A stretch of 64,000 nt of DNA, taken from Acidobacteriota bacterium. Its GTDB lineage: Bacteria; Acidobacteriota; Polarisedimenticolia; J045. Made by a program: the position numbers and the translations under genes. This document shows positions 1 through 64,000 of this stretch, one piece after another (the first letter of the stretch is position 1; each line of letters begins with the position of its first letter). Under the pieces are notes generated by a model, which saw only the letters and a list, made by a program, of their open reading frames with translations, was not told where the DNA came from and ran no database searches. The stretch is taken from contig JANNUT010000052.1 of assembly GCA_031395565.1 (NCBI GenBank), positions 17,882 through 81,881 of the forward strand, written 5' to 3'.

Positions 1-1
1 G

Positions 2-310
2 AGCATTGGGTTGATCGTCAACGGCGTTGGCAATGGCGACGAAGCCGGGCGCGTGCATGCACGCTTGTCCGCCGCCGCAAACAGATTCTTGGGTCAAGGG
101 GTTGACCTGGATGGTTTCATCACAAGGGACGAGGCTCTGGCCGACGCGACGCGCCGGCAGGTCTCGGTGGTCAGTACCAATCCGCTCTCATCGGCCAGCC
201 GCTGTTTCGAGCGGGTGGCGCTGACACTGACGGCGCGACTCAAGGCGCGGCGTCACATCTCGGGAGAGCGATGCGCAAGCGGAGAGACACTAGCGAACCT
301 CGTTCACTGA
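2..310 (+). CDS. flhG: MinD/ParA-family flagellar number regulator FlhG (FleN), C-terminal part; 5' end lies outside the window
   Basis: The frame is open from base 2 (SIGLIVNGV...). The tail is MinD-like. It sits immediately upstream of and overlapping fliA, the canonical flhF-flhG-fliA order. Confidence 0.55.
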   Translation, partial: SIGLIVNGVGNGDEAGRVHARLSAAANRFLGQGVDLDGFITRDEALADATRRQVSVVSTNPLSSASRCFERVALTLTARLKARRHISGERCASGETLANLVH

Positions 311-1077
311 GCGGTTCGCCGATCGGCGAAAACACACCCCTCGTCGATCCCGGCGCGGAGTGGACGCCGGAGGCCTGCGTGCCAGGGTCGATCGTGCGTG
401 AGCGCCTGCTGCTCGCACACGCGGCCCTGGTGAAATATTTGGCCTACCGCATCGGTTCGCGACTGGCAGGCAGCGTCGACTACGACGATTTGGTCGGCGA
501 TGGACTGCTGGGCCTGATCGAAGCGATCGATCGTTTCGATCCCAAGCACAAGGTGCGCTTCAAGACATATGCCGAGTCGCGGATTCGCGGTTCGATTCTC
601 GATGGTGTGCGCGCCCGTGATTGGGCGCCCCGCTCGCTGCGCCGCGCGGCTCGCAAACTCGAGGCGGCGATCGCAACGGTAGAACGCAAAACACGTAAGA
701 CCGCGACCGACGAAGAGATCGCCCAAGAGCTGCAAATCGACTTGGATGGTTTGCATGAACTGTATGTGCAGGCGCGCGGCGTGAAGCTGGGCAGCTTGCC
801 GGGGAATGAAGAGGAGGGACAAGACCCTGCCGACAAAGGTGTCGACCCGCTGGGTCAAGTCGAAGAGCACGAGCGCCGCGATGTGTTGACACAGGAAATA
901 GGTCAGCTTCCCGATCGTGAGCGTTTGGTGCTGAGCCTTTACTACGAGCGCGGCCTGACATTGAAAGAGATTGGCGAGGTGTTGTCGGTCACCGAATCGC
1001 GTGTCTGCCAAATTCACACACGCGCGGTAACCCGGTTGCGCGCCCGCGTTGGCGAGCGCCTCGCGGTTCCGGTTTAA
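271..1077 (+). CDS. fliA: Flagellar sigma-28 factor FliA
   Basis: 268 aa. Sigma-70 region 2 (DDLVGDGLLGLIEAIDRFDP...FKTYAESRIRGSILD), region 3 and region 4 (LSLYYERGLTLKEIGEVLSVTESRVCQIHTRAV). Sits in flagellar context. Confidence 0.9.
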   Translation: MRKRRDTSEPRSLSGSPIGENTPLVDPGAEWTPEACVPGSIVRERLLLAHAALVKYLAYRIGSRLAGSVDYDDLVGDGLLGLIEAIDRFDPKHKVRFKTYAESRIRGSILDGVRARDWAPRSLRRAARKLEAAIATVERKTRKTATDEEIAQELQIDLDGLHELYVQARGVKLGSLPGNEEEGQDPADKGVDPLGQVEEHERRDVLTQEIGQLPDRERLVLSLYYERGLTLKEIGEVLSVTESRVCQIHTRAVTRLRARVGERLAVPV

Positions 1078-1079
1078 CG

Positions 1080-2000
1080 ATGAGCCGGCTGCTGACACAG
1101 CAAGAAGTCGATGCGCTGCTGCTGGAGTTCGGCAGCGATGGTGCGACTCGAGAGGTTGCGGCGGAAACACCGTTCGATCTGCGCGCACCGCTGGTGCTGG
1201 CGGGCGAGCGTCTGGCTCTGGTGCAGGTTGCGTGCGAGAAGATCGTCGCGCGGTTTGCCGAGTCGCTGACCTTGCAGATCGTCGCCGAAAAGCCGGTAAA
1301 GGGTGAGTTCACCGGACTCGTGCAGCAACCGGCAAGCACCGTCTTGGGCACGCTCGCGCCAGGAGAGCCGTTGGGCATTCTGTTCGACGAGCATTCGGAG
1401 GCTGTCGGCGGCATCTCGTTGCAAAGCGAACTGGCGCTGGCGCTCGTCGACCGGTTGCAAGGCGGTGAAGGCACGGCTCCCGATGGTGCGCGCCTGATGT
1501 CGACGGTCGAATCACGTTTGCTCGAATCAGCGTTGGCGCGGCTGGCGCGTTACCTCGACAAACACACCGAACTCGGGCCGATCTCCTCGGGCGGTTTGGA
1601 TAGCGATCCGACATTCGGACGATTGGGTGTGCGGGGCGGAATGATCGCCACCGCCATGATGCGATTCACGACCTCAGGCGGAATTGCGGCGTGCCGGCTG
1701 CTGATGACGCCCGTGCTGATCAACCGGCTGGTGGCGCAGGTCGAAGTGCGGCAAGACGGCGCGACACCCATGGAGTTGACCCATGCGCTCGGCGCCGTGC
1801 CGGTGACGGTCGAGCCGGTGGTGATGGGCGGCACGGTGCGGCTGTTCGATCTACTGCGTCTGACACCCGGGAAGGTCGTGCAGTTGGACCTGCGCGAAAG
1901 CGACCGCTTGGGGCTGCGCTTCAACGGCGCGTTGTTGGCCGAAGGCCGGCTGGCGCGCCAGGACGACGAGAGGTTGTTCACGATCGAGGAGTTCTCATGA
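1080..2000 (+). CDS. fliM: Flagellar motor switch protein FliM
   Basis: 306 aa. N-terminal LTQQEVDALL, a CheY-P binding type motif. Followed by fliN with an ATGA overlap. Confidence 0.85.
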   Translation: MSRLLTQQEVDALLLEFGSDGATREVAAETPFDLRAPLVLAGERLALVQVACEKIVARFAESLTLQIVAEKPVKGEFTGLVQQPASTVLGTLAPGEPLGILFDEHSEAVGGISLQSELALALVDRLQGGEGTAPDGARLMSTVESRLLESALARLARYLDKHTELGPISSGGLDSDPTFGRLGVRGGMIATAMMRFTTSGGIAACRLLMTPVLINRLVAQVEVRQDGATPMELTHALGAVPVTVEPVVMGGTVRLFDLLRLTPGKVVQLDLRESDRLGLRFNGALLAEGRLARQDDERLFTIEEFS

Positions 2001-2362
2001 GCGATATGGAAGCGCGTGGCCTTGGAGACGGCGCGACATTGATCATCGAGCCACCGAGAACCGGTGGACCCACCACCGCGGTCGTCGATTCACCGCTCGC
2101 CGGTGCGTTGTCGATCAGCAGCGAATCGTTGCTCGACGCACTCGAACTGCCGGTCGAGGTTCGCTTGGGGCGCCGTGTCGTCACGCTGGAACGAGCGCTC
2201 GCACTTCGAATCGGCGACGCGCTGCCGGTGGGGCCAGAGGATGAGGACGCGGTGACGCTGTACGTCCAGGGGCGGCCTTATGCGACGGGTGATCTGGTGG
2301 TCGTCGATGGCCGTTTCGCGTTTCGAGTGCGCGAACTCGTGAAGGGAACGGAGACACCATGA
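1997..2362 (+). CDS. fliN: Flagellar motor switch protein FliN (SpoA domain)
   Basis: The ATG at 1997 overlaps the fliM stop (ATGA). The C-terminus LPVEVRLGRRVVTLERALALRIGDALPV...LYVQGRPYATGDLVVVDGRFAFRVREL is typical of FliN/FliY. Confidence 0.85.
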   Translation: MSDMEARGLGDGATLIIEPPRTGGPTTAVVDSPLAGALSISSESLLDALELPVEVRLGRRVVTLERALALRIGDALPVGPEDEDAVTLYVQGRPYATGDLVVVDGRFAFRVRELVKGTETP

Positions 2363-2664
2363 TGCGCAACCTGTTGCTGCTGCAGTTGGGCTTCAACGTG
2401 CTGATGCTGCTGGGACTGTTGGTGCTGGCGCGTTTCTCGCTGAAATCGGAGCCGGCGCGCCGAGCCTCGCAGCCGGAGCCGGTCGCACCCTCGCCGCGTA
2501 AAGAGCGCTCGCTGTTCAAGACGCGCAAGCGCGCCGAGGCATCGAGAGAACTCGCGCCTGCCATGGGGGATCTGGTCGAACGCGCCGAAGCAGAAGAGCT
2601 GGCCGCCGAGTCGGCACTGCGGGCGCGCCTGGCCCGCTACAGCGGTCGCGCCGCGAATGCATGA
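2359..2664 (+). CDS. Small single-pass membrane protein, function unknown (flagellar cluster)
   Basis: 101 aa. One N-terminal hydrophobic helix followed by a charged tail. The start overlaps the fliN stop. No family recognised. Confidence 0.45.
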   Translation: MMRNLLLLQLGFNVLMLLGLLVLARFSLKSEPARRASQPEPVAPSPRKERSLFKTRKRAEASRELAPAMGDLVERAEAEELAAESALRARLARYSGRAANA

Positions 2665-2881
2665 CGACCACTTGCCGGCACTTACGGTGGGACGCCGTTA
2701 CGGCGCCGAGGTCGTGGCTCGATCGACCGATGGGCGCGTGCTGTTGCGCTTGGAAGGGTTCGAGTTGCCGGCGCGCACCGAGTTGCCGCTAAGCGCGGGG
2801 ATGCGCGTGGACGTCGAGGTCATGAAGCTGTTGCCGGAGGTGGTGCTGCGCGTGACACGGAAAATTTTGCCGGTGGGGTAG
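2657..2881 (+). CDS. Small hypothetical protein (flagellar cluster)
   Basis: 74 aa, overlapping the previous ORF by 8 nt. Beta-rich sequence (VLLRLEGFELPARTELPLSAGMRVDVEV). No confident family. Confidence 0.35.
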   Translation: MHDDHLPALTVGRRYGAEVVARSTDGRVLLRLEGFELPARTELPLSAGMRVDVEVMKLLPEVVLRVTRKILPVG

Positions 2882-3006
2882 GAAAACTACGACCGGCCAG
2901 AAACGCAAACGTCGCGTTGCTGTGACGGAATGGAACGAAAGCGCCATCAAAACGATCGACGCCGCAAGGCGCGCGAATTGCAGACCACGGAAGCGAGGAG
3001 ACACGG

Positions 3007-3732
3007 ATGTTCCCGCAGCTCTACACCGCAGCCTCTGGACTGATCGCCGGTGAACGGCAGATCGAGACCAGCGCCAACAATCTCGCCAATGCCAGCACGC
3101 CGGCCTACCAATCGGAGCGGCCACTGTTCGAGTCGTACTTGAGCGAAGCGGTAGAGCGCGCCTGGCCCGGCGCGCAGCCCACGGCTCCCAATTCGGTGTT
3201 CGTGACGCACTCGTGGCGATCGACAGAGGCCGGACCGCTGCACCCGACCGGTAATCCGCTCGATTTGGCACTCGAGTCACCCGGCTACTTTCGTGTGCAG
3301 ACGCCCAACGGCGAGCGGCTCACGCGCGCGGGCAACTTCACGCGTAATGCCGAAGGCGGCCTGATGACCACCGAAGGGTTTGCCGTGCTGGACGACAGCG
3401 GTCAACCGATTCAACTCCCCGAAGGCGCGTTCACCGTCAATCAGGACGGCACGTTCAACGGTGGCGGCCGGCTGGGAATCGTCAATGCCCTGCAGCAGCA
3501 ACTGACGCGCGATGGTGAATCACTGTGGGACGCCGGCGGCAACGCAACGCCCGTGGATCCGACGCTGGTCAGCGTGCGTCAGGGAAATCTCGAAGGTTCG
3601 AATGTCGATGCGGTACGCGAACTGACTGGAATGGTAGCGGCCCAGCGTTTGTTCGAACTGCAGCAGCGGATGGTCGATCTAACCGGCAATCAGCTCGCAC
3701 GCCGCGCGCTGGAACTAGGCGAGTCGAAGTAA
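3007..3732 (+). CDS. flgF: Flagellar basal-body rod protein FlgF
   Basis: 241 aa. N-terminal rod motif (AASGLIAGERQIETSANNLANASTPAYQ) and C-terminal LEGSNVD...MVAAQRLFE. Lies immediately upstream of flgG. Confidence 0.85.
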   Translation: MFPQLYTAASGLIAGERQIETSANNLANASTPAYQSERPLFESYLSEAVERAWPGAQPTAPNSVFVTHSWRSTEAGPLHPTGNPLDLALESPGYFRVQTPNGERLTRAGNFTRNAEGGLMTTEGFAVLDDSGQPIQLPEGAFTVNQDGTFNGGGRLGIVNALQQQLTRDGESLWDAGGNATPVDPTLVSVRQGNLEGSNVDAVRELTGMVAAQRLFELQQRMVDLTGNQLARRALELGESK

Positions 3733-3753
3733 CAACGGGGAGAGGGATAAGCA

Positions 3754-4539
3754 ATGCAAAGAGCGCTTTGGACCGCTGCCGCAGGGATGTCGGTGCAGCA
3801 AGTCAACATGGATGTGATTGCCAACAACCTGGCCAACGTCAACACCACTGGGTTCAAGCGCAGCCGTGCTGAATTCCATGACCTGCTCTATCAAACGATC
3901 AACGCGGCAGGCACATCGTCGAGTCAGTCGACGAGCTTGCCGATCGGCATCCAGATCGGTCTGGGCGCCAAGACAGCGGCGGTCAAACGAATCTTTCAGC
4001 AAGGTGACTTCAAGCCGACGGAGAACCCGTTGGACGTGGTGATCGAGGGCGATGGTTTCTTCAAAATCAACAAGCCCGACGGGACCACGGCCTACTCGCG
4101 CGACGGCTCGTTTACGACCGACGCCAACGGAACGGTGGTCAACAGTCTTGGCTACACACTGGATCCGCCGCTGACGGTTCCGCAGGATGCCAAGTCGGTA
4201 ACGATCGGCCGTGACGGCACCGTCTCGGTGAAAATTTCCGATGGAACCACCACGCAGCTCGGAAGCATCGAGCTGGCGAACTTCATCAACCCTGCCGGGC
4301 TGGAGAGTCTGGGTAACAACCTCTATGCACAATCGCCCGCCAGTGGCGATGCCACGCTGGGCACTCCCGGTCAGAACGGTTTTGGTGAAGTCTCGCAAGG
4401 CTACTTGGAGGTCTCGAACGTCAGCATCGTCACCGAGCTGGTGGACATGATTACCGCACAGCGCGCCTATGAGTTGAACTCGCGCTCGATTCGCGCGGCC
4501 GACGAGATGCTCCAGCAAGTGGCTCAGTTGGTGCGCTGA
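3754..4539 (+). CDS. flgG: Flagellar distal rod protein FlgG
   Basis: 261 aa. MQRALWTAAAGMSVQQVNMDVIANNLANVNTTGFKRSR ... GYLEVSNVSIVTELVDMITAQRAYE is the canonical FlgG sequence. Confidence 0.92.
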   Translation: MQRALWTAAAGMSVQQVNMDVIANNLANVNTTGFKRSRAEFHDLLYQTINAAGTSSSQSTSLPIGIQIGLGAKTAAVKRIFQQGDFKPTENPLDVVIEGDGFFKINKPDGTTAYSRDGSFTTDANGTVVNSLGYTLDPPLTVPQDAKSVTIGRDGTVSVKISDGTTTQLGSIELANFINPAGLESLGNNLYAQSPASGDATLGTPGQNGFGEVSQGYLEVSNVSIVTELVDMITAQRAYELNSRSIRAADEMLQQVAQLVR

Positions 4540-5273
4540 TGGGCACGGTTCTGTTGCTTCTCGCGCTCGCCATGCCCGAGGCCGGTGCGCCGGTGGCGCC
4601 CCAAACGGCGGCGATCCAGCCGCCCGTGTCCGTGTCGGCGCCGCTCGACGAGACACGAGCGCGTGCTGCGATTACCGGTCTGATCGAGCGCGAGCGTCGC
4701 CTGGCGACCGTCACGTTGCTGTCGATCGAACTGCCAGAACGCGTCTTGTTGCCTTCGGCCGAGTACGAGGTGCAAGCGGCGTTGCCCCCCGGCGGGCTGC
4801 GCGCCGGAAAGCAAAGAATCCCGCTTACCGTGAGGTTCGCGGATCACACCGAGAAGCGGCTCAGCGCTACTGTAGCGTTGCAGATCGATGGACCGACGTT
4901 GGTGCCCGTACGCGATGTGGCGCGCGGCGAGCGTTTGCGACCAAGCGACGTGCGCCAAGAGATTCGCGCGTTTCCCCCGGGAGAGCCGCTGTTGCGCACG
5001 CTCCCTTCCGGCGCGGTGGCGCGCAATCCGTTGCGTGCCGGCGTGCCGGTGGCCGCGCGCAACGTCGTTCGCGCTGCACCCGTAGAAGCAGGGCAGAAGG
5101 TGCGTGCGCTCCTGAAGAACGGCGATGTGCAGCTGCAAATCGACACCGTGGCACGCAATCGCGGCGAGATCGGTGCGCTCGTCACCGTCGCCGGCGCCGA
5201 TGGAAGGCCACTGCAAGCGCGCGTGATCGGATACGCCGAGGTCGAGATCGTCACCTCGAAGGAGCAGAAATGA
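4539..5273 (+). CDS. flgA: Flagellar P-ring assembly chaperone FlgA (SAF domain)
   Basis: 244 aa with a signal-like N-terminus. C-terminus GQKVRALLKNGDVQLQIDTVARNRGEIGALVTV. TGATG overlap with flgG. Confidence 0.8.
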   Translation: MGTVLLLLALAMPEAGAPVAPQTAAIQPPVSVSAPLDETRARAAITGLIERERRLATVTLLSIELPERVLLPSAEYEVQAALPPGGLRAGKQRIPLTVRFADHTEKRLSATVALQIDGPTLVPVRDVARGERLRPSDVRQEIRAFPPGEPLLRTLPSGAVARNPLRAGVPVAARNVVRAAPVEAGQKVRALLKNGDVQLQIDTVARNRGEIGALVTVAGADGRPLQARVIGYAEVEIVTSKEQK

Positions 5274-5974
5274 ACTGCCGTAGTGGGTTCTGGTTCGCAA
5301 CGACCTGTTTGTGTGCCGCACTAGGATGCGCCTCCGCACCAGCGCCGCAGCAATCGGTGTACGACGGACCGCTGCCGCAACTGGAACTCGATCGCCGGCC
5401 ACGGCCGACCAACGAAGGCTCGCTCTACGCCGGCGGCTCGGCTGCCGACTTGATCGGTGATTTTCGTGCGCACCGGATCGGCGATGTGCTGACCGTACGC
5501 ATTTCAGAGAGTTCGCTGGGACAAACATCGGCGGACGACAAACTCGACAAGTCGGGCAGTCTCAAGCTTCAAGCACCGGTCGTGTTTGGTTACGAAGGAA
5601 AGCTCGCCGGCAAGGTTGGCCCGCTCTTCGATCCCGCGCTGGCGCTCGATGTATCGAGCGAAAAGACGTTCAAGGGCTCGGGACAGACCAGCCGTAACAA
5701 CACACTCACGGGCACCGTCGCGGTTCGTGTGTTGGCGGTGGGCACTGGCGGTCAGTTGCTGGTGGCCGGCCAGAAAGAGGTCACCGTCAATCATGAGAAG
5801 CAACGCTTGACGCTGGCGGGGATCGTGCGACCCGAAGATGTGCTGGCCGACAACTCGATTCCGTCCAGTGTCGTGGCCGACCTCACGATTCAGTACGGCG
5901 GCAAGGGCGACATCAACGACACGATCCGTGAAGGTTGGTTCCACGCGTTGATCTCCAAGATCTGGCCGTTCTAA
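5270..5974 (+). CDS. flgH: Flagellar L-ring lipoprotein FlgH
   Basis: 234 aa. Lipobox LGCAS. GSLY...DFRAHRIGDVLTVRISE...LTGTVAVRVL...IVRPEDV are FlgH hallmarks. Confidence 0.9.
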   Translation: MNCRSGFWFATTCLCAALGCASAPAPQQSVYDGPLPQLELDRRPRPTNEGSLYAGGSAADLIGDFRAHRIGDVLTVRISESSLGQTSADDKLDKSGSLKLQAPVVFGYEGKLAGKVGPLFDPALALDVSSEKTFKGSGQTSRNNTLTGTVAVRVLAVGTGGQLLVAGQKEVTVNHEKQRLTLAGIVRPEDVLADNSIPSSVVADLTIQYGGKGDINDTIREGWFHALISKIWPF

Positions 5975-7152
5975 TGAGGCGCGCGCTCCCGTTGGTAACG
6001 CTGCTCGCGGTCTGGTCGACGACGGCGCTTGCCGCACCCGAATTTCTGACCGACCAGCAACTGCAGCAAGCGCAAGAGAATGCCGATCCCAAACCGACCA
6101 GCGAAGAGCTGACCTCGGTTCCGTTGCGCGATGTCGTCGAGATTCGCGGCGTGCGGGAGAACCAGTTGGTCGGCTATGGGCTCGTGGTCGGCTTGGCGGG
6201 CACCGGCGATGGGACGCAAGCCAAGTTCACGATTCAGAGTCTGGCGAACGCACTGCAACGGATGGGTGTCGCGGTGCCGACTTCTGCCATTCGAGTGCGC
6301 AATGCCGCCGCGGTCATGGTGACCGCCACGCTGCCTGCGTTCTCGCGGCCCGGATCGCGACTCGATACGACGGTGGCGAGCATTGGCGACGCCAAGTCGC
6401 TCACGGGTGGAGTGCTGTTGATGACGCCGCTCCATGGGCCGGACGGTCAGGTCTACGCGCTGGCGCAAGGCTCGATCAGTTTGGGCGGAGGATTTTCGGC
6501 CGGTGGTGGCGGCACGTCGGTCACAAAAAATCACACCACGACCGGAACCGTGCCGGGCGGCGCGTTGGTGGAGAGATCAGCCGGAATCGACTTGAATGGA
6601 CGGCCCACGTTCGATCTGCAACTGCGACGCCCCGACTTTGCGACCGCCATCAAGGTGCAGGATGCGTTGACGCAAACGTTTTCGGCTGGCGTTGCACACG
6701 CCATCGACTCGGGCACTGTGCGGGTCAACGTGCCGGACGATATGAAGGGCTCTCCCGTCGAATTCCTGGCGCGCGCCTTGGAGTCCAAGGTCAATCCGAC
6801 GACGCCCGCCAAGGTGGTGCTGAATGAGCGCACCGGAACGGTGGTGCTGGGCGGTGATGTGCGCATCGGCCGCGTTTCGATCACGCACGGAAATCTGACG
6901 ATCTCGGTCGTGAAGCGCTTCGACGTCAGTCAGCCTGCGCCGTTCGGCAGAGGCGAGACCACGGTCGTGCCGACAACCGAAGTGGTGGCCGACGAAGAGA
7001 ACGGCCAGGGCCTTTCGCTCCCTGAAGGCGCGAAGGTCGAAGATTTGATTGGAGCGTTACGGAAACTCGGCGTCACGCCGCGCGACATGATCGCGATCTT
7101 CGAAGCGATCCGGGCCGCGGGTGCGTTGCATGCCGAACTGGTGGTGATCTGA
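5974..7152 (+). CDS. flgI: Flagellar P-ring protein FlgI
   Basis: The ATG at 5974 overlaps the flgH TAA. Signal peptide MRRALPLVTLLAVWSTTALA. RGVRENQLVGYGLVVGLAGTGD is the canonical FlgI motif. Confidence 0.9.
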   Translation: MRRALPLVTLLAVWSTTALAAPEFLTDQQLQQAQENADPKPTSEELTSVPLRDVVEIRGVRENQLVGYGLVVGLAGTGDGTQAKFTIQSLANALQRMGVAVPTSAIRVRNAAAVMVTATLPAFSRPGSRLDTTVASIGDAKSLTGGVLLMTPLHGPDGQVYALAQGSISLGGGFSAGGGGTSVTKNHTTTGTVPGGALVERSAGIDLNGRPTFDLQLRRPDFATAIKVQDALTQTFSAGVAHAIDSGTVRVNVPDDMKGSPVEFLARALESKVNPTTPAKVVLNERTGTVVLGGDVRIGRVSITHGNLTISVVKRFDVSQPAPFGRGETTVVPTTEVVADEENGQGLSLPEGAKVEDLIGALRKLGVTPRDMIAIFEAIRAAGALHAELVVI

Positions 7153-7616
7153 TGAAACTCGAGCCCGTCGAAGCCGGATTGCTGAGCAGTGTTTCGAATC
7201 GGAACAACCCGCAGGATCGAGCGACGCTGCTAATGGCAGCCAAGAAGCTCGAGGCGGTGTTGATGCAAAACACCATTACCGCCATGGAAAAGGCCCAGCT
7301 CACAGAGGGGTTCTTTGGCAGCGGCCCTCAGAAACAGGGTCTGGAAGCCACCTTCGAGCACTTTCTGGGCGAGAGCCTGTCTAAGGGTCGGGGAATGGGG
7401 CTGGCCGAGCAAATTGTCGACCAATGGATGCGAGGCCGGACACCCGCTCGGGCTCAGACGGATACGAAAACTCTGGAATCGCTTGCGCTTGGTCCGGATA
7501 CGTCCAGATTTTTTCGAAGTGGCGCTCAAGTCGGAGTGGCACCCGCCGAAGAGGTGTTTGTGGCGGACCAGGTACCCTCGGTTTTGGGCCACAGCGATCT
7601 GGAGGATCGACAATGA
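7152..7616 (+). CDS. flgJ: Rod-binding protein (FlgJ N-terminal domain only, no muramidase domain)
   Basis: 154 aa. AAKKLEAVLMQNTITAMEKA...FFGSG...FEHFLGESLSKGRGMGLAEQI matches the Rod_binding type sequence. The ORF ends before any glucosaminidase domain could occur. Confidence 0.7.
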   Translation: MKLEPVEAGLLSSVSNRNNPQDRATLLMAAKKLEAVLMQNTITAMEKAQLTEGFFGSGPQKQGLEATFEHFLGESLSKGRGMGLAEQIVDQWMRGRTPARAQTDTKTLESLALGPDTSRFFRSGAQVGVAPAEEVFVADQVPSVLGHSDLEDRQ

Positions 7617-7969
7617 AGATCAGTGCAAACGACCCGCTCGGCCGGCTGCAGGGAATGCTCGGCAAACTCGATGAGGCTTCTGATACGGGCAAAGTGAAGG
7701 GCCGCGATAAGGACAGTGCGTCCACTTCCCAGTCAGCCCGTGTCGATGGCAATACCGATGGCGTGAGCGTCTCGCCCCAAGCGCAGGAACTGCGCCGCTT
7801 GCGCGAGTCGGTCGACTTGTCACCTGACGTGCGCCAAAGATTGGTGGACTCGGTGCGAGCCGAGATCGCCAGCGGCCGCTATCGCATCGACGGCACCAAG
7901 ATTGCCGATGAACTGCTGGCTGAAGCGCGCGAGTTCGATGCGCCCGGTAGCGTCGATCGCGAGAGTTGA
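7613..7969 (+). CDS. flgM: Anti-sigma-28 factor FlgM
   Basis: The ATG at 7613 follows a GGAGGA RBS and overlaps the flgJ stop. The C-terminus VRQRLVDSVRAEIASGRYRIDGTKIADELL is the FlgM signature. Confidence 0.8.
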   Translation: MKISANDPLGRLQGMLGKLDEASDTGKVKGRDKDSASTSQSARVDGNTDGVSVSPQAQELRRLRESVDLSPDVRQRLVDSVRAEIASGRYRIDGTKIADELLAEAREFDAPGSVDRES

Positions 7970-7980
7970 GGCCAATCGCA

Positions 7981-8406
7981 ATGAGCGCTGAGGCATTGAT
8001 CTCGCTCTATCGCACGCAGAGCGCAGTCTATGAAGAACTGCGAGAGCTGGTCACTGCTCAACGCCACGCGTTGCTCGCGACAGACGCGGTGGCGCTGTCG
8101 CACCTGACGGCGCGTGCAGAAAGCCTGGCGGCACGATTTCGCATCTTGGAAGACGAGCGGCTCCGGCTCGAGAGCAGTACACCAGACCAAGGCGAGAGCG
8201 TCTTCGCAGCTCGTCAGGAAGCGGCCCTCGGGTTGTCCTTGTTGTTGCGCGAAGCGGCTGTGGCAGGAACCGTGATCGAGCGGGTCGGTGACACGCTGCT
8301 GGCACGACAGGCTTTGGTCGATCCGATGAGCGCGCCCTCGTACAGCGCCGACGGCAGCCCGCGACAGACTCAGACAGCGGGTCGCTCGCTGGCCGCGGAG
8401 GGTTGA
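7981..8406 (+). CDS. flgN: Flagellar export chaperone FlgN-like protein
   Basis: About 141 aa, helical. Its position between flgM and flgK is the canonical one. The ATG at 7981 is preferred over the TTG at 7966. Confidence 0.6.
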   Translation: MSAEALISLYRTQSAVYEELRELVTAQRHALLATDAVALSHLTARAESLAARFRILEDERLRLESSTPDQGESVFAARQEAALGLSLLLREAAVAGTVIERVGDTLLARQALVDPMSAPSYSADGSPRQTQTAGRSLAAEG

Positions 8407-8410
8407 TGCA

Positions 8411-9814
8411 ATGACCGTCTTCGATCACTTCTCAATTGGCCGCAGTGCCATGCGTGCGTTCCGGTTGGGGATGAACATCTCCGGCTACAACGTTGCGAAT
8501 TCGCAGACTCCAGGGTTTTCACGCCGCCGGATCGAGCTAGGCACGCTCCCCGTCGTGGAAGTGCCCGGAGGGCTTTCGGGTGGGGGCGTCGACGTGCTGG
8601 CTGTAAGGCGCTTGCGCGACCCTTTCCTGGACTTCGCCACACGGCGTGAACTGGGACGTTTGGGCGCAGACAGTGGGCGGACCGGGGTGCTGTCGGCGTT
8701 GGAGCCGGCATTCGGCGACGTGGATAACGCAGAGTTGACGAATGCGTTCTCGAGTCTCTTCGATTCGATCGAGAAACTGACCACTCAGCCTGACAACGTG
8801 TCAGTGCGCGAGGATGTGATTAACGGCGCTCAGCAATTAGCGGCGACGATTCGGAGAACCGATACAAAACTCGTCGAGGCGCGCACCGATGCTGACAACC
8901 GTGTGGTGCACACGGTCGAGCGCAGCAACGAAATTCTCTCTCGCCTCGCACAAATCAATCAGGCATTGGTTGAAGAGGAGTCGAGCGGTAGCGAAGCCTC
9001 CGATCTGCGCGACGAGCGCGACAACCTTACTGACGAGCTCTCGAGCCTGGTCGCTGTTCGCACGGTCGAGACCTCCAACGGCACCATCAACGTCCATCTC
9101 GATGAGACAGGCGATACGCTGCTCTCGGGCAACTCGCCGCGCCCGTTGGTGCTGACCTCTAACTCCGAAGGGGTCAAGCGCATCACGATCAGCCGCGGTG
9201 GTGAGTCGGTCGATCTCACCGACCGGATGCGCGGTGGTCAGCTCGGTGGTTTGCTGGCAGTGCGCGACCACGACATTCCCGGTTATCGCACTCGCCTGAA
9301 CGCGTTGGCCGCCAGCGTCATTACGGAATTCAACTCAATTCACGAGTCGGGTTACGACTTGAACGGCGATGCCGGGGTCAATCTGTTCGAGCCCGACCCA
9401 CCAGGGTCGAACGCGGCGTCGGCGATCCAAGTCAACGACGTGATCGAAACCGATCCTCGCAAGTTGGCGGTAGCCTCAGCCCCAGGCGCGCCAGGCAAGA
9501 ACGAGATTGCGCTGGCGATGCTCGGCTTGCGAGGGGCAGGGCTGTCAGCGTTGGACAGTCGTTCGATGGTCGGCTTTGCGGCTGACATTCTGGCGTCGGT
9601 CGGTCACGACGTGGCGCAGTCGGACGCCTCGCGCGAAGCCAGCCGGGCGATCGTGGACTCGCTCGATCTCAAGCGGCGATCAATGTCGGGCGTCAGTCTC
9701 GACGAAGAAGCGGCCGATCTAGTTCGCTGGCAACAGTCGTTTCAAGCCGCTGCGAAGTTCATGCAAACGGTCAATCAAGTGACTGAGACCGCAATGTCGA
9801 TCTTCGGAGGCTGA
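8411..9814 (+). CDS. flgK: Flagellar hook-associated protein 1 FlgK
   Basis: 467 aa. N-terminus SIGRSAMRAFRLGMNISGYNVANSQTPGFSRRR and C-terminus SGVSLDEEAADLVRWQQSFQAAAKFMQ. Confidence 0.9.
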   Translation: MTVFDHFSIGRSAMRAFRLGMNISGYNVANSQTPGFSRRRIELGTLPVVEVPGGLSGGGVDVLAVRRLRDPFLDFATRRELGRLGADSGRTGVLSALEPAFGDVDNAELTNAFSSLFDSIEKLTTQPDNVSVREDVINGAQQLAATIRRTDTKLVEARTDADNRVVHTVERSNEILSRLAQINQALVEEESSGSEASDLRDERDNLTDELSSLVAVRTVETSNGTINVHLDETGDTLLSGNSPRPLVLTSNSEGVKRITISRGGESVDLTDRMRGGQLGGLLAVRDHDIPGYRTRLNALAASVITEFNSIHESGYDLNGDAGVNLFEPDPPGSNAASAIQVNDVIETDPRKLAVASAPGAPGKNEIALAMLGLRGAGLSALDSRSMVGFAADILASVGHDVAQSDASREASRAIVDSLDLKRRSMSGVSLDEEAADLVRWQQSFQAAAKFMQTVNQVTETAMSIFGG

Positions 9815-9820
9815 TGAGTC

Positions 9821-10699
9821 ATGAGAGTCAGCGACGCATTTACTCAGCGGACATTTCTTCGCGATCTGGGTCGCGTTAAAGAGCAACTGAACGGTGCGTT
9901 GGCGCGCGCTAGTTCGGGCCATCGCGTGCGCTACGCTTCTGATGATTCACAAGCAGCGGGCGAGTTGCTTCGCCTCGGGGATGAAACGCGCAGGCTGAAG
10001 GCCCGCCGCGATGTGATCTCGTTGGCAACACCATGGATTTCAGGCAGTGAAACGGCCGTGTCGAATCTGGAGCAAATCCTGATCACGGCCCGCGACCTCG
10101 CGATTCAAGGTGCCTCGGGCACGATGCAGCAGGAAAACCGCGACGCCATCGCCGCGCAGGTGCTCGGCTTGCGCAAACAGTTGGAAGGGCTTACCGAGAC
10201 GCGCGTCAGTGGGCGCTACATTTTTTCTGGAACACTCACTACGACGCCGCCGTTTGACGCCAACGGCCTTTATCAAGGCAACAGCGAGAGCATCGAGACG
10301 CTTCTAGACGAACAAACCGAGGCGATCAATCTGCCGGGCGATGAGGTCTTCGGTGAGGAAGGCGTCGGTGGACCTCGCGAGTTGCTAAGGTCCTTGGAAG
10401 CGGCCTTGCGCGCTGGTGACACTACCGCAATTCAAGGCCTGACGAACCCTCTCGGCGATGCGATTGCCGCCAACTCGACACTGCTCGCCCGCGTCGGGAA
10501 TCGCAGCAAAGCGTTTTCGGATGCTGACGCGCGCCTGGGGGATCAACAACTCGCCGTATCTCAGCGCGCGGCCGACCTGGGGGCGACAGACATGGCCGAG
10601 GCGCTCTCTGACATTCAAAGGTTCCAAACCGGCTATCAAGCAACGCTCGCGGCCGGCAGCCGGTTGTTCGGCCCGAACTTCTTTGACTACATCGGGTGA
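9821..10699 (+). CDS. flgL: Flagellar hook-associated protein 3 FlgL
   Basis: 292 aa. MRVSDAFTQRTFLRDL..., flagellin-N-like and flagellin-C-like ends. Follows flgK. Confidence 0.85.
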   Translation: MRVSDAFTQRTFLRDLGRVKEQLNGALARASSGHRVRYASDDSQAAGELLRLGDETRRLKARRDVISLATPWISGSETAVSNLEQILITARDLAIQGASGTMQQENRDAIAAQVLGLRKQLEGLTETRVSGRYIFSGTLTTTPPFDANGLYQGNSESIETLLDEQTEAINLPGDEVFGEEGVGGPRELLRSLEAALRAGDTTAIQGLTNPLGDAIAANSTLLARVGNRSKAFSDADARLGDQQLAVSQRAADLGATDMAEALSDIQRFQTGYQATLAAGSRLFGPNFFDYIG

Positions 10700-10706
10700 G
10701 TAGCTC

Positions 10707-11141
10707 ATGACACCGACGATGCTCGCCGATGCGCCCAAGCTGGTCGCAGCCGTAGACACCAAGATCCGCTTTCCCGAAGGAATCCCGGGATTCAACGAGG
10801 TTCACGATTGGGAGCTGGTCGCGCTTGGCGGCCTGGAACCATTTCATTGGCTGCGCGCGATTGAGAAAAAGAACCTGAAGTTGATGGTGGTCGAACCGCA
10901 CTTGGTGGTGGATGGCTACGTCCCGATCCTGTCGCGCACCGATCAACATCGGCTGAGTTTGTCGGTCGATGCGCCGCCGCTGATATTCACGATCGTGACG
11001 CTTTGGGACGACAGCTCGGTGACCGTCAATCTGAAGGCACCACTGGTAATGAACGTCAAGTCGATGCAAGGGGCACAACTCGTGCTCGATGGTCAGGATT
11101 GGCCGATGCGCCATCTCATCGGCAACCGCACGCCCGCGTAA
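10707..11141 (+). CDS. fliW: Flagellar assembly factor FliW
   Basis: 144 aa. IRFPEGIPGFNEVHDWELV...FHWLRAIE...VTVNLKAPLVMN is typical FliW. It is followed by csrA. Confidence 0.85.
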   Translation: MTPTMLADAPKLVAAVDTKIRFPEGIPGFNEVHDWELVALGGLEPFHWLRAIEKKNLKLMVVEPHLVVDGYVPILSRTDQHRLSLSVDAPPLIFTIVTLWDDSSVTVNLKAPLVMNVKSMQGAQLVLDGQDWPMRHLIGNRTPA

Positions 11142-11168
11142 CCTGGGCGAGGGACAAGGAGGTCCCCT

Positions 11169-11441
11169 GTGCTTGTACTCAGCCGGAAGGTCGGTGAGTC
11201 GCTCATCATCGGCAACGAGATTCGCGTCAAAGTCGTCGAGGTGCGCGGCGGACAAGTGCGCCTCGGACTGGAAGCGCCACCCGAGGTATCGGTCGTACGA
11301 GAAGAACTTCATCGCGCCGTGGCCGCTGCCAATCGACAGGCAGCGCAGCCGGAAGTGGATGCACTGCTCGACGCGCTGGCGGCAGTGGCCGTTACGCAAA
11401 AGAAGCCGGAAGGATCGAACGGGGAGGGGGAGGATTTATGA
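11169..11441 (+). CDS. csrA: Carbon storage regulator CsrA
   Basis: GTG start after an AAGGAGG RBS. MLVLSRKVGESLIIGNEIRVKVVEVRGGQVRLGLEAPPEVSVVREEL is canonical CsrA. It has a C-terminal extension of about 30 aa. Confidence 0.9.
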   Translation: MLVLSRKVGESLIIGNEIRVKVVEVRGGQVRLGLEAPPEVSVVREELHRAVAAANRQAAQPEVDALLDALAAVAVTQKKPEGSNGEGEDL

Positions 11442-12268
11442 GTGTCGACATCGCACTGATCGAGCCAGCCTTAGCACACTTCGGAATCTTTCCGGAAATT
11501 CCTCCGGCGGCCTCAGTCGTGTTGCCATTGCTCAACGAACTCGGTACCACGCCAGAGGAGCTGGAGCGAGCGATCGAGCTCGAGCCCACGCTTGCCGCGA
11601 CGATCCTGAGTACCGTCAACTCGGCGCAGTTCGGGCTGCACGAAGAAGTGCGCTCGTTGACGAGTGCGATCCAGCTCATGGGTTTCTTGCATCTGCGCTC
11701 GCTGACAATGGCGGCTGTCGCTGCAGGTTTGCGTCATACCGTGGCGAGCGGCTACAGCACTGAGAGCGAGAGGCTTTGGCTCCACGCGATGAACGTCGGG
11801 ATCGGGGCGCGGCGGTTGGGTGAGCGGGCCGGCCTGCCGTGGAGCGAAGAGGCGTTTGTCGCCGGCTTGCTGCATGACTGCGGCCGAACCGTCATGCTCG
11901 CCCAGTCTCCGGCCGAGTACGGCTCGATCATGCGCGCTCGCCGCCGTTTCCCTGACTGCACCGTCGAGCAGAGTTCCTTCGGCGTCGACCACGCGGCGGT
12001 CGGCGCCGCCCTGATGCATCGCTGGGGCATGCCAGAGCAACTGTTCGTCGTGTGTGCCGGGCACCATCGACCGATCGACCCACAGGAGCCGCACGCCGCG
12101 TTGCTGACACTGGTGGCTTTGGCCGATCGCTTCGATGCCGAGATGCCGGTTGAAGACCTGAAGAAGAACGCCGACGCGATCGGGTTACGCGGCCTGGATC
12201 TCGATGCGGTCGGCGATGAGGTGCGCCACGAGGTTGTCGTCGAGCGTGAATCGCTCGCTGCGTTATAG
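11438..12268 (+). CDS. HDOD domain signalling protein
   Basis: 276 aa. LPLLNELGTT..., VNSAQFGL...VRSLTSAIQLMGF, LLHDCGR and HRWGMPE are HDOD-type motifs. ATGA overlap with the csrA stop. Confidence 0.75.
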   Translation: MSVDIALIEPALAHFGIFPEIPPAASVVLPLLNELGTTPEELERAIELEPTLAATILSTVNSAQFGLHEEVRSLTSAIQLMGFLHLRSLTMAAVAAGLRHTVASGYSTESERLWLHAMNVGIGARRLGERAGLPWSEEAFVAGLLHDCGRTVMLAQSPAEYGSIMRARRRFPDCTVEQSSFGVDHAAVGAALMHRWGMPEQLFVVCAGHHRPIDPQEPHAALLTLVALADRFDAEMPVEDLKKNADAIGLRGLDLDAVGDEVRHEVVVERESLAAL

Positions 12269-12306
12269 CGCCGGTCTCGCCAAACAAACTGTCGGCGAAA
12301 CCGGCG
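12269..12306. terminator. Bidirectional stem-loop between the convergent HDOD gene and fliL
   Basis: CGCCGGTCTCGCC-aaacaaactgt-cGGCGAaACCGGCG is a long imperfect hairpin directly after the TAG at 12266-12268. There is no strong T-tract. Confidence 0.45.
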
Positions 12307-12319
12307 AATCCGCTTCCCG

Positions 12320-12892
12320 CTACTGAATGATGAACTCGGTAAACAAAATCTCGGAAACCGAACCTGGCCCCAGCACGGCGTTGAGTTCCTGCGACAGCTC
12401 TCGCCGCAGGCCTTCCTTGCCAATCGGATTGCTAATCTCGGGATAGGTCTTGGCCCCGAGTATCGAGAGCATCCGATCGCGCACACGCGACTTGAGCAAT
12501 TCACTATCGTTGAGCTGCTTTTCGAGTGACTCGTCGCGTGTCACTGCTTTGATCGAGATCTTCAGAAAGCGATCGCCGCGCGTATCAGACAGATTCACAA
12601 CGTACGTTTCCAGCGGGAGCAGGACCTCACCTCCATGAGCGCCTGCGGGAGCGCCGCTAGCGGCGGCACCGTGCTCGCCGCCTGCGGGAGCGCCGTGCTC
12701 GCCAGCCGCAGCAGCTGCTGCAGCTTGCTCGCCGGTGGCTGCTTCGGTTTTCTTCCCGCCACCCATGAAGAACGCGACGCCGAAACCAGCCGCGGCCGCA
12801 ACCACTACGCCGGCACCGAGCATGATGAACAGCTTCGCCTTGCTCTTCTTCTTGACACCTTCTTTTGCTTCCACTTTCGCGTCTTCGGACAT
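12320..12892 (-). CDS. fliL: Flagellar basal-body-associated protein FliL
   Basis: 190 aa. N-terminal TM helix and an Ala/Gly-rich linker. C-terminus ETYVVNLSD..GDRFLKISIKAV...LKSRVRDRMLSILG...ILFTEFIIQ is typical FliL. Confidence 0.8.
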   Translation of the reverse strand: MSEDAKVEAKEGVKKKSKAKLFIMLGAGVVVAAAAGFGVAFFMGGGKKTEAATGEQAAAAAAAGEHGAPAGGEHGAAASGAPAGAHGGEVLLPLETYVVNLSDTRGDRFLKISIKAVTRDESLEKQLNDSELLKSRVRDRMLSILGAKTYPEISNPIGKEGLRRELSQELNAVLGPGSVSEILFTEFIIQ

Positions 12893-12930
12893 TGCGCTCT
12901 CCGCGAGCAGACGGCCGCTGCTCTACGGTC

Positions 12931-12938
12931 GTATCGGC
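12931..12938 (-). promoter_or_regulatory. Possible sigma-28 type -10 box (GCCGATAC) upstream of fliL
   Basis: On the minus strand GCCGATAC matches the FliA -10 consensus GCCGATAA at 7 of 8 positions, 39 nt upstream of the fliL ATG. No convincing TAAA -35 lies at the expected spacing. Confidence 0.25.
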
Positions 12939-13016
12939 ACCGTCGGGGGTGGGCTGTAGAGGCCGGGCTAAAGCCCGAGCCGTATCAAGCCGAAACGATC
13001 GGTGGAGGTAACCCAC

Positions 13017-13286
13017 ATGGACGTGGTGATCGGGCGGATCCCGCCCCCTGGTTCTACCGGTGATCGATCGCCTGAGGCACAGCCACAGGTCGAAGCCCGG
13101 GTCCTGCACATTCGTCAAGCACGCAAGAAGACCGACGTGGACAAGGGCAACCGCAAGTCGGCCGCGCCCTCGACCGATCCACCCGGTGCACGGGTGCTGG
13201 TGCTGATGATTCCTGACGGGCATCGCTTGCCCGAAGACCTCAACAGCGGGGCGTGGCGGGTGTTTCTCCGCTTTGCTCGCAAGTAG
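13017..13286 (+). CDS. Hypothetical small protein (doubtful)
   Basis: An 89-aa ORF with a GGAGGT RBS 7 nt upstream of the ATG. No recognisable family, and the middle is low-complexity. Confidence 0.25.
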   Translation: MDVVIGRIPPPGSTGDRSPEAQPQVEARVLHIRQARKKTDVDKGNRKSAAPSTDPPGARVLVLMIPDGHRLPEDLNSGAWRVFLRFARK

Positions 13287-13337
13287 GAGGCCGGGCCGGT
13301 TGCCGGACGGAGCCCAAGGCCCTTGGTGAAAACCGTC

Positions 13338-13366
13338 TTGCCAACGGGGCCGGTAGTTCCTACAGT
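13338..13366 (+). promoter_or_regulatory. Sigma-70 type promoter of ssrA (TTGCCA-N17-TACAGT)
   Basis: TTGCCA at 13338-13343, a 17-nt spacer, and TACAGT at 13361-13366. The mature tmRNA 5' end is 22 nt downstream, which implies a short RNase P-processed leader. Confidence 0.5.
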
Positions 13367-13388
13367 GGCCTCGCGCAGGACACACCGT

Positions 13389-13741
13389 GGGGGCGAATGG
13401 ACTCGACGGGGATCGCGAAGCGCAGGAAGCACGCCGAGGCCCCGTCCTCGTTAAAAACGGGAAGCGTCATAGACGCCAACAACAACTTCGCTCTCGCTGC
13501 TTAACTCAAATTAAGTGGCGCGTCCCCTCCGCTCCTCCCGTGGTGCGGATACGGGGCGTCATCCTACGCGGGATGGTCCAGCTTCGGCGGCCCACCGGAG
13601 TGCGACGAGACTAACGGGCTGGCTAAGCGCGATCTTGCCCTTCGGAGCGCGTGAGGCGAGACACAAATGAAGCGGCTAAGCGTGTAGAAGCCTGACGTGG
13701 ACCACCCTCGGACGTGGGTTCAATTCCCACCGCCTCCACCA
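13389..13741 (+). ncRNA. ssrA: tmRNA (SsrA), one-piece; tag ANNNFALAA
   Basis: The 5' GGGGGCGAAUGGACUCGACGGGG pairs with the 3' CGCCUCC-ACCA, including a G3:U pair. T-arm GUGGGUUCAAUUCCCAC. Tag ORF GCC AAC AAC AAC TTC GCT CTC GCT GCT TAA at 13475-13504. Confidence 0.92.
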
Positions 13742-13961
13742 TTAACGCTGCTGACGCAGCGTCCATCTCTAACGAGGTGGGAATTGGCCATTGAGCGTTG
13801 CGCGAGATCTCGTGCAACAGGCTCAATTCCCACCGCCTCCACCATTAGCGCTGCTCCCGCAGCGACCATCTCTACGGAGGTGGGAATTGGCCATTGAGCG
13901 CTGCGCGGAGTGTTTTGCAACAGGCTCAATTCCCACCGCCTCCACCATTAACGCTGCTCCC
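13718..13961 (+). repeat. 103-bp tandem repeat, each unit starting with the last ~24 nt of ssrA (2 full units plus a 35-nt third)
   Basis: CAATTCCCACCGCCTCCACCATTA recurs at 13721, 13824 and 13927. Units 1 and 2 are about 86 percent identical by hand alignment. Each unit holds an internal inverted repeat CAATTCCCACC...GGTGGGAATTG. Confidence 0.85.
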
Positions 13962-13985
13962 GTAGTTATCCCGCTTCGCGTTCGA

Positions 13986-15152
13986 CTACGATCCCAGCAA
14001 CTCCCCGACCGGTTTCAGATCTTCGACCCGATCGCACACCGCCTTGATGATCATCAGGATCGGCACGCCAAGTAACAGCCCCCAAATGCCCCAGAGCCAG
14101 CCCCATGCGAGTACGCCGACAAAGATCGCGACTGCGTTCATCCGGCTGGTGCGACTGGTCAGCCACGGCGTCAGCAAATAGCCGACGATGCTATGAATGG
14201 CAAACGACGAGCCGCCCACGAGCAGCGCCATGTCGACCATACCGAACTGCATGTAACCCAGTAGTGCGGACCCAGCACCGATGACCACTGCGCCGAGGTA
14301 AGGGACAAGGTTGGTTACCGCCGCCGCCAACCCCCAAACCGCTGCGTGCTCGAGTCCGATCCAGAGGAACACGAGCCAGGTCGCGAGGCCGACGATCGCA
14401 CTGGTGAACAGTTGCACCAGCAAGAAGCGCTGGATCTGCGCGGTGACTTCATGAAGCGCCTCCAAGGTAATTCTTCTACGACTCAACTTCGGACCGGCCA
14501 GCCTGATCATCTTGCGACGGAACGTATCGCCGGAAACGAGTAGGAAAAAAGTGATCAGAACTACCATGAAACCCTGGCCGATAGCCGCGATCAGCCCCAG
14601 GGTGCCGGTCCATAGGTAGTCCTTGATGTTGAAGCGGGGTCGCTCGACTTCGACCTTCATCACCCCGGGGCGACTGGATGCCGTCGCGGGAGCACCTTCG
14701 TTAGCGGCGCGTTCGAGTTCAGCTGCTGCGCGCTGCACGTTGGCGATCGAACTGGTTGGCGCATTCCGTTGGGGGCGGAGCGAGACACGCAATCGCTGAG
14801 CCGCTACTGGAAGTGACTCGATCAACGATGCGGCATCGTCGCTGAGCATGTACATCATCGAACTCATGCTGCCTACGATGACTATCAGCAAAAGGCTGGC
14901 ACTGACTACGCGCGGGACACGCCAGTGTTGAAGGCGATTGACGATCGGCGAGAGCGCGTAGCTCAGCAAAAGGCCGAGAAGCAGAGGAATGAACACCGCA
15001 CTCGCCCACCGCAGCGTATAGAGGACGGCCAAGATCGCTAACAAGCCGAGCGAGGCGCTGCGCACGTCGATGGGCGCATGGATCACTACTTGCGGTGGTT
15101 CGTTGATTGCTTCGCTACTATCCGAGGAAGCGAAGTTGGGAGCATCCCGCAT
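13986..15152 (-). CDS. AI-2E family transporter (PerM/UPF0118)
   Basis: Start moved to the ATG at 15152, preceded by AAGGAGG. A multi-pass membrane protein with typical AI-2E sequence (FIPLLLGLLLSYALSPIV..., VPYLGAVVIGAGSALL, ILAWGWLWGIWGLLLGVPIL). Confidence 0.85.
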   Translation of the reverse strand: MRDAPNFASSDSSEAINEPPQVVIHAPIDVRSASLGLLAILAVLYTLRWASAVFIPLLLGLLLSYALSPIVNRLQHWRVPRVVSASLLLIVIVGSMSSMMYMLSDDAASLIESLPVAAQRLRVSLRPQRNAPTSSIANVQRAAAELERAANEGAPATASSRPGVMKVEVERPRFNIKDYLWTGTLGLIAAIGQGFMVVLITFFLLVSGDTFRRKMIRLAGPKLSRRRITLEALHEVTAQIQRFLLVQLFTSAIVGLATWLVFLWIGLEHAAVWGLAAAVTNLVPYLGAVVIGAGSALLGYMQFGMVDMALLVGGSSFAIHSIVGYLLTPWLTSRTSRMNAVAIFVGVLAWGWLWGIWGLLLGVPILMIIKAVCDRVEDLKPVGELLGS

Positions 15153-15278
15153 CACGCCTCCTTCGTACGATCGAGATTCCACCCTACAGTAAGGCCCCGT
15201 CGCGAGTACGGATCGCGCTGAGCTGTCAGTGAAATTGTTCCCTGCCTTGGTGGCGCAGCAGGGAGTGCACAATAGCCT

Positions 15279-15371
15279 CTACCGACGACGCCTGGTCCAA
15301 TAGTAGCCACCGCCGCCGCCAAACAGAAGCACCAAGACCACAACTAGAACCAGCATTTCCATGTTGCTCAT
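15279..15371 (-). CDS. Possible 30-aa membrane micro-protein
   Basis: MSNMEMLVLVVVLVLLFGGGGGYYWTRRRR. GGAGATTGAGG lies upstream of the ATG at 15371. Below the ORF-track length cut-off as a stand-alone gene. Confidence 0.3.
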   Translation of the reverse strand: MSNMEMLVLVVVLVLLFGGGGGYYWTRRRR

Positions 15372-15618
15372 CCTCAATCTCCATTCCGTGACGGCCAGAA
15401 GACATATATCTTGGCGAGCAGCGGCCACCACGCAGACAACCGCGTGAGCACCACTGTACGATCGCCCTGAATCACTGTTCACATTCGCCGTAGACGCTTG
15501 TGCCCCTCAGCACTTCCGCAGCGATGGCCGAGGGTCTTCGGTAGCTGAAGGATTTCCTGCCGGCACAAGTAGGATCTATTGCTGAAGTGAATGATTGGCG
15601 ATGAAAGCACTATCGCCA

Positions 15619-15636
15619 ATGGGGCAAAACCCTACC
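15619..15636 (-). promoter_or_regulatory. Island motif copy (GGTAGGGTTTTGCCCCAT), oriented toward the 15371 micro-ORF / AI-2E transporter
   Basis: The plus strand reads ATGGGGCAAAACCCTACC. This copy lies inside the duplicated M48 upstream segment, so it is not independent of the 35760 copy. Confidence 0.4.
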
Positions 15637-15718
15637 AGATGCCGGCCTGGGTCTATCGCCCCATCGTGTCCTTCGCGGCCGCGCCGCGACCTCGACGCTT
15701 CAGTGAGGAGATCGAGCC

Positions 15719-16390
15719 ATGAATACCAATCAGCTTCGAGTGGCCGCCAAAGCGAGCTTTATCGACCGAGCAGGACTTGGAAATCGGTCGCCAGTCGGCC
15801 ATCGCGGTCGAGCGTCAGCTAGCGATCCTGCGAGATCTCTCCGCCAACGCTTACGTGACGGCGGCTGGCAAGCGTCTTGCGGCAATGAACGAAGGCCAGT
15901 TGGCGGGGTGATGGCACACGAAATGTCGCACGTAGTTCTGCGACATGGCACCAATCAAGCATCGAAGGCTCACATGGGACAAACGGGCCTGGGAGTTCTG
16001 GGCGGACTGCTCAGTAAGGAAAAGCGTTCAACGAACAAGGTGATCAGTGCCGTTGGCGGGTTCGGACTCAATGCGCTTTTCTTGAAGTTCAGCCGTACGG
16101 ATGAAGAACAAGCAGACATCGTTGGTGCCCAGGCGATGGCTAAGGCGGGCTACAACCCGCAAGCGATGGTCGACTTCTTCGAGACACTGAGGGCGGAGCA
16201 ATCGCATGATCCGAGCAAGCTAGAGCAGTACTTCAGCAGTCATCCGGCGCCCCAAGATCGTGCCGCTCGTATTCGCAAAGAAATGGCGATGTTGAGAATT
16301 CAAGCTTCTGAAGCGGTTGATGCTTCAAACAAGCGCGGGATAGGCGATCTAGGCGGGGTTCGGCGAGGCGCGCAGATTAGCGCCGACTAG
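15719..16390 (+). pseudogene. Degraded paralogue of the M48 metallopeptidase gene at 35860-37377
   Basis: Nucleotide-level similarity runs from 15619 to about 16335 versus 35760 to about 36669. Three indels relative to the intact copy remove the signal peptide and the FALPGGFMYLNRG block and put about 55 codons out of the ancestral frame. HEMSH and EEQAD are retained, and the C-terminal half is missing. Confidence 0.7.
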
Positions 16391-16680
16391 CCCGTGGGCT
16401 GGTGGCGCTTGTAGGCGCGTCTGGGTTTCCCACTTGGACAGTGCTTCTTAACCGTGCGCCGAGCGCTAACGCTCGCCGTCGTCCCGATCACCGCCAAGTC
16501 AGGGCGTGGCTCGTAGCTCCCGCTGCTGCGGGCGTGTGTCGTTAGTCGATTTGTGTCGCTTCATCGAAGTCGAAAGGCAACGACTCTTGCGGGTCCGGTC
16601 GGGCGCCGAGGCAGGCATCGTGCTGATCTGTCGGTGGCTACTGTTAGCAGCCACCGATTTCGATCAGCTTGATACTCTCT

Positions 16681-17733
16681 TTACCGCTTCACCTTCAGAT
16701 CGTTGTTGACCGACCGAACGCCAGTGCTTGCACGAACGGTCACGGCGGCCATCAGCCAGTCGCCCTCGGTGGGTACTGTGCCGGTGAGTCGTGCGACGCC
16801 GTTCTTGACATCTACCGAGACATCTTTGAACGCCGTCCTACTGCGGAGCGTTTCCTTGGCCGCCTCGAGGACGATGTCGTCTCGAGTCTCAACGGCCTTC
16901 TGAGCCTCGACCGGAACGACCTGAAGCAGATTGTCGACGTGCTTCACGCCCGACACCTTCATCACATCGTTCTCGGCAGCCTGCTTCGACAGTTCGGTAG
17001 GGACCACGCCAAACAGCGTCACAACTCCATTGTCGGTGTCGACGTTGATATCCAGTGCCGGTGTGTCGCCGTCGGCCATCAGCCGCATCTTCGACGCCGT
17101 GCTGATCCACATGTCGGAGAACGTGGAACCGTTGGCTTGACTGCTCGTTGCCGGTGGTGACTGCGCCAGTACTTCCTCTTGGCGGATCTCACGGTCGGCA
17201 AGTTGATCCGGGCTCTGCACTTCGCTCGCGACGCGCTGAACGCCATCCACACCACGTGCGAGGCGGATCGCTCTGAGATGGGCGGACAGGCTTGTAGCCT
17301 TTCCGCTGAGCAGGACGACGCCCTTGTTCACCGATTGCACGCGAATCTGACTGTCGCGCAGAGCTGCGTCGGAATCGAGCTTGGCTCTCACGTTCGTGCT
17401 GATCACCGAGTCCTTGTAGGAAGCAGACTTTCGGTTTGCGTCCGGCACGACTTGCAACAGATTGCGCACCTGCGTCACGCCTTCGATTTGCTTGGCGATC
17501 TCCTCCGCACGCACCTTCTCAGCGCCCGTCTCGACCTTGCCGTGCAGCGTCACGCGCCCGTTGACGGTGTCCACGTTCACTCGCGTGCCCGAAACACTGT
17601 CATCGGTCAATAGAGCAATTTTTGTTTTCATCGTGATCCACGGGTCGGCGCGATATGGCTGTGGTGAACCCGCAGCAAGCGCCAATGACCCGGTCATCAA
17701 GGCCAAAGACCCCAATTTTACGAAAATGTTCAT
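16681..17733 (-). CDS. Secreted multi-BON-domain protein (OsmY-like)
   Basis: Start at 17733 after an AGGAGGA RBS. Signal peptide MNIFVKLGSLALMTGSLALA. Four repeats of the BON pattern (V.V....G.VTL.G.V.....K..A..IA....GV..V.N.L.V). Confidence 0.85.
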   Translation of the reverse strand: MNIFVKLGSLALMTGSLALAAGSPQPYRADPWITMKTKIALLTDDSVSGTRVNVDTVNGRVTLHGKVETGAEKVRAEEIAKQIEGVTQVRNLLQVVPDANRKSASYKDSVISTNVRAKLDSDAALRDSQIRVQSVNKGVVLLSGKATSLSAHLRAIRLARGVDGVQRVASEVQSPDQLADREIRQEEVLAQSPPATSSQANGSTFSDMWISTASKMRLMADGDTPALDINVDTDNGVVTLFGVVPTELSKQAAENDVMKVSGVKHVDNLLQVVPVEAQKAVETRDDIVLEAAKETLRSRTAFKDVSVDVKNGVARLTGTVPTEGDWLMAAVTVRASTGVRSVNNDLKVKR

Positions 17734-17832
17734 GATCAATCCTCCTGAAGGTAGCGCTCGCGAGGGCGCAAGCGCGCCCCGATATCGATTGCCAGCCGTA
17801 GCTGAGGATCGGCCTGCCAGCCGCATCACGAC

Positions 17833-17850
17833 ATGGGGCAAAACCCTACC
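17833..17850 (-). promoter_or_regulatory. Island motif copy, oriented toward the BON gene (100 bp upstream of its ATG)
   Basis: The plus strand reads ATGGGGCAAAACCCTACC. This is the left arm of the 17835-17893 inverted repeat. Confidence 0.5.
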
Positions 17851-17877
17851 GTGCGCCGCGCCTCCAGCACCGCGCGC

Positions 17878-17895
17878 GGTAGGGTTTTGCCCCAG
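17878..17895 (+). promoter_or_regulatory. Island motif copy, oriented toward the DUF362-like gene
   Basis: GGTAGGGTTTTGCCCCAG. This is the right arm of the inverted repeat, 69 bp upstream of the ATG at 17964. Confidence 0.5.
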
Positions 17896-17963
17896 TGGTG
17901 CGTGCCCTCGCTAGTTCCAGAATGATCGGGACGCGAAAACGTGTCGCGACACAAGGAACTGCC

Positions 17964-19448
17964 ATGAGAGCCGCACTTAGAACGCAAGCCCCGCCAACGA
18001 CGGGTATCACTGGGCACAGCCCGCTGACTATAGATACAGAGAGCGGATTGTATGCACCGTTCTATCGACGTCGAGAATTTCTGATACGCGCGTCGCTCGC
18101 TTCGGCCGCGGCGCTGTTTGCTTCCAACTGGGTGTTTGATGAGGACCTGCCGCTAGCAGCTCCACGAGTTGTGCACGTTCATCACGGGCGCGCGGCGCGT
18201 TGGACGCGTACGACTGGCAACTATCGCGACTTCATCGACCAAAGCATCGTCACATTGATGCTCGATCAAGCCGTGCAGTCGCTCAAGGGCGGAACCGTGG
18301 CGCAAGCATGGGGAAATGTCTTCTCGCTCGCATCGCCTGAAACGCGGCTGCTCGGGATCAAGGTCAACTGCAACAACGCCAGCCTCGCCACCGATGGAGC
18401 AGGGTCGAGTATCGACGCAGTCCCTGAGCCGGTGATTGCGATTCTCAAGGGATTTCTGCGTACCGGAGGACGGGCCGCCAACTGCTACGTGTTCGACCTC
18501 TCGACCAGCGGTGGTTATCGCTACATTGCGACATGGTTTCGCAACAGAGTGCTCGCAGCCGTGCCTGGAGTGCAGTTTCGCGATGCGGCTGCCAACACTG
18601 GCGGCGCTTACAATGCAGCAACGCACGTCACTTGGTCTGCTGGCTATGCTACGACGCCACCGGTCACGCGCATTCACGATCTTCCGCGCCTATGCGATTA
18701 CATCGTCAACGTTCCAATCGTCAAACGTCACATCGGTGCCGGCGCAACGCTCGGCTACAAAAACCACTTCGGGACGATCGAGAACTGCAACGGTCTCCAC
18801 AACTACGTGTTCTCAGACGTCACGCAGGCGTCAGTTCTAGCCGACATCATGGGCAGCCCGGTGGTGGCAGGTGACGCGACCGTGCGCTCATTGGCGCAGA
18901 AGACCGTGCTCACCGTCGGCGACATGCTCTACGGTCAACCATGCAAGAACTTCGGCCTGTCTCCTGAACCGTGGGTGACGTTTGGCCGCGAGTGGCCCAA
19001 CAACTTGATCGTCGCATCGGATCCGGTCGCGGCGGACTCGGTCATGATCGATCTGCTGGAGGCCGAGCCAGCCGGAGGCGCCTGTGGCGGCATCTCCACT
19101 TGGACGCGCCGCTACCTGCAGTCTGCGGAAGCCAAGGGGCAGGGTGTTCACGACCACGTCGCCCTTCCCACTGGTCAGCGATTCGATCCAGCACGCATGA
19201 ACTACACGCGGCTGGCGTACCGCCATCTCGAGATCTGTCCAGGTGGTGCCGATCTACGTGTCACCAAGAATCTCGACGGCTCGACACAGCTGACGTGGAG
19301 TCACTACTTCGCAGGCAATTGCGAAGTACAGCGCGCGACAAAACCCGATTTCTCGGACCAGATCGTGATCGCGTTGAACGGGCTTGGCTACTGTACCGAT
19401 AGCTCGGGCATCGCGCCCGCGTACTATCGCGTCAACTTCGTGGGCTAA
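17964..19448 (+). CDS. Tat-exported DUF362-like protein with a C-terminal FN3-like module
   Basis: Twin-arginine signal YRRREFLIRASLASAAALFA. LGIKVNCNN..., VPIVKRHIGAGATLGYKNHFG and LIVASDPVAADSVMIDLL resemble DUF362. The start is uncertain (17895 or 17964). Confidence 0.55.
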   Translation: MRAALRTQAPPTTGITGHSPLTIDTESGLYAPFYRRREFLIRASLASAAALFASNWVFDEDLPLAAPRVVHVHHGRAARWTRTTGNYRDFIDQSIVTLMLDQAVQSLKGGTVAQAWGNVFSLASPETRLLGIKVNCNNASLATDGAGSSIDAVPEPVIAILKGFLRTGGRAANCYVFDLSTSGGYRYIATWFRNRVLAAVPGVQFRDAAANTGGAYNAATHVTWSAGYATTPPVTRIHDLPRLCDYIVNVPIVKRHIGAGATLGYKNHFGTIENCNGLHNYVFSDVTQASVLADIMGSPVVAGDATVRSLAQKTVLTVGDMLYGQPCKNFGLSPEPWVTFGREWPNNLIVASDPVAADSVMIDLLEAEPAGGACGGISTWTRRYLQSAEAKGQGVHDHVALPTGQRFDPARMNYTRLAYRHLEICPGGADLRVTKNLDGSTQLTWSHYFAGNCEVQRATKPDFSDQIVIALNGLGYCTDSSGIAPAYYRVNFVG

Positions 19449-19654
19449 GACCGCACCGCGGAACGTGTCAACGATTCTGGGCGAACGATCTCGGATCGCG
19501 AACATGCCCGCGATGATCGAGCACGGCGGTGAAGAGGAGGGGTGAGGGCGCGTGTGGCGCAAGCGCGATTCAGCTCGAGCGCAGTCGGGACGTTCGGTGA
19601 ACACATGGGCGCCGCCGCCCAGCAGCCAGAATCACCGTAATCCCTACTGCGGCG

Positions 19655-19870
19655 TCAGGCCGCGCGGCGCCACTCGTAACGATGGTGACGGCCGCCGAGG
19701 CGAGGACGCGCCACTACGTGAGCTCGGGAACTCGGCTGTGCCTCGACTGCTCGCACTACGGGTGCTTACCTCACCAACCCGAGATGCCTCCGGTCCTCAT
19801 GATAGTAGGCGGCGAAACCGGTGAGTAGACGTTGACAATGCCGCTCGTCGAAGACGATGAGTTGGTCAAG
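19655..19870 (-). mobile_element. Remnant: C-terminal ~70 codons of an rve (DDE integrase-core) transposase with an in-frame TAA
   Basis: The minus strand reads LDQLIVFDERHCQRLLTGFAAYYHEDRRHLGLVR*APVV...RPRLGGRHHRYEWRRAA*, the characteristic tail of integrase-core transposases. No N-terminal part is present. Confidence 0.6.
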
Positions 19871-20075
19871 ACAAACAGACCGCACGACGTGCGAAACGGA
19901 ACCTGTATCAACCTAAGAAGCGTCGGCGCGATGGCACGACACACGTCGTTTTCGAGCCGGTCGAATTCATCGCCAAGTTAGCCGCGTTGACTCCTGCACC
20001 GCGCGTTCATCTCGTCAGCTACCACGGCGTGCTCGCTCGCGGCGCACCAGGGCGTGATCGAATCGTGCCGCAGGT
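19871..20075 (+). mobile_element. Remnant: internal/C-terminal fragment of an IS91-family (Y2/HUH) transposase
   Basis: It reads ...RNLYQPKKRRRDGTTHVVFEPVEFIAKLAALTPAPRVHLVSYHGVLARGAPGRDRIVPQ. The DGTTHVVF.P.EFI.KLAAL.P.PR..L..YHGVLA block is typical of IS91 transposases. No start codon or N-terminal domain is present, and it abuts the rve remnant. Confidence 0.6.
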
Positions 20076-20093
20076 CGGGTTACACCCTATTGG
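20074..20093 (+). promoter_or_regulatory. Island motif copy (GTCGGGTTACACCCTATTGG), oriented toward the 20241 gene
   Basis: It shares 14 of 14 nt (GGGTTACACCCTAT) with the copy at 24058 and lies directly at the end of the IS91 remnant. Confidence 0.4.
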
Positions 20094-20240
20094 TGAGCGC
20101 GAGCACTGCGTTCAATGTAGTGACGTAGCGCTGCTACTTCGCCTTCGGTGTCGTGTCGGGTGACATTGGAGAGGTTGTCAGCATGCTCGCTTCGACCATC
20201 GTCTGAGCACCGTGCCCGGTGGTGATCCCCCAAACGCCGC

Positions 20241-21938
20241 GTGATCGAGAAAGGCACAAATACCATGACCGAAGATACACGGAGAGGAATGCGGGGTTCT
20301 TGGTGTCGTTGGTGGGCCACCGTGGCGGTGATTGTGGTCGTTGTGCAGGCTGCGGCAATCGCAGGCGTTCAGTGGCCGTTGAGGCTGTCAGCGAACGGTC
20401 GTCAGCTGCTAGACGAAAACGGCACGCCATTTCTAGTGATCGGAGATGCCGCGTGGGCGATGGCGGTCAATTTGTCGCCAGCCGAGATGGACAGCTATCT
20501 GGACGACCGTGTCGCCAAGGGATTCACGACGCTCATCGTGAGAGCGATCGACTCAGACGTGTCAGCAGGTGGGCCAACGGACTATCGCGGTGCAACGCCT
20601 TTCTCCCACGGCCCAAACGACTGGAGTGTTCGCAACGAAACGTACTGGCAAACCGTCGATCTGCTGATGGCGCGCGCCAAGGTGCGCGATCTGCTCGTGA
20701 TCTTCGTTCCGGCCTACCTCGGCTATCAATGCGGCAGCCAGGGATGGTGCCAGTCGATGAAATCACAGTCAGACGCTGCGATGTACGACTACGGGCGCTT
20801 CATCGCCAACCGCTACAAGGGATACAAGAACATCGTCTGGCTAGACGGTGGCGATTGCGACGCGGATCAGTACGGCACGGCCATCGATCGGGTGATCGCG
20901 TTGAAGAACGGCATCGTGTCGATCGATCCCGGGACTCTACGGCTCGGGCACACGAGCCGTAACGGTGAATCGGCGCTCGACTACCCGTGGATCGATACGC
21001 ACCCAGCGTACTCGGACTGCGATTCGTCCTCGCTGCGAGTTCGCACGGAGTTCGACCGGCAGCCCACGCGGCCGGTAATGCTATTGGAGGGGCGCTACGA
21101 GAATGAAGGCGCGAGCAGCAGCTGCATCGCTTCGCAGGCGATGTGGTCACTTCTCGGGGGTGCAATTGGGCACGTTTTCGGTAACCGGCCGATCTGGGAT
21201 TTCTCATCCGGTTGGCAGGGGCCCAGCGGCATCGGCGCAACTGGTTCGGTGCAAATGTGGAACATCGAGAAGCTCATGCGTTCGCGTGCGTGGTGGCGCT
21301 TCGAACCCGATTACGCACATACCACCGTGACTTTCGGTTTCGGTACGCTCGGGAGCGCCGGATACGTCCCAGCCGCACGTACCGATGATGGCCAAACGAT
21401 CATGGCCTTCTTGCCTTCTACCGTAGGTCCAGTACGAGTCAACATGACGCGCGTTGGGGGGGCCTCCGCCAAGGCATGGTGGTTTGACAACAAACTCGGA
21501 ACTTCGACGCTGATCGGTTCGTTTCCGGCCACGGGCACGCGCGACTTCACGGCGCCGGCTCAGGATTTGACGCTCGTATTGGATGTCGAGAACGCCGCGC
21601 TTGCAGCACCGGGAACCACGACATTCGCGCCACCAGTTCCTCTGGCTAGGGCTGTTGGCTTGCGCCTCCTCCCTCCGGTCGTTGCCGCAGGCAACACCGT
21701 CAACCTGACGATGCGCTGGCTGATCGTGCCTGGGGCGGCGAGCTATCGAATTTATCGTAGCGGCAACGCTGCCGGAACTTGGAATGAGTCTATCGCTGCG
21801 GGCTCGACATGCTTCGATACCAACGGCGATGCGTTGGACGACACCTGTGAGTTCAGCTGGGGAAGTCTCCCAAGACAACGAACCGACTACTTTCTGGTGA
21901 CCGGCTACGCAGGGTACTCGGAGTCGCCGCTGCACTAG
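20241..21938 (+). CDS. Secreted glycoside-hydrolase-like protein (DUF4038/GH140-like N-terminus) with a C-terminal FN3-like module
   Basis: 565 aa. NGRQLLDENGTPFLVIGDAAWAMAVNLSPAEMDSYLDDRVAKGFTTLIV resembles the DUF4038 N-terminus. Alternative starts are at 20265 and 20289. Confidence 0.5.
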   Translation: MIEKGTNTMTEDTRRGMRGSWCRWWATVAVIVVVVQAAAIAGVQWPLRLSANGRQLLDENGTPFLVIGDAAWAMAVNLSPAEMDSYLDDRVAKGFTTLIVRAIDSDVSAGGPTDYRGATPFSHGPNDWSVRNETYWQTVDLLMARAKVRDLLVIFVPAYLGYQCGSQGWCQSMKSQSDAAMYDYGRFIANRYKGYKNIVWLDGGDCDADQYGTAIDRVIALKNGIVSIDPGTLRLGHTSRNGESALDYPWIDTHPAYSDCDSSSLRVRTEFDRQPTRPVMLLEGRYENEGASSSCIASQAMWSLLGGAIGHVFGNRPIWDFSSGWQGPSGIGATGSVQMWNIEKLMRSRAWWRFEPDYAHTTVTFGFGTLGSAGYVPAARTDDGQTIMAFLPSTVGPVRVNMTRVGGASAKAWWFDNKLGTSTLIGSFPATGTRDFTAPAQDLTLVLDVENAALAAPGTTTFAPPVPLARAVGLRLLPPVVAAGNTVNLTMRWLIVPGAASYRIYRSGNAAGTWNESIAAGSTCFDTNGDALDDTCEFSWGSLPRQRTDYFLVTGYAGYSESPLH

Positions 21939-22000
21939 AAACTGTCCGTCCAAAGCGGACACGTAAGCGACATGCGCGCCGGAATCAACGCGTTGCTTGG

Positions 22001-22681
22001 CTATTCGACGGTGAATCGGACGCCGGAATCGATGATGCCAGCCGCAATCGCATAGCGCGTGAGACCCGCCGTATCATGGATGTCGAGCTTACTCATCAGA
22101 TGCTGTCGATGCTTCTCCACGGTCTTGATGCTGATTCCCAGTTCATCGGCGGTCTGTTTGTTGGCCTTGCCTTCAGCGATCAGTTGGAGAACCTCCACCT
22201 CTCGGGACGTCAGGTGCACGGCCTTCGCCCCGCTGTGTCCTGTACCGCTGATGACTGACTTTCGCTCGCGCTCGCGCCGTCGCCTGGCGATGGATGTATC
22301 GAAGAACTGGTTGCCAGACTGGATTGCCCGAATTGCCTTAGGAAGTATCAGGGCCGAAGACTGCTTGATCAGGTATCCAGCGGCGCCGATCTCGACCGCT
22401 CGTTCGACATACTCGTCATCACCGTGCGCCGAAAGGACCAACACTTTGGTTGCGGGAGCGTTCTTGAGTACCTGCCGAGTAGCTTCCAGTCCATTCAAAA
22501 GCGGCATCGCGAGGTCCATCACGACCACGTCGGGTGCAAGCTGCTTGACGAGTTGTACAGCTTGGCGGCCGGAGCTTGCTTGCCCGACGACCAGGATGTC
22601 GGCTTCTGTCCCCAACAGGGCAGCGAGTCCCTCACGAACGATCTCGTGATCATCAACCAGCAAGACGGTGATCGGTTTCAT
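22001..22681 (-). CDS. NarL/LuxR-family response regulator
   Basis: 226 aa. The REC domain (VLLVDDHEIVREGL...DVVVMDLAMPLLNG) is followed by a LuxR HTH (LTSREVEVLQLIAEGKANKQTADELGISIKTVEKHRQHLMSKL). Confidence 0.9.
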   Translation of the reverse strand: MKPITVLLVDDHEIVREGLAALLGTEADILVVGQASSGRQAVQLVKQLAPDVVVMDLAMPLLNGLEATRQVLKNAPATKVLVLSAHGDDEYVERAVEIGAAGYLIKQSSALILPKAIRAIQSGNQFFDTSIARRRRERERKSVISGTGHSGAKAVHLTSREVEVLQLIAEGKANKQTADELGISIKTVEKHRQHLMSKLDIHDTAGLTRYAIAAGIIDSGVRFTVE

Positions 22682-22682
22682 C

Positions 22683-23852
22683 TCAAGAGCTCAAGCGGCG
22701 AGGCCGCCGCTGTGTGAGCCTGTCGCCGAATGGAACCAGTACGATGACGGTCGTGCCTTTGCTAGGCTCGGATTCGATGCTGAAGGTGCCGCCGACCATC
22801 TCGGTGCGCTCTCGCATCCCGAGCAACCCCAATCGCAGTCCCGGTTTGATGCGCGAGACGTCAGCCACCTTGAAAGACTTGCCGTCGTCGTGGATTTCCA
22901 TGCGGACGTTGTCTCCGAGTCTCTGGAACGTGACCTCCAGCAGATTTGCCCGAGCGTGCCTGTCGACATTCGTGAATGCTTCTTGAGCCACTCGATAGAG
23001 CACGGTCCGAACATCGCTTCGCAACTCCTCGATCGAAGCAAACGTCTTGAAATGAACTTCGATATGGGTTCGCTTGGAAAAGTCCGTCAGGTAGGACTTG
23101 AGCGCAGCAACGAGCCCTAGATCGTCTAGCAGCGGAGGTCGTAGCTCGCGTGCAAATCGGTGCACCCGGTTCAGCGATTTCTCCAGCAGCCTCTGGGTGC
23201 TAGCGATCTTACGCTTGAGGCTGGTCGTACTGACGGTGGCCTCCTTGGTCAGCGTTGCTAATCTGACATTGACGGCAGTCAGGGTCTGGCCGATTTCATC
23301 GTGGAGTTCTCGGCTGATCTGTTTTCGTTCCTCTTCATGGGCATACAGGATCTCGTGAGAGAGTCTCCGCAGCTGCTCCTGCAAACGCTCCGAACTCGCG
23401 AGTAGTTGACCGCAGTGCGCCTCGCTGGTCGCGAGGGCTTTTTGAGCCGATTCACGTTGACCGATTTCTCGCTCTAATTGACGGCGCAACGCGGCCAACT
23501 GTTTGGTCCGCTCGCGCAGCGTGGCGTTGGCACGAGTCAAGTTGCCGTTGCTTTTGATTGCCGTTCGATGGGCGTTCCCAAATGGCATGAGTGCCTTGAA
23601 GAAAAAGCTCGCGCTCCCCGTGGCGACTCGATTGCTCTTCGCGGCGCCGGTGCTCACAGAGAGCGCCGTTGCTAGGGCGCTCGCATGCATCTTGACCAGA
23701 TCGAACGTGTTCAACCCGGCGGCCAGCGCTTCGAGCCCGAGCAACTCGGCGGGCCGGAGGCTCGCGCTTCGCCCAGGCGCCAATTGCTTTCGCAACTCGA
23801 GCGTGTAGCGTCGCGACAAGCCGGTTTCCTGCACCTTAGAGTTCGAACTCAT
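22683..23852 (-). CDS. Cytoplasmic HisKA_3 sensor histidine kinase with an RsbU_N-like N-terminal domain and a coiled coil
   Basis: 389 aa with no TM segment. H-box EEERKQISRELHDEIGQTLTAV and an HATPase_c domain (N, G1 and G2 boxes). It ends 1 nt before the regulator gene. Confidence 0.85.
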   Translation of the reverse strand: MSSNSKVQETGLSRRYTLELRKQLAPGRSASLRPAELLGLEALAAGLNTFDLVKMHASALATALSVSTGAAKSNRVATGSASFFFKALMPFGNAHRTAIKSNGNLTRANATLRERTKQLAALRRQLEREIGQRESAQKALATSEAHCGQLLASSERLQEQLRRLSHEILYAHEEERKQISRELHDEIGQTLTAVNVRLATLTKEATVSTTSLKRKIASTQRLLEKSLNRVHRFARELRPPLLDDLGLVAALKSYLTDFSKRTHIEVHFKTFASIEELRSDVRTVLYRVAQEAFTNVDRHARANLLEVTFQRLGDNVRMEIHDDGKSFKVADVSRIKPGLRLGLLGMRERTEMVGGTFSIESEPSKGTTVIVLVPFGDRLTQRRPRRLSS

Positions 23853-23957
23853 GGTTCACCTCGGCGGAAGCGTTTCAAGCGCAACCACTCGCCGGGTATG
23901 CCATCGGACGACACACCAAAATCGCCGCCATTGTGAGCCTGCCTCCGGGACATGTCT

Positions 23958-23976
23958 ATGGGGCAAAACCCCCGCC
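23958..23976 (-). promoter_or_regulatory. Island motif copy, oriented toward the kinase-regulator operon (106 bp upstream of the ATG at 23852)
   Basis: The plus strand reads ATGGGGCAAAACCCCCGCC. The CCCCAT-proximal half is conserved and the distal half is degenerate. Confidence 0.4.
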
Positions 23977-24057
23977 CGGCTGGCCGAAAGTCCCGATGAA
24001 CTGGGCGTGAGCTGCGCGGCGCGAGGTTGATACTGGCCGGCAGGCCAAGAACAGTAC

Positions 24058-24075
24058 GGTAGGGTTACACCCTAT
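24058..24075 (+). promoter_or_regulatory. Island motif copy (GGTAGGGTTACACCCTAT), oriented toward the 24215 micro-ORF
   Basis: It contains the perfect palindrome TAGGGT-TAC-ACCCTA and lies 140 bp upstream of the ATG at 24215. Confidence 0.5.
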
Positions 24076-24214
24076 CGAAAGATCCCGAACGCCAGCGCAG
24101 CATGTCGATCGTGGTGACCCGCCATCCAGCGAGACCAACGCTCGTGCCGGCAGTAAGCAGGTCACCAGCAAGAGCGAATCAGCGTCTCAGGCGAGGTCTA
24201 GAAGGGAGCAAATC

Positions 24215-24370
24215 ATGCTGTGGACTATTGCGGTAGTGCTCGTGTTGTTGTGGTTGCTTGGCCTCGTCAGCAGCTACACGATGGGCGGATTCATCCACCT
24301 GTTGCTGGTGATCGCCGTTATCGTCGTGCTGGTTCGAGTCATCCAAGGGCGGCCGATCACGAGTAGTTGA
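24215..24370 (+). CDS. lmo0937-family small membrane protein (51 aa; absent from the ORF track)
   Basis: GAAGGGAG RBS. MLWTIAVVLVLLWLLGLVSSYTMGGFIHLLLVIAVIVVLVRVIQGRPITSS matches the widespread MLWTI...HLLLV...I.GR micro-protein family. Confidence 0.7.
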   Translation: MLWTIAVVLVLLWLLGLVSSYTMGGFIHLLLVIAVIVVLVRVIQGRPITSS

Positions 24371-24474
24371 CGTGCTGTGACCTTTCGACGGTCTTTGCGC
24401 TCGACGTGCTGGATGGACTTCTGCTCGCTGATCTGAACTCTGTACCGCTCGAGGCAAGATCACTGGAGTTTCGT

Positions 24475-24711
24475 ATGAGGCCGAAAATCGCACTAGCAAT
24501 TGTATTGATGGCGATAGGTGCTGTGGCGCTCGCTTATCAGGGGATCACCTACACGACGAGAGAGAAGACTCTCGACCTCGGACCACTACAGGTGACCACC
24601 GAGAAGACCAACCGCATTCCGCTCCCGCCAATCGTCGGAGCGGTTGCGCTGGTTGGCGGCCTGGTTCTCTTGGTCGTCGATTCGAAGCGGTCTGCTCGGG
24701 CGACAGCATGA
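24475..24711 (+). CDS. Small two-TM membrane protein (paralogue of 35394-35678)
   Basis: 78 aa with a GGAG RBS. Pattern ...ALAYQGITYTTREKTLDLGPLQVTTEKTNRIPLPPIVGAVALVGGLVLLVVD. It shares the IPLPPI.GA.ALVGG...L. core with the 35678 ORF. Confidence 0.6.
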   Translation: MRPKIALAIVLMAIGAVALAYQGITYTTREKTLDLGPLQVTTEKTNRIPLPPIVGAVALVGGLVLLVVDSKRSARATA

Positions 24712-24820
24712 TGCACTTCGCGATGCCGTGGTTCGAAGGGAAGGCCGTCGATTACGCTGGTAGGGACGCGAACTGAGCAGCACCGAGTTTTCCCCCGACG
24801 CCCAAAGCGTCGCTTAAATA

Positions 24821-24857
24821 GGCAGGGTGTTTGCGCACCCGCGCGGAACACCCTGCC
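24821..24857 (+). promoter_or_regulatory. Perfect 11-bp inverted repeat (GGCAGGGTGTT-N15-AACACCCTGCC); variant of the island motif upstream of the 24937 gene
   Basis: The right arm cGGAACACCCTGCC resembles GGTGAACACCCCAT and lies 80 bp upstream of the ATG at 24937. It could alternatively be a terminator-like hairpin for the preceding operon. Confidence 0.35.
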
Positions 24858-24936
24858 AGTCGCCTCGGCCCCGGCGTCGTGCGGCGCCAAGTCTGCAAGC
24901 GATCGATCGTGGGTCGCTCTCAACAGGAGCGCGTGA

Positions 24937-26673
24937 ATGCTCGTTTATCGATCGCCCTTTGCTTTCATCCTGCTGGCGTCCTGTTTCGCGGCGCCGGCGG
25001 TGAGCGCAGACATCATTACCAACTTCGTCGACAACCTGCGCACTGCATCAGCTTCAGATCAGTTGTTTCTGACGCCCCAGGTGGTCCAAAACATCGCTTT
25101 TGGCCGACGCTACAGTGTGCCGGTTACAGGGCAAGTGCACGCGCAACCATTGGTTGCCAACGGAACGCTGCTGATTGGGACCGAAGATAACTGGGCCTAC
25201 GGTATTGACCCAGATACGGGGTTGAAACGCTGGTCGCGTCAGCTCGCGACACCGTGGAACGCGTCCGATATCGGTTGTGGCCAGATCTCGCCGCGGATTG
25301 GCATCACTGGAACTCCGGTGATCGATGAGGCAACTGGTACCGAATATCTGGTTTCGATGTCCTACGCTTCTGGATCGACCGGGCCAGCCACGTTCTCGAT
25401 GCATGCGCTGGACGTCAACTCAGGAACCGAACGCCGTGGCTGGCCTGTCTTGCTGCAGGGTGTCGCCCAAAACGCGCCGGCGATGACATTCAACGCCACC
25501 AACCATGCGCAACGACCAGGGCTGCTTCTGCTCGATGGGGTGATCTACGCCGCGTTCGGCTCACACTGCGACCGAACTCCCTATCAAGGCTGGATCTTCG
25601 GTGTGGCCACAAGCGGACAGGTCAAGGCGCGCTGGACATCACCTGTGACCGCAGGTAAGTCGGGCGCATCGATCTGGCAGTCGGGCAGCGGCCTGATGTC
25701 CGACGGCAGCGGGCGAATCTACTTCGCCACCGCCAACGGAAGCGCACCGACCGTGCCAACCTCGGGCAACACTCCTCCAGGTGACCTCGGAGAATCGGTG
25801 GTGCGACTTGCCGTGCAGGCCAATGGAACACTCCTGGCGCAGGATTTCTTCGCCCCGTCGAACGCGCCGACGCTCGATGCTGCGGATAACGACCTCGGCT
25901 CGGGTGGAACCGTGGGGCTACCGTCGGCGTACTTCGGAACGGCGTCGTCTCCGCACCTGCTGATCGTGGGTGGCAAAGAGGGATGGCTCTATCTGCTTGA
26001 CCGCGACAGGCTCGGCGGATTTCGCCAAGCGGCGGCAGGTGGCGACGACATCCTGAGCCGTTACGGGAAGTTCAACAGCATCTTCGGACGCGTCGCCGTT
26101 TGGTCGGGCGACGGCGGTTATGTATATCTGGCCGCCGAATGGGATACGCTGCGTTGCTTCCAATACCGCGTCACGGGAGGGAAGCCGACGCTGGTGCAGG
26201 TCGCCATGTCACCACAGTCCTTCAACTTTGGGTCCAGTTCGCCATTGGTCACCAGCAACGGCATCGCTTCGGGGTCGGCACTGGTTTGGATGATCAGCGC
26301 TACCGGAACGCTGTATGCATGGGATGCGCTGCCGCAGGGAAGTTCGCTGATTCTGCGTTACTCCTCCGGGATTGGAACGGCGTCGAAGTTTCTTTCGCCA
26401 AGCGCCGCTCGGAACCTGATCTTCATCGGCACCAGCGATGGTCATGTGCTGGCCTATGGCGCACCCGTTGTCACGCTCCTCCTGACCAAGAACACTGCCA
26501 ACAACGCAGTCAAGTTCTCATGGTCCGGCGGGATTGCGCCGTACACCCTGCGTCAATCGCCAACCGCGCGGTTCAACGGTTCGGTCACCACCCTAGTCGA
26601 TCATCAGGGGCAGACAAGTTTCGAGGATCCAACACCGACTGATCTGAGCAGCTACTTCTATCTCGTGAATTGA
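24937..26673 (+). CDS. Secreted PQQ-like beta-propeller repeat protein with a C-terminal FN3-like module
   Basis: 578 aa with a signal peptide. It carries repeated motifs of the type AQPLVANGTLLIGTEDNWAYGIDPDTGLKRW. Confidence 0.7.
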   Translation: MLVYRSPFAFILLASCFAAPAVSADIITNFVDNLRTASASDQLFLTPQVVQNIAFGRRYSVPVTGQVHAQPLVANGTLLIGTEDNWAYGIDPDTGLKRWSRQLATPWNASDIGCGQISPRIGITGTPVIDEATGTEYLVSMSYASGSTGPATFSMHALDVNSGTERRGWPVLLQGVAQNAPAMTFNATNHAQRPGLLLLDGVIYAAFGSHCDRTPYQGWIFGVATSGQVKARWTSPVTAGKSGASIWQSGSGLMSDGSGRIYFATANGSAPTVPTSGNTPPGDLGESVVRLAVQANGTLLAQDFFAPSNAPTLDAADNDLGSGGTVGLPSAYFGTASSPHLLIVGGKEGWLYLLDRDRLGGFRQAAAGGDDILSRYGKFNSIFGRVAVWSGDGGYVYLAAEWDTLRCFQYRVTGGKPTLVQVAMSPQSFNFGSSSPLVTSNGIASGSALVWMISATGTLYAWDALPQGSSLILRYSSGIGTASKFLSPSAARNLIFIGTSDGHVLAYGAPVVTLLLTKNTANNAVKFSWSGGIAPYTLRQSPTARFNGSVTTLVDHQGQTSFEDPTPTDLSSYFYLVN

Positions 26674-26723
26674 CAGGGGTGATTTTTTGCCGCAACCGCC
26701 TCACCCTGGGCTCGGTGCGAATT

Positions 26724-26741
26724 ACGGTGAACACCCCATGG
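26724..26741 (+). promoter_or_regulatory. Island motif copy (ACGGTGAACACCCCATGG), oriented toward the sugar transferase gene
   Basis: 126 bp upstream of the ATG at 26867. Confidence 0.45.
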
Positions 26742-26866
26742 CCAGGCTCAGTAGCGACCACGTACCATCCTGAAGTAATCAGCGCAATGACGCTCCAACC
26801 CTCCGAAGCGCCAGAACGTGGGCAACTCGCTGGAAAACACCCCGAATCTTCTCGCTGCCGAGGAGT

Positions 26867-28387
26867 ATGGTCTTTATGCAACCGATCTGTGCCTCACAAT
26901 CTATTCCACGCCTGCATGATTGGTCGCTTAGAGCCTTCATTGGAGCAGGTGTTGCGGCCGCGATGTTCCTCGCCGTGTACGTCAAGCTCGGATGGCATGA
27001 AGGACTCGGCTACGTGGCTAGCCATCAAGCGACTGCGACCGCCTCCTGGGGAATCTTCGTCGTCGCTCTCGGCGTTGCAGGACTCCATGACGCAAGGCGA
27101 AGAGTTGGGCCCGGTCGCACCCTGCTGGCAGCAAGTATTGCGGTGTTCTGCGGGACGATACTCTCGAGCATGCTCCTGTGGGCGACCTCGCCTGACCAGG
27201 TCGCGCTCGCGATGACGTTTGTTTCCGGGAGTTTCGTACTGCTTGCCGTGCTGGCGATCCACTTGGTTTATCCACGATTACGCGAGCTCGGGTTTGGGAT
27301 GACTCGCTGCCTCGTGATCGGTACGAGCCAGGATGCGAAAGCGGTGATCGAGTTGATCCATCGATATCCGCAAGCTGGGTTGAAAGCGATGGGCATCGTC
27401 CATTGCGGAAAAGGACCGGCTGCGATCGGGACTCCGATCGCGGGCTGCCGGGTACTCGGAACCGAAGCATCGCTGAAGCGGCTGGTTAGCGTTCATCGTG
27501 TCGACAAACTGATTGTTGCTGCCCCACGAGAGGTCGACACCGTATTGCTTCGAAGGCTGAGGTCGTTTCGTTATCGCGGCCTAGCCGTTGCCGACTATGT
27601 TTCTCTCAACGAAGAACTGACGCAAGAGATTCCCATCGAACATATCGATGATGAGTGGTTGTTTGCAGCCTCAATGAACAGCTCGCGGCCTCACATTCGA
27701 CGATTCAAACGCACCCTGGATGTTGCCGCTTCGATCGTCGCATTGGTGTTGACAGCGCCGCTCTTGGCCGTAGCGGCGTTGCTGATCAAACTCGACTCCA
27801 AAGGGCCGATACACTTTCGCCAGGAGCGACTGGGACGGGATCGCGTCCCATTCACAATCCTCAAGCTCCGAACGATGACCGCTGATGCGGAGAGCCGCAG
27901 CGGGCCGGTGTGGGCCACGACAAACGATCCTCGGATCACGCGAATAGGCCGCTGGTTGAGAAAGTTCCGTATTGACGAGTTACCCCAGTTCGTCAATGTG
28001 CTGCGTGGCGAGATGAGTTTGATCGGGCCGCGCCCTGAACGGGAAGTGTTCGTCAATCAGCTCACGGAGCAGGTTCCGTTTTATGCTGAGCGGTTCATGG
28101 TGCAGCCGGGCATCACAGGGTGGGCCCAGGTGATGCAGTCCTACGCTGCCAGCGTAGAAGAGTCGCGCCGGAAACTACAAGCTGATCTTTACTACATCAA
28201 GCACATCTCATTTCTTACCGACATGTTCATCATTCTGAAAACGATAAAGGTTGTTTTGCTAGGGCTCGAGCGCAACCCATCGATCGATGCGAACGAGAGC
28301 GTTGGCGAACTCGTTACCGAGCGGAACCTTAGTCAAAGCCGCGGCGTGATACCTGTAACGGCTGCCTCCCACCAACACGCCGGCTAG
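26867..28387 (+). CDS. Polyprenyl-phosphate glycosyl-1-phosphate transferase (bacterial sugar transferase, WbaP/EpsB-like)
   Basis: 506 aa with N-terminal TM helices. C-terminal domain KRTLDVAASIVALVLTAPLL...KLDSKGPIHFRQERLGRDRVPFTILKLRTM...DPRITRIGRWLRKFRIDELPQFVNVLRGEMSLIGPRPE...GITGWAQV. Confidence 0.85.
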   Translation: MVFMQPICASQSIPRLHDWSLRAFIGAGVAAAMFLAVYVKLGWHEGLGYVASHQATATASWGIFVVALGVAGLHDARRRVGPGRTLLAASIAVFCGTILSSMLLWATSPDQVALAMTFVSGSFVLLAVLAIHLVYPRLRELGFGMTRCLVIGTSQDAKAVIELIHRYPQAGLKAMGIVHCGKGPAAIGTPIAGCRVLGTEASLKRLVSVHRVDKLIVAAPREVDTVLLRRLRSFRYRGLAVADYVSLNEELTQEIPIEHIDDEWLFAASMNSSRPHIRRFKRTLDVAASIVALVLTAPLLAVAALLIKLDSKGPIHFRQERLGRDRVPFTILKLRTMTADAESRSGPVWATTNDPRITRIGRWLRKFRIDELPQFVNVLRGEMSLIGPRPEREVFVNQLTEQVPFYAERFMVQPGITGWAQVMQSYAASVEESRRKLQADLYYIKHISFLTDMFIILKTIKVVLLGLERNPSIDANESVGELVTERNLSQSRGVIPVTAASHQHAG

Positions 28388-28432
28388 CAACTTCAGCGGG
28401 CGGAACAGTCTCACCGCAACGTTGCCGGCATG

Positions 28433-28452
28433 GGTAGGGTTCTGCCCCATGG
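28433..28452 (+). promoter_or_regulatory. Island motif copy (GGTAGGGTTCTGCCCCATGG), oriented toward the SYLF gene
   Basis: 171 bp upstream of the ATG at 28623. Confidence 0.5.
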
Positions 28453-28622
28453 TCGGGACCTTCACAAGGAAATACGATCGTGTTCAGTTCAAGGCTGAAG
28501 TCACTCGGTGTTCAGTCTTCGCGCGGCCCTTGCTCTTGTCGCTCTTGCAAACCTTGTGCGGGTGCGGTTCAGGGCCTAACGCAGAGCACCTTCAACAAGG
28601 CAGAAAAGAAGGGCCCCACGCC

Positions 28623-29360
28623 ATGCGAACGCTCTCTATCGTTGTTTCGCTTGCAATGCTCGTAGCAATTCCGGTCGAAGCCTCGACTGGTCTTTCCAAG
28701 AAGGACAAGAAGACTCTACGCCAGGCCGAGGTGGTGCTCGATGCACTCACCAGCGCGCCCGACAAGGGCATCCCGCAAAATCTGCTGGCGCGAGCCGACT
28801 GCATCCTGATCTTCCCGTCTGTTGCCAAGGGCGCGTTCATTGTGGGCGGCAAAGGTGGCCACGGGATCGCATCGTGCCGGCAGCCCGACGGTCGGATGGG
28901 ATCGGCTGCTTTCTACACCGTTGGTGGGGCCAGCATCGGATTTCAGATCGGCGGCCAGAAGGCCGACGTGGTGATGCTGATCATGAACGAAAAGGGTGTC
29001 GACCATCTGCTCGCCGATCGTTTCACGATCGGTGGCGAAGCGACGGCAACCGCAGGTCCTGTTGGGCGCACCGCCCAAGCTTCGACGGACGCGCAGTTGC
29101 ATGCGCAAATTCTCTCCTGGTCCAGATCGCGCGGTCTGTTTTTGGGCGCAGCGCTCGATGGCTCCGTTGTGAAGCCGAATCAAGATGCTAACGAACGTCT
29201 TTACGGCAAAGAGACCTCTGGAAAAGACATCCTGGTGAACTCAAAACTCGATGTCCCGAGTTCGGCGCGACCGCTCGTTGATTCGATCCGGCGACACATG
29301 GCGACAGCGGTGGCTCGAGAACAGCGCGAGCGCGCCTTGGAGTTGGCAGAAAAGAAGTAG
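28623..29360 (+). CDS. Secreted SYLF (Ysc84/DUF500) lipid-binding domain protein
   Basis: Start moved to 28623 (MRTLSIVVSLAMLVAIPVEA). ...ADCILIFPSVAKGAFIVGGKGGHGIASCR...FYTVGGASIGFQIGGQKADVVMLIM...FTIGGEATATAGPVGR...ILSWSRSRGLFLGAALDGS. Confidence 0.8.
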   Translation: MRTLSIVVSLAMLVAIPVEASTGLSKKDKKTLRQAEVVLDALTSAPDKGIPQNLLARADCILIFPSVAKGAFIVGGKGGHGIASCRQPDGRMGSAAFYTVGGASIGFQIGGQKADVVMLIMNEKGVDHLLADRFTIGGEATATAGPVGRTAQASTDAQLHAQILSWSRSRGLFLGAALDGSVVKPNQDANERLYGKETSGKDILVNSKLDVPSSARPLVDSIRRHMATAVAREQRERALELAEKK

Positions 29361-29463
29361 GAGCGATGAAAGTCCACTTCCGGTCGAGATACGTAACGCA
29401 CGAACTGCATTCGAACCTCGATGATTCGCAGTCCACTGAACCTCTTATTCAAGGAGATGATCG

Positions 29464-29976
29464 ATGAGCCAGAACAGTGATTCGAAGTTCGAGTCCAAGA
29501 GCATGAGACTTGCGGCTGACATAGACTCAACGTTGCATCCAGTTGGCATTGGAGTGGGCGCTGCCGGCGGTGGATTAGCCGGTGCAGCACTTGGCTCACT
29601 CGTTGGCCCGGTTGGAACACTCGTCGGCGGCGCGATTGGAGTTGCCACGGGCGCCCTGGCCGGTCAGAGCGTTGTGGAAGCCATCGACCCAGCGGTCGAA
29701 GACGCTTACTGGCGCGAGAACTACCGCATGCGCGACTACGTGGTGCGAGACGTGCCCTACAACGACTACCAGAGTGCCTATCAATACGGTTGGGAATCCC
29801 GCGCCCGTTTCGGTGACAGACCGTTCCACGAGATCGAGTTGGATCTCGAGCGCGGTTGGGAACTGGCCAAGAAAGATTCCAAGCTCGCTTGGACGCAAGC
29901 CAAGCACGCCACCAGCGATGCGTGGCACAGGATCAGCACCTCTAAACAAGGCGATGCCGGTTGTTGCTCCAAGTAG
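29464..29976 (+). CDS. Glycine-zipper / stress-type hypothetical protein
   Basis: 170 aa with an AAGGAG RBS. A Gly-zipper (GIGVGAAGGGLAGAALGSLVGPVGTLVGGAIGVATGALAG) is followed by a Trp/Tyr-rich helical domain (YWRENY...YQYGWESR...WELAK...WTQAKHATSDAWHR). Confidence 0.6.
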   Translation: MSQNSDSKFESKSMRLAADIDSTLHPVGIGVGAAGGGLAGAALGSLVGPVGTLVGGAIGVATGALAGQSVVEAIDPAVEDAYWRENYRMRDYVVRDVPYNDYQSAYQYGWESRARFGDRPFHEIELDLERGWELAKKDSKLAWTQAKHATSDAWHRISTSKQGDAGCCSK

Positions 29977-30041
29977 TTCAGAAACGCTTACCGCAACTAG
30001 AGCGCGCGATGTGGAATGCTCATCACGCGCGGAGGTCAACG

Positions 30042-30443
30042 ATGAACAAAGTACTGTTGCTCGCATTGGTAGCCGTCGCGCTTTCAAGCGTTTCGATGGC
30101 TGGTCACGAAGTCGCCGTTCTCGACGGCACGAGTTGGAAGGTCGATGTCGATCCAGATTCCATGGCTAAGGACGCAGGTGAAAAGCAATTCAAGGAAACC
30201 ATGACGTTTGCGGACGGAAAGGTCTCCTTGAGCGCTCCGAAAGTCGGATTCGAATCAACACCGTATTCGGTAACCATGACGGGTAAGGACTTGACCTTCA
30301 AAGCAGAGCGCAGCAGTGCTGGCGAAGGCAGTTCCGTATGGACCGGCACCATTCATGGCAGCAACCTCGACGGCAAGTTGATTTGGACCAAGAACGATGG
30401 AACCGTTCTGACGTACACACTCAAAGGCAACAAGCTCGATTGA
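30042..30443 (+). CDS. Small secreted beta-rich protein, function unknown
   Basis: 133 aa. GGAGG RBS and signal peptide MNKVLLLALVAVALSSVSMA. Confidence 0.55.
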   Translation: MNKVLLLALVAVALSSVSMAGHEVAVLDGTSWKVDVDPDSMAKDAGEKQFKETMTFADGKVSLSAPKVGFESTPYSVTMTGKDLTFKAERSSAGEGSSVWTGTIHGSNLDGKLIWTKNDGTVLTYTLKGNKLD

Positions 30444-30465
30444 AGACTCCTTGTTTTGATTGCCG

Positions 30466-30499
30466 CTCCCTGGGCTTCCAGGCCCAGGGAGTCTTTTCT
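30466..30499 (+). terminator. Rho-independent terminator
   Basis: CTCCCTGGGC-ttccag-GCCCAGGGAG followed by TCTTTTCTC, 23 nt after the stop at 30443. Confidence 0.75.
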
Positions 30500-30564
30500 C
30501 AAAGCGTTCGGTTGCGACACGAACCTCGCGGCGGCCGCGTTATTCCAGCAGCCACGTTGCTTGG

Positions 30565-31833
30565 CTACCGGGCGCGGCTCATCAGCGGAACGCGCACCAC
30601 GATTTCGGTGCCGCAGCGGGGCGAGGACTTGATCTGGTGCGTGCCGCCGAGATAGTTGGCGCGCTCGCGCATCCCAAGCAGGCCGAGGCCACCCTTACCC
30701 TTGCGACGCGCGGGCTGATGATCTGGATCAAAGCCGATCCCATCGTCCTTGATCGCTAACTGTGCCCAGCCTCCTGCCTGCGTCAGGTTGATGGTCACAT
30801 GCTGAGCGCGGGCATGCTTTTCCACGTTTTGCAGGGCTTCTTGAAATATGCGGTAAAGCGTCAACTCGGTGGCGGCAGGCAGCCGCGCTGTCAGCCCGGC
30901 AGAGGCCAGATTCACGGACACTTTGGTGCGCTTGTCGAACTCCGCGCTGGTGAGGCGCAGCGCGGCGAGCAACCCCAATTGGTCGAGGACACGAGGCCGA
31001 AGATCGTGAGAGATGCGCTCGACTTCCTCAGCAGCCTTTCCTGCCAGGTCCTGGAGTTTCATCGCGTTGCTCTTCGTGGGGTCGTCGCGCTTCGAACAGC
31101 CGGCCACCAGCGCCTGGCTCCAGAATTGTACGGCGCAGAGCATTTGAGCGATGCCATCGTGCAACTCGAGCGCGACGCGCGCGCGCTCGGTTTCTTGCGC
31201 CTGAAACACACGATGAGTCAAGGTGCGTAGCAGTTCTTCGTTGCGCCGCGCCTCCGTCAGGTCCGTCACTACGGCGCTGATGGTCGCGGCGCGGGGACCA
31301 TACTTGGCAACATGACGGATGGAGATTTGCACCGGGATCTGCGATCCCTCGCGGGCTTGAAGCATGACAAGGAGTTTGGCTCCGGACTTGGCCTTGCGTT
31401 TCAGCACGACGCTGAGCGCCGCCCGGTCTTCCACGGTAAGAAAGCGGCCAAGTGAGCTGCCCGTCACCTGCTCCAGCGGGAACTCGAGCATCCGCGCAAA
31501 ACACTGGTTGGCGTAGAGAATGGTCTGGTCCGTTCCCAGCGTCAGCGCTCCTTCGTTCATGGATTCGATGAGATCACGGTAGGCGTCGCCAGCACCCTCT
31601 AAGGTGAACACCTGCCGGCCAAGTTCGCCCGCGACGAGCACCGTGTCTACTTCGCCATTGCGGATGGCGCGCAGCGTTTCCTCGGCCTCGGCCAGACGGG
31701 CGCGGAGTTCGGAGACGTTGTTGTCCGGCGCATTGCGTGCGCTCTCAGGCGAAAGCAGGCCGGTTACCCGACCGCTGCCCTTTGGCTTCGTCGCCTTGGA
31801 TTCTGAATTTTCGGCGTGACGATCTGGTTTCAC
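30565..31833 (-). CDS. Cytoplasmic PAS + HisKA_3 sensor histidine kinase (last gene of the kai operon)
   Basis: 422 aa. Coiled-coil N-terminus, then PAS (LIESMNEGALTLGTDQTILYANQCFARMLEF...). H-box ERARVALELHDGIAQML and an HATPase_c domain. The start overlaps the kaiB stop by 4 nt. Confidence 0.85.
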   Translation of the reverse strand: MKPDRHAENSESKATKPKGSGRVTGLLSPESARNAPDNNVSELRARLAEAEETLRAIRNGEVDTVLVAGELGRQVFTLEGAGDAYRDLIESMNEGALTLGTDQTILYANQCFARMLEFPLEQVTGSSLGRFLTVEDRAALSVVLKRKAKSGAKLLVMLQAREGSQIPVQISIRHVAKYGPRAATISAVVTDLTEARRNEELLRTLTHRVFQAQETERARVALELHDGIAQMLCAVQFWSQALVAGCSKRDDPTKSNAMKLQDLAGKAAEEVERISHDLRPRVLDQLGLLAALRLTSAEFDKRTKVSVNLASAGLTARLPAATELTLYRIFQEALQNVEKHARAQHVTINLTQAGGWAQLAIKDDGIGFDPDHQPARRKGKGGLGLLGMRERANYLGGTHQIKSSPRCGTEIVVRVPLMSRAR

Positions 31834-32198
31834 GGGACGGCCTCGCCTCTCTGGTCCAAATCAATCAGGCGAAACAACTCGGCGATCGTCGTCAGGTTAC
31901 CAATGAACCGTCGGACTGGCAGGGGCGATGCAATGACGAGCGTCGGCGTGGCAACGATCTGGTTTTCGCGCGCTAGACTCGGCTGTTGGTAGATGTCGAT
32001 CACTTCCAATTCGACTCGGCCTTTCAACGTCGTTTCGCACAGCGCACGAACGTGCACGATCGCTTGGCGCGACCGTGCTGTGACTCCCGCCACGAAGAGG
32101 CGCAGAACGTACTTGTCTCTGGTCGCGCGCGTCGGAGGCATCATAGCAGCGTGTTTCGTGTGACCGATCGCTTTCGTGATTCGTTTCATTGCAGTCAT
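31830..32198 (-). CDS. kaiB: KaiB-like protein (second copy)
   Basis: YVLRLFVAGVTARSRQAIVHVRALCETTLKGRVELEVIDIYQQPSLARENQIVATPTLV is the thioredoxin-like KaiB signature. It has an N-terminal extension of about 28 aa. Confidence 0.8.
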   Translation of the reverse strand: MTAMKRITKAIGHTKHAAMMPPTRATRDKYVLRLFVAGVTARSRQAIVHVRALCETTLKGRVELEVIDIYQQPSLARENQIVATPTLVIASPLPVRRFIGNLTTIAELFRLIDLDQRGEAVP

Positions 32199-32521
32199 CG
32201 TGCCGAGGACAGATCCAGACCTAAGAGCGCGCGCTTGGTATCCGAGAGCGTCCCGATAATGGTGCGTGCCGGCTTTGGCAGCCTGCGCACCACCGTAGGA
32301 ATCGCCAGGATCTGATCGTCCTTGGCAAAGTGAGGCTGCTTCAGCAAGTCAATCACCGTAATGCGATAGCGGCCCTTGAGCTGGCTTTCGCAGATCTCTT
32401 TCAACTTTGCGAAGGCCACTCGCGAGTTGGATGTCGAGCCGGCCACATAAAGCCGTAGTTGCCAGGGCTTGCGAGTGCCGCTCGAGCAAGGGGCCGCGCC
32501 CTCACTAGTCTCGGTCTTCAC
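32195..32521 (-). CDS. kaiB: KaiB-like protein (first copy)
   Basis: WQLRLYVAGSTSNSRVAFAKLKEICESQLKGRYRITVIDLLKQPHFAKDDQILAIPTVVRRLPKPARTIIGTLSD is the canonical KaiB sequence. Confidence 0.85.
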   Translation of the reverse strand: MKTETSEGAAPCSSGTRKPWQLRLYVAGSTSNSRVAFAKLKEICESQLKGRYRITVIDLLKQPHFAKDDQILAIPTVVRRLPKPARTIIGTLSDTKRALLGLDLSSAR

Positions 32522-34278
32522 TGAGTGTTTCTCCTGTTCTTGGACTTGCTTCGTGAACTGGTCGTCAGTTTCGCATCCGCCTGGCGTAAGATGCCGGACG
32601 CCGTTCGTTCGGTGCCCAGCACTGAAGCTCGCGTGCCTACCTGTTCGGCAGTGCGCCGTAGTTCCATGGCTTTGCTTTCATAGTTGGAACGCAGATTCTT
32701 GATTTGCCGTTCGAGAGCACTGCGCTCGCGATCCACCTCACGCCTGAGTCGAGCGGCTTCCTGTTGATTGGCTAAGACCGCGGCCCGTTCGAGGTCCTCT
32801 TGCGCCACGCGGGCAGACCCGGTCAACACGCCGCTGACACCGATGTAAGCGTCCACGACATCAACGCCGCGATCCGAGATCAAAAACTCGCGAACTTGAT
32901 TCGAGTGCGCCATCCCGCGCGCCTTGAGCACATACAGCACGCGATTGCGTTCGCCGTTGCCTTCGAGATCCCGCAACAGCACCCACGCGTCCATGAGAGA
33001 GGACATCGCACCTTCGTTCCGCTGCGGTCCAACGTCAGTCGGCGTCAGGCTGGTGAAGAGCGAGGTAACCTGTCCGCCCTTCAGGAAATCGATCAGCCTG
33101 GTCACCATTCCTCTGCCCTCGGACTCGGTGCCCGCGTCCATCAAGCTGGTGATTGGGTCCATGACCACAACGCGCGGTTGATAGGTGCTGATCTCTTTGA
33201 ACATGGTGGCGAGGTGCATTTCCAGGCCATAAAGCGAGGGCCGAGCCGAATGAAACCGGAGCAGGCCACGCTTGACCAACGGCTCCAATTCCAATCCGAT
33301 GGATCGCATGTTGCGGATGATTTGGTTGGGGGATTCCTCGAACGAGAAGAAGAGTGCGCGTTCTCCGCGCATCGCGGCAGCATGGGCGAAGTTGACGGCG
33401 ACAATCGTCTTGCCGGTACCGGCCGTACCCGAGAGAAAAATGCTGCTGCCGCGAAAAAACCCCTTCCCGCCCAGCATCGCGTCGAAGCGCGGGATGCCGG
33501 TAGCGATCCGCTGACTCGACACCGTGTGATTCAGCCCCAGCGACGTGATCGGGAGAACGCTGATGCCATCGTCGCCGATGAGGAAAGGGAATTCGTTGGT
33601 TCCGTGTAGCGCGCCGCGATACTTCACCACGCGCAAACTGCGCGTGGCGATCTGGTCGATGACCCGATGCTCGAGCAGGATGACGCAATCGGAGACGTAT
33701 TCCTCTAGCCCGTGGCGCGTCAGTGATTCGCGGCCGCGCTCTGCGGTAATGACAGCGGTGAGGCCTTTGGCTTTGAGCCAGCGAAAGAGTCGGTGCAACT
33801 CGCTGCGTAAAACGGCCTCGTTGGGCAGGTTAGCGAACAGCACCTCGAGCGTGTCCAACACCACGCGTTTGGCGCCGATGGAATCAATCGCGTGAGCCAG
33901 CCTGACGAACAGCCCTTCCAGATCGTAATCGCCGCTTTCTTGCAGTCCGTGGCGCTCGATCTGAACGTAGTCCACGACGATCTTCTTTCGTCGTATAAGC
34001 CCTGCGAGATCGAATCCGAGCGAAGCGACGTTGGCCTTCAACTCGTTCTCGGTCTCCTCGAAAGCCATCAATACGCCAGGCTCGCGGAACTGGGCCGCGC
34101 CGCGCACAAGGAACTCCGTGGCCAGCAGCGTCTTGCCACAACCGGCGCCGCCGCAAACCAGCGTGGGTCTTCCGCGCGGCAATCCGCCGCCGGTGATTTC
34201 ATCGAGACCTTGGATGCCGCTCAGACACCTGGGCAAGCGCGTCGTCGAAGGGGTGGGCTTACGAGGTGTGGTTGTCAT
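32518..34278 (-). CDS. kaiC: KaiC (double RecA-like ATPase) with an extended charged C-terminal tail
   Basis: 586 aa. CI Walker A GGAGCGKT and CII Walker A GTAGTGKT. GIQGLDEITGGGLPRGRPTLV; ...AMSSLMDAWVLLRDLEGNGERNRVLYVLKARGMAHSNQVREFLISDRG. Confidence 0.9.
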   Translation of the reverse strand: MTTTPRKPTPSTTRLPRCLSGIQGLDEITGGGLPRGRPTLVCGGAGCGKTLLATEFLVRGAAQFREPGVLMAFEETENELKANVASLGFDLAGLIRRKKIVVDYVQIERHGLQESGDYDLEGLFVRLAHAIDSIGAKRVVLDTLEVLFANLPNEAVLRSELHRLFRWLKAKGLTAVITAERGRESLTRHGLEEYVSDCVILLEHRVIDQIATRSLRVVKYRGALHGTNEFPFLIGDDGISVLPITSLGLNHTVSSQRIATGIPRFDAMLGGKGFFRGSSIFLSGTAGTGKTIVAVNFAHAAAMRGERALFFSFEESPNQIIRNMRSIGLELEPLVKRGLLRFHSARPSLYGLEMHLATMFKEISTYQPRVVVMDPITSLMDAGTESEGRGMVTRLIDFLKGGQVTSLFTSLTPTDVGPQRNEGAMSSLMDAWVLLRDLEGNGERNRVLYVLKARGMAHSNQVREFLISDRGVDVVDAYIGVSGVLTGSARVAQEDLERAAVLANQQEAARLRREVDRERSALERQIKNLRSNYESKAMELRRTAEQVGTRASVLGTERTASGILRQADAKLTTSSRSKSKNRRNTQ

Positions 34279-34520
34279 TCACGGCATCCTCTCGTCAATA
34301 CGGGCGAAGCGCGATTCGCCTCGAAGCAGTCCGCGCTATATCGCACTTGCTGTTGAGTGAAGTGAGGGTGCTGGTGAATCGGGGTGAATTCTCGCTGCCC
34401 TGGACGAAAGGCATTCGCACTGCATCCCAGTCCCAAGACGTGTCCTCATCGCGGTCCTACCATCCCTCGGCACCAAACCGTTCACCAACAACCACTATCG
34501 GCGATCGGCGGCCACGGTCT

Positions 34521-34536
34521 ATGGGGTGAACACCGC
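34521..34536 (-). promoter_or_regulatory. Island motif copy (minus strand GCGGTGTTCACCCCAT), oriented toward kaiC
   Basis: 243 bp upstream of the kaiC ATG at 34278. Confidence 0.45.
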
Positions 34537-34650
34537 ATAGACACCCGGGAGATGGCGACCGGGGTTGGCCGAGGACAAGCTAACCCGCGCGCGCAACAGA
34601 TCGAACGGAGGTGGGGGACTGAGCCTTTCCCCCACGACCGCGCCAGTGTG

Positions 34651-35397
34651 CTATCTCCGAAGATCGATCGTGAGCGACCTGTCGAGCGTGACGGTGAGTT
34701 CGGTTCCAACGGGCATCACGATCTCTCGACCCTTCGTGCCCGCAGCGATGCCGGTTCCGATGGCGCCACCGACGACCGCGCCGATCGCGGCATCTTTCGT
34801 ATCTCCGCCGAGAATCTTGCCCAAAATCGCGCCGCCCGCAGCACTTCCGCCGATGATTCCAGCGGTCTTGCTCTTGGAGTTAGCGATGCTGGTAACCGAA
34901 CCCGACATCGACACGCTATTGCCAGCCGGTGTCGTGATCGTCGTGAACGACAGTACGATCGATCCGCCCTTGACGGCGTTCTTCAACCCCTTCTTTGCAG
35001 GGCTGACGTCCGTCACCGTGCCACGAACCGTGCTTCCAACCGGGATCGCGACTCGATCACCGACCAATACGACAGCGGTTGTCATTGCCATTGCCGAGTC
35101 TCCGACCTGACTGGTCCCAGATCCAATAGGAGACGAGAGATGCATTCGGATCCCGGTCCCTTCGGGCACTGTGACGCGCACCGAAGCGGGCTCGCGTGCT
35201 TGCGCGATGGGGGAACCGCCGGAGGCCCTCGAGCGTACAGGCAATACCGCGCCGGCTCCGACGTCGCGCCCATCGCCTTGCGACGCGCCCAACGGTTCTT
35301 CGGATCCTTGTTGGCAGCCAAGACTGAGAGCGACGGCGCCCATCACAATGGCCGCGAGCGTAGCTTTGGAAATACGGTCGAGAATTCTGGTGTTCAT
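34651..35397 (-). CDS. Lipoprotein with a C-terminal glycine-zipper region
   Basis: 248 aa. Lipobox LSLGC. C-terminus GIIGGSAAGGAILGKILGG...AAIGAVVGGAIGTGIAAG. ATGA overlap with the upstream small membrane ORF. Confidence 0.65.
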   Translation of the reverse strand: MNTRILDRISKATLAAIVMGAVALSLGCQQGSEEPLGASQGDGRDVGAGAVLPVRSRASGGSPIAQAREPASVRVTVPEGTGIRMHLSSPIGSGTSQVGDSAMAMTTAVVLVGDRVAIPVGSTVRGTVTDVSPAKKGLKNAVKGGSIVLSFTTITTPAGNSVSMSGSVTSIANSKSKTAGIIGGSAAGGAILGKILGGDTKDAAIGAVVGGAIGTGIAAGTKGREIVMPVGTELTVTLDRSLTIDLRR

Positions 35398-35678
35398 GGT
35401 CTCTCCTTCGTAGAGAACGCGAACTCACGTCGCCTTACACTAGGCGTCAACGAGTCGGTAGATTTCTTCTTGTCATCGAGCAAAAAAGCGATACCGCCCA
35501 CGAGAGCGATAGCGCCGAGGATCGGTGGAAACGACGTTTCCTGGATTGGCGCAGCTTCCCGGAGTGTTGGGCTGGGATCGGCGTTTCGAAGACGCTTGAG
35601 GTAACTCTCGCCCTCAGTGGCGATTGTCACGACACCGAGACCGAGAAGAGCGATTCCTACAATGACCTTCAGGTTCAT
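35394..35678 (-). CDS. Small two-TM membrane protein (paralogue of 24475-24711)
   Basis: Start at 35678 after a GAGGAG RBS. MNLKVIVGIALLGLGVVTIA...SFPPILGAIALVGGIAFLLDD. Confidence 0.55.
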   Translation of the reverse strand: MNLKVIVGIALLGLGVVTIATEGESYLKRLRNADPSPTLREAAPIQETSFPPILGAIALVGGIAFLLDDKKKSTDSLTPSVRRREFAFSTKERP

Positions 35679-35759
35679 GGGCCACTCCTCTCGTGCAGTA
35701 GGAAAGACGTGTGCGCAGTACGACCGTTCGGACAGTACGTCAGCGGCCCTCACACCTCC

Positions 35760-35777
35760 ATGGGGCATAACCCTACC
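35760..35777 (-). promoter_or_regulatory. Island motif copy (minus strand GGTAGGGTTATGCCCCAT), oriented toward the 35678 operon; it also lies 83 bp upstream of the divergent M48 gene
   Basis: The plus strand reads ATGGGGCATAACCCTACC, 82 bp from the ATG at 35678. Confidence 0.5.
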
Positions 35778-35859
35778 GGGCGTCGCCGTGGGGCTATCAC
35801 CCCATCGCGCCTTTCGCGGCCGCGCCGCAATCTCGACGCTTCAGCGAGGAGATCAATCC

Positions 35860-37377
35860 ATGACTACCAAAGTGCTTCGAGTGGGCGCCAGAGCGAGCGT
35901 CATCGCGATGATCGCGGTGATCGCCGTCAGCGCTGTTTCGGCGCAAACGAAAATCAAACCAGGCTTCAATCTTTTCTCGACCGAGCAGGACGTGGAAATC
36001 GGGCGCCAGTCGGCCATTGAGGTCGAGCGTCAACTCCCGATCCTGCGAGATCGCTCCGCCAACGCGTACGTCACGGCGGTCGGCAAGCGCCTCGCGGCGA
36101 AAATGCCCGGCACAGGATTTACGTACCAGTTCAAGATCGTGAACACGTCAGACATCAATGCTTTTGCGCTACCCGGCGGCTTCATGTACCTCAACCGCGG
36201 GCTGATCGAAGCGGCAAAAAACGAAGGCCAATTGGCGGGGGTCATGGCACACGAAATGTCGCACGTGGCACTGCGGCATGGCACCAATCAGGCATCGAAG
36301 GCCTACATGGGACAAGCGGGGTTGGGAATCCTGGGCGGATTGATGGGCAAGGAGAAGGGCTCACCGAACAAGGTGATCAGTGCCGTTGGCGGGTTCGGAC
36401 TCAATGCGCTTTTCCTGAAGTTCAGTCGTACCGATGAAGAACAAGCAGACATCGTTGGTGCCCAAGCGATGGCTAAGGCGGGCTACAACCCGCAGGAGAT
36501 GGTCGACTTCTTCGAGACACTGAGAGCGGAACAATCGCATGATCCGAGTAAGCTAGAGCAGTACTTCAGCAGTCATCCGGCGCCCCAAGATCGTGCCGCT
36601 CGTATTCGCAAGGAAATGGCGATGTTGAGGATCCAACCTTCCGAACCGGTCGGTGGATTCAAACAAGCGAAAGCCACGCTCATGAGCAAGCCGGCAGCTC
36701 GGTCGATGCAGCAGATTGCCAAGAATCAGCCGGCCACTCCGCGGCCGCGGGAGTACCCGGAAAACGCCAGCAGCGAAGTCAATATCGAGGCGCCGTCGGC
36801 GACGTTCCGGACGTTCGAGCAGCGAAACAGAAACTTCACTATCGACTATCCGTCCAACTGGAACGCGACAGAGTCGGCAGATGGTCTGGGAATCACGCTT
36901 TCACCGCCTGGCGGAGTCGTGAGTTCTGGAAACGCTGAAGGCGATTTGATCTACGGTGTGGTGGTCAATCACTACGCACCGTTCCTGAACGAGGATGACA
37001 GCGGTAACGATCGGTTTTCTTTCATGGGATCGCCAAGCGAGCCCGGCGGCAGGGATCTCAGCCGCACCGATCTCGCCGAGGCGGTGAACGACCTGGTCGG
37101 ACAGATCGTTCGCACCAACCCCACGCTCAAGCTCGTTCCCGACTCGCAGCGCACCGAGACGATTGACGGTGGTGCCGCTCTCTCGCTTGTCTTGGCGGGG
37201 CGATCGGCGGTCACGAAGCGGGACGAACACGTCACGGTCTTCGCACGCGAGCTTTCTGATGACCACATCGTCTATGCGTTGTTTATTGCGCCAGGACAGA
37301 AGGACGCTCGACTTCGGGGAACGTTCGACCGCATGCTCAGCAGCTTGCGCGTGAACGACGAAGCAAGGCACCAATAG
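35860..37377 (+). CDS. Secreted M48-family zinc metallopeptidase
   Basis: Start at 35860 after a GAGGAG RBS, with a signal peptide. FALPGGFMYLNRG, HEMSHVALRHG, SRTDEEQADIVG. The C-terminal ~240 aa domain is of unknown function. Confidence 0.85.
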   Translation: MTTKVLRVGARASVIAMIAVIAVSAVSAQTKIKPGFNLFSTEQDVEIGRQSAIEVERQLPILRDRSANAYVTAVGKRLAAKMPGTGFTYQFKIVNTSDINAFALPGGFMYLNRGLIEAAKNEGQLAGVMAHEMSHVALRHGTNQASKAYMGQAGLGILGGLMGKEKGSPNKVISAVGGFGLNALFLKFSRTDEEQADIVGAQAMAKAGYNPQEMVDFFETLRAEQSHDPSKLEQYFSSHPAPQDRAARIRKEMAMLRIQPSEPVGGFKQAKATLMSKPAARSMQQIAKNQPATPRPREYPENASSEVNIEAPSATFRTFEQRNRNFTIDYPSNWNATESADGLGITLSPPGGVVSSGNAEGDLIYGVVVNHYAPFLNEDDSGNDRFSFMGSPSEPGGRDLSRTDLAEAVNDLVGQIVRTNPTLKLVPDSQRTETIDGGAALSLVLAGRSAVTKRDEHVTVFARELSDDHIVYALFIAPGQKDARLRGTFDRMLSSLRVNDEARHQ

Positions 37378-37560
37378 CAGGATCTAGCTGCTCATCGCTT
37401 CGAGTGCGAAGTCGTGTGCAGAGCGCGTACGGAAACGCTTGACTTGGTTGGGTCGCGAGGTGACAAGCCCACCACGCGACCCTACCGCAAGGAGTTCGCT
37501 ACTGCTTGACCTGCCGTCTCGATCATGTCGTGTTGTGCTCCAGTCATGGGAAAGCGGCAG

Positions 37561-38904
37561 CTAGAGACTCAGCAAGTACTGCGTCAGATCTCGCCGCTGT
37601 TGGTCATTCAGCCCCAGCTTCAACAGCGAGTTGTAATGATCGATGACGTGGTCGAGCGTGGCGAAACGGCCATCGTGATAAAAACCACCCTTCTGATGTG
37701 TCCACAACCCTGCCAACGGAGCGGTCCGGTAGGCGTGTGTGGGTGAGCGATCGGCTTGGAACGAGTCGACTCCCATCTCAGCGGGCGTGTGCAAATTCTG
37801 GCCCGGCTCAGTGAAGAGCGGCGGGACGTGACAACCGGCGCAACGCGCCTTGCCGGCGAAGAGCGATTTGCCACGAACGGCCGCGTCGGCGTCGTACGAC
37901 CCTGCGGGCGCTTTCGGCGCCGGCAACGCCAACTGATACGCGTGGAGTGCCGCCAACTTGGGAGTAACCAGGTCCGGCTCACCGCGCGTGTCCCACGATC
38001 CTGTCCTGGCGGCAACGGGGTACTGAGCACTATCACTCAGTCGAGCGTCGAGGAATGTTCCTGACCCATGCATCTCCGTCGTGGCGACGTACGCATTCCA
38101 ATACGCGACCGAACCGAAGCCCGTCCAGGTATGCAAGTTGATTCCGGCAAGCCCGAAGGCGGGAGGAATGAGGGTGCCCGCTTGCTTGCCATCGGGACGA
38201 AACGCCTTACCGTCCTTGTCTAGCACCGCATCGAATCGCCCAGGTCCCCAACTCGCCAGCACAGCTTTTACGGTGGCGATGTCGACCTGCAACGCATCGG
38301 CGATCGGTTGCAGGTTCGGCGCCAACGAGACGATCGCGCCGACGTTGAGGTCGCGATTGGCCCACCCATCGAGGCGGTGACCAATCCCTGGTGCCAGTGA
38401 GTCGTCCACGGTTGAATGACAGAACGCGCACTGCAGCCCTATCGACCTCAATCTGCCGTCTGGACTGAAACGGCCTGTGAGGCCGACGACTGCATCGAGT
38501 TTGAGCAAGGCGACAGTCGTGGCCGGGTCGTCGAGATCTACCTTTCCTGCGCGCAGTTGATTTTGAAGCTGTGAGGGGAGCGAGTCGACATCGATCTTCA
38601 AGCCGACCGACAGGGCGGTCTTCGGGCTCACCCCTAGACCTACCCCGCCGAGCTTTTCTCCCGCAATCGCTCGGTGTAGTTGTAAGCCGTCACCCCAATA
38701 CGCTTCGTTGCCAAAGGTGTCGTAGCGGAAGGTGCGCCGACCCTCCTCGAGCGTCGCCTTTCCATCGATCCGGAGATGATCACCGTCGATCAGCGCTAGC
38801 GTGCCGGGCCGGTCGCGAGCACCGAATGCGCCCTGTGTGAGAATCAGAAGTCCGGAAAAAAAAGCCGCAAGCAACCCGACTCCAAAGATGTGTCTCGTGT
38901 TCAT
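37561..38904 (-). CDS. Secreted di-haem c-type cytochrome (peroxidase-like)
   Basis: 447 aa with a signal peptide and two CxxCH motifs (CAFCH, CAGCH). The exact family was not resolved. Confidence 0.65.
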   Translation of the reverse strand: MNTRHIFGVGLLAAFFSGLLILTQGAFGARDRPGTLALIDGDHLRIDGKATLEEGRRTFRYDTFGNEAYWGDGLQLHRAIAGEKLGGVGLGVSPKTALSVGLKIDVDSLPSQLQNQLRAGKVDLDDPATTVALLKLDAVVGLTGRFSPDGRLRSIGLQCAFCHSTVDDSLAPGIGHRLDGWANRDLNVGAIVSLAPNLQPIADALQVDIATVKAVLASWGPGRFDAVLDKDGKAFRPDGKQAGTLIPPAFGLAGINLHTWTGFGSVAYWNAYVATTEMHGSGTFLDARLSDSAQYPVAARTGSWDTRGEPDLVTPKLAALHAYQLALPAPKAPAGSYDADAAVRGKSLFAGKARCAGCHVPPLFTEPGQNLHTPAEMGVDSFQADRSPTHAYRTAPLAGLWTHQKGGFYHDGRFATLDHVIDHYNSLLKLGLNDQQRRDLTQYLLSL

Positions 38905-38972
38905 GATTGATCCTCCGAGAGGACTACTGACTGAAGGACCAAAACACTAGAAGAAGGAAGTCTCCGAGTTCT

Positions 38973-38988
38973 ATAGGGTGAACACCGA
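38973..38988 (-). promoter_or_regulatory. Island motif copy (minus strand TCGGTGTTCACCCTAT), oriented toward the di-haem cytochrome gene
   Basis: 69 bp upstream of the ATG at 38904. Confidence 0.45.
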
Positions 38989-39247
38989 AGATCGACGCCG
39001 GCAATACCTCGTTTCGTCGCGATAGCTATTTTTGTGAGGCGGCTTCCGTCTTTCTCTCGCTTAGGCGCACGCGGCGCGGGGCAAGGACTGGGGTCAATAC
39101 GTTGTCCCAGGTAGTACAGCGGCCAGAACCTGGCAAAGCGTGATTGGCGGATGAGGTGCGAGCGAATCTTTGCCCAGACACCAAACTCATCAGCGCCGCG
39201 TCACCCGCCATAGTCTCGGAAACGACCTCTGGTTGGAGCCAGGCCCT

Positions 39248-41986
39248 TCAGTGCTTTCGCACCTGCAGCCACGTAACGAGCCCGACTGCCAAGCAGAAAC
39301 CGAGAACCACCGTCCACGTATCGCCCGATGCTGCCGGGAGAGTCGTTTCCATCTTTGGAGAGAGCGTGACGTCGCCATCGCCGATAACAATGAAACCAGC
39401 CCACGCAGCAGGCGGGATCCCTGCAGCGCTCAGCTCGCGTTGCGCTCCAGCAAGTGCGGCAGCCACGGTCGACCCATGCGCGAGACGACGGTAGAACTTC
39501 TCGACCAACGTGGCCGCCTCAGAGTCACGAACAGGCCAGATGGTACCGATCACCGCTCGTGCGCCGCTTCCGAGAAAACTCCGCGCCAGACTCAACGCAC
39601 CTTCGCCTCGCAACTCACGTCCGTCGGCGCTGCTGCAGGCGGAGATCACCACGAGCTTTCCATCGAGTTTCAGCTTGGCGATCTCACGCGGTTGCAACAG
39701 CCCGTCCTCGCGCGGATCGCCGGGCACTAGAAGAATGGCGGAACGAGACGCGTGCCCGACATTGACGATCGCATGCGTAGCGAAGTGGATTACCCCGTAC
39801 GGCGATAGGTCCAGTCGCTTGAAAGACGCTTCGCTGGCACGTGATGCGAACAACGCGCGGCTCACGCCGCCGACCGTGTCGACCATCGATTGCACTTCGT
39901 CGCGACTGCGTGGCAAGGCAAGCTGTTCGTCAGCGAATTCAGGCCCGCGCGTTGTGTCGCGACCTGCGCGATTGCGAGTCCAGGTCACGGCACCGAGTCC
40001 TAGCGCAGAATGCGAGAGTTGATGCGGCTGAGCCATCCGCAGTGAGAGCCAACTCGTGGCCGATGTGGCGAGGCTAATCTCGAAACGCTCGATCAACGGA
40101 CGGCCGGTCTGGGGATCGGGCAGTGCGGCCAGCGGAAGCCGCGCGACAGGCCCATCGGGAACGATCACGAGTTTGTGAATTGACCTGGGAAGCGCATCGA
40201 TCACGGGACGCAGCAGCCCTTCTTCGATCGCAGCACCCATCGCGGCTGGGACCTCGTCGCGGCGCTCGAGTGTCCCGAGGTAGAGCGAGAGGGTCGACCC
40301 TGCTTCGAATGCGGGGAGCGGCAAGATCTGGTCGCCGGCGATGGTGCTGACCATCGCCCAGCTTGCCGACACGGCTGCTGGCGGAAGTTGCAGCATCACG
40401 AGCGCTTCATCCGCCCCGAGTTGGCTGCGAACCTCGTCGAGCGTGGCGATTCGCGGGCGGCGCGCTCGAGCCCACGCGGGGTCGGCCTGCGCGATGCGGG
40501 CCGAGAGTTGTTGCTCGCGCACTTCGAGACGATCAAGACCCTGCAGCAGGAAATCCCGCTCCTCGTCCGCCAATCTCGAGTCGGCCAGTTGAGATTGAAT
40601 CGACACGATCTGTTGCACCACGAGCGCTAACGCAGTTTCGTCGGCGCTGGTCTTGGGTCGCTCTACTCCCGCGTCCAGCGCGTTGAGGGTGACGAGCGTG
40701 CGTGCTCGCAGCGCCTCCATCGTGGCGTAGGCACGGGGGATATCGGCCGGGGCTGAATCGAGCCCGACCTGTGAGGCAAGCCGATAGTAGTACTCGGCAG
40801 ATCTCGATACGATCCCTGCGCGTGATTCGGCCGAACTCTCGCGATCTCGCAGCGTTTCACGGATTTGGATCGCCCGCTCCAAGTTGACGATCGCTGCCGC
40901 GCGATCTCCCGCCCATTGGTGCAATCGTGCCATCGCCCCATGAAGTTCGGTGGGGTCGAGCACGTTCGCGGATCGCCGCTGGTCCCTCAGCAGTGATTCC
41001 ACCGATCGAATCGAGTTTGGAATCTGAGTCGGATCGACCTGTGCCAGCCCCAGGGCATAGCGCATTCGGGACAGCAGTCGGAACTCGACGCAACTCGCGC
41101 CCGTTGCGCGCTCGATACAGCGCTGGTTCCATTCGAGCGATTCGGGCGCCGCCGTCAAAGCTCCCAACTCGCACGCCGCCAAGATTTCGCCCGAGGGGAA
41201 ACCGATCGCGCGCGCTAAATCGTAGACTCGGCGCGTATGTGCTACGGCTTCGTCGGTCGTTACCAACCCTCCTTCGCTCATCAGGCGCATTACCGTCGCG
41301 ATACCGTCTTTGGTCTCCACGCGACAACGCTCATGGTCGCCACAGTTCTCGAGACGCTGAGCGAAGTACCCAAGTGCCTCCGGGTAGAGCTGCGACCTCA
41401 GAGCCGCATCGCCGGCCTCACGCAGCAACTTCGACCTCAAGGCGAGTGTGAGTGTGCTGAAGTATTCTGCCCGGACGGCGCCACGCATGAGGGTGAGCGC
41501 CTCCTCGAACCGACCGTCGAAGTCGAGTTGTCCGGCCTGGTTGTAACTCTGCCACGCGGTGAGGATCGGGTCGTCGGCAGCGGCGACGAGCGGTGCGGCT
41601 GCTTTCATCAGTCGCTGCACCTCGTCGACATTGCGATAGCGATTGGCGTCCCGCGCAAGGGCCAGCGCGGCGAATGCTTCACCCGCAGGTGAACCTGCAG
41701 CAGCGAACAGCTTCAACGCTCGTTTGAGCGGGTCTCGTCCGCGTGTCGGATCGAGCTCGATCAGCGTGGCGCCGAAGGTCGCGAGCAACCACGGGTTCTC
41801 CGGGTCGTTCTCGAGCCACCGCACGAGCTGTTGCTCGCGGCTGGCAGCCTCGGCCGGCGAGCGAGCGTTGCGGTAGCACTCGGCTTCAAGCGGACTTACA
41901 GGCGGAGCTTGCAACAGACGCTCGCACGGGTCTCCCGCCATTGCGTGCGCTACAAACAGCGCGAGAAGTGCGGCGGTCGATCTCAT
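39248..41986 (-). CDS. Exported TPR-repeat CHAT-domain protein with a C-terminal TM anchor
   Basis: Start moved to 41986 (MRSTAALLALFVAHAMA signal). Long TPR-like helical region. CHAT core ...GVIHFATHAIVN...LLVPGD...LVVISACSSADG. C-terminus WTVVLGFCLAVGLVTWLQVRKH. Confidence 0.85.
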   Translation of the reverse strand: MRSTAALLALFVAHAMAGDPCERLLQAPPVSPLEAECYRNARSPAEAASREQQLVRWLENDPENPWLLATFGATLIELDPTRGRDPLKRALKLFAAAGSPAGEAFAALALARDANRYRNVDEVQRLMKAAAPLVAAADDPILTAWQSYNQAGQLDFDGRFEEALTLMRGAVRAEYFSTLTLALRSKLLREAGDAALRSQLYPEALGYFAQRLENCGDHERCRVETKDGIATVMRLMSEGGLVTTDEAVAHTRRVYDLARAIGFPSGEILAACELGALTAAPESLEWNQRCIERATGASCVEFRLLSRMRYALGLAQVDPTQIPNSIRSVESLLRDQRRSANVLDPTELHGAMARLHQWAGDRAAAIVNLERAIQIRETLRDRESSAESRAGIVSRSAEYYYRLASQVGLDSAPADIPRAYATMEALRARTLVTLNALDAGVERPKTSADETALALVVQQIVSIQSQLADSRLADEERDFLLQGLDRLEVREQQLSARIAQADPAWARARRPRIATLDEVRSQLGADEALVMLQLPPAAVSASWAMVSTIAGDQILPLPAFEAGSTLSLYLGTLERRDEVPAAMGAAIEEGLLRPVIDALPRSIHKLVIVPDGPVARLPLAALPDPQTGRPLIERFEISLATSATSWLSLRMAQPHQLSHSALGLGAVTWTRNRAGRDTTRGPEFADEQLALPRSRDEVQSMVDTVGGVSRALFASRASEASFKRLDLSPYGVIHFATHAIVNVGHASRSAILLVPGDPREDGLLQPREIAKLKLDGKLVVISACSSADGRELRGEGALSLARSFLGSGARAVIGTIWPVRDSEAATLVEKFYRRLAHGSTVAAALAGAQRELSAAGIPPAAWAGFIVIGDGDVTLSPKMETTLPAASGDTWTVVLGFCLAVGLVTWLQVRKH

Positions 41987-41994
41987 CGCGATGG

Positions 41995-42636
41995 TCAATG
42001 CAGCGTCGTGAAGTAGGTCACGGTGCTGACCGCGCGACCATCGGGCAGCGTCGCGTGCACACGCCAGGCGACAGTGTCGTTCACCGCGACCGGTGCGAGC
42101 GCCTCGGGCGGCACGAGATACTCGGTCATCGTCAACGCCATCTGACGCGAAAGCAGTTTCAGATCGGTGGTGGCAACTTCGATGTCGTAGAGCGTGCCGC
42201 GCGGGCCCGGCGTCCAACGCAGCAAGAATCGATCGCGCGGCAATGCCGTCGCATCGCCGAGCGCGGACTGAATCTCCACCACTGTAGTGCGGAGTACGGG
42301 CGCTGGTTGTGGCTGATCACGCACGACGAGCCAAATCGCAGCGACCGTCACGATCGTGGCGGCAATCAGCGTGATTTGCGGCCACATGCGTCGTAGCGGC
42401 TGCACATTCGATGCGGATTGGCGCGTTGGATCGTGAAAGGCTGCCGCCAAGCGCCAGCTTCCCGCGCAATGCGCGCATGATGCGATGTGCCCGATGACAC
42501 GCAGCCGTTCTTCGGCCTGCGATTCCAACGTGACCGCGCGCCAGATCGACTCGGAATCGGGGCATTCGGGGGTTAAGACCTCGGCCCCGGCGCGAGCGCG
42601 CCATTGCGCGGCCAACGCGCGATCGTCGAGCGTCAT
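41995..42636 (-). CDS. ZAS-type (H-x3-C-x2-C) single-pass anti-sigma factor
   Basis: The ATG at 42636 overlaps the sigma gene stop (ATGA). HIASCAHC motif, one TM helix (ITLIAATIVTVAAIWLVV), and a beta-rich periplasmic domain of about 100 aa. Confidence 0.7.
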   Translation of the reverse strand: MTLDDRALAAQWRARAGAEVLTPECPDSESIWRAVTLESQAEERLRVIGHIASCAHCAGSWRLAAAFHDPTRQSASNVQPLRRMWPQITLIAATIVTVAAIWLVVRDQPQPAPVLRTTVVEIQSALGDATALPRDRFLLRWTPGPRGTLYDIEVATTDLKLLSRQMALTMTEYLVPPEALAPVAVNDTVAWRVHATLPDGRAVSTVTYFTTLH

Positions 42637-43160
42637 CGGCTCCACCCCTTTCCGGTGAGGCAGTCACGCAGATCCTGTAGGCCGCGATAGAGACTGCTTT
42701 CCAGTCGCTTGACGGCCCAGTTCAAGAGCGCCGCCGACTCGGGAGCGCTGTGTCCTTGAAGGAACAGCACCACCGCTGGCCGACGTGTTTCGCGCAGCCC
42801 TTTCACGCACTCGCCGATCGCCGCACCCAGTTCGGCGCTCTCCAGCTGCCGTTGCGGGTCGTGAATAGGCGCCGCTGCCGGTTCGGTGTTCGATTCCTGG
42901 TCATCGAGCGAGTCCTCGCGCCGGCTCCGGCGGCGCCGGAGCTCGTCGATGACGGCGTGATAGGCCGCCTTACGCCAATAAGACGATTGCCAGACCGGTT
43001 TCCCTTCAGCCTTTTCGAGCAGGCGAAGCAGCACTTCGTGCGCGATGTCTTCGGCTTGAGCCGAGATCACGGCGGGGCAGACGCCGCGCACGGTCCGAGC
43101 GATCTCTGCTCGCATGCTGGCGGAGTCTGGATCGGCTTGGCTGGTGAGAAGTGGATTCAT
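42633..43160 (-). CDS. ECF-type sigma-70 family factor
   Basis: 175 aa. Region 2 (AEDIAHEVLLRLL...YWRKAAYHAVIDELRRR) and region 4 (RRPAVVLFLQGHSAPESAALLNWAVKRLESSLYRGL). Confidence 0.85.
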   Translation of the reverse strand: MNPLLTSQADPDSASMRAEIARTVRGVCPAVISAQAEDIAHEVLLRLLEKAEGKPVWQSSYWRKAAYHAVIDELRRRRSRREDSLDDQESNTEPAAAPIHDPQRQLESAELGAAIGECVKGLRETRRPAVVLFLQGHSAPESAALLNWAVKRLESSLYRGLQDLRDCLTGKGWSR

Positions 43161-43231
43161 GGGGCTGCCGCCGCCGCAGTCTAAGCGGAGTGACAGCCGG
43201 GCGTATCGTGCTTTGTAGGTTGGATCTCTTG

Positions 43232-43882
43232 CTAAGAAAGCAGCCGCTCACGCAACGCCTTGGCGACCGCCTCGCTCTTGGAATGAACTTCGAGCTTTTC
43301 GTAGATCCGCCGGAGGTGAAACGAGACGGTATGGGGCGTGATTTCGAGTTCGGCGGCTGCCGTCTTATAGCTGTGCCCCTCGACGAGCAGCTTGAGGATT
43401 CGCTGCTCGTGAGGGGTCAACTCGTAGTCGGCGCGCGGTGGCGGGCGGAACTCTCGAAAGAGCGTCACCACCTTGCGCGCCACCTCGGGTGTCATGGGTG
43501 AGCCACCATCCTTGGCCTCGCGTAGCGCCTCGATCAGCCTCTCGGGAGGCGTGTTCTTCAACAAATAGCCGCAAGCCCCAGCGCACAGCGCTTCGAAAAT
43601 GCGCTCGTTGTCGTGATAAATCGTGAGCACCAACATCGGCAGTGATGGGAATCGCTGGCGCAATAGCCGAATTCCTTCGATGCCGCTCATGCCGGGCAAA
43701 CCGATGTCGATCAACGCCACATCGACCTCGGTTTGCCGTAACTGCGCGAGTGCTGCTTCCATCGATCCGTACGTACCGGCGCAGGCAAATCCTGGCTCGG
43801 AATCGAGTAGCGACTGCAGCAGTGAGCGCAGCTCGGGGCGGTCTTCGACGACGGCTACGCGGATCGGCACGGGATCGCTCAT
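43232..43882 (-). CDS. NarL/LuxR-family response regulator
   Basis: 216 aa. REC domain (IRVAVVEDRPELR...DVALIDIGLPGMSG) followed by a LuxR HTH (LTPHEQRILKLLVEGHSYKTAAAELEITPHTVSFHLRRIYEKL). Confidence 0.9.
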   Translation of the reverse strand: MSDPVPIRVAVVEDRPELRSLLQSLLDSEPGFACAGTYGSMEAALAQLRQTEVDVALIDIGLPGMSGIEGIRLLRQRFPSLPMLVLTIYHDNERIFEALCAGACGYLLKNTPPERLIEALREAKDGGSPMTPEVARKVVTLFREFRPPPRADYELTPHEQRILKLLVEGHSYKTAAAELEITPHTVSFHLRRIYEKLEVHSKSEAVAKALRERLLS

Positions 43883-46800
43883 GCGCTGCGCCTGCGCGAT
43901 TGTGATGGCGGGGTGAGTGGCACGAAGAGCACGACGCGCGTCCCTTTTCCGGGTGTCGAGTGCACTTCTAGCGAACCGCCCATCGCAGTGGCGCGCTGCC
44001 GCATGTTGATCAAGCCGTTCCCCTGACCAACGGCAGTCGCCTCGAACCCTTTCCCGTCATCGGCGATCTGAGCTTGCACGCCTCCATCCTTTCGCTGGAT
44101 GCCGAGCGACAGTGAGTGGGCGCCGGAGTGTTTGACGGCATTGTGAATCGCTTCCTTGCTGATCAAGTACAGCGCACGGCGTGTGTCGGGATTGAGACTC
44201 AGGTCGTCCGCGGCCTCGCTGGGGTCGAGCGTTACCGTCAAGCCTTTCGGCTCCGCCAACTCGGTTGCAAACCAGCGAAGCCGGCCGACGAGATCGCTCA
44301 GCCGATCGCGCTTGGGGTTGATCGACCACACGATGTCACTCATCGAGTCGACCAATTCGCGCGCGACCGTGGCGATCTTGTCGAGCCCTGCTTGTGTATC
44401 GGTGCGGCCCGTGGCGGCTTGGCGTTTGGTCATGTCGCTGAGCAGCGCAATGTGCGTCAAGCTCGCGCCGATCTCGTCGTGAAGGTCACTTGCAATTCTG
44501 CTGCGCAAGCGTTCGACGGCGAGTAACTGCTGGACGCGCTGCCGCACCAGCAATGCAGCGATGCTAGCGATGAGAGCGAGAACGGAGCCGACAAACCACC
44601 AGCGTCGCCAGATCGGGGCAGGCAACGTCCATTGCAGCGTGGCCGGCAAGGAAACGCTCTTGCCGTTCTGACTCGAGGCCCGCACCTGCAGGTCGTAGCG
44701 ACCCGGGGCGAGCTGTGCCAACTGCAGCGCTGGCACAGCGCTCGGTGCGCTCCAATCCTCAGATTCGTTTTGAAATCGGACTTGATAGCGGGCGACGCTC
44801 GAACCGAGCAGCGCTGGCGATGTGAAGTGAAGCTGCAGGTTCTTATCGTCGACGGCGAGGCTGCCAAGCTGCAGCTGTGCAGATCCGGAGAGCGGCAACG
44901 CGATGTCGCGCCCTGCGACCTTCAGCGCACTCAGCACCACTGGACTGGGTTCGATCTCGCGCGGCTCCTTGGGCACCAGCTTGAACAAGCGTCCCAAGCC
45001 GCCGAGCCAGAGTGTGCCGTCGTTGGTGACGAGCATCGTCTTCACGGGCGGCGCGTCCATCCCGAACGATGGGCCGAGATGTTCAATGCGCCCGCTCGCT
45101 GGCGTGAGTCGATCGACTCCGCTGTCCATCGCAAGATAGAGGCGCCCAAAATGATCCTCGGCGATTGCGTAGATGCGGTCCGAGGCAAGTCCTTCGTTTC
45201 GGGTGACAAACACAAAGTTCGGGTGATCGGCTTCGGGATTGTCACAGCGCGCTACACCCAACCCACTGGTGGCGATCCACAATCGCCCCACGCTATCGGT
45301 CAACAGGCGGAGACTCATGCCACGCGTGTTTCCCGGAAGGATCGAATGACGATCCCACGTGCCGCCGCGGCGGCGATAGAGCGTCCCGCCATAAGCCGCT
45401 GCCCAAATCGTGCCGCGCGAGGTTTCGGCGAAGTCGGTGGGCACCGCGTCTTCGGGCACGTCGGCAACACTCGGGGCGTCGAGGCGACGTGTTCGTGGAT
45501 CGTAGCGTCCCATGGTCGGAGCGTTCGTCCCGCGGCTGACCCAGATCCCGCCATCGCGATCCTCGAACAGCGTGAAGATCTGATCCCACCCAGAGTCTTC
45601 GGTGTCGAACACAATGCGCTCGGGTTGAGTCGTGGCAAGCCGCTCGGGGGCGATCGCGGGCCAATGCAGCAAACCCCATTCGCTGCTCAACCAGTACGAT
45701 CCGTCATGCGCGCGAAGCATGGTGCGTGCGCCGGTGTGTGATGGCGGTTCGACCGCGGATGGCCGCGCCGCTTCGAACGGCGCCACCGGTTGGTCTGGTT
45801 TCAACAGATAGCAGTCGTAGTCACGACCGCGAGCGAGCACTCGGCCATCGTCGAGGCTGGCCAAGCTCGTGAATTTGGCATCGCGTACGCCATCGAGTGC
45901 ATCGAAGCTCTCAAACCCTTCGCGAGGCATTGCGGCAAGTCCAGCGGGCGTTCCTATCCATAACGTGTCGTCGCGATCAAACGCCACGGATGTCGCTGTT
46001 CCTGCCGTCAACCCGTTGCGCGTGTCGATCACGCTCCACGTTGACGAGCCGGTCAGTGGCAACGCGGCGGAGGCGACACCGCTGCGCGTGGCGATCAGCA
46101 CGCGCGACGATCCGTCGAACGCAATCGCGTCGATCACCGTACCGTTGTGCCAAGGATCGACCGGCCAACACTGCTCATCCTTGGGCTCGTGGAGCGAGGT
46201 GCGGCAAATCGTCGCCAGCTCGACACCGAACCAGAAGAAACCTTCGCTGTCTGCTGCGATGGTGGTCACCGTTCCGCGCTTGTTTGTCTCCAGGCCCGCG
46301 TCGCGAAACTGCCCGCGTGCGTCGATCGCCACGAACTGACGCACCTCCGGTTTGCGTTGCGCGCCATAAAGCAACAGATCGCCCGTGTGGCCAACCGCGA
46401 GCCGGTTGATCGCAAGGTCAGGCTGCTGAAAAAAGGCCGTGAGCTCGATCTTCGTCATCGCAGCCGGATCGGCGTCCGCCGCGAGTCGATACAACCCGCG
46501 CGATGTCCCGAACCACAAGGTTCCGTCGGGAGACTCGGCGATCGTCATGATGCCGGTGTCGGCAGGAAGCGCTGTGGCGATCGACGCAAACGGCAGCCCC
46601 GTGCTAGGCAGCTGTTCCAGATCGGCGAAGGCCAGTCCGCTCATCGTTCCAACCCAAAGACGTTGGTGTCGATCGATCTTCAAACTCACGACGCGCTCGC
46701 TGGGAAGTCCGTGTTGCTTGCCAAAGTTGACGAACTGCTTGCCGTCGAACCGTGCGAGCCCTTCCGGTGTGGCGATCCAGAGGAAACCGCGCCGGTCTCG

Positions 46801-46935
46801 AGTGGTCGTCCCGATCGAGTTGCTCGGCAACCCATCGACCATCGACCAATGGCTCATCGGCAGGCGTTCGGCGAGCGCCGGTCCGGACAGCAGGAGCAGC
46901 ATGAACACAATCTGGAAGGCGCGTGTGGGCTTCAT
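43879..46935 (-). CDS. Periplasmic two-component-regulator-propeller / Y_Y_Y sensor histidine kinase (HisKA_3)
   Basis: 1018 aa with a signal peptide. Repeated propeller motifs (RGFLWIATPEGLARFDG..., LWVGTMSGL...), one TM helix, H-box RIASDLHDEIGASLTHI and an HATPase_c domain. Overlaps the regulator gene by 4 nt. Confidence 0.85.
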   Translation of the reverse strand: MKPTRAFQIVFMLLLLSGPALAERLPMSHWSMVDGLPSNSIGTTTRDRRGFLWIATPEGLARFDGKQFVNFGKQHGLPSERVVSLKIDRHQRLWVGTMSGLAFADLEQLPSTGLPFASIATALPADTGIMTIAESPDGTLWFGTSRGLYRLAADADPAAMTKIELTAFFQQPDLAINRLAVGHTGDLLLYGAQRKPEVRQFVAIDARGQFRDAGLETNKRGTVTTIAADSEGFFWFGVELATICRTSLHEPKDEQCWPVDPWHNGTVIDAIAFDGSSRVLIATRSGVASAALPLTGSSTWSVIDTRNGLTAGTATSVAFDRDDTLWIGTPAGLAAMPREGFESFDALDGVRDAKFTSLASLDDGRVLARGRDYDCYLLKPDQPVAPFEAARPSAVEPPSHTGARTMLRAHDGSYWLSSEWGLLHWPAIAPERLATTQPERIVFDTEDSGWDQIFTLFEDRDGGIWVSRGTNAPTMGRYDPRTRRLDAPSVADVPEDAVPTDFAETSRGTIWAAAYGGTLYRRRGGTWDRHSILPGNTRGMSLRLLTDSVGRLWIATSGLGVARCDNPEADHPNFVFVTRNEGLASDRIYAIAEDHFGRLYLAMDSGVDRLTPASGRIEHLGPSFGMDAPPVKTMLVTNDGTLWLGGLGRLFKLVPKEPREIEPSPVVLSALKVAGRDIALPLSGSAQLQLGSLAVDDKNLQLHFTSPALLGSSVARYQVRFQNESEDWSAPSAVPALQLAQLAPGRYDLQVRASSQNGKSVSLPATLQWTLPAPIWRRWWFVGSVLALIASIAALLVRQRVQQLLAVERLRSRIASDLHDEIGASLTHIALLSDMTKRQAATGRTDTQAGLDKIATVARELVDSMSDIVWSINPKRDRLSDLVGRLRWFATELAEPKGLTVTLDPSEAADDLSLNPDTRRALYLISKEAIHNAVKHSGAHSLSLGIQRKDGGVQAQIADDGKGFEATAVGQGNGLINMRQRATAMGGSLEVHSTPGKGTRVVLFVPLTPPSQSRRRSA

Positions 46936-47093
46936 GGCCGGCAGAGTGTTCGTCGATCAGGCGGCTCGATCAAGTGGACAAACAGGTTTCCCGCAGATTC
47001 CTACCGATCGCTACGTGGATGCGTAGTGGCTAGACGCCAGGCTCCCCGAATACTCCTGCGCAGCCGGCAAATCCCGCGGCATTGGAGAATCCC

Positions 47094-49199
47094 ATGCGCC
47101 TACGTTCGCTTCTGCTCGTCTCATCGGTCGGTATCACTGCAGCGCTGGCGGCTGCCCCACCGGCACTGGTCAACTATCAGGGCGTGTTGCGCGGGTCGAA
47201 CGATGCGCCACTGACGGGCAGCTACGACATCACCTTCACATTCTTCGATGCTCTCACCGCCGGAGCGGAGATCATGATCGACGCGCACCGCGCGGCCGAG
47301 TCGAATGCGGTTTCAGTGAGCGGTGGCTTGTTCAACACGCAACTCGGCGGAGGCGTCGTTACCGATGGGAGCGGCGCGGGCACCTACACCAGCCTGTCGC
47401 AGGTGTTCCGCGACTACAGCGCGGTCTACATACAGATCAAGGTCGGAACGGAAACGCTGAGTCCACGAACTCGCATCGCCTCTGCGGCGTACGCGCAGAA
47501 CGCACAGATCGCACAAGATTCGAATGCACTGAGCGGACGTACGGCAAGTCAGTTCCTGGACACAAGCAGCGCCCTTCAGTCAAAAACTGGACAGCTCGAT
47601 CTCGGGTCGGCCTCGCTTCAAAGCCGCGCTCTGTTCGTCGAGAATGGCAATGCAGACTCTGCGGCAATTTTTTCCAGTGCGAGTGCTGGAACCCTTGTGG
47701 AGCTTGCAGGAACTTCTTACGCCGCGAAGTTCGTGTCGAATAGTAGCGCTTTTGGGGTCTACGCGACGTCTGCAAGCGGCACTGCGGTTTACGGGGCGTC
47801 TCAAAGCGGCGTTGGCGTTCGGGCCAGTAGTTCGAGTGACTACGGCGTAGAAGCGAGCGGCGGTGTTGGGGGCGGCAAGTTCACGGCAGCCAACGACTCA
47901 TCCTTCGCTCAACTCGGACGTACTTCTGGCACTGGGGTCGTCGGCGTAGGCAGCTTCGCGGGAGGAGAGTTCCAACAGCTAGGGAGCAATGCCTATGCGA
48001 GGCTCGCATTCGGCCGGACTGGTGTCGCTGCATACGCGAACGCTCCCGGCGAGAACCCTGGTTGGTTTCAAGATTTCACCGCCGGAAGCTCCACGACGGT
48101 GGGACAGGCGGGCTACAAGGTCCAAGGCAACGGCGCCGTTAGCTTCGTGCAGAACGATCCCGACGATGCATCGCGCGTCATCGTTTACGCGGCGCCCGAG
48201 GGGGATGAGGTTGCGGTCTACACGCGCGGCTCGGCCAAACTCGTCAACGGTGAGGCGCGTGTGGTTCTCGGCCCGACGTTTCGAAAGGTCGCGAATCCAG
48301 ACCTGGGCATAACAGCGCAGCTGACGCCGATCGGCGCATGGTCTGATCTCTATGTAGTGTCGAAGTCGACCGAAGAACTGATCGTTCGCAGCCGCGACTC
48401 GAAACCGAACGATGTCAGCTTCGACTATCAGGTCTGGGCACTTCGCATCGGCTTCGAGGACAAGGCGATCGTGCAGCCTAAACAACACGAGTCATTCATA
48501 CCGTCGCGGTCGTCCGACGACGCGATCTACGCCGCACATCCGGAGCTTCGCAGTTTCGCTGCCCGGCAGCGCCATTCGGTGGAGCGCGCACACCTTCAGC
48601 CTTTGGAAAAAGCTGTCGACACACAGCGTTCGCTCACACTCGAGAAAGCCATTGGGGTCTACGACAAGGCGCGAGATTTCGCGAAAGTAGCGCCACCCGA
48701 CTTCGACCCGGCGATCGAGCGAGACCGCGGCGCGCAGCGACGCGAATCACAACCGGTGACTGACAAACCGGCAGCAAGTGTAGAAACTGCTGTAGCAAGG
48801 CCTGAGACAGTCATCGAACAACCGCTACCAACCAGCAGTCAGCTGGTCGCGATTGGGGAGAGTGTCGAGGCCGGCGATCTGCTTGCGATCACTGTCGACG
48901 GCAGACTGCTTCGCAGTTCGCTCGCGGGTGATGCGCTGGTGTACGGGATCGTGGCAGGGGCACCCGGGCAACGCTTCTCAGAGCAGGCGCCGGTTGCTTT
49001 CGCGGGCGTCGCGACGTTGTGCCACGTCGATGCGAGCACAGCGCCGATCGCCGTGGGTGACCTGCTCGTCGCTTCGCCGCTGCTTGGCTACGCAATGAAA
49101 GCGCAGGAAGGCGCGCGCGCGGGCACCGTCGTCGCCAAGGCGCTTGAAACTCTTTCCAGCGGCAGCGGCACGATTCGCGTGCTCGTGATGTCTCGATGA
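47094..49199 (+). CDS. Large secreted repetitive protein with a tail-fibre-like N-terminus
   Basis: GGAGA RBS before the ATG at 47094, with a signal peptide. VNYQGVLRGSNDAPLTGSYDITFTFFDA...VSVSGGLFNTQLGGG...LSPRTRIASAAYA. A central Ser/Gly/Ala repeat region (A.S.SG.GVYG/VRA...). Confidence 0.6.
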   Translation: MRLRSLLLVSSVGITAALAAAPPALVNYQGVLRGSNDAPLTGSYDITFTFFDALTAGAEIMIDAHRAAESNAVSVSGGLFNTQLGGGVVTDGSGAGTYTSLSQVFRDYSAVYIQIKVGTETLSPRTRIASAAYAQNAQIAQDSNALSGRTASQFLDTSSALQSKTGQLDLGSASLQSRALFVENGNADSAAIFSSASAGTLVELAGTSYAAKFVSNSSAFGVYATSASGTAVYGASQSGVGVRASSSSDYGVEASGGVGGGKFTAANDSSFAQLGRTSGTGVVGVGSFAGGEFQQLGSNAYARLAFGRTGVAAYANAPGENPGWFQDFTAGSSTTVGQAGYKVQGNGAVSFVQNDPDDASRVIVYAAPEGDEVAVYTRGSAKLVNGEARVVLGPTFRKVANPDLGITAQLTPIGAWSDLYVVSKSTEELIVRSRDSKPNDVSFDYQVWALRIGFEDKAIVQPKQHESFIPSRSSDDAIYAAHPELRSFAARQRHSVERAHLQPLEKAVDTQRSLTLEKAIGVYDKARDFAKVAPPDFDPAIERDRGAQRRESQPVTDKPAASVETAVARPETVIEQPLPTSSQLVAIGESVEAGDLLAITVDGRLLRSSLAGDALVYGIVAGAPGQRFSEQAPVAFAGVATLCHVDASTAPIAVGDLLVASPLLGYAMKAQEGARAGTVVAKALETLSSGSGTIRVLVMSR

Positions 49200-49207
49200 G
49201 GTGTGCG

Positions 49208-49759
49208 ATGAAGCGACGACACGCACTGTTGGTTGCGATGGTAACTGTTGCGGCCGCCCTAACGACGGCCTCGGCTCAGACCAGCGCAAGCTTCAAGCTG
49301 CAAGAATCGGTCATCAACGGCGGCGGCAATCCACTGCAAGGCAGCCAGCTGAGTTCGGCGAGCTACCGGGTCAAACTCGACTCTATCGGCGAGGCAGCCG
49401 TCGGGGTTGGCGCGTCGAGCAGCTCGTATCGCATGGACAGCGCGTTTGTCTCAGCGTACCCGCCGCCCGGCGAGACGCTCGGCTTGCGGTTCTCCAACAA
49501 GACCACGCTGGTGTGGAATCCGGAGAAATCGATCGGCAAGTACGAGCTGTATCGCGGTGCGATCTCGTCGCTGCCTGGTACATGGGGCGCGTGCTTTGCC
49601 GCGAACCTCGCCAACGCCACCTCCACGGACTCGCAGCTTCCGAGCCTCGGCACCGGCTACTTCTATCTCGTGACAGCGCGCAATCGATTGAGCGAGGAAG
49701 GAACCAAAGGCAAGCGGTCCAACGGTTCCACGCGGACCAACACCAATCCTTGCCCCTGA
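49208..49759 (+). CDS. Secreted protein with a C-terminal FN3-like module
   Basis: Signal peptide MKRRHALLVAMVTVAAALTTASA. C-terminus LVWNPEKSIGKYELYRG...GTGYFYLVTARN. An alternative ATG at 49196 overlaps the upstream stop. Confidence 0.5.
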   Translation: MKRRHALLVAMVTVAAALTTASAQTSASFKLQESVINGGGNPLQGSQLSSASYRVKLDSIGEAAVGVGASSSSYRMDSAFVSAYPPPGETLGLRFSNKTTLVWNPEKSIGKYELYRGAISSLPGTWGACFAANLANATSTDSQLPSLGTGYFYLVTARNRLSEEGTKGKRSNGSTRTNTNPCP

Positions 49760-49873
49760 TTCCAAGACTGCACTCACGACTCTCGGGGCTCATGCCCGGC
49801 AATTGAGGGACAGAATTCGACGAACCTGCGGATTCGACAGATACTCCCGCGTCACGTCCCAGGAGAAATCCGA

Positions 49874-50416
49874 ATGAAACTCATCCTCACCCTGTGCACG
49901 ATGCTCGTTTTGGCCGTTACCAGCAGTGTCGCCGCGGAGAATGTCATGTCCTTATACGACCTCACCACCAACAGTCTCGATGGCAAGCCCGTAAAGCTCG
50001 CTGACTACAAAGGGAAGGTGCTCGTCATCGTCAATACAGCCTCGGAGTGCGGATACACACCGCAATACGCCGGCCTGCAGAAGCTCTACGATGGGTATCG
50101 CGACAAGGGAGTCGTCGTACTCGGTTTCCCCTCGAACGACTTTGGCGGCCAAGAACCGGGCACCCCCGCGCAGATCAAGACGTTCTGCGAAACCAAGTTC
50201 CACGTGCAGTTCCCAATGTTCGAGAAGGTCAAGACCAGCGGGGATGGACAATCGCCGGTGTATCGCTTCCTGACCGCCAAACACGCCGCACCGAAGTGGA
50301 ACTTCCACAAGTACGTGGTGGGCAAGGATGGCCAGGTCGTGGCGGCCTTCCCGAGCTCCGTGGTGCCCGAGAGTGCGGAACTGAAGGGCGCTATCGAGAC
50401 GGCACTCAAGTCATAG
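49874..50416 (+). CDS. Glutathione peroxidase (Cys-type), secreted
   Basis: 180 aa. LVIVNTASECGYTPQY...LGFPSNDFGGQEPG...WNFHKYVV. The catalytic residue is encoded by TGC. Confidence 0.9.
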   Translation: MKLILTLCTMLVLAVTSSVAAENVMSLYDLTTNSLDGKPVKLADYKGKVLVIVNTASECGYTPQYAGLQKLYDGYRDKGVVVLGFPSNDFGGQEPGTPAQIKTFCETKFHVQFPMFEKVKTSGDGQSPVYRFLTAKHAAPKWNFHKYVVGKDGQVVAAFPSSVVPESAELKGAIETALKS

Positions 50417-50442
50417 CGCGGGCTTGTAGCCAACCAATAACG

Positions 50443-52014
50443 CTAAAGCAGCCCATCGATCGGGAGCCACCCTAGCATGTGGACCAGCACGCGCAGCGCG
50501 AAGCTGGTCTGAGGCTCCTGGTCGTGCGTGACTTCCGGGGTGTCGATCCATTGCAGACGCCCTTGTTTGGAAAGCGTCACTTCGTACGCGAACGTCGGCG
50601 AAATTTGATCAAGGGCGACAGCAAGTTGTCCCGCCATCGTTGGGCTATCGATCACCAATCCCATTTCTGTGTTGAGGATGATCGAGCGCGGGTCGATGTT
50701 CAACGAGCCCACGAAGATCCGTTGTCGATCGACCGAAATCGTCTTGGCGTGGAGGCTCGCGCGCGAACTGCCGGTCACTCGAGCTCTCCGGAAAAAGGTC
50801 AGCTCACCGGTAGGTTTCAACTCGTAAAGACGCACGCCTGCGCGCAGTAGTGACTTGCGGTGCTTGGCGTAGCCAGCGTGAACCGCGGGGACATCGGTGG
50901 CCGCGAGCGAGTTGGTCAGCACTCGGACACGCACGCCGCGCTTGGCCAAGGCGCCGAGTTCTTTGGTAGCCCGCCGGCTCGGCACGAAATAGGCCGACAC
51001 GATATCCAGTTGCTGTGAGGGCTGGCCGAGTATCGCGACCAGATTGGGAAGCATCCGCGAGTCGCGTCGACCTTTGGGCCGTAGGACCTTCTCGGGCGCG
51101 TCGGCGACAAGTTCTGCTTTGGTCCACTCGAACGGCACTTGGCCCTTCAAGAGATCCTGAATCAGCGGCAGCCTCGCGATCGCAGAGGTGTACTTCGCGG
51201 ACGAGGCGCTGTTGGTAATAGCCTGTGTTTTCTCGCTGAATTCTCGCAACGTCATCGGGGTTGTCTTGACGAGGGCTGTCGACGCCGGAACCGCGGATCC
51301 GAAATTCCAATAGCGGTCGAATGACTCAGAGACAGCACCCACCACTTCACCGACGGCCAGCACATCGAGGTCGGAGAAACTGGTGTCCTGCCCAGCCGCG
51401 AAGTACTCATCACCAATGTTGCGGCCGCCGACGATCGTCGACTGAGCGTCGATCGTGAAAGACTTATTGTGCATTCGCCGATTGAGCCGGTTGAACTCGA
51501 ACACGTAGCCGAGCCAACGGAAGTGGCGATGCTTGAATGGATTGAAGAGTCGAACTTCGATGTTGGGATGAGCATCGAGCATCGCCAAGATTGGGTCGAG
51601 TCCCGCCGTGCCGTTGTCGTCGATCAGCAGGCGAACCTGCACGCCGCGCTCGGCGGCTCGGCGCACTTGCTCGAACATCAGCGTACCTGTGGAATCGGCG
51701 CGCCAGATATAGGTTTGGATATCGAGTGCGCGCGTCGCCGCCTCGATCAGCAGCATGCGGGCCGCGAACGCCTCGCGACCATCAGCGAGTGCCACCACGC
51801 CTGCTTGCCCTGGATGGAGTTGCACCAGCGAGGCCATCGCTTGACCGATAGGGGTCGTCGCCGTGTCCTGCAGGGCATGCGATAGGGGGCGATCCGCGAC
51901 GCTCGTCTCAGCCGTTGTTTGCGCAGACAACGAGGTGGTGAGCAATGCGGTAAGCAGAGCGACAACTGCAAGATGTTTGCGGCAGCCTCGGGCCGCGCCT
52001 GAGTCGCGTTTCAT
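50443..52014 (-). CDS. Phospholipase D / cardiolipin-synthase-like protein (two HKD motifs)
   Basis: 523 aa with a signal peptide. The two HKD motifs are RRMHNKSFTIDAQSTIVGGRNIGDEY and SLHAKTISVDRQRIFVGSLNIDPRS. Confidence 0.85.
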   Translation of the reverse strand: MKRDSGAARGCRKHLAVVALLTALLTTSLSAQTTAETSVADRPLSHALQDTATTPIGQAMASLVQLHPGQAGVVALADGREAFAARMLLIEAATRALDIQTYIWRADSTGTLMFEQVRRAAERGVQVRLLIDDNGTAGLDPILAMLDAHPNIEVRLFNPFKHRHFRWLGYVFEFNRLNRRMHNKSFTIDAQSTIVGGRNIGDEYFAAGQDTSFSDLDVLAVGEVVGAVSESFDRYWNFGSAVPASTALVKTTPMTLREFSEKTQAITNSASSAKYTSAIARLPLIQDLLKGQVPFEWTKAELVADAPEKVLRPKGRRDSRMLPNLVAILGQPSQQLDIVSAYFVPSRRATKELGALAKRGVRVRVLTNSLAATDVPAVHAGYAKHRKSLLRAGVRLYELKPTGELTFFRRARVTGSSRASLHAKTISVDRQRIFVGSLNIDPRSIILNTEMGLVIDSPTMAGQLAVALDQISPTFAYEVTLSKQGRLQWIDTPEVTHDQEPQTSFALRVLVHMLGWLPIDGLL

Positions 52015-52732
52015 CGTTCGTTTCCGGCGGCCATCATCTCACCGACGCCCGATTGCACCGCCGCTCAGACTTTGGCGCCGGTCGCAGATCGCGCGGCACC
52101 CCGGATGGTGTTGAGGAATCGGTCGGGCCTCGTCGTCCGTTTCCGATCGCAGCGCCGTCGGCTTTGGCGTGAACGGTTACGCCAAACGGCGATTTATTGA
52201 TCGACTTGAACGAAGCCGAGAGGCGAATTGGCTCATAGCGCGGGGTCGGCCCCCTCGAATCCCACCGGCCGCGGCGAGCCCTTCGGCCCCCTCGCTCCCC
52301 CTTGCGCGGCGAGCCACGAGCGATCCATCAGTCGGCCAGCAGAACTGACGATACAGGGTGCTAACTCCTGGAACCCCCTGACCGGTAGGGGTTTCGGCGG
52401 ATCGGGGCGTTTCGAAACAAGCTCCGGATTGAACGCTGGCTTGGCTCGACGGCCAGAAAACCCTCGTGTTCTCAATCGGTTGAACACACCCCGGATCAAA
52501 AATCCCCTATCCAAAGTCGCTTGCGGCCGACAAACTTCTGGTTAGAATCCCCAACGCTTACCGCCAAACGGAACCCGAAAAACGGGGACATCCGAGGGGC
52601 TTGCAGCCAAGCCGGGCCTGTGACGAGAATGTCCGCCCGCCGAGGAATCGTTCCCGGAGCGGATTGGTTCCGCGCTTTGCCACCCATAGCCCACCAGGGA
52701 GTCGAGTGGAGATTTCCCGGAGGAAATTCGAG

Positions 52733-53338
52733 ATGCGTATGAAGAACATTCTGTATGTCAGCGTTGTATCCGTGGCCATTCTGGCAATGACCGCATGTTC
52801 CAAGCCGCCGGAGGAGTTGATCAAGGCGACCGGCGATGCGCTCAGCGCCGCCAAGACCGCTCAGGCCGATTTGTATGCCGGAGATGCTCTGGCCAAGGCA
52901 CAGGCCCTCATGAACGAGGCCGATGCTCTGAAGAAGGCCCAAGACGACAAGTTCGCGTTGTTCCGCTCCTACAAGGACGTCCAGGCCAAGTTTGAAGAGG
53001 CCAAGACGGCGTTCGCGGCAGCGCAAACGGCAGCCGTTGAGGGCAAGGCCCAAAAGAAGGCCGAAGCCGAGACCAAGGTGCAAGAAGCAACCACCGCTCT
53101 CGATGCCGCCGAAGCAGCGCTGAAGACGGCCCCGAAGAGCAAGGACACCAAGGCTGATCTCGAGGCGTTCGCCAACGACATCATGACCTACCGTCAGACC
53201 CTGGCAGAAGCGCAGGCCGGTCTGGCCTCCGAGGACTACCTCGGAACCATCAACAAGGCCGACAGCGTCAACCAGAAGGCGGCCGAGATTGCTGCGCAGG
53301 TTCAAGCGGCGATCGATAAGGTCAAGGGCAAGAAGTAA
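52733..53338 (+). CDS. Helical Ala/Lys-rich lipoprotein (DUF4398-like)
   Basis: GGAGGA RBS and lipobox LAMTAC. The mature part is an all-helical coiled-coil-like sequence. Confidence 0.65.
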   Translation: MRMKNILYVSVVSVAILAMTACSKPPEELIKATGDALSAAKTAQADLYAGDALAKAQALMNEADALKKAQDDKFALFRSYKDVQAKFEEAKTAFAAAQTAAVEGKAQKKAEAETKVQEATTALDAAEAALKTAPKSKDTKADLEAFANDIMTYRQTLAEAQAGLASEDYLGTINKADSVNQKAAEIAAQVQAAIDKVKGKK

Positions 53339-53362
53339 CCCTTTTCCGGTGTCTCCACTGAC

Positions 53363-53396
53363 GCGGCCGCAACCACCAGTTGCGGCCGCGTTTTTG
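53363..53396 (+). terminator. Rho-independent terminator
   Basis: GCGGCCGCAAC-cacca-GTTGCGGCCGC followed by GTTTTTG. Confidence 0.8.
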
Positions 53397-53484
53397 TGAT
53401 GACAAGTTGATGCCATGGAGCGAGGTCAGCGGACCCGCTTCATGGACAACCCGGAACCAACAGTTCCGCCGAGAAACGGATCAC

Positions 53485-54657
53485 ATGGGATTTTGGAATC
53501 GTTCGAACGGTCCCGCACGAAAGCGACGTTCGCGACTGCGTCGGCTGTTCTTGTTCGTGGTCGTGCCAGTCCTCCTCGTGGGGGGCATCCTTGCGCTCTA
53601 TCCCTACCCGCCGCTCCCGACACAAGCCGTTCTCGAGGCTCGAGCTGCGTTGGCCCAAGCCCGGCACGACGTCAAAGACTTTGGGCTGGATGAACTGACT
53701 CAAGCCGAATCGCTTGGATATCAAATGGAGCGGTTCTACGCGATCGAGCGATCCAAGCTGTTGAGATTCACTGAATCGAAGCTGTTGTTGCAGGTGATTC
53801 AAGAAACCGAGACTGCGGCGACAAACGCGCTTCAGATCTCTAAGACACAACGAATTGAGGCCCTGGCGACCGCCCAAGTGCGGCGCACCGAATTGGAGAA
53901 GTTGCTGACACAGTTGGGCGCCGAGGTGCAGTTTTTCTCGCGCGACAGACGGTTGCGCAGTTCGTTCAGCAAGGCCGAGCTGGCGATGATCGACGCACGT
54001 CGCGCGCAGAAGAAGTCGGACGTCAAGCTGTTCAGTGCCGCACTCGATCGCGCCGAATCAGAGTTGAGTTTTACCGAGCAGATGCTGGGCAATCGCTACA
54101 AGCGACTTTCCGATCCAGGTTTGCGGCGCCAGTGGCAGCGCTGGGTGGAAGACACAATCGCGTCCACGCGCGGTGGCGGTTCTGCCATCGTGGTCGAGAA
54201 ATTAGGCCGCCGATTGGTGTTGTTGCGTAACGGCAGAATCGTGAGCGAATTCAATGCCGAGTTCGGGCGCAACGGCCTCGCTGACAAGCTGCACGCTGGC
54301 GACGGAGCCACTCCCGAGGGGCGCTACTTCGTCAAGGAGAAACGCGACCACGGCAACACGCGCTGGTATCGGGCGCTGGTCATCAACTACCCCAACGCCG
54401 AGGATTGGCAAAAGTATCAGCAAGCAAGACGGGCCGGTCGCATCCCAGGCCGTTACAGCATCGGCGGCCTGATCGAGATTCACGGTAACGGCGGGAAACT
54501 GAAGAACTGGACCGATGGCTGCGTCGCGCTGCGCAACCAAGATGTCGATCGGTTGTTCTCGCAGGTGCCGGTTGGAACGCCGGTGACGATCGTAGGATCG
54601 GCCCGCTTGCCTGGCGATTTGGCTGAGCGCAGCATGCGCACGGGAGGTACGCGATGA
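53485..54657 (+). CDS. Membrane-anchored L,D-transpeptidase (YkuD) family protein
   Basis: N-terminal TM helix and a long helical region. C-terminus ...GDGATPEGRYFV...LIEIHGNGG...TDGCVALRNQDVDRLFSQVPVGTPVTIV carries the H..G..S/T.GC motif. Confidence 0.75.
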   Translation: MGFWNRSNGPARKRRSRLRRLFLFVVVPVLLVGGILALYPYPPLPTQAVLEARAALAQARHDVKDFGLDELTQAESLGYQMERFYAIERSKLLRFTESKLLLQVIQETETAATNALQISKTQRIEALATAQVRRTELEKLLTQLGAEVQFFSRDRRLRSSFSKAELAMIDARRAQKKSDVKLFSAALDRAESELSFTEQMLGNRYKRLSDPGLRRQWQRWVEDTIASTRGGGSAIVVEKLGRRLVLLRNGRIVSEFNAEFGRNGLADKLHAGDGATPEGRYFVKEKRDHGNTRWYRALVINYPNAEDWQKYQQARRAGRIPGRYSIGGLIEIHGNGGKLKNWTDGCVALRNQDVDRLFSQVPVGTPVTIVGSARLPGDLAERSMRTGGTR

Positions 54658-55379
54658 GCGACGGGCCCAACGTCCCCGCCATTCCCGCCTCGGTGGCATC
54701 GCGCCTTCCTCAAGGCGTGACGAACACCATCACTCGCAAGCGGTCACGCTGGAAGGCAATTGTCAGCGGTTTGTCGATTGGTGCGGCAATCCCACTCTCC
54801 TTGGCGTGGCTCGCTTCCTTTATGGGTGGTTACAAGTACCAGTCGCTGGCTACGATACTTCCGCCCTCGGAGCTACGGCTCAATCCCAAGCAAGCGGTGG
54901 CGCAACTCGAAAAGAAATTGGCGGCGGCGGCACCCAAGGGTGTCTACGTTGTGATCGACACGGTCAACAATCACCTGTTGCTGCGCAACGGAGACCAAAC
55001 GTTGCTGCAAGCGACATGTTCAACCGGTACGGGCGGCGTGCTCACCGATCCAGGCAGCGGACGAAAGTGGGTATTTGAAACGCCGCTCGGTTTGCGACGA
55101 ATCCAAACCAAGGTGAAGAACCCCGTGTGGGTCAAGCCCGATTGGGCGTTTGTCGAAGAAGGCAAGAAAAAAGAAGACACTCCTGCCAGCGAACGCTACG
55201 ACAAGGCGGCCTTGGGCGACTACAAGATGGATATCGGAAACGGTTACATGATTCACGGCACGCTCTACACGCGCATGTTGGGAAAGAGCGTGACTCACGG
55301 GTGCATCCGGCTTGGTGACGATGACCTGGAGAAGGTCTTCAACGCAGTCCAGGTCGGCACGCCGGTTTACCTGTTCTAA
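54654..55379 (+). CDS. L,D-transpeptidase (YkuD) family protein
   Basis: ATGA overlap with the upstream gene. ...YMIHGTLYTRMLGKSVTHGCIRLGDDDLEKVFNAVQVGTPVYLF. Confidence 0.8.
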   Translation: MSDGPNVPAIPASVASRLPQGVTNTITRKRSRWKAIVSGLSIGAAIPLSLAWLASFMGGYKYQSLATILPPSELRLNPKQAVAQLEKKLAAAAPKGVYVVIDTVNNHLLLRNGDQTLLQATCSTGTGGVLTDPGSGRKWVFETPLGLRRIQTKVKNPVWVKPDWAFVEEGKKKEDTPASERYDKAALGDYKMDIGNGYMIHGTLYTRMLGKSVTHGCIRLGDDDLEKVFNAVQVGTPVYLF

Positions 55380-56032
55380 TGCAAACCCGCCGCCTCGGCA
55401 GAATTACGGCCGCAGCGCTCGTCGCCGTTGCAACGACAGTGTCGTGGGCCGCCACAGAGGCGCAGCGCAAAGCATTTCTTGCTGAAGAACTCGAACTCGC
55501 GAAGAAAGACGAGTTGTATCTGGTACTCGATCCAGATACCGGTTCGTTGCAGCTTCGCATCGACGGCATCGTGTTGAATCGGTTCGACGTGGTCGAGGCT
55601 CGCTATGGACGGCCCCGCCTGGAGAGTTCGGCTCAGACGCAGTGGGCGGGTGTGGCGTACGAGTTGTCGACACAACTGGAAGAGCCCGATCGTCCTGACA
55701 TCAAGATCATCCCCGACGACGACACCACCACGCCAGGCGACTACATCATCAAAGAGCAGGAGCGGCTGGAAGCGTCGATTCCGACCACATACCGCCTGCA
55801 GTTTTCTCCCGACCTGTTGGTCGTCGTGAGGGGCGAGCCGCTCGCAATGGATTTTGCGAGTCGCCGCCGCCGCTGGTGGTACACGCTGCAAGAGGGTTGG
55901 GAAGGGTTTCGGTTGTGGATGAAAAACGACCGGATTGCCAATCGAGTGGTGCTGTTCATGACACCCGAAGAGGCACGCCGGCTGTTCAAGGTGCTGCAGC
56001 CGAAGATGAAAATGCTCGTCGAGCAGAAGTGA
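55379..56032 (+). CDS. Secreted hypothetical protein (third gene of the L,D-transpeptidase operon)
   Basis: TAATG overlap with the upstream gene, with a signal peptide. No catalytic Cys motif was seen. Confidence 0.5.
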   Translation: MQTRRLGRITAAALVAVATTVSWAATEAQRKAFLAEELELAKKDELYLVLDPDTGSLQLRIDGIVLNRFDVVEARYGRPRLESSAQTQWAGVAYELSTQLEEPDRPDIKIIPDDDTTTPGDYIIKEQERLEASIPTTYRLQFSPDLLVVVRGEPLAMDFASRRRRWWYTLQEGWEGFRLWMKNDRIANRVVLFMTPEEARRLFKVLQPKMKMLVEQK

Positions 56033-56033
56033 G

Positions 56034-56795
56034 CTAGAGCCCGGCTTGCATTGCCGTTTCAACGTCGCGCTTCAGTCCCGGATGCACGGTCATCCCCAAC
56101 GCTTCAGCGCGATGCAAACTCTCGGCAGCGCGCTGGTTTTTTCCAAGCTTCAAGTATCCAACCGCCAAGTTGTTGTGGACTAACGGGAAATCAGGGGCAC
56201 GCCGCGCGCAGGCTTCCCAGGCGGTGACCGCCTCTTCTAGCCGTCCCAGGTGGTATTGAGCGTTGCCAATCAAGAACGACAGTTCGCCTGGCGGGCGATG
56301 GAGCGAGCTACGGTTGGGTTGCTTGATGACCTGCAAGTTTTGAATCGACGACTGCAGGTCGATGATCCGCATGTCGGGTACCGGTATCTTCACTTTGCCG
56401 GTTTCGATGGACTGGATTGCATCGCGCAGATCGGAGATTGCTTCTTGTGCATCGTTGAACCGATCGGCCTGAAGGTCGTACATCAGATCGCCCAGCCGCT
56501 CGTATCCAGTCCAGGCTTGCTGATAGTGATCGAGCGCTCCCTCGTAGCGCTTCTCTCGAAATGCGATGTTCCCGAGACTGACGTGCGCTTCGGGGAACCC
56601 TGGGAGCAGATTGGTGGCCTTGATCAGGTTGGTTTCTGCTGCCTGGATATTGCCGCGCCGTTCCAAGTGTAGAGCTTTGCGATAAAACACGACCGCTTCG
56701 CGCAGGTTGCGGTACATGCTATCGGCCCGCGCTGCTGGCAGGAGGGCGAACGACGCTGCGACCAAGTACAGGACGAGGCTAGTTCGACGCCGCAT
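56034..56795 (-). CDS. Secreted TPR-repeat protein (paralogue A)
   Basis: Start at 56795 after a GAGGAGG RBS. It shares FPEAH..LG.IA.REK.Y..AL.HY and APDFPLVHNNLA.GYLKLG with the neighbouring gene. Confidence 0.7.
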   Translation of the reverse strand: MRRRTSLVLYLVAASFALLPAARADSMYRNLREAVVFYRKALHLERRGNIQAAETNLIKATNLLPGFPEAHVSLGNIAFREKRYEGALDHYQQAWTGYERLGDLMYDLQADRFNDAQEAISDLRDAIQSIETGKVKIPVPDMRIIDLQSSIQNLQVIKQPNRSSLHRPPGELSFLIGNAQYHLGRLEEAVTAWEACARRAPDFPLVHNNLAVGYLKLGKNQRAAESLHRAEALGMTVHPGLKRDVETAMQAGL

Positions 56796-56877
56796 AGTGC
56801 CTCCTCGGGCGAAACATACACCCAAGCACAACCCGTGGCTGGCGCTATTCGCCCCCGCCAGGCCCGCTCCCGAAACT

Positions 56878-57648
56878 TTAACGAGTCGTTTGCAAACCGG
56901 AACTTAGGGAGGCCCGGGCGATATCACGTTTGAGATCGGGGTGAACCGCGACACCCAGTTTCTCAGCCCGATCTACGCTGAGCTGGGCAGCGTCGACCCG
57001 ACCAAGCTTTAGATACCCAATCGCGAGGTTGTTGTGGACCAGCGGGAAATCGGGCGCTTTCTTCGAGCACTCCTCCCAGGCGCCAACCGCCTCGTTGAGC
57101 ATTCCTAAATGAAATTGGGCATTGCCGATGTAGAAGAAGACTTCGCCGGGGGGCTCGAGTCCTTCTCCCGGCGTCGGTAGTCGAACGAGTTCAAGTTTGC
57201 GAATCTCACCCTCGACCCGAATCTTCTCCATGTCGCGGTTGAGAATTTTTAGACGAGGGTTGTCCAGTTCGGTCATGACATCGCGAAGCCGATCCACTTC
57301 CTCTCTGGCATCGCGATAACGCTCGACGCGCAAGTCGTAGAGCTTGTCGCCAAGATTCCTAAACCCGTCTCGCGCCTGCAAGTAGTGCTCGAGCGCTTCC
57401 GAATAGTGTTTTTCACGTAGCGCGATGTGTCCGAGTCCGAGGTGCGCTTCGGGAAAACCGGGGAGGGCCGCAGCGGCTCGCTGAAAGAACTCTCTCGATC
57501 GCTCAGTTTCCCCACGCCGTGCGTAGATTGCGCCACGCTGGAAAAGCGAGACAGCCTCACGCATCGATTTCTCGCCCTGACTTGCTGATGCTGGCATCGC
57601 GAGCACGATCGTCAACCCGACTGAGAGCAAGCAAAGTGATCGGTGCAT
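56878..57648 (-). CDS. Secreted TPR-repeat protein (paralogue B)
   Basis: 256 aa, collinear with 56034-56795 over the whole length. Confidence 0.7.
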   Translation of the reverse strand: MHRSLCLLSVGLTIVLAMPASASQGEKSMREAVSLFQRGAIYARRGETERSREFFQRAAAALPGFPEAHLGLGHIALREKHYSEALEHYLQARDGFRNLGDKLYDLRVERYRDAREEVDRLRDVMTELDNPRLKILNRDMEKIRVEGEIRKLELVRLPTPGEGLEPPGEVFFYIGNAQFHLGMLNEAVGAWEECSKKAPDFPLVHNNLAIGYLKLGRVDAAQLSVDRAEKLGVAVHPDLKRDIARASLSSGLQTTR

Positions 57649-57784
57649 GAGTCGTTACCCCACTGAGGACGTCGAGCGATCGCAGGGGAATGTACGCGCT
57701 GGGGTGTGGGAGGGGATAGCTCGTTCTCACAAAAACTGTCTGCCGGCGTACTTACTCATTTGTCTCGTCATTGCGGTCCCAAGA

Positions 57785-59005
57785 CTAGCGGGCGGAGCGC
57801 AACCACTCGATCACGCGGGCGAGATCGTTTGAATCGTGCCAACCGTGCCAGGCCACGCGCAGATACCCCTCGCGAACGGATGCGAAGATCTGTTGGCGAA
57901 ACCCGTCTCGCAGCATCGCTTGTAACCAAGAGTCACCGCGTCCACCGTGATGCAAGGCGAGGATGGCTCCCAGCCGGCCGCGCCGATGCAGCGCGCTGAG
58001 GCGTTGCGCTTCGTCGCTCCAGATCTCGTGGCTGCGCAACGCCTCCAACACGGCCAACTGCAAAAGATCGATATGCGCGGAGATCGCGTCGATGCCTGAC
58101 TCGTTGATCAGCGTCAGTGACGCTTGCAGCGCGGCAGCTCCCACCAAATTCGGTACGCCAACTTCCAGCGCTTGACCATCGCGACGAAACGCACGAACGA
58201 AATCGGTGCCAGGACGGGTGAAGTCGGTGGCCCCTTCCACGGCGAGCCATCCACCAGGCGGGGTAAGTTGCGCGCGAAACTCAGGGTCGGTCCACAACAC
58301 GCCAAGCCCTTGCGGCGCCAAAAGCGCCTTGTGTCCGCCGCAGGCCATCGCAGAGACGCCGTCGAGGTGGCAGCGGCGCGTGCCCACGCCTTGAATCCCA
58401 TCGCAGATCAAAGGCACACCGCGATGCGCGAGAGCTGCGCCGAGCCGGCCGAGATCGAGCGCGAGCCCATCTTGGAAGCGGACCCAACTCGTCGTTACCA
58501 GCCTTGTTCGTGGTGATAACGCATTTACCAAGCGCGTTTCTGGATCGACATCGGAAGGTGGTGGAGTGGACGCCAACGCGGCGCTGCCCGCTCGATGACC
58601 ATCCCAAAGTGGGACCTCACGAAACACGACACCGCGCTGGCGCAATGCCAACCAAGGCCATGCATTGGAGGGAAACTCGCCTAGCGGCGCGAGCACTTCT
58701 TCGCCTTCGCGCCAGTCGAGCCCTTGCGCGATGGTCGAGAGCCCGCTGCCGGTGGTGCCTACCAAAGAGACGTCTTGCTCTTGCACGAGCATCAGCTTGG
58801 CGGCCTCGCGCCGCACTGCGGACGGGAGCCCTACGAATTCCTCGTTCCAACGCATCGTCCAGGGCTGTAATTCACGTTGCATGACTTGCGCTACGGCGTC
58901 GGCGGCGGCTCGCGTCACGGGCCCTTCGGCGCAATGCATGATCCAAACAACATCGTTGCCGAGGTCGAATAGGCTGCGTGCAAGAGGTGGAATGGCGAGT
59001 GTCAT
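57785..59005 (-). CDS. Class V aminotransferase-fold PLP enzyme (cysteine desulfurase/epimerase-like)
   Basis: 406 aa. ...DGVSAMACGGHKALLAPQGLGVLW contains the PLP-binding Lys context. Confidence 0.75.
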   Translation of the reverse strand: MTLAIPPLARSLFDLGNDVVWIMHCAEGPVTRAAADAVAQVMQRELQPWTMRWNEEFVGLPSAVRREAAKLMLVQEQDVSLVGTTGSGLSTIAQGLDWREGEEVLAPLGEFPSNAWPWLALRQRGVVFREVPLWDGHRAGSAALASTPPPSDVDPETRLVNALSPRTRLVTTSWVRFQDGLALDLGRLGAALAHRGVPLICDGIQGVGTRRCHLDGVSAMACGGHKALLAPQGLGVLWTDPEFRAQLTPPGGWLAVEGATDFTRPGTDFVRAFRRDGQALEVGVPNLVGAAALQASLTLINESGIDAISAHIDLLQLAVLEALRSHEIWSDEAQRLSALHRRGRLGAILALHHGGRGDSWLQAMLRDGFRQQIFASVREGYLRVAWHGWHDSNDLARVIEWLRSAR

Positions 59006-59008
59006 GGG

Positions 59009-59950
59009 TCACCAACGCTCGACCATCAGGTCGGTCGTAATGCGCGCCACACCGTATCCGTAGGCGCGCTTGAAATCGCGAAATGCGGCCGGGTACAAAC
59101 ACATTGCCAACACCTCGAGCGAGTCGGCCAGTCGGGGCCCCGGTCGATTGAACCAGGCATTGCCGTCGGCGAAGAACACACGGCCCTGTCGGGCCGCGGG
59201 CCACAGTCGCCACGGCACACAGGCACGAAAGGTGCGCAGTTCTTCCAGACTTCGATCCAATGCAAAGCCACAGGGCTTTACCAGCACGACATCGGGAGTG
59301 AGCGCTGCCAACGCATCAGGGCTGAGCACACGCGATGGTTCACCGGCAACCGCAGCGAGTGGAGTACCGCCCGCGAGCGTCACCATGTCGGGGGTCCAGT
59401 AGCCGCCTTGCATCGGCGGCTCGATCCATTCCAAGGTCAAGACCTGCGGATGTTCGCCGACCTGCGCGACCCGCTCTTTGACCTCGTCGACGCGCCGCAG
59501 AATCCCGCCACAAAGTTCGGCCGCTGTGGCGTGCCGGCCGATCGCCTCGGCCACCGCCTTGATACAGACGTAGAGATCGTCGAAACGCTTGGGGCCCAAG
59601 CGCACCACCACCGGAGTCGTGCCGGTTGCTTCTCGCAACAGCGCGTCGAGACTCTCGGCGGACACCGCGCAAACATCGCACAGATCCTGGGTGATCACGA
59701 AGTCGGGGTGTAGGTCGGCCAGCAGCGCCCAATCGACGTCATAGAGCGAGAGCCCGTTGGCGCTGGCCCTGACGGACGCATTAATCTGTGCACTGGTTTG
59801 GCCGCTCACCAAGCACTTCGTCAGCCGCGGGAGTGCCTGAACTTCGAGCGGATGATCGCATTCGTGCGAAACACCCACGAGTGAGTCACCCGCACCGAGT
59901 GCGCAGATGATTTCGGTTGCCGCAGGCAAAAGGGAGACGATGCGCGCCAT
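59009..59950 (-). CDS. BtuF/FhuD-type periplasmic-binding-fold protein (cobalamin/siderophore binding-like), no obvious signal peptide
   Basis: MARIVSLLPAATEIICALGAGDSLVGVSHECDHP...DFVITQDLCDVC... is typical of the PBP type-2 cobalamin-binding family. Confidence 0.7.
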   Translation of the reverse strand: MARIVSLLPAATEIICALGAGDSLVGVSHECDHPLEVQALPRLTKCLVSGQTSAQINASVRASANGLSLYDVDWALLADLHPDFVITQDLCDVCAVSAESLDALLREATGTTPVVVRLGPKRFDDLYVCIKAVAEAIGRHATAAELCGGILRRVDEVKERVAQVGEHPQVLTLEWIEPPMQGGYWTPDMVTLAGGTPLAAVAGEPSRVLSPDALAALTPDVVLVKPCGFALDRSLEELRTFRACVPWRLWPAARQGRVFFADGNAWFNRPGPRLADSLEVLAMCLYPAAFRDFKRAYGYGVARITTDLMVERW

Positions 59951-60013
59951 TTCGCGATTCTAACCGCGCTGATGGGATTGCCCGGCGCCCGGTTTCGGCC
60001 AATCATCCGCGGC

Positions 60014-61312
60014 ATGCAACTTGTCTGGCACCGCGGCGACCTGCGTACCCACGATCACCCTGCTCTGCATGCCGCGTCCTCGGCTGGTCCGAGCCTTGGA
60101 GTGGTGATTCTCGACCCTAAGATCCTCGACGAGACGTCCGCGCGTCGAAAAGCGTGGTTTACCGTCAACGTGCTTGCGTTGCGCCAATCGTATGCAAAGC
60201 GCGGTTCGGCACTCTTGGTTCGTGAGGGAGTGCCATGGGAATTGCTGCCTCGACTCGCACTCGAAACCGGTGCGCACGCAGTGCATGCAATCAAGAGCTA
60301 CACACCCTACGGACGATCGCGTGATGAACTGACCGCCAAAGCGCTCGCGGTACCGCTGCACTGGCACGCTGGACAATACGTGCAGGAGCCCGGCAGTGTG
60401 CGCCGCGATGATGGCGGCAACTACACGGTTTACACACCGTATTCCAAACGCTGGTGGGCCAAACCGATGCCGATCCCGCTGGCGGCACCGTCCCAACTGC
60501 CGGCGGTCGTTGCGCCGGTGCCCCACGGTGAAATTCCGGCACTAGAGGCGGACGTGCCGTTACCACCGGCGGGCGAGGATGCGGCCATGAATGCACTCGA
60601 CGCATTCATCAAGCAAAAGTTGCCTGGGTATGACCAAGGCCGCAACCGTCTCGATGGAAGCGGTTCGAGCGGCTTGTCTGTGTATCTCAACATCGGCGTG
60701 CTGTCGCCGCGCGTGGCGGCTCACAGGGCTCATGCGGTGGGTGGCGCCGGGTCGCAAAAATGGGTGGCAGAACTTGCCTGGCGTGATTTCGGTGCCGACT
60801 TGATGTGGCATCGGCCCGACATGCTGCGCGCTCCGTTCGATGCGCGATGGAGCAAGCTCGTATGGATGGACGATCGAGCCGGCTTCGAAGCGTGGTGTGA
60901 AGGACGCACCGGTTATCCCGTGATCGACGCTGCTATGCGTGAGTTGAAAGCCACCGGCTACATGAGCAATCGCTGCCGTATGGTGGTGGCTCAATTTCTC
61001 TCCAAGCTGTTGTTGCTGCCCTGGACGTGGGGCGAGAAAGTCTTCAAAGACTGGCTGCTCGATGGCGACACGGCGCAAAACGTCGCTGGGTGGCAATGGG
61101 CCTCGGGACTGGGTGTCGATGCCGCTCCCTATTTCCGCGTGTTCAATCCGGTCTCGCAAGGCGCGGAGCACGACCCAAGTGGCACTTGGATTCGCCGCTG
61201 GGTTCCCGAATCGCACGGTGCGCCCGACGCTCTTCCCGGCGCGATCGTTGATGCGGGCGAGGCGCGGAAGCGGTATCTCGACGTTGCCGGACAGATCGGG
61301 CGCACCAAATGA
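60014..61312 (+). CDS. phrB: Deoxyribodipyrimidine photolyase (CPD class I type)
   Basis: MQLVWHRGDLRTHDHPAL... and the FAD-binding C-terminus ...TGYPVIDAAMRELKATGYMSNRCRMVVAQFL...WGEKVFKDWLLDGDTAQNVAGWQWASG. Confidence 0.9.
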   Translation: MQLVWHRGDLRTHDHPALHAASSAGPSLGVVILDPKILDETSARRKAWFTVNVLALRQSYAKRGSALLVREGVPWELLPRLALETGAHAVHAIKSYTPYGRSRDELTAKALAVPLHWHAGQYVQEPGSVRRDDGGNYTVYTPYSKRWWAKPMPIPLAAPSQLPAVVAPVPHGEIPALEADVPLPPAGEDAAMNALDAFIKQKLPGYDQGRNRLDGSGSSGLSVYLNIGVLSPRVAAHRAHAVGGAGSQKWVAELAWRDFGADLMWHRPDMLRAPFDARWSKLVWMDDRAGFEAWCEGRTGYPVIDAAMRELKATGYMSNRCRMVVAQFLSKLLLLPWTWGEKVFKDWLLDGDTAQNVAGWQWASGLGVDAAPYFRVFNPVSQGAEHDPSGTWIRRWVPESHGAPDALPGAIVDAGEARKRYLDVAGQIGRTK

Positions 61313-62700
61313 CGCGCTTCGCGGCCCGCTCGCCGCTCCCGGTTTCGGCGGACGAGCTGTACTGCTGGCACGCGCGCGCGGGCGCGTTTCAGCGCTTGAT
61401 GCCGCCATGGGAACAACTGCGACTCGTGCAGCAAAGTGGCGGCATTGCCGACGGCGCGCGCGTAGCTTTCGATATCCGACAGGGCCCAGTGTGGTTGCGT
61501 TGGGAAGCCGAGCACTCCGATCACATCGAGGGCCGTCAGTTTCGCGACACGATGCTGCGTATGTCGGGAACCGCTTGGACGCATTTGCATCGCTTTGAAC
61601 CGGCGGGTGATGTCAACTCACAACTGATCGACGAGATCGACTTCACGTTGCCGTTCGGTGCGCTGGGCCGGCTTGGTACTGCGACGATGCTGCGCAAACT
61701 TCAGCGCCTGTTCGCGTTCCGGCACCGCCGCACGCGGGACGACTTACTGCGGCATGCAGCATTCGCGCATCGCTCACGGCTCGATATTGCGATCAGTGGC
61801 GCCAGCGGATTGATCGGCTCTCAGTTGTGCGCGTTTCTCAGCACCGGGGGTCATCGAGTGCGGCGCTTGGTCCGGCGCAACGCGAACAGCGCTGCCGGTG
61901 AAATCACTTGGGACCCGTCGCGCGGAGAAATCGATAGCAAGGCGCTCGAGGGGGTGGACGCCGTGATTCACCTTGCAGGTGAAAACATCGCCAGCGGACG
62001 TTGGACGGCGGCGCGCAAGAAATCGATTCTCACCAGCCGGGTCGACAGCACGAGGCTGCTGGCCGAAACCATCGCTCGATTGGAGCGGCCGCCCCGCGTG
62101 TTCGTGAGCGCGTCCGCCGTCGGGTTTTACGGCGATCGCGGAGATCCAGTCGACGAATCGAGCGGGACGGGTACGGGCTTTCTCGCGGAGGTCTGCCGCG
62201 CCTGGGAAGAAGCGGCCGAACCGGCGCGCGCGGCGGGACTGCGCGTGGTGCATCCGCGGATCGGGATGGTGGTGGCAGGGCAGGGCGGTGCGTTGGCCAA
62301 ACTGCTGACACCCTTTCGACTCGGCCTCGGCGGTCCGGTCGGCGGCGGCAAGCAGATGACCAGCTGGATTTCACTCGACGATCTTTTGGGTGTGCTCCAC
62401 TGGATACTCTTCGATGAAGCGATCAGCGGTCCCGTCAACGCGGTCTCGCCCAAAGCGATCGACAACCGGCGCTTCGTTCAGACCCTCGGAGCCGTGCTCA
62501 ACCGGCCCGCGATCTTGCCGTTGCCAGCCTTCGCAGTCCGGCTGGCCTTTGGTGAGATGGGGCAGCGAGTGTTGCTCGACGGTGCGGCAGTACGTCCCGC
62601 ACGACTGTTGGCAGCAGGGTTTCCGTTTCTTCACCCAGAGATCGAAACGGCGGTGCGCAGCGAGTTGGGATCTCTGGCACCACCGGAAGGATTCTCGTGA
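61309..62700 (+). CDS. SRPBCC domain fused to a TIGR01777 (YfcH-like, DUF1731) NAD-dependent epimerase-family protein
   Basis: 463 aa with an ATGA overlap with phrB. Rossmann motif ISGASGLIGSQL and a DUF1731-type C-terminus. Confidence 0.75.
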   Translation: MTRFAARSPLPVSADELYCWHARAGAFQRLMPPWEQLRLVQQSGGIADGARVAFDIRQGPVWLRWEAEHSDHIEGRQFRDTMLRMSGTAWTHLHRFEPAGDVNSQLIDEIDFTLPFGALGRLGTATMLRKLQRLFAFRHRRTRDDLLRHAAFAHRSRLDIAISGASGLIGSQLCAFLSTGGHRVRRLVRRNANSAAGEITWDPSRGEIDSKALEGVDAVIHLAGENIASGRWTAARKKSILTSRVDSTRLLAETIARLERPPRVFVSASAVGFYGDRGDPVDESSGTGTGFLAEVCRAWEEAAEPARAAGLRVVHPRIGMVVAGQGGALAKLLTPFRLGLGGPVGGGKQMTSWISLDDLLGVLHWILFDEAISGPVNAVSPKAIDNRRFVQTLGAVLNRPAILPLPAFAVRLAFGEMGQRVLLDGAAVRPARLLAAGFPFLHPEIETAVRSELGSLAPPEGFS

Positions 62701-63134
62701 GCGAGCGTTGGATCTTGCTCTTGAACGCGGCGGCCACGCTCTACATGACCGGCCTGATTTGGTTCGTGCAGGTTGTGCACTATCCGTTGTTCGCGAAGGT
62801 TGGGGCCGAGGGGTTTGCGTCGTACGAACGATCGCACGCGCAACTGACCAGCTGGGTGGTCACCGTTCCGATGCTCATGGAATTCGCGACGGCGTGCCTG
62901 CTGTTGGCCGTTCGTCCCGCCAACGTATCGCGTCTCGAAGCATGGATCGGTGTCTCACTCGTCGTTGCGATTTGGGCGTCGACGTGGCTCTTACAAGTGC
63001 CCCGACATGGACAACTCGCAGCTGGTTTCGACGCCCACGCTCATCACGCGCTGGTACTCACCAACTGGATTCGCACCTTGGCGTGGAGCGCGCGTGGCTT
63101 ACTCGTATTGATGTGGCTAGCGCGAAGCCATTAG
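62697..63134 (+). CDS. Four-TM membrane protein (DUF1772-like)
   Basis: GTG start overlapping the upstream stop (GTGA). 145 aa with hydrophobic helices. Family assignment is tentative. Confidence 0.5.
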   Translation: MSERWILLLNAAATLYMTGLIWFVQVVHYPLFAKVGAEGFASYERSHAQLTSWVVTVPMLMEFATACLLLAVRPANVSRLEAWIGVSLVVAIWASTWLLQVPRHGQLAAGFDAHAHHALVLTNWIRTLAWSARGLLVLMWLARSH

Positions 63135-63413
63135 CGCCTGCTGCGCCTTGCGTATGCGGCTGAACTCCCACCAAGGACGTAGCCGCTCACCGTTGGCGTG
63201 CGCAATCAAACTCTCGAAAACATCTCGCACACAAATGTCATGGGGAACGTGATCCATGGCGCCAAGCGCGTCGTAAAGCGCCTGGGGATCTCGCCCCACC
63301 AGCTGCTCCAGTCGGGTAATGCCGAGGCGTTGCAGGTCTCCTACCGTGGCGGGGCCGATCCCCGGCAACGCGAGCAGGTCCGAGGCCTCTTTTCGCTGCT
63401 TTCGCAAGGTCAT
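63117..63413 (-). CDS. Helix-hairpin-helix domain protein
   Basis: 98 aa. LLALPGIGPATVGDLQRLGITRLEQLVGRDPQALY is the HhH motif. Confidence 0.6.
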   Translation of the reverse strand: MTLRKQRKEASDLLALPGIGPATVGDLQRLGITRLEQLVGRDPQALYDALGAMDHVPHDICVRDVFESLIAHANGERLRPWWEFSRIRKAQQALMASR

Positions 63414-63466
63414 GCCGGCATATTAACCGGGTCGGGTAGAATCCCGCGCAACGTGAGGGTACGGCC

Positions 63467-64000
63467 ATGGCTCGGCTATTTTCGAACATCCTCGAAGTCG
63501 TGGGACACACGCCGCTCGTGCGGCTCAACCGCGTCGCGCAGGGCGTCATTCCCGAGATCTACGCCAAGCTCGAGTTCATGAACCCTGGCGGTTCGGTGAA
63601 AGACCGCATTGGGTCAACCATGATCGACGCCGCAGAGCGTGAGGGTCGTCTCCGCCCGGGCGCCACGATCGTCGAAGCGACCGCTGGCAATACCGGTGTC
63701 GGATTGGCGTTGGCGGCCGCGGCCAAGGGTTATCGCTGCGTCTTCGTGCTGCCCGACAAGATGAGCGAGGAAAAAATCAACTTGCTGCGCGCGCATGGTG
63801 CTGAGGTGGTGATCACGCGCAGTAACGTGACGCGCGACGATCCCGAGTACTACCTCAACGTCGCCAAGCGCTTGGCCACCGAGATTCCCGGCGCGTGGTA
63901 TTCCGATCAATGGTCCAATCCCAACAATCCGCTCGCGCATTACCTAACCACCGGGCCCGAAGTTTGGGATGACACCGATGGTCAACTCGATGCGTACGTC
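63467..64000 (+). CDS. PLP-dependent cysteine synthase / cystathionine beta-synthase family protein; 3' end lies outside the window
   Basis: Not in the ORF track because there is no stop inside the window. MARLFSNILEVVGHTPLVRLNRV...AKLEFMNPGGSVKDRIG...ATAGNTGVGLALAAAAKGYRCVFVLPDKMSEEK. The frame is open through base 64000. Confidence 0.85.
   Translation, partial: MARLFSNILEVVGHTPLVRLNRVAQGVIPEIYAKLEFMNPGGSVKDRIGSTMIDAAEREGRLRPGATIVEATAGNTGVGLALAAAAKGYRCVFVLPDKMSEEKINLLRAHGAEVVITRSNVTRDDPEYYLNVAKRLATEIPGAWYSDQWSNPNNPLAHYLTTGPEVWDDTDGQLDAYV

Follow-up and report, generated by a model that had tools for sequence, protein, structure and literature searches.

An 18-bp box recurs at 13 promoters of a 25-kb gene block in the 64-kb window (the whole stretch of acidobacterial DNA analysed here), and comparison of sequences indicates that it is probably the activator DNA site of a phosphorylated NarL/LuxR-family regulator encoded at 22001-22681 on the minus strand. 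This regulator is tied genetically to a KaiB-KaiC timer module in several phyla and most likely switches on genes for envelope and stress protection.

An 18-bp box recurs in the intergenic DNA of one gene block

Scanning with a position weight matrix (PWM) at a cut-off of at least 13.5 bits returned 13 strong copies of the box in the window, all located between 15.6 and 39.0 kb and none in the remaining ~40 kb. When genes were taken to begin at start codons preceded by a ribosome-binding site, 13/13 copies are intergenic, as the initial annotation had stated, and intergenic DNA represents 11% of the window; three copies assigned as coding in a first scan owed this to over-long ORFs. Eleven of the twelve copies previously listed were recovered on the strands and at the positions given (15619, 17833, 23958, 34521, 35760 and 38973 on the minus strand; 17878, 20073, 24058, 26722 and 28433 on the plus strand), with distances to the start codons agreeing within 1-2 nt. 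Two further copies, at 35788 (GTGGGGCTATCACCCCAT) and its duplicate at 15647 (CTGGGTCTATCGCCCCAT), both on the plus strand, face divergent M48 peptidase genes. A model combining the box with the -10 element, trained on other genomes only as a non-circular test, gave 9 window matches of at least 10 bits, as compared to 0.0 in 20 shuffles, and all 9 lie inside the same block. The twelfth sequence, a "variant" at 24843 in front of a PQQ propeller gene, is not a box: it does not pass the PWM, and a -10 is missing from the fixed distance. The sequence belongs to a perfect inverted repeat of 11-bp arms resembling half-sites (24821-24831 and 24847-24857), which are separated by a 15-nt loop, and constitutes its 3' arm.

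Among relatives, fully palindromic boxes (ATGGGGTGTTCACCCCAT) are found beside an asymmetric GGTAGGGTTwyACCCCAT form, and perfect palindromes are common, in agreement with the earlier suggestion of a site for a dimeric HTH protein. The half-site nearer the promoter, ACCCYAT, hardly varies.

Window sites and their putative target genes

Five copies occupy co-directional intergenic regions (20073, 26722, 28433, 34521 and 38973) and 5/5 are aimed at the downstream gene, the remaining eight forming four divergent pairs. The minus-strand box at 15619-15636 (GGTAGGGTTTTGCCCCAT; -10-like AATCAT, 15591-15596) precedes a 30-aa micro-ORF (15279-15371) and an AI-2E transporter gene (13986-15272); the weak plus-strand box at 15647-15664, with a poor -10 (CGACCT, 15687-15692), faces a short M48 peptidase copy (15719-16390). 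Next along the block, 17833-17850 (minus; GGTAGGGTTTTGCCCCAT; -10-like GATCCT, 17805-17810) is upstream of a gene for a secreted protein with four BON domains (16681-17733), 17878-17895 (plus; GGTAGGGTTTTGCCCCAG; -10-like CAGAAT, 17918-17923) of a DUF362 gene (17964-19448), and 20073-20090 (plus; GGTCGGGTTACACCCTAT; -10-like CAATGT, 20113-20118) of an apiosidase-like glycoside hydrolase gene (20265-21938). The promoter of the kinase-regulator operon, putatively autoregulatory, carries the box at 23958-23975 (minus; GCGGGGGTTTTGCCCCAT; -10-like CACAAT, 23930-23935), whose position is conserved in orthologous loci, while 24058-24075 (plus; GGTAGGGTTACACCCTAT; -10-like CAGCAT, 24098-24103) precedes genes for a DUF5670 protein (24215-24370) and a small membrane protein (24475-24711).

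Further downstream, a Bac_transf sugar transferase gene (26867-28387) follows the box at 26722-26739 (plus; TTACGGTGAACACCCCAT; -10 TACCAT, 26763-26768, offset 24), and genes for a Ysc84/SYLF protein (28623-29360), a Gly-zipper protein (29464-29976) and a 160-aa protein (29961-30443) follow that at 28433-28450 (plus; GGTAGGGTTCTGCCCCAT; -10 TACGAT, 28473-28478). kaiC lies 242 nt downstream of the box at 34521-34538 (minus; ATGCGGTGTTCACCCCAT), which has an imperfect -10 (TAGTGG, 34492-34497, offset 24). The box at 35760-35777 (minus; GGTAGGGTTATGCCCCAT; -10 TACTGT, 35732-35737) precedes genes for a 94-aa membrane protein (35394-35678) and a 248-aa lipoprotein (34651-35397), that at 35788-35805 (plus; -10-like CAATCT, 35828-35833) a secreted M48 peptidase gene (35860-37377), and that at 38973-38990 (minus; CTTCGGTGTTCACCCTAT; -10 TAGTGT, 38944-38949, offset 24) a gene for a cytochrome c protein with weak MauG / di-haem peroxidase similarity (37561-38904). 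Domain assignments for the targets of the 15619, 17833, 17878, 20073, 24058, 26722, 28433 and 35788 boxes are from Pfam. The copies at 15647, 34521 and 26722 (distal half) are weak in box or -10.

The box keeps a fixed register with a -10 element

An nAnnnT hexamer starts 23 or 24 nt past the box in 11/13 window copies (9 at offset 23, 2 at offset 24). The same register is observed near regulator orthologues in 133 of 179 sites (114 and 19 at the two offsets, over a background of ~7 per offset) and in 114 of 130 metagenome instances (89 and 25), which were found by pattern alone, without reference to the regulator. A G at +2 is present in 12/13, 131/179 and 108/130 of these sites, respectively. 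The gap between the 3' end of the box and the -10 is 22-23 nt, the -10 has the housekeeping-like form TAnnnT in 76/179 sites, and the -35 hexamers are poor, T-n-G alone being conserved. Relative to the predicted start the box spans ~-52 to -35 and its dyad centre, placed from the predicted -10 hexamer, would lie near -43, overlapping the -35 region; this predicted position is the geometry of a class II activator. The orientation of the copies towards downstream genes, reported in the initial annotation, is explained by the fixed -10 register together with the -35 overlap, and not by the site alone.

It is unlikely that the box is a repression operator, on which the regulator or another dimeric protein would cover the -35 and exclude RNA polymerase until displaced by a signal. 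A site at ~-52 to -35, abutting the -35 hexamer, would suit this role, and negative control is possible for autoregulated two-component operons. However, hundreds of promoters across phyla keep the -10 register to within 1 bp, a precision that polymerase contact needs and steric occlusion does not, and poor -35 hexamers of this kind are typical of activator-dependent promoters; moreover, the family relatives that use GC-rich palindromes, NreC and DosR, activate (PMC5694512, PMC3177182).

The box follows a REC-GerE regulator across phyla

The 22001-22681 product displays REC and GerE domains with D10, D11, D56 and K106 present; its closest solved homologues are LiaR/VraR (5hev, E 3.5e-45), and no NCBIfam equivalog reaches cut-off. 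Its orthologues, at 56-71% identity, are spread over Acidobacteriota, Verrucomicrobiota, Planctomycetota and Omnitrophota. A scan at a minimum of 16 bits over 1.19 Mb around 80 orthologues in 80 genomes gave 179 box matches vs 3.7 expected, with maximal density at 8-11 kb of the loci, which is the stretch of the kinase-regulator operon (regulator gene at ~10.0-10.7 kb). Both the candidacy of this regulator and its putative autoregulation, proposed in the initial annotation, gain from these counts, as does the former from a recognition helix (IKTVEKHR) at least 95% conserved across the 80 orthologues. In the reverse test, 54 metagenome contigs with a minimum length of 5 kb were chosen by the box alone, and the regulator was found in 11 of them.

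Genes at boxes near the orthologues encode HisKA_3 (18), BON (12), Ice_binding (11), PRC (7), Ysc84 (3), ferritin (2) and YflT (2) proteins, and those in box-selected contigs BON (7), HisKA_3 (6), PRC (5), OsmC (2), YflT (2), Hsp20 and Band_7 proteins. BON, PRC-barrel, YflT, OsmC, Hsp20, DUF5670 and Ysc84 are common to several phyla, and Ysc84 orthologues with a preceding box are present in loci L001, L002 and L127. Stress-type cargo, as first described, recurs across phyla; the label of dormancy drew no specific support.

As the linkage is one of synteny, a protein other than the 22001-22681 regulator may read the box. We consider it distinctly improbable, though, that the NarL-type regulator at 43232-43882 or a factor encoded elsewhere does so, with 22001-22681 linked only because its operon is a target. 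Box control of the kinase-regulator operon would alone yield some co-occurrence, but this co-occurrence reaches many non-regulator genes in at least four phyla and in box-selected contigs, and the 22001-22681 regulator is the sole DNA-binding protein consistently present in regulator- and KaiC-centred loci. Besides, the 43232-43882 paralogue, the other NarL-type regulator in the window, departs at contact positions from the conserved recognition helix of 22001-22681.

A promoter for an alternative (e.g. ECF-type) sigma factor, with the box as its -35 element, is very unlikely. The element is oriented with a fixed spacing to a downstream hexamer, 4 loci include ECF-type sigma genes downstream, and an ECF-like gene is present at 42633-43160; yet the box is a dyad, often a perfect palindrome, its 22-23 nt gap to the -10 exceeds the usual sigma-70-family spacers of 16-19 nt, the -10 is housekeeping-like, and the box follows the REC-GerE regulator, not a sigma gene. 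That the box is a REP/MITE-type repeat end or a transcribed RNA element is extremely unlikely: although it is a short GC-rich inverted repeat recurring in intergenic DNA, the flanks are unrelated except in one gene-containing segmental duplication noticed previously (15619-16204 vs 35760-36537, 83-90% identity), the block has no Rfam match, the stem would be 3-6 bp with a loop of 2-5 nt, and a box upstream of the -10 would escape transcription.

Two histidine kinases and a Kai module

A soluble histidine kinase (22683-23852, minus strand) displays a weak RsbU_N-like N-terminus, a coiled coil, HisKA_3 and HATPase_c by Pfam, and no hydrophobic segment was seen in it; RsbU_N is above the Pfam cut-off in kinase orthologues of L035 and L070. 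The Kai operon (30565-34278, minus strand; Pfam) consists of kaiC (32518-34278), two kaiB genes (32195-32521 and 31830-32198) and a gene for a soluble PAS-HisKA_3 kinase (30565-31833) with one Cys in its PAS domain. KaiC is of the Rhodobacter sphaeroides type with a C-terminal extension (PDB 8dba, E 1e-184), and the KaiA family had no match among the 33 ORFs scanned with Pfam. In loci selected solely for a KaiC homologue, the regulator shares a gene string with kaiC-kaiB-kaiB and the PAS-HisKA_3 kinase in 6/6 evaluable cases, often abutting the PAS kinase, and the kaiC-containing operon is box-preceded in 6/7. Boxes upstream of kaiC-containing operons are present in L053, L201, L202, L204, L205, L207 and L208; in L001 and L002, which are the two closest relatives, kaiC has no box immediately before it. 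This synteny strongly backs the earlier idea that the Kai-linked kinase could be a second input. Kai input to the regulator may not be universal, because Kai genes lie within 10 kb or adjacent in only 11/80 regulator-centred loci.

Proposed mechanism

We infer that the regulator binds the box, activates rather than represses, and receives phosphoryl groups from either kinase upon an inducing signal. Its dimer would sit on two inverted TRGGGT half-sites (TAGGGT-N3-ACCCYA or TGGGGT-N4-ACCCCA), with the ACCCYAT end 22-23 bp before a housekeeping-type -10 and the site abutting a weak -35 (T-n-G), and from near -43 it would recruit RNA polymerase in class II activator fashion. In the window, 13 promoters (~25 genes) of one 25-kb block would be activated, with mostly secreted, periplasmic or membrane stress-type products (BON, Ysc84, Gly-zipper, DUF5670, M48 proteases, AI-2E, sugar transferase, cytochrome c); both presumed kinase operons would also be activated, giving positive feedback. 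The inputs would be the co-transcribed RsbU_N-type HisKA_3 kinase (22683-23852) and the PAS-HisKA_3 kinase at the end of the kaiC-kaiB-kaiB operon (30565-34278). If both kinases act, the regulon would be a transcriptional read-out of a KaiA-less KaiB-KaiC timer combined with a second stress input.

Comparison with known systems

The initial annotation had not recognised the motif as a described box, and a limited literature search likewise found no published account, an earlier description being possible. A GerE-type HTH dimer on a dyad overlapping the -35 recalls LuxR/TraR class II activation, in which the lux box is centred near -42.5, although control would here be by phosphorylation rather than by ligand. 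LiaR/VraR, the closest solved homologues, control envelope-stress genes; to our knowledge, neither their boxes nor the lux box is related in sequence to the box found here.

GC-rich inverted repeats are bound by other NarL-family regulators, which is a precedent for the proposed site. The NreC box reportedly reads TAGGG-N4-CCCTA (Fedtke et al. 2002), while the spacing here is TAGGG-N5-CCCTA or TGGGG-N6-CCCCA. Staphylococcus NreBC also pairs a PAS-HisKA_3 kinase with a NarL-family regulator, and by binding its GC-rich TAGGG/CCCTA palindrome NreC enhances the initiation of transcription (PMC5694512). The PAS domain of the present kinase contains a single Cys in contrast to a four-Cys Fe-S site, and the targets are stress and envelope genes instead of nitrate respiration.

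Like the regulator proposed here, DosR/DevR of the M. tuberculosis dormancy regulon (Dev box TTSGGGACTWWAGTCCCSAA) belongs to the NarL family, has REC and GerE domains, controls its own kinase-regulator operon and has many stress-type targets clustered nearby; its proximal box overlaps the -35 region, and DevR is not the closest solved relative of the regulator. The DosR consensus contains a GC-rich inverted repeat, GGGACTWWAGTCCC, and the palindromic form found here (ATGGGGTGTTCACCCCAT) shares its 18-bp frame, in which 8 nt separate GGG from CCC (PMC2275270), so that the contrast in half-site spacing drawn initially does not extend to this form. The inner half-site bases do differ (GTG here, ACT in DosR), and C7, reported essential for DevR, is T here (PMC3177182). 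In the commonest box form the spacer is also shorter by one base. Two or more tandem boxes are required at DevR promoters (PMC3177182), whereas one box per promoter is found here and a conserved second box was not seen; the sensor regions are RsbU_N-like or PAS, and Pfam found no GAF in either kinase.

In cyanobacterial KaiABC-SasA/CikA-RpaA, KaiC-KaiB is similarly coupled to a histidine kinase and a DNA-binding regulator with a regulon (bioRxiv 10.1101/2022.01.26.477890). Here, KaiC is of the KaiA-independent Rhodobacter type (8dba), the kinase has PAS and HisKA_3 in place of a KaiB-like domain and HisKA, the regulator is NarL-type and not OmpR-type, and the module includes a second, RsbU_N-type kinase. 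The KaiC-like systems of Pseudomonas, Legionella and Rhodopseudomonas (stress resistance or hourglass timing) likewise place kaiC beside a PAS histidine kinase; in these systems the kinase PAS domain binds KaiC, and resistance to osmotic and oxidative stress is influenced by KaiC (bioRxiv 10.1101/2022.01.26.477890). Next to kaiC these systems have single-domain receivers as regulators, and their DNA-binding output is reported as unidentified, whereas a regulator, a box and a candidate regulon are visible in the present locus.

An intergenic box recurs in one block of the window

Twelve copies of an oriented intergenic motif had been listed in the initial annotation, and a position weight matrix (PWM) built from these copies was used to scan all 64 kb. 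The scan returned 13 strong copies (at least 13.5 bits) of an 18-bp dyad, hereafter the box. All of them fall within 15.6-39.0 kb, and the other ~40 kb hold nothing of the kind. The listed sequences lie at the positions and on the strands originally reported and 11 of them were recovered by the PWM, which in addition picked up a copy at 35788 on the plus strand (GTGGGGCTATCACCCCAT) and a weaker duplicate at 15647, also on the plus strand, each facing an M48 peptidase gene and divergent from a listed copy. With start codons chosen for their ribosome-binding sites, all 13 copies are intergenic, in a window of which 11% is intergenic DNA. The G+C content of the copy-bearing block is 0.58-0.60 vs 0.62-0.63 around it. 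The gene names assigned earlier were upheld by Pfam.

The remaining listed sequence, a 'variant' at 24843, was lost in the analysis, being missed by both PWMs used here and having no -10 at the fixed distance. It is one arm of a perfect 11-bp inverted repeat with a 15-nt loop (24821-24831 and 24847-24857, GGCAGGGTGTT...AACACCCTGCC) in the DNA that separates the DUF5670 operon from the PQQ propeller gene. The arms of this repeat resemble half-sites, yet with the wrong spacing and no -10 downstream. Separately, the duplication of 15619-16390 and 35760-37377 comprises a divergent promoter pair and an M48 peptidase gene. The M48 copy at 15719-16390 encodes 223 aa and the other 505 aa; the former looks like a decaying paralogue because its box and -10 are degraded.

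The box stands in fixed register to a -10 element

A -10-like hexamer of the form nAnnnT begins 23 nt 3' of the box (offset 23) in 9 of the 13 window copies and at offset 24 in two more (11/13), while every other offset from 1 to 59 shows such a hexamer in at most 2 of the 13. Two bases 3' of the box there is a G in 12/13 copies; with the T that ends the box, this G gives T-n-G, the framework of a weak -35 hexamer (TTGACA), and T-n-G alone is conserved at -35. If the hexamer is taken as the predicted -10 (-12 to -7), the box runs from -52 to -35 with its dyad centre at about -43. The half nearer the promoter, ACCCYAT, hardly varies and borders on the -35 region; the distal half is looser. Class II activator sites were defined as centred about -41.5 to -43.5, in fixed register to the -10 and abutting or overlapping a weak -35, and the predicted position of the box matches this geometry. 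It is because of the class II geometry that a near-symmetric box would always 'point' at its gene.

Two other promoter types were considered. A sigma-54 promoter was rejected on inspection of the sequences, because the distance from GG to GC falls short by one base and the GC is missing from the short variants. The box as the -10/-35 of a standard promoter has no consistent hexamer 17 nt downstream of TTGCCC, and this reading was dropped, the -10 lying instead 22-23 nt past the box.

A NarL-family regulator and its presumed kinase

The candidate box-binding protein is encoded at 22001-22681 and consists of a receiver domain (PF00072, E 2.7e-28) and a C-terminal GerE/LuxR helix-turn-helix (PF00196, E 9.4e-19). 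It aligns over its full length to the structures of LiaR/VraR, DevR and NarL, of which LiaR/VraR are the nearest, followed by DevR and NarL. The receiver retains D10, D11, D56 and K106 (acidic pocket, phospho-acceptor Asp and Lys), at columns conserved across 80 orthologues. The protein is a bona fide NarL-family member, but no NCBIfam equivalog reaches its cut-off for it.

Directly upstream, in the same operon, lies the presumed cognate HisKA_3-HATPase_c kinase (22683-23852), and this pairing is repeated in orthologous loci. Both HisKA_3 kinases of the window are soluble. The N-terminus of the operonic kinase is weakly RsbU_N-like (E 0.0036), and in orthologues the domain exceeds the Pfam cut-off. 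The RsbU_N domain of Bacillus RsbU docks the stressosome kinase RsbT, and the RsbU_N-like domain hints at a protein partner, not a small ligand, as the input of the operonic kinase; no RsbR, RsbS or RsbT genes were seen in the window. Further RsbU_N-type kinases occur in relatives, at L035:8151-8843 and L070:8165-8872 (loci around regulator orthologues) and at L202:8843-10000 (a locus picked via its KaiC homologue).

A second module, at 42633-46935 of the window, consists of a Reg_prop/Y_Y_Y HisKA_3 kinase and a NarL-type regulator, accompanied by an ECF-like sigma gene and a CHAT protein. A comparable module is found in an unrelated KaiC-centred locus (L207:16083-19713), in both cases a few kb from the Kai and regulator genes. 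No box was found upstream of the module in the window, and it may be part of the same network.

Box and regulator are linked across phyla

A search for the regulator in one genome per species gave 80 loci with orthologues of 56-71% identity. The closest belong to Acidobacteriota/Terriglobia, many others to Verrucomicrobiota, and further ones to Planctomycetota, Omnitrophota, Kiritimatiellae and Victivallales. The one cultured carrier noted is Haloferula sp. BvORR071 (L055). In the 1.19 Mb around these orthologues, the window-derived matrix returned 179 box matches of at least 16 bits, when 3.7 are expected from shuffles, with a single-locus maximum of 7 box positions (L019). Box density is highest at 8-11 kb of the loci, where the kinase-regulator operon is located (regulator gene at ~10.0-10.7 kb), suggesting that autoregulation is conserved. 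The promoter register recurs as well: the -10 stands at offset 23 in 114 of the 179 sites (76 of them TAnnnT) and at offset 24 in 19 (133/179 together), other offsets giving ~7, and G occupies +2 in 131/179. A non-circular model of box plus -10, trained on foreign sites alone, found 9 matches in the window as compared to 0.0 in shuffles, all of them listed or added copies.

In a reverse test, the bare pattern GGTAGGGTTNNACCCCAT was searched in a metagenome collection without reference to the regulator. Among 130 unique instances, the -10 is at offset 23 in 89 and at offset 24 in 25 (114/130), and G is at +2 in 108. A regulator orthologue is encoded on 11 of the 54 box-selected contigs of at least 5 kb, far above chance for one gene per genome.

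Relatives use two forms of the site: TAGGGT-N3-ACCCCA, in most cases preceded by GG on its 5' side, and a full palindrome, TGGGGT-N4-ACCCCA. Across loci L001-L200, the asymmetric N3 form has its -10 at offset 23 in 192 cases vs 31 at offset 24, while the palindromic N4 form is evenly split (22 vs 27). These spacing classes suggest that the position of the distal half-site feeds back on the promoter register.

The regulator travels with a KaiB-KaiC module

The Kai-linked kinase had been proposed as a second possible input to the regulon, and synteny with the regulator makes this candidate input central. An operon of kaiC, one or two kaiB genes and a PAS-HisKA_3 kinase gene adjoins the regulator in 11 of the 80 regulator-centred loci, with KaiC 73-84% identical; the regulator gene comes straight after the PAS kinase gene in L018, L024 and L038 and stands right before kaiC in L052, L053, L067 and L076. 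A second sample was centred on KaiC homologues picked solely for long contigs, giving 7 independent loci, 6 of them evaluable. All six evaluable loci have a REC-GerE regulator, 59-65% identical to that of the window, in the kaiC gene string. In L202 the genes abut in the order RsbU_N-kinase, KaiC, KaiB, KaiB, PAS-kinase, regulator, and in L204 the order is kinase, regulator, KaiC, KaiB, KaiB, PAS-kinase, BON. Six of the 7 loci have a box with a -10 in front of the operon that contains kaiC. L001 and L002, the two closest relatives, showed no box immediately upstream of kaiC. BON genes are box-preceded in five KaiC-centred loci, and in three loci a DUF5670 gene follows each BON gene.

The window KaiC has two KaiC domains and its gene is followed by two kaiB genes. 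It matches PDB 8dba with E 1e-184 in an alignment that reaches residue 546 of 586, and the S. elongatus KaiC with 1e-94; no match to the KaiA family was obtained among the 33 window ORFs scanned with Pfam. As judged from these alignments, this KaiC is Rhodobacter sphaeroides-type, extended at the C-terminus, and part of a predicted KaiA-independent KaiB-KaiC system. Rhodobacter-type KaiC works without KaiA, as an hourglass.

In two KaiC-centred loci (L206:5029-9989 and L207:5841-9976), the gene string ahead of kaiC holds a CheB-CheR-PAS fusion and an additional PAS-HisKA_3 kinase instead of an RsbU_N-type kinase. The module that provides the upstream input to the Kai operon seems exchangeable.

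In Pseudomonas, KaiC homologues bind the PAS domain of a neighbouring kinase and affect stress resistance, and the DNA-binding output downstream of them was called 'unidentified' (bioRxiv 10.1101/2022.01.26.477890). What non-cyanobacterial KaiC homologues control, and via which DNA-binding factor, is made directly testable here, as the chain is complete from KaiB-KaiC through the PAS kinase and the NarL-type regulator to a promoter box of 18 bp in constant position and to a target list.

The putative regulon is rich in stress-type families

Targets were defined as the first plausible gene downstream of a box-plus-(-10) site and scanned with Pfam. Near regulator orthologues, 128 such genes include kinase and signalling families (HisKA_3 18, PAS 5, RsbU_N 5, ECF sigma 4) as well as BON (12), Ice_binding-like (11), PRC-barrel (7), Ysc84 (3), DUF6600 (3), ferritin (2) and YflT (2). 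The 99 genes from box-selected metagenome contigs comprise BON (7), HisKA_3 (6), PRC-barrel (5), RsbU_N (3), OsmC (2) and YflT (2), along with Hsp20, Band_7 and Ysc84. In the window, the targets are mostly secreted or membrane proteins. The regulon had been proposed to be of a stress or dormancy type. Since the recurring families are typical of general stress regulons, such as those of sigma-B in Bacillus and EcfG in Alphaproteobacteria, the label 'stress' is supported; 'dormancy' specifically is not. The Ice-binding-like (PF11999) secreted proteins, 11/128 box-controlled candidates in relatives (for example L205:3709-4737), have no counterpart among the window genes.

Proposed mechanism and alternatives

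We infer that a dimer of the phosphorylated regulator would bind the box dyad around -43 and recruit RNA polymerase to promoters whose -10 is good and whose -35 is poor. Either kinase could relay a signal by phosphotransfer, and some 13 window transcription units would be activated, including the regulator's own operon and the kai operon, giving positive feedback. On sequence grounds the mechanism is of a familiar kind, a two-component regulon of NarL type whose box is class II. The finding of the initial annotation is real, and its interpretation is both supported and extended.

Among the alternatives, a repressor operator would also place a box at promoters, but the 1-bp register with the -10 and the weak -35 speak against it and we consider it unlikely. 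That a different factor reads the box appears somewhat less probable still; the recognition helix of the regulator, IKTVEKHR, is at least 95% conserved among the 80 orthologues, and the other NarL-type regulator of the window (43232-43882) differs at these positions. An alternative-sigma promoter is very improbable, given a dyad-symmetric box, a gap of 22-23 nt to the -10 and a -10 of housekeeping type. A repeat or RNA element has a negligible chance: the copies are not a mobile (REP/MITE) family because their flanks share no similarity except in the segmental duplication 15619-16204 vs 35760-36537, and a repeat search of the window returned only this M48 duplication and ssrA-end repeats.

Activation through the NarL-type regulator can be joined with the Kai linkage in a wider reading, on which our confidence is evenly balanced. 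The state of KaiC would gate the PAS-HisKA_3 kinase (30565-31833), leading to phosphorylation of the regulator and switching on a stress-like, envelope-centred regulon. Box, regulator and target genes would then form the transcriptional output arm of KaiB-KaiC timers that lack KaiA, in Acidobacteriota, Verrucomicrobiota, Planctomycetota and Omnitrophota that are non-photosynthetic and live in soil and water. They would serve these phyla as a general stress response, time- or energy-gated by KaiC and integrated with the RsbU_N-type kinase. We know of no general stress regulator for these groups, which makes the regulator a candidate master stress regulator. The conservative reading alone, if true, would give a well-defined new NarL-family regulator-operator pair; the interest lies in cross-phylum conservation and tight genetic coupling to the KaiB-KaiC module. 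At least four phyla share the chain, groups that are plentiful in soil and water but have received little genetic study. With 0 false matches in shuffled 64-kb sequences, the box-plus-(-10) composite is specific enough for regulon prediction in genomes and metagenome bins.

Comparison with known systems

The palindromic form shares a GGG-N8-CCC frame with the DosR box (PMC2275270). DevR requires G5 and C7 in each half-site of an 18-20 bp box (PMC3177182, PMC2275270), whereas the half-site here, A-T-G-G-G-G-T-G-T, keeps G5 and has T where DevR needs C7 (PMC3177182). DevR promoters carry at least two tandem boxes, bound cooperatively (PMC3177182), but no conserved second box occurs in the 30 nt upstream of the 13 window copies, which show divergent promoter pairs only. 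The T at the C7 position and the lack of a tandem-box architecture mean that this is not a Dev box.

The NreC box is TAGGG-N4-CCCTA, and the arm spacing here is N5 or N6. The GC-rich palindrome of NreC resembles the box (PMC5694512), the spacing being different. Unlike NreB, the PAS region of 30565-31833 has one Cys and is without the four-Cys Fe-S site. SasA-RpaA offers a logic parallel to the Kai output proposed here, although the kinase and regulator families differ. No description of the box or regulator group was found in a search, limited in reach, for the box sequence or system in these phyla, where matches to the sequence string were mostly primers; this is absence of evidence only.

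Surroundings of the block

The tmRNA gene ssrA lies at 13389-13741 (tag ANNNFALAA), and two extra tandem copies of its 3' end follow at a spacing of 103 nt (13820-13862 and 13923-13965, 91% identity). Islands integrating into ssrA leave scars of such ssrA-end copies. An integrase or a distal ssrA-end repeat copy, looked for as an island boundary, was not found. The lower-GC box-bearing block begins right after the ssrA-end repeats, and just upstream of ssrA, flagellar genes (FlgK, FliL) and an HDOD protein (8411-12892) give context for chromosomal backbone beyond the block.

Follow-up and report, generated by a model that had tools for sequence, protein, structure and literature searches.

The 64-kb stretch of DNA analysed here (the window) carries on its minus strand a compact kai operon, whose components are as follows.

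32518-34278, minus strand: kaiC, 586 aa, ATG start; open reading frame with Pfam, NCBIfam and PDB matches
32195-32521, minus strand: kaiBa, the first kaiB, 108 aa, GTG start; Pfam KaiB
31830-32198, minus strand: kaiBb, the second kaiB, 122 aa, ATG start; Pfam KaiB
30565-31833, minus strand: PAS-HisKA_3-HATPase kinase, 422 aa, GTG start; Pfam/NCBIfam domains
30465-30492, no strand: GC-rich 12-bp hairpin from a terminator-like scan, between the convergent kinase gene and a plus-strand ORF

Consecutive genes overlap by 4 nt, on the strand and at the coordinates originally predicted; however, the junctions are not all ATGA, but read GTGA (kaiC/kaiBa), ATGA (kaiBa/kaiBb) and GTGA (kaiBb/kinase). 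The GTG start of kaiBa overlaps the kaiC stop and has AGGAG 9 nt upstream, and the hairpin is the probable end of the operon. Reading frames, domain matches and overlaps together bear out the notion of KaiBC without KaiA, in tight coupling with a PAS histidine kinase. There is a single kaiC in the window, with two kaiB and no further copies of either, and no homologue of KaiA, SasA, CikA or RpaA was recognised among the genes examined in it.

KaiC contains two KaiC domains (Pfam and NCBIfam) and scores 691 bits against NF006799 (cutoff 408), while remaining below the cutoff of the cyanobacterial KaiC model TIGR02655 (325 vs 546). The closest PDB match is R. sphaeroides KaiC, KaiC-RS (8DBA; E = 1e-184, 618 bits, residues 19-546 aligned), with an identity of 56.7% to the C. 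sphaeroides protein. Both Walker A boxes, claimed to be intact, can be read directly as GGAGCGKT at residue 43 and GTAGTGKT at residue 284, and the catalytic EE pairs lie at 74/75 and 314/315. Two further features are located within the gene.

32998-33003, minus strand: codons of Ser426-Ser427, predicted phosphosites from alignment to KaiC-RS S413/S414
32521-32820, minus strand: KaiC C-terminal extension, residues 487-586, predicted long helix/coiled coil, then a conserved distal motif

The Ser-Ser pair, previously read from a hand alignment, is confirmed by HMM alignment to 8DBA and 8FWI, in which AMSSLMD lies opposite GLSSLMD and, in the S413E/S414E phosphomimetic 8FWI, GLEELMD. This column does not vary in 32 Verrucomicrobiota KaiCs, and Ser-Ser is a known hallmark of the KaiC2 subgroup (PMC5520375, PMC10076222). 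The 57% identity to R. sphaeroides KaiC, the long tail and the position of Ser426-Ser427 opposite S413/S414 place the window KaiC, on sequence grounds, in the KaiC2 hourglass class, which works without KaiA. The extension aligns with the KaiC-RS coiled-coil region as far as residue 546, comprises 38% charged residues with only two Pro/Gly in 490-560, and retains many invariant columns across 32 orthologues; AF2 renders 487-572 as a single helix, in a model of low overall confidence (pLDDT 48). In R. sphaeroides KaiC, the C-terminal helical tail takes the place of KaiA (PMC10076222). The original prediction mentioned neither this tail of about 100 residues nor the KaiC2 assignment, under which KaiA is not needed.

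The two kaiB products were described as divergent paralogues of 108 and 122 aa, in agreement with their mutual identity of 41% and with Pfam KaiB scores above the gathering score for both (KaiBa 83 bits, KaiBb 75 bits). KaiBa, which matches cyanobacterial KaiBs (84-86 bits) and KaiB-RS (79 bits) in the PDB, is 63.5% identical to the first KaiB of Pararhizobium and is the first gene of the tandem in 57/57 related loci; it is probably the canonical KaiC regulator. KaiBb has an N-terminal extension and an altered C-terminal half, and its best PDB match is KaiB-RS in 8FWJ. It is the second gene in 58/58 related loci and the retained copy in 16 of 17 loci with a single kaiB. KaiBb occurs throughout the clade, diverges in the half that switches fold, and its gene always adjoins the kinase gene; the protein may bind KaiC in a specialised way or serve as an adaptor to the kinase. 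Its AF2 model (pLDDT 69) resembles both the SasA N-domain and KaiB in the fold-switched state, but since AF2 has a known preference for this state of KaiB, the model says little on fold switching.

The kinase comprises PAS_9, HisKA_3 and HATPase_c domains (Pfam/NCBIfam) and shows no transmembrane-like segment (the Kyte-Doolittle 19-residue mean peaks at 1.31), and is soluble, as proposed. Its H-box (ELHDGIAQ) and N/G boxes are intact in the translation. Over residues 40-128, the kinase shares 39-42% identity with the HWE kinases linked to Kai in C. sphaeroides and Rhizobium; this N-terminal PAS module is also common to the Pararhizobium hybrid kinase.

A search of genome contigs returned 416 related stretches, the best 80 of which were surveyed for gene order; nearly all of these 80 are labelled Verrucomicrobiota/PVC, and a few look like misbinned MAGs. 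Among them, most Verrucomicrobiota loci follow the layout kaiC-kaiBa-kaiBb-PAS/HisKA_3 kinase (49/66 evaluable loci), the gene order is conserved in 63/66, in MAGs labelled under several verrucomicrobial orders, and a kinase orthologue follows kaiBb in 65/66. The encoded proteins are only 50-80% identical to those of the window, with KaiC at about 80% across the phylum, tail included. The combination was thought unusual, a view that does not hold given these 49 loci, the orthologous kaiB tandem on a Pararhizobium plasmid and the kaiC-kaiB-PAS/HK operons already published for R. palustris and R. sphaeroides (PMC4794148). In relatives, the gene after the PAS kinase encodes a NarL-type regulator, and the one before kaiC often a second HisKA_3 kinase. 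One locus, L081, has a tightly packed seven-gene cluster with gaps of 0-15 nt and an order given as HK2-kaiC-kaiB-kaiB-PASHK-RR, and about 19 of the best 80 loci show this same order. Orthologues of the added kinase and regulator, newly noted here, are encoded in the window as well.

22683-23852, minus strand: HK2, second soluble HisKA_3-HATPase kinase, 389 aa; Pfam, orthology to pre-kaiC kinases
22001-22681, minus strand: NarL/VraR-type response regulator, 226 aa; Response_reg and GerE, proposed cognate regulator

HK2 shares 49% identity with the L081 kinase encoded upstream of kaiC, has orthologues directly upstream of kaiC in 22/68 loci and keeps an intact H-box (ELHDEIGQ). The regulator retains D10, D11, D55, S84 and K106, and is 62-65% identical over its full length to the post-kinase regulators of L081 and L083; its orthologue lies directly 3' of the PAS kinase in 26/60 loci, with a gap of 8 nt in L081. 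MctS is the top model for both window kinases and MctR for the regulator, all below threshold. The statement that no cognate response regulator is adjacent is correct, and the hairpin, a strong one, probably closes the operon, but a specific candidate is present at 22001, by which the apparent lack of a regulator seems largely resolved. Of the two NarL-type regulators suggested as partners, only this one is upheld; that at 43232 was rejected as orthologue, with an identity of 29-30% and a Reg_prop kinase of its own as partner. On comparison with relatives, the missing partners of the kai operon are likely this response regulator, at a distance of 8 kb, and an operator conserved in the DNA. Alternatively, HK2 and the regulator could be a self-sufficient two-component system merely sharing a regulon with kai.

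The candidate operator and its relatives at HK2 are located as follows.

34519-34540, no strand: near-palindrome CTATGGGGTG-AA-CACCGCATAG, about 240 nt upstream of the kaiC ATG; candidate operator
23956-23975, plus strand: motif copy CTATGGGGCAAAACCCCCGC, 105 nt upstream of the HK2 start
24058-24075, minus strand: second, degenerate motif copy ATAGGGTGTAACCCTACC, in the same divergent promoter region as 23956-23975

The near-palindrome, also given as ATGGGGTG-AA-CACCGCAT, has a half-site in common with the island motif of the window. The island motif itself had been placed upstream of kaiC; the 18-mer ATGGGGCAWAACCCTACC is not found in the 372-nt gap there at up to 3 mismatches, and its nearest true copy lies at 35760, past two intervening genes, so that only the palindromic relative at 34519-34540 occupies this position. 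This element, new here, recurs before the kai and kinase-regulator operons of relatives. Upstream of kaiC in 72 related loci, the commonest shared 8-mers are TATGGGGT, ATGGGGTG and TGGGGTGA, and the motif logo across loci is palindromic. The loci, 1.07 Mb in all, contain 124 copies of the degenerate motif, against about 1 expected from our own composition estimate; 29 of the 124 lie within 600 nt upstream of kaiC. A motif can be recognised no more than 450 nt from the operon head in only about a third of the relatives (23/71), so that kai does not belong to the regulon in all of them. An unbiased metagenome scan with the perfect palindrome as query yielded 120 stretches, about 20 of which carry HK2 and/or regulator orthologues; the palindrome is directly upstream of these in about 7, and in 4 its distance to the start is about 100 nt, in agreement with the 105-nt spacing at HK2 in the window. 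KaiC gave a single weak match in the 120 stretches, indicating that the motif marks a broad regulon rather than a kai-specific site. The window has ten motif copies, all intergenic, and the suggested tie of the kai operon to neighbouring stress-type genes is supported at the level of cis-elements. The palindrome is assigned to the regulator at 22001 by an autoregulation heuristic only, and another transcription factor could bind it.

Comparison to known systems shows that the kai operon is of the KaiA-free hourglass-timer type characterised in Rhodobacter (Cereibacter) sphaeroides (PDB 8DBA, 8FWI, 8FWJ; Pitsawong et al. 2023, PMC10076222), with which it shares the coiled-coil extension of KaiC, Ser-Ser phosphosites, the absence of KaiA, and a kaiB directly downstream followed by a PAS kinase (N-terminal module 39% identical). 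However, R. sphaeroides has one KaiB and an HWE/HisKA_2 rather than HisKA_3 transmitter, whereas the conserved cluster of the window lineage adds the NarL-type regulator and second HisKA_3 kinase, the tail of KaiC extends about 20 residues further and has a conserved distal motif, and the host is non-phototrophic. Rhodopseudomonas palustris has a KaiA-less, proto-circadian (hourglass) system with kaiC, kaiB and a PAS histidine kinase in a predicted single operon (Ma et al. 2016, PMC4794148), but with a single kaiB and no linked regulator or operator described. Plasmid p3 of Pararhizobium qamdonense, known from RefSeq annotation only, carries kaiC (57% identity) and the kaiB tandem in the same order, the second copy being 53% identical to KaiBb, with a PAS kinase next; this is, however, a PAS-HisKA-HATPase-receiver hybrid, and no NarL-type regulator is adjacent. 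Cyanobacterial KaiABC also combines a double-domain KaiC ATPase/kinase and a KaiB of the same fold family with a two-component output, and the convergence of SasA and CikA on RpaA is a possible analogy for two kinases acting on one regulator; in contrast, the cyanobacterial phosphosites are Ser-Thr, the kinases HisKA, the regulator OmpR-type and the oscillator self-sustained, whereas an hourglass is expected here.

Based on homology, conserved catalytic and phosphosite residues, gene order and motif conservation, from which we infer all protein-protein, phosphotransfer and DNA-binding steps, we propose that the operon is, with reasonable probability, a timer or sensor of energy state of the KaiC2 type, independent of KaiA, with a NarL-type two-component system as its output. 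In analogy to the published R. sphaeroides hourglass mechanism (PMC10076222) and KaiC2 features (PMC10076222, PMC5520375), the long C-terminal helix would pair KaiC hexamers through a coiled coil and keep the A-loop region exposed, thereby allowing autophosphorylation of Ser426/Ser427 without KaiA. KaiB would then bind the CI ring of phosphorylated, post-hydrolysis KaiC and accelerate ATPase activity and dephosphorylation, such that KaiC phosphorylation would track ATP/ADP and elapsed time in an hourglass-like manner, with no self-sustained clock. As synteny suggests, the translationally coupled PAS-HisKA_3 kinase may read the KaiC/KaiB state and, jointly with the paralogous HK2, set the phosphorylation of the regulator at 22001-22681. 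From motif placement, the latter would bind the ATGGGGTG-N2-CACCCCAT palindrome and half-site relatives, with ATGGGGTGAACACCCCAT as putative target of the phosphorylated form. Such sites are found before kaiC, before HK2-RR and before nearby genes of stress type (BON, M48 peptidases, Ysc84, small membrane proteins); the module would thus act as a gate for a stress or dormancy regulon and also regulate its own expression.

Alternatively, KaiC and KaiB may form an ATPase/phospho-switch for stress tolerance without timing, the kinase signalling independently, as in Legionella pneumophila, where the KaiA-less, KaiC2-type KaiBC is linked to stress resistance without demonstrated timing (cited in PMC5520375). 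This reading, which we regard as unlikely, has several points in its favour: glycine-zipper proteins accompany the stress-type neighbours listed above, BON and small stress proteins are found near the kai loci of relatives too, and in a non-phototrophic host phylum a day-length cue is not obvious. Legionella KaiB (Lpp1115, PDB 4KUN) was crystallised in the thioredoxin-like fold that the KaiBb model matches, but is much more distant (47-51 bits vs 68-79 bits for KaiB-RS), and the window KaiC is much closer to the R. sphaeroides protein, with the coiled-coil tail and both hourglass serines kept; its conservation across the phylum argues for a constrained multi-state machine. The two roles are not exclusive, as an hourglass can gate a stress regulon. 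It is rather improbable that the PAS kinase is instead an input (redox, light or metabolite) resetting KaiBC, as proposed in R. sphaeroides (cited in PMC5520375), with only HK2 serving the regulator at 22001. Across phyla, Kai-linked kinases conserve the N-terminal PAS sensor and swap the transmitter (HWE, HisKA hybrid, HisKA_3), and the regulator adjoins HK2 in the window, not the PAS kinase; however, a regulator directly after the PAS kinase, as in 26/60 relatives, usually marks the two as cognate, the kinase has intact H-box and ATP-binding boxes, and KaiC has no receiver domain to take a phosphoryl group from a histidine kinase. Mere co-location of the four genes, with chance overlaps in a compact genome and no functional link, is effectively refuted by synteny, as the order persists in 63/66 loci despite the protein divergence and has an equivalent in Alphaproteobacteria.

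We propose that KaiC and KaiB of this locus would operate as a KaiA-independent hourglass or energy-state sensor, the state of which would be passed on by two kinases, namely the soluble PAS-HisKA_3-HATPase kinase encoded last in the kai operon (PAS kinase) and a second HisKA_3 kinase (HK2, 22683-23852), to the NarL-type response regulator at 22001-22681 (regulator 22001). The latter would in turn govern a stress-type regulon as well as the kai and HK2 operons. We consider this reading as a whole, i.e. a Kai hourglass or energy sensor with two-kinase output to regulator 22001 and a stress-type regulon, somewhat probable, and its output chain, from the PAS kinase and HK2 via regulator 22001 to the regulon, evenly poised between right and wrong.

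The operon consists of four minus-strand open reading frames, located exactly where the original prediction had placed them.

32518-34278, minus strand: kaiC, 586 aa, ATG start (ORF call)
32195-32521, minus strand: first kaiB, encoding KaiBa, 108 aa, GTG start (ORF call)
31830-32198, minus strand: second kaiB, encoding KaiBb, 122 aa, ATG start (ORF call)
30565-31833, minus strand: PAS kinase gene, 422 aa, GTG start (ORF call)

A 4-nt start/stop overlap is present at all three junctions, but these read GTGA, ATGA and GTGA rather than ATGA throughout as had been stated. Shine-Dalgarno-like GGAG/GAGG stretches precede the kaiC, KaiBa and PAS kinase starts, while a sigma-70 promoter scan of 30300-35900, uninformative for this phylum, returned no sites. 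Beyond the PAS kinase gene, a strong hairpin at 30465-30492 is followed by a convergent ORF, indicating that the operon ends with the kinase, and the claim that no regulator gene adjoins the operon was borne out. The window contains this one kaiC and two kaiB genes and no more. Same-strand kaiC, kaiB and PAS histidine kinase genes with 4-nt overlaps correspond to the purple-bacterial kaiC-kaiB-PAS/HK operon order, which is already published (PMC4794148).

KaiC comprises two KaiC domains (Pfam and NCBIfam; 691 bits for NF006799 versus a cutoff of 408), with both Walker A boxes intact as predicted (GGAGCGKT at residue 43, GTAGTGKT at 284) and catalytic EE pairs at 74/75 and 314/315 (FEE at 73 and 313). 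Among solved structures, R. sphaeroides KaiC (KaiC-RS, 8DBA; E = 1e-184, 618 bits) is by far the closest, compared to about 320 bits for S. elongatus KaiC, and identity to C. sphaeroides KaiC is 56.7%. The cyanobacterial equivalog TIGR02655 is matched with 324.8 bits, below its cutoff of 546. Instead of the Ser-Thr sites of cyanobacterial KaiC the protein has Ser-Ser, and the hand alignment from which this had been read was upheld: AMSSLMD occupies the same alignment columns as GLSSLMD of KaiC-RS, a segment that is GLEELMD in the S413E/S414E phosphomimetic 8FWI, with S426/S427 pairing with the SS of 8DBA. At 586 aa, as opposed to 519 aa for S. elongatus KaiC, the protein carries a charged, helix-prone tail of about 100 residues, nearly without Pro or Gly and strongly conserved among 32 Verrucomicrobiota orthologues. 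The 8DBA alignment extends to residue 546, within the coiled-coil extension of KaiC-RS. The AF2 model, of which the long C-terminal helix alone was used, has a single helix over 487-572, weak evidence given a whole-model mean pLDDT of 48.

The clade of KaiC-RS is defined by a C-terminal tail longer by ~50 residues, two serine phosphosites and KaiA-independent autophosphorylation via a coiled-coil dodecamer, with KaiB speeding ATPase activity and dephosphorylation, the whole system being an hourglass (Pitsawong et al., PMC10076222); the two serines are the KaiC2 signature (Schmelling et al., PMC5520375). Judged by these sequence features, the window KaiC is very probably of the KaiC2 or R. sphaeroides type, and its C-terminal extension fits the ~50 or more residues of KaiC2, the coiled coil itself being predicted. 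By analogy, such a tail with its known coiled-coil mechanism would give KaiA-independence a known structural explanation, one that had been overlooked, and KaiA is not expected because the tail is present. Much of the evidence is likewise compatible with a switch that serves stress alone and keeps no time, as in Legionella, which we regard as rather unlikely; the stress-switch and hourglass views are, however, not exclusive. At its distal end (residues 548-586, window 32521-32637), past the part that aligns with the R. sphaeroides coiled coil, the tail holds a motif, GTRxxVLGTERxASGILRQAD, which does not vary among 32 Verrucomicrobiota KaiCs and could serve for docking. The second-best KaiC match, a 954-aa database protein (P0002), has four KaiC domains in one product, which may reflect duplication in tandem or else an error of assembly or gene calling; with no kinase domain, it is not a kinase-KaiC fusion.

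The PAS kinase (PAS_9, HisKA_3 and HATPase_c in Pfam and NCBIfam) has no hydrophobic segment, consistent with the predicted solubility, and its H-box and HATPase N/G boxes are present (ELHDGIAQ, QNVEKHA, DDGIGF, GLGLLGMRER). Annotated plasmid records of C. sphaeroides 2.4.1 (pB) and Rhizobium sp. BG4 each hold kaiC-kaiB-PAS/HWE kinase, i.e. the kaiC-kaiB-PAS kinase order of the window, and that of Pararhizobium qamdonense (p3) holds kaiC-kaiB-kaiB-PAS/HisKA/HATPase/receiver hybrid kinase. The window kinase thus differs from the R. sphaeroides-type Kai-linked kinase in its transmitter, HisKA_3 as compared to HWE_HK. Its N-terminal coiled-coil/PAS module (~89 residues) is nevertheless 39-42% identical to the C. 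sphaeroides and Rhizobium kinase N-termini, and this segment, residues 40-128 (ELRxRLxEAEExLxAIRxGEVDAxVV ... YRxxxExMxxGA ... LYAN), can be aligned across all five Kai-linked kinases examined despite their unlike transmitters. In ~1.7 Mb of verrucomicrobial DNA the module matches essentially only the Kai-linked kinase. Conservation of the module alongside differing transmitters suggests that HisKA_3 is a transmitter particular to this lineage, joined to a sensor that is conserved in association with Kai, and that Kai-linked kinases retain one N-terminal PAS sensor and exchange the transmitter family between phyla. A LOV-type PAS was ruled out by eye, as the NCRFLQ motif is absent. That the PAS kinase provides input to the Kai proteins rather than output from them we consider improbable; orthologues of regulator 22001 adjoin the kinase gene in many relatives, as described below.

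The tandem arrangement of kaiB is widespread. Scanning GTDB at one genome per species yielded 416 stretches encoding a relative. In the best 80, KaiC is 76-82% identical to that of the window; nearly all of them bear Verrucomicrobiota or PVC-group MAG labels, and the few labelled Bifidobacteriaceae, Chitinophaga, Aestuariivirga or Acidiferrales look like misbinning. The survey of the kaiC-kaiB-kaiB-HisKA_3 order that had been suggested was run by tblastn with the window proteins, covering the 66 loci with enough flank among these best 80. The layout kaiC-KaiBa-KaiBb-PAS kinase was found in 49/66, kaiC-KaiBb-PAS kinase in 14/66, only a KaiBa-like copy in 2/66 and no kinase in 1/66. Tandem KaiB with a HisKA_3 kinase is hence not the unusual combination it had been taken for, and the notion that the four genes are merely co-located is excluded by this synteny. 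The Kai system appears common in Verrucomicrobiota. Since this phylum, abundant in soil and freshwater, has cultured members, experiments are feasible.

Both KaiBs exceed the Pfam KaiB cutoff of 27 (PF07689; KaiBa 83.3 bits, KaiBb 74.9 bits), and both stay below the NCBIfam cyanobacterial equivalog cutoff of 110 (96 and 70, respectively). Where the genes are in tandem, the KaiBa type comes first in 57/57 and the KaiBb type second in 58/58 loci; where there is a single kaiB, KaiBb is retained in 16/17. The Pararhizobium tandem is orthologous in order, its first KaiB being 63.5% identical to KaiBa and its second 53% to KaiBb, which implies either an ancient tandem or horizontal transfer of the entire cluster. 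This genome is not alone in having the tandem. The pair is thus an old, ordered one rather than a local duplication. R. sphaeroides KaiB and cyanobacterial KaiBs have a mean distance of 0.49-0.53 to KaiBa versus 0.62 to KaiBb, suggesting that KaiBa is the canonical copy. KaiBb is a divergent yet universal copy, altered chiefly in its fold-switching half at the C-terminus. Proteins of the KaiBb type are plentiful (2,476 matches) and are called KaiB wherever sources name them. The AF2 model of KaiBb (pLDDT 69) is thioredoxin-like, beta-alpha-beta-alpha-beta-alpha, with TM scores of 0.72-0.80 to 5JYT, 5JWO and 8FWJ_M, thereby resembling fold-switched KaiBs, Legionella KaiB and the SasA N-domain; we give it little weight because AF2 favours the fold-switched, thioredoxin-like state for KaiBs in general. 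An association between presence of the first KaiB and an upstream HK2 was dropped, as no clear correlation was found across related loci.

The link to regulator 22001 comes from relatives in which the kai cluster extends further. According to gene calls, locus L081 reads HK2 (RsbU_N-weak, HisKA_3, HATPase)-kaiC-kaiB-kaiB-PAS/HisKA_3 kinase-Response_reg/GerE regulator with gaps of 0-15 nt, and in L083 the regulator gene overlaps the kinase stop. Two partner regulators had been put forward for the PAS kinase. Regulator 22001 is 62-65% identical over its full length to the Kai-linked regulators of L081 and L083, supporting its candidacy, whereas the NarL-type regulator at 43232 reaches 29-30%, overlaps its own Reg_prop/HisKA_3 kinase (43879-46935) and belongs to an unrelated system. 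HK2 of the window is 49% identical to the kinase upstream of kaiC in L081. Among the best 80 relatives, a regulator orthologue lies directly after the PAS kinase in 26/60 loci, ahead of kaiC in 10/68 and anywhere in the locus in 34/52, the putative PAS kinase-regulator 22001 pairing being orthologous to the adjoining kinase-regulator pairs of those 26. HK2 lies directly ahead of kaiC in 22/68, and the full HK2-kaiC-...-kinase-regulator string occurs in about 19 of these best 80 loci. Elsewhere HK2 and regulator form an operon of their own, as in the window. The occurrence of kai genes inside or outside a kinase-regulator operon is strong evidence of a shared pathway. Regulator 22001, of the NarL/VraR type, has all receiver active-site residues (D10, D11, D55, S84, K106) and GerE, and the H-box of HK2 is ELHDEIGQ. 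For the PAS kinase and HK2 the top-scoring model is MctS, and for regulator 22001 it is MctR, all three scores being below threshold.

In many HK2-regulator operons the first gene encodes a shorter paralogue of HK2, about 230 aa long (metagenome contigs L179, 10818-11516; L200, 10055-10753; L093, 4345-5016). This protein retains the N-terminal domain together with the HisKA_3 helix, has ELQD for ELHD and is without the ATPase domain, and is likely a pseudo-kinase. L081 has a 103-aa remnant of it and the window none. The cluster at 39248-46935, unrelated to the Kai module, encodes a 989-aa CHAT-domain protein, an ECF-like sigma factor (42633-43160), the NarL-type regulator (43232-43882) and its 1018-aa kinase.

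The island motif, an 18-mer, is real (ATGGGGCAWAACCCTACC; 8 matches at <=3 mismatches versus 0.48 expected), but it had been placed upstream of kaiC, where the gap lacks it at <=3 mismatches. Present there instead is a related palindrome, CTATGGGGTG-AA-CACCGCATAG at 34519-34540, one mismatch short of a perfect 10-2-10 palindrome. Island-motif copies precede two M48 peptidase paralogues, BON, DUF362, Ysc84 and the HK2-regulator operon, the copy there lying 105 nt upstream of HK2. In all, ten ATGGGG-type copies, all intergenic, occur within 24 kb of the window (15619, 17833, 17878, 23958, 24058, 26726, 28433, 34521, 35760 and 38977), flanking genes for BON, DUF362, M48, Ysc84, sugar transferase, a cytochrome c protein, small membrane proteins, HK2-regulator and kaiC.

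Related loci carry the same elements. The 8-mers most widely common to kaiC upstream regions are TATGGGGT, ATGGGGTG and TGGGGTGA (16-25 of 72 related loci). A degenerate pattern has 124 copies in 1.07 Mb of related Verrucomicrobiota contigs, compared to about 1 expected by a composition estimate made in this analysis, 29 of them within 600 nt upstream of kaiC. One logo is the palindrome, CTATGGGGTG-WW-CACCCCATAG, and the other, cYATGGGGTGWWACCCTACC, is the island motif. Either is found within 450 nt of the operon head in 23/71 loci, and where HK2 precedes kaiC the palindrome shifts to the head of the longer operon (in L008 and L030, for instance, it lies about 105 nt upstream). When metagenomes were searched without bias for the perfect palindrome, 120 stretches were obtained, with KaiC close by in hardly any. 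About 20 of them also encoded orthologues of HK2 and/or the regulator; in about 7 the palindrome immediately preceded these genes, in four at ~100 nt from the start. We infer that regulator 22001 may bind the motif and autoregulate, with kai a frequent, not universal, member of a putative regulon marked by the site forms ATGGGGTG-N2-CACCCCAT and ATGGGGYRWWACCCTACC. The architecture of the motif, a G-rich/C-rich inverted repeat with a 2-nt spacer, presumably resembles NarL/DosR-family boxes. BON, M48, Ysc84 and other island proteins are not conserved beside kai clusters at coverage of at least 50%; other BON proteins occur near the kai clusters of relatives.

The core described here is a known, structurally characterised class with a published operon type. 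In the literature searched, three features appear undescribed: KaiBa and KaiBb as an ordered pair, an output through HisKA_3/NarL components that includes a second kinase, and the conserved operator. Nothing relevant was found there on KaiC in Verrucomicrobia, on Kai with HisKA_3 or on Kai gene neighbourhoods, and for the Kai systems of R. sphaeroides and R. palustris it yielded neither an output regulator nor a DNA target site. The three features together represent a testable output pathway for Kai systems outside cyanobacteria: synteny and motif conservation yield the chain KaiC2, KaiB(s), PAS-HisKA_3 kinase and second kinase, NarL-type regulator, 18-bp palindrome. More speculatively, and with considerable doubt, Verrucomicrobiota might hold a complete, undescribed Kai circuit of a KaiC2 hourglass, two functionally specialised KaiBs, two kinases, one regulator and one operator. 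In this circuit, jointly, KaiBa would be the canonical KaiC regulator and KaiBb a free-standing SasA-N-like adaptor to the kinase, the two HisKA_3 kinases would act antagonistically on one NarL-type regulator, and the regulator would bind a phylum-wide palindromic operator, ATGGGGTG-N2-CACCCCAT. If true, the circuit would gate a stress or dormancy regulon including the kai genes themselves, and would be a counterpart in function to the cyanobacterial SasA/CikA-RpaA output, assembled from components not homologous to it.

Elsewhere in the window, the M48 peptidase genes at 15619-16390 and 35760-37377 share segments of 83-90% nucleotide identity, upstream region included, each with the island motif 98 nt before its start. 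By sequence, the pair is a recent duplication of gene plus promoter, with a much longer product for the second copy (35760-37377). Small membrane protein genes at 24215-24711 and 35394-35679 adjoin motif copies. One small membrane gene product is a hydrophobic protein of 51 aa, which we take to resemble the lmo0937 small stress-membrane family, and two further small membrane proteins, of about 95-114 aa, are paralogous and end ...PPI(V/L)GA(V/I)ALVGG.... An Rfam scan gave no RNA element in the kai region, its sole match in the window being a tmRNA gene at 13389-13741 (184 bits). The tmRNA gene is followed, to 13965, by three tandem 103-nt units, each repeating the tmRNA 3' end (GGYTCAATTCCCACCGCCTCCACCA...). 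Such 3' ends are common integration sites, and three closely spaced copies are odd.
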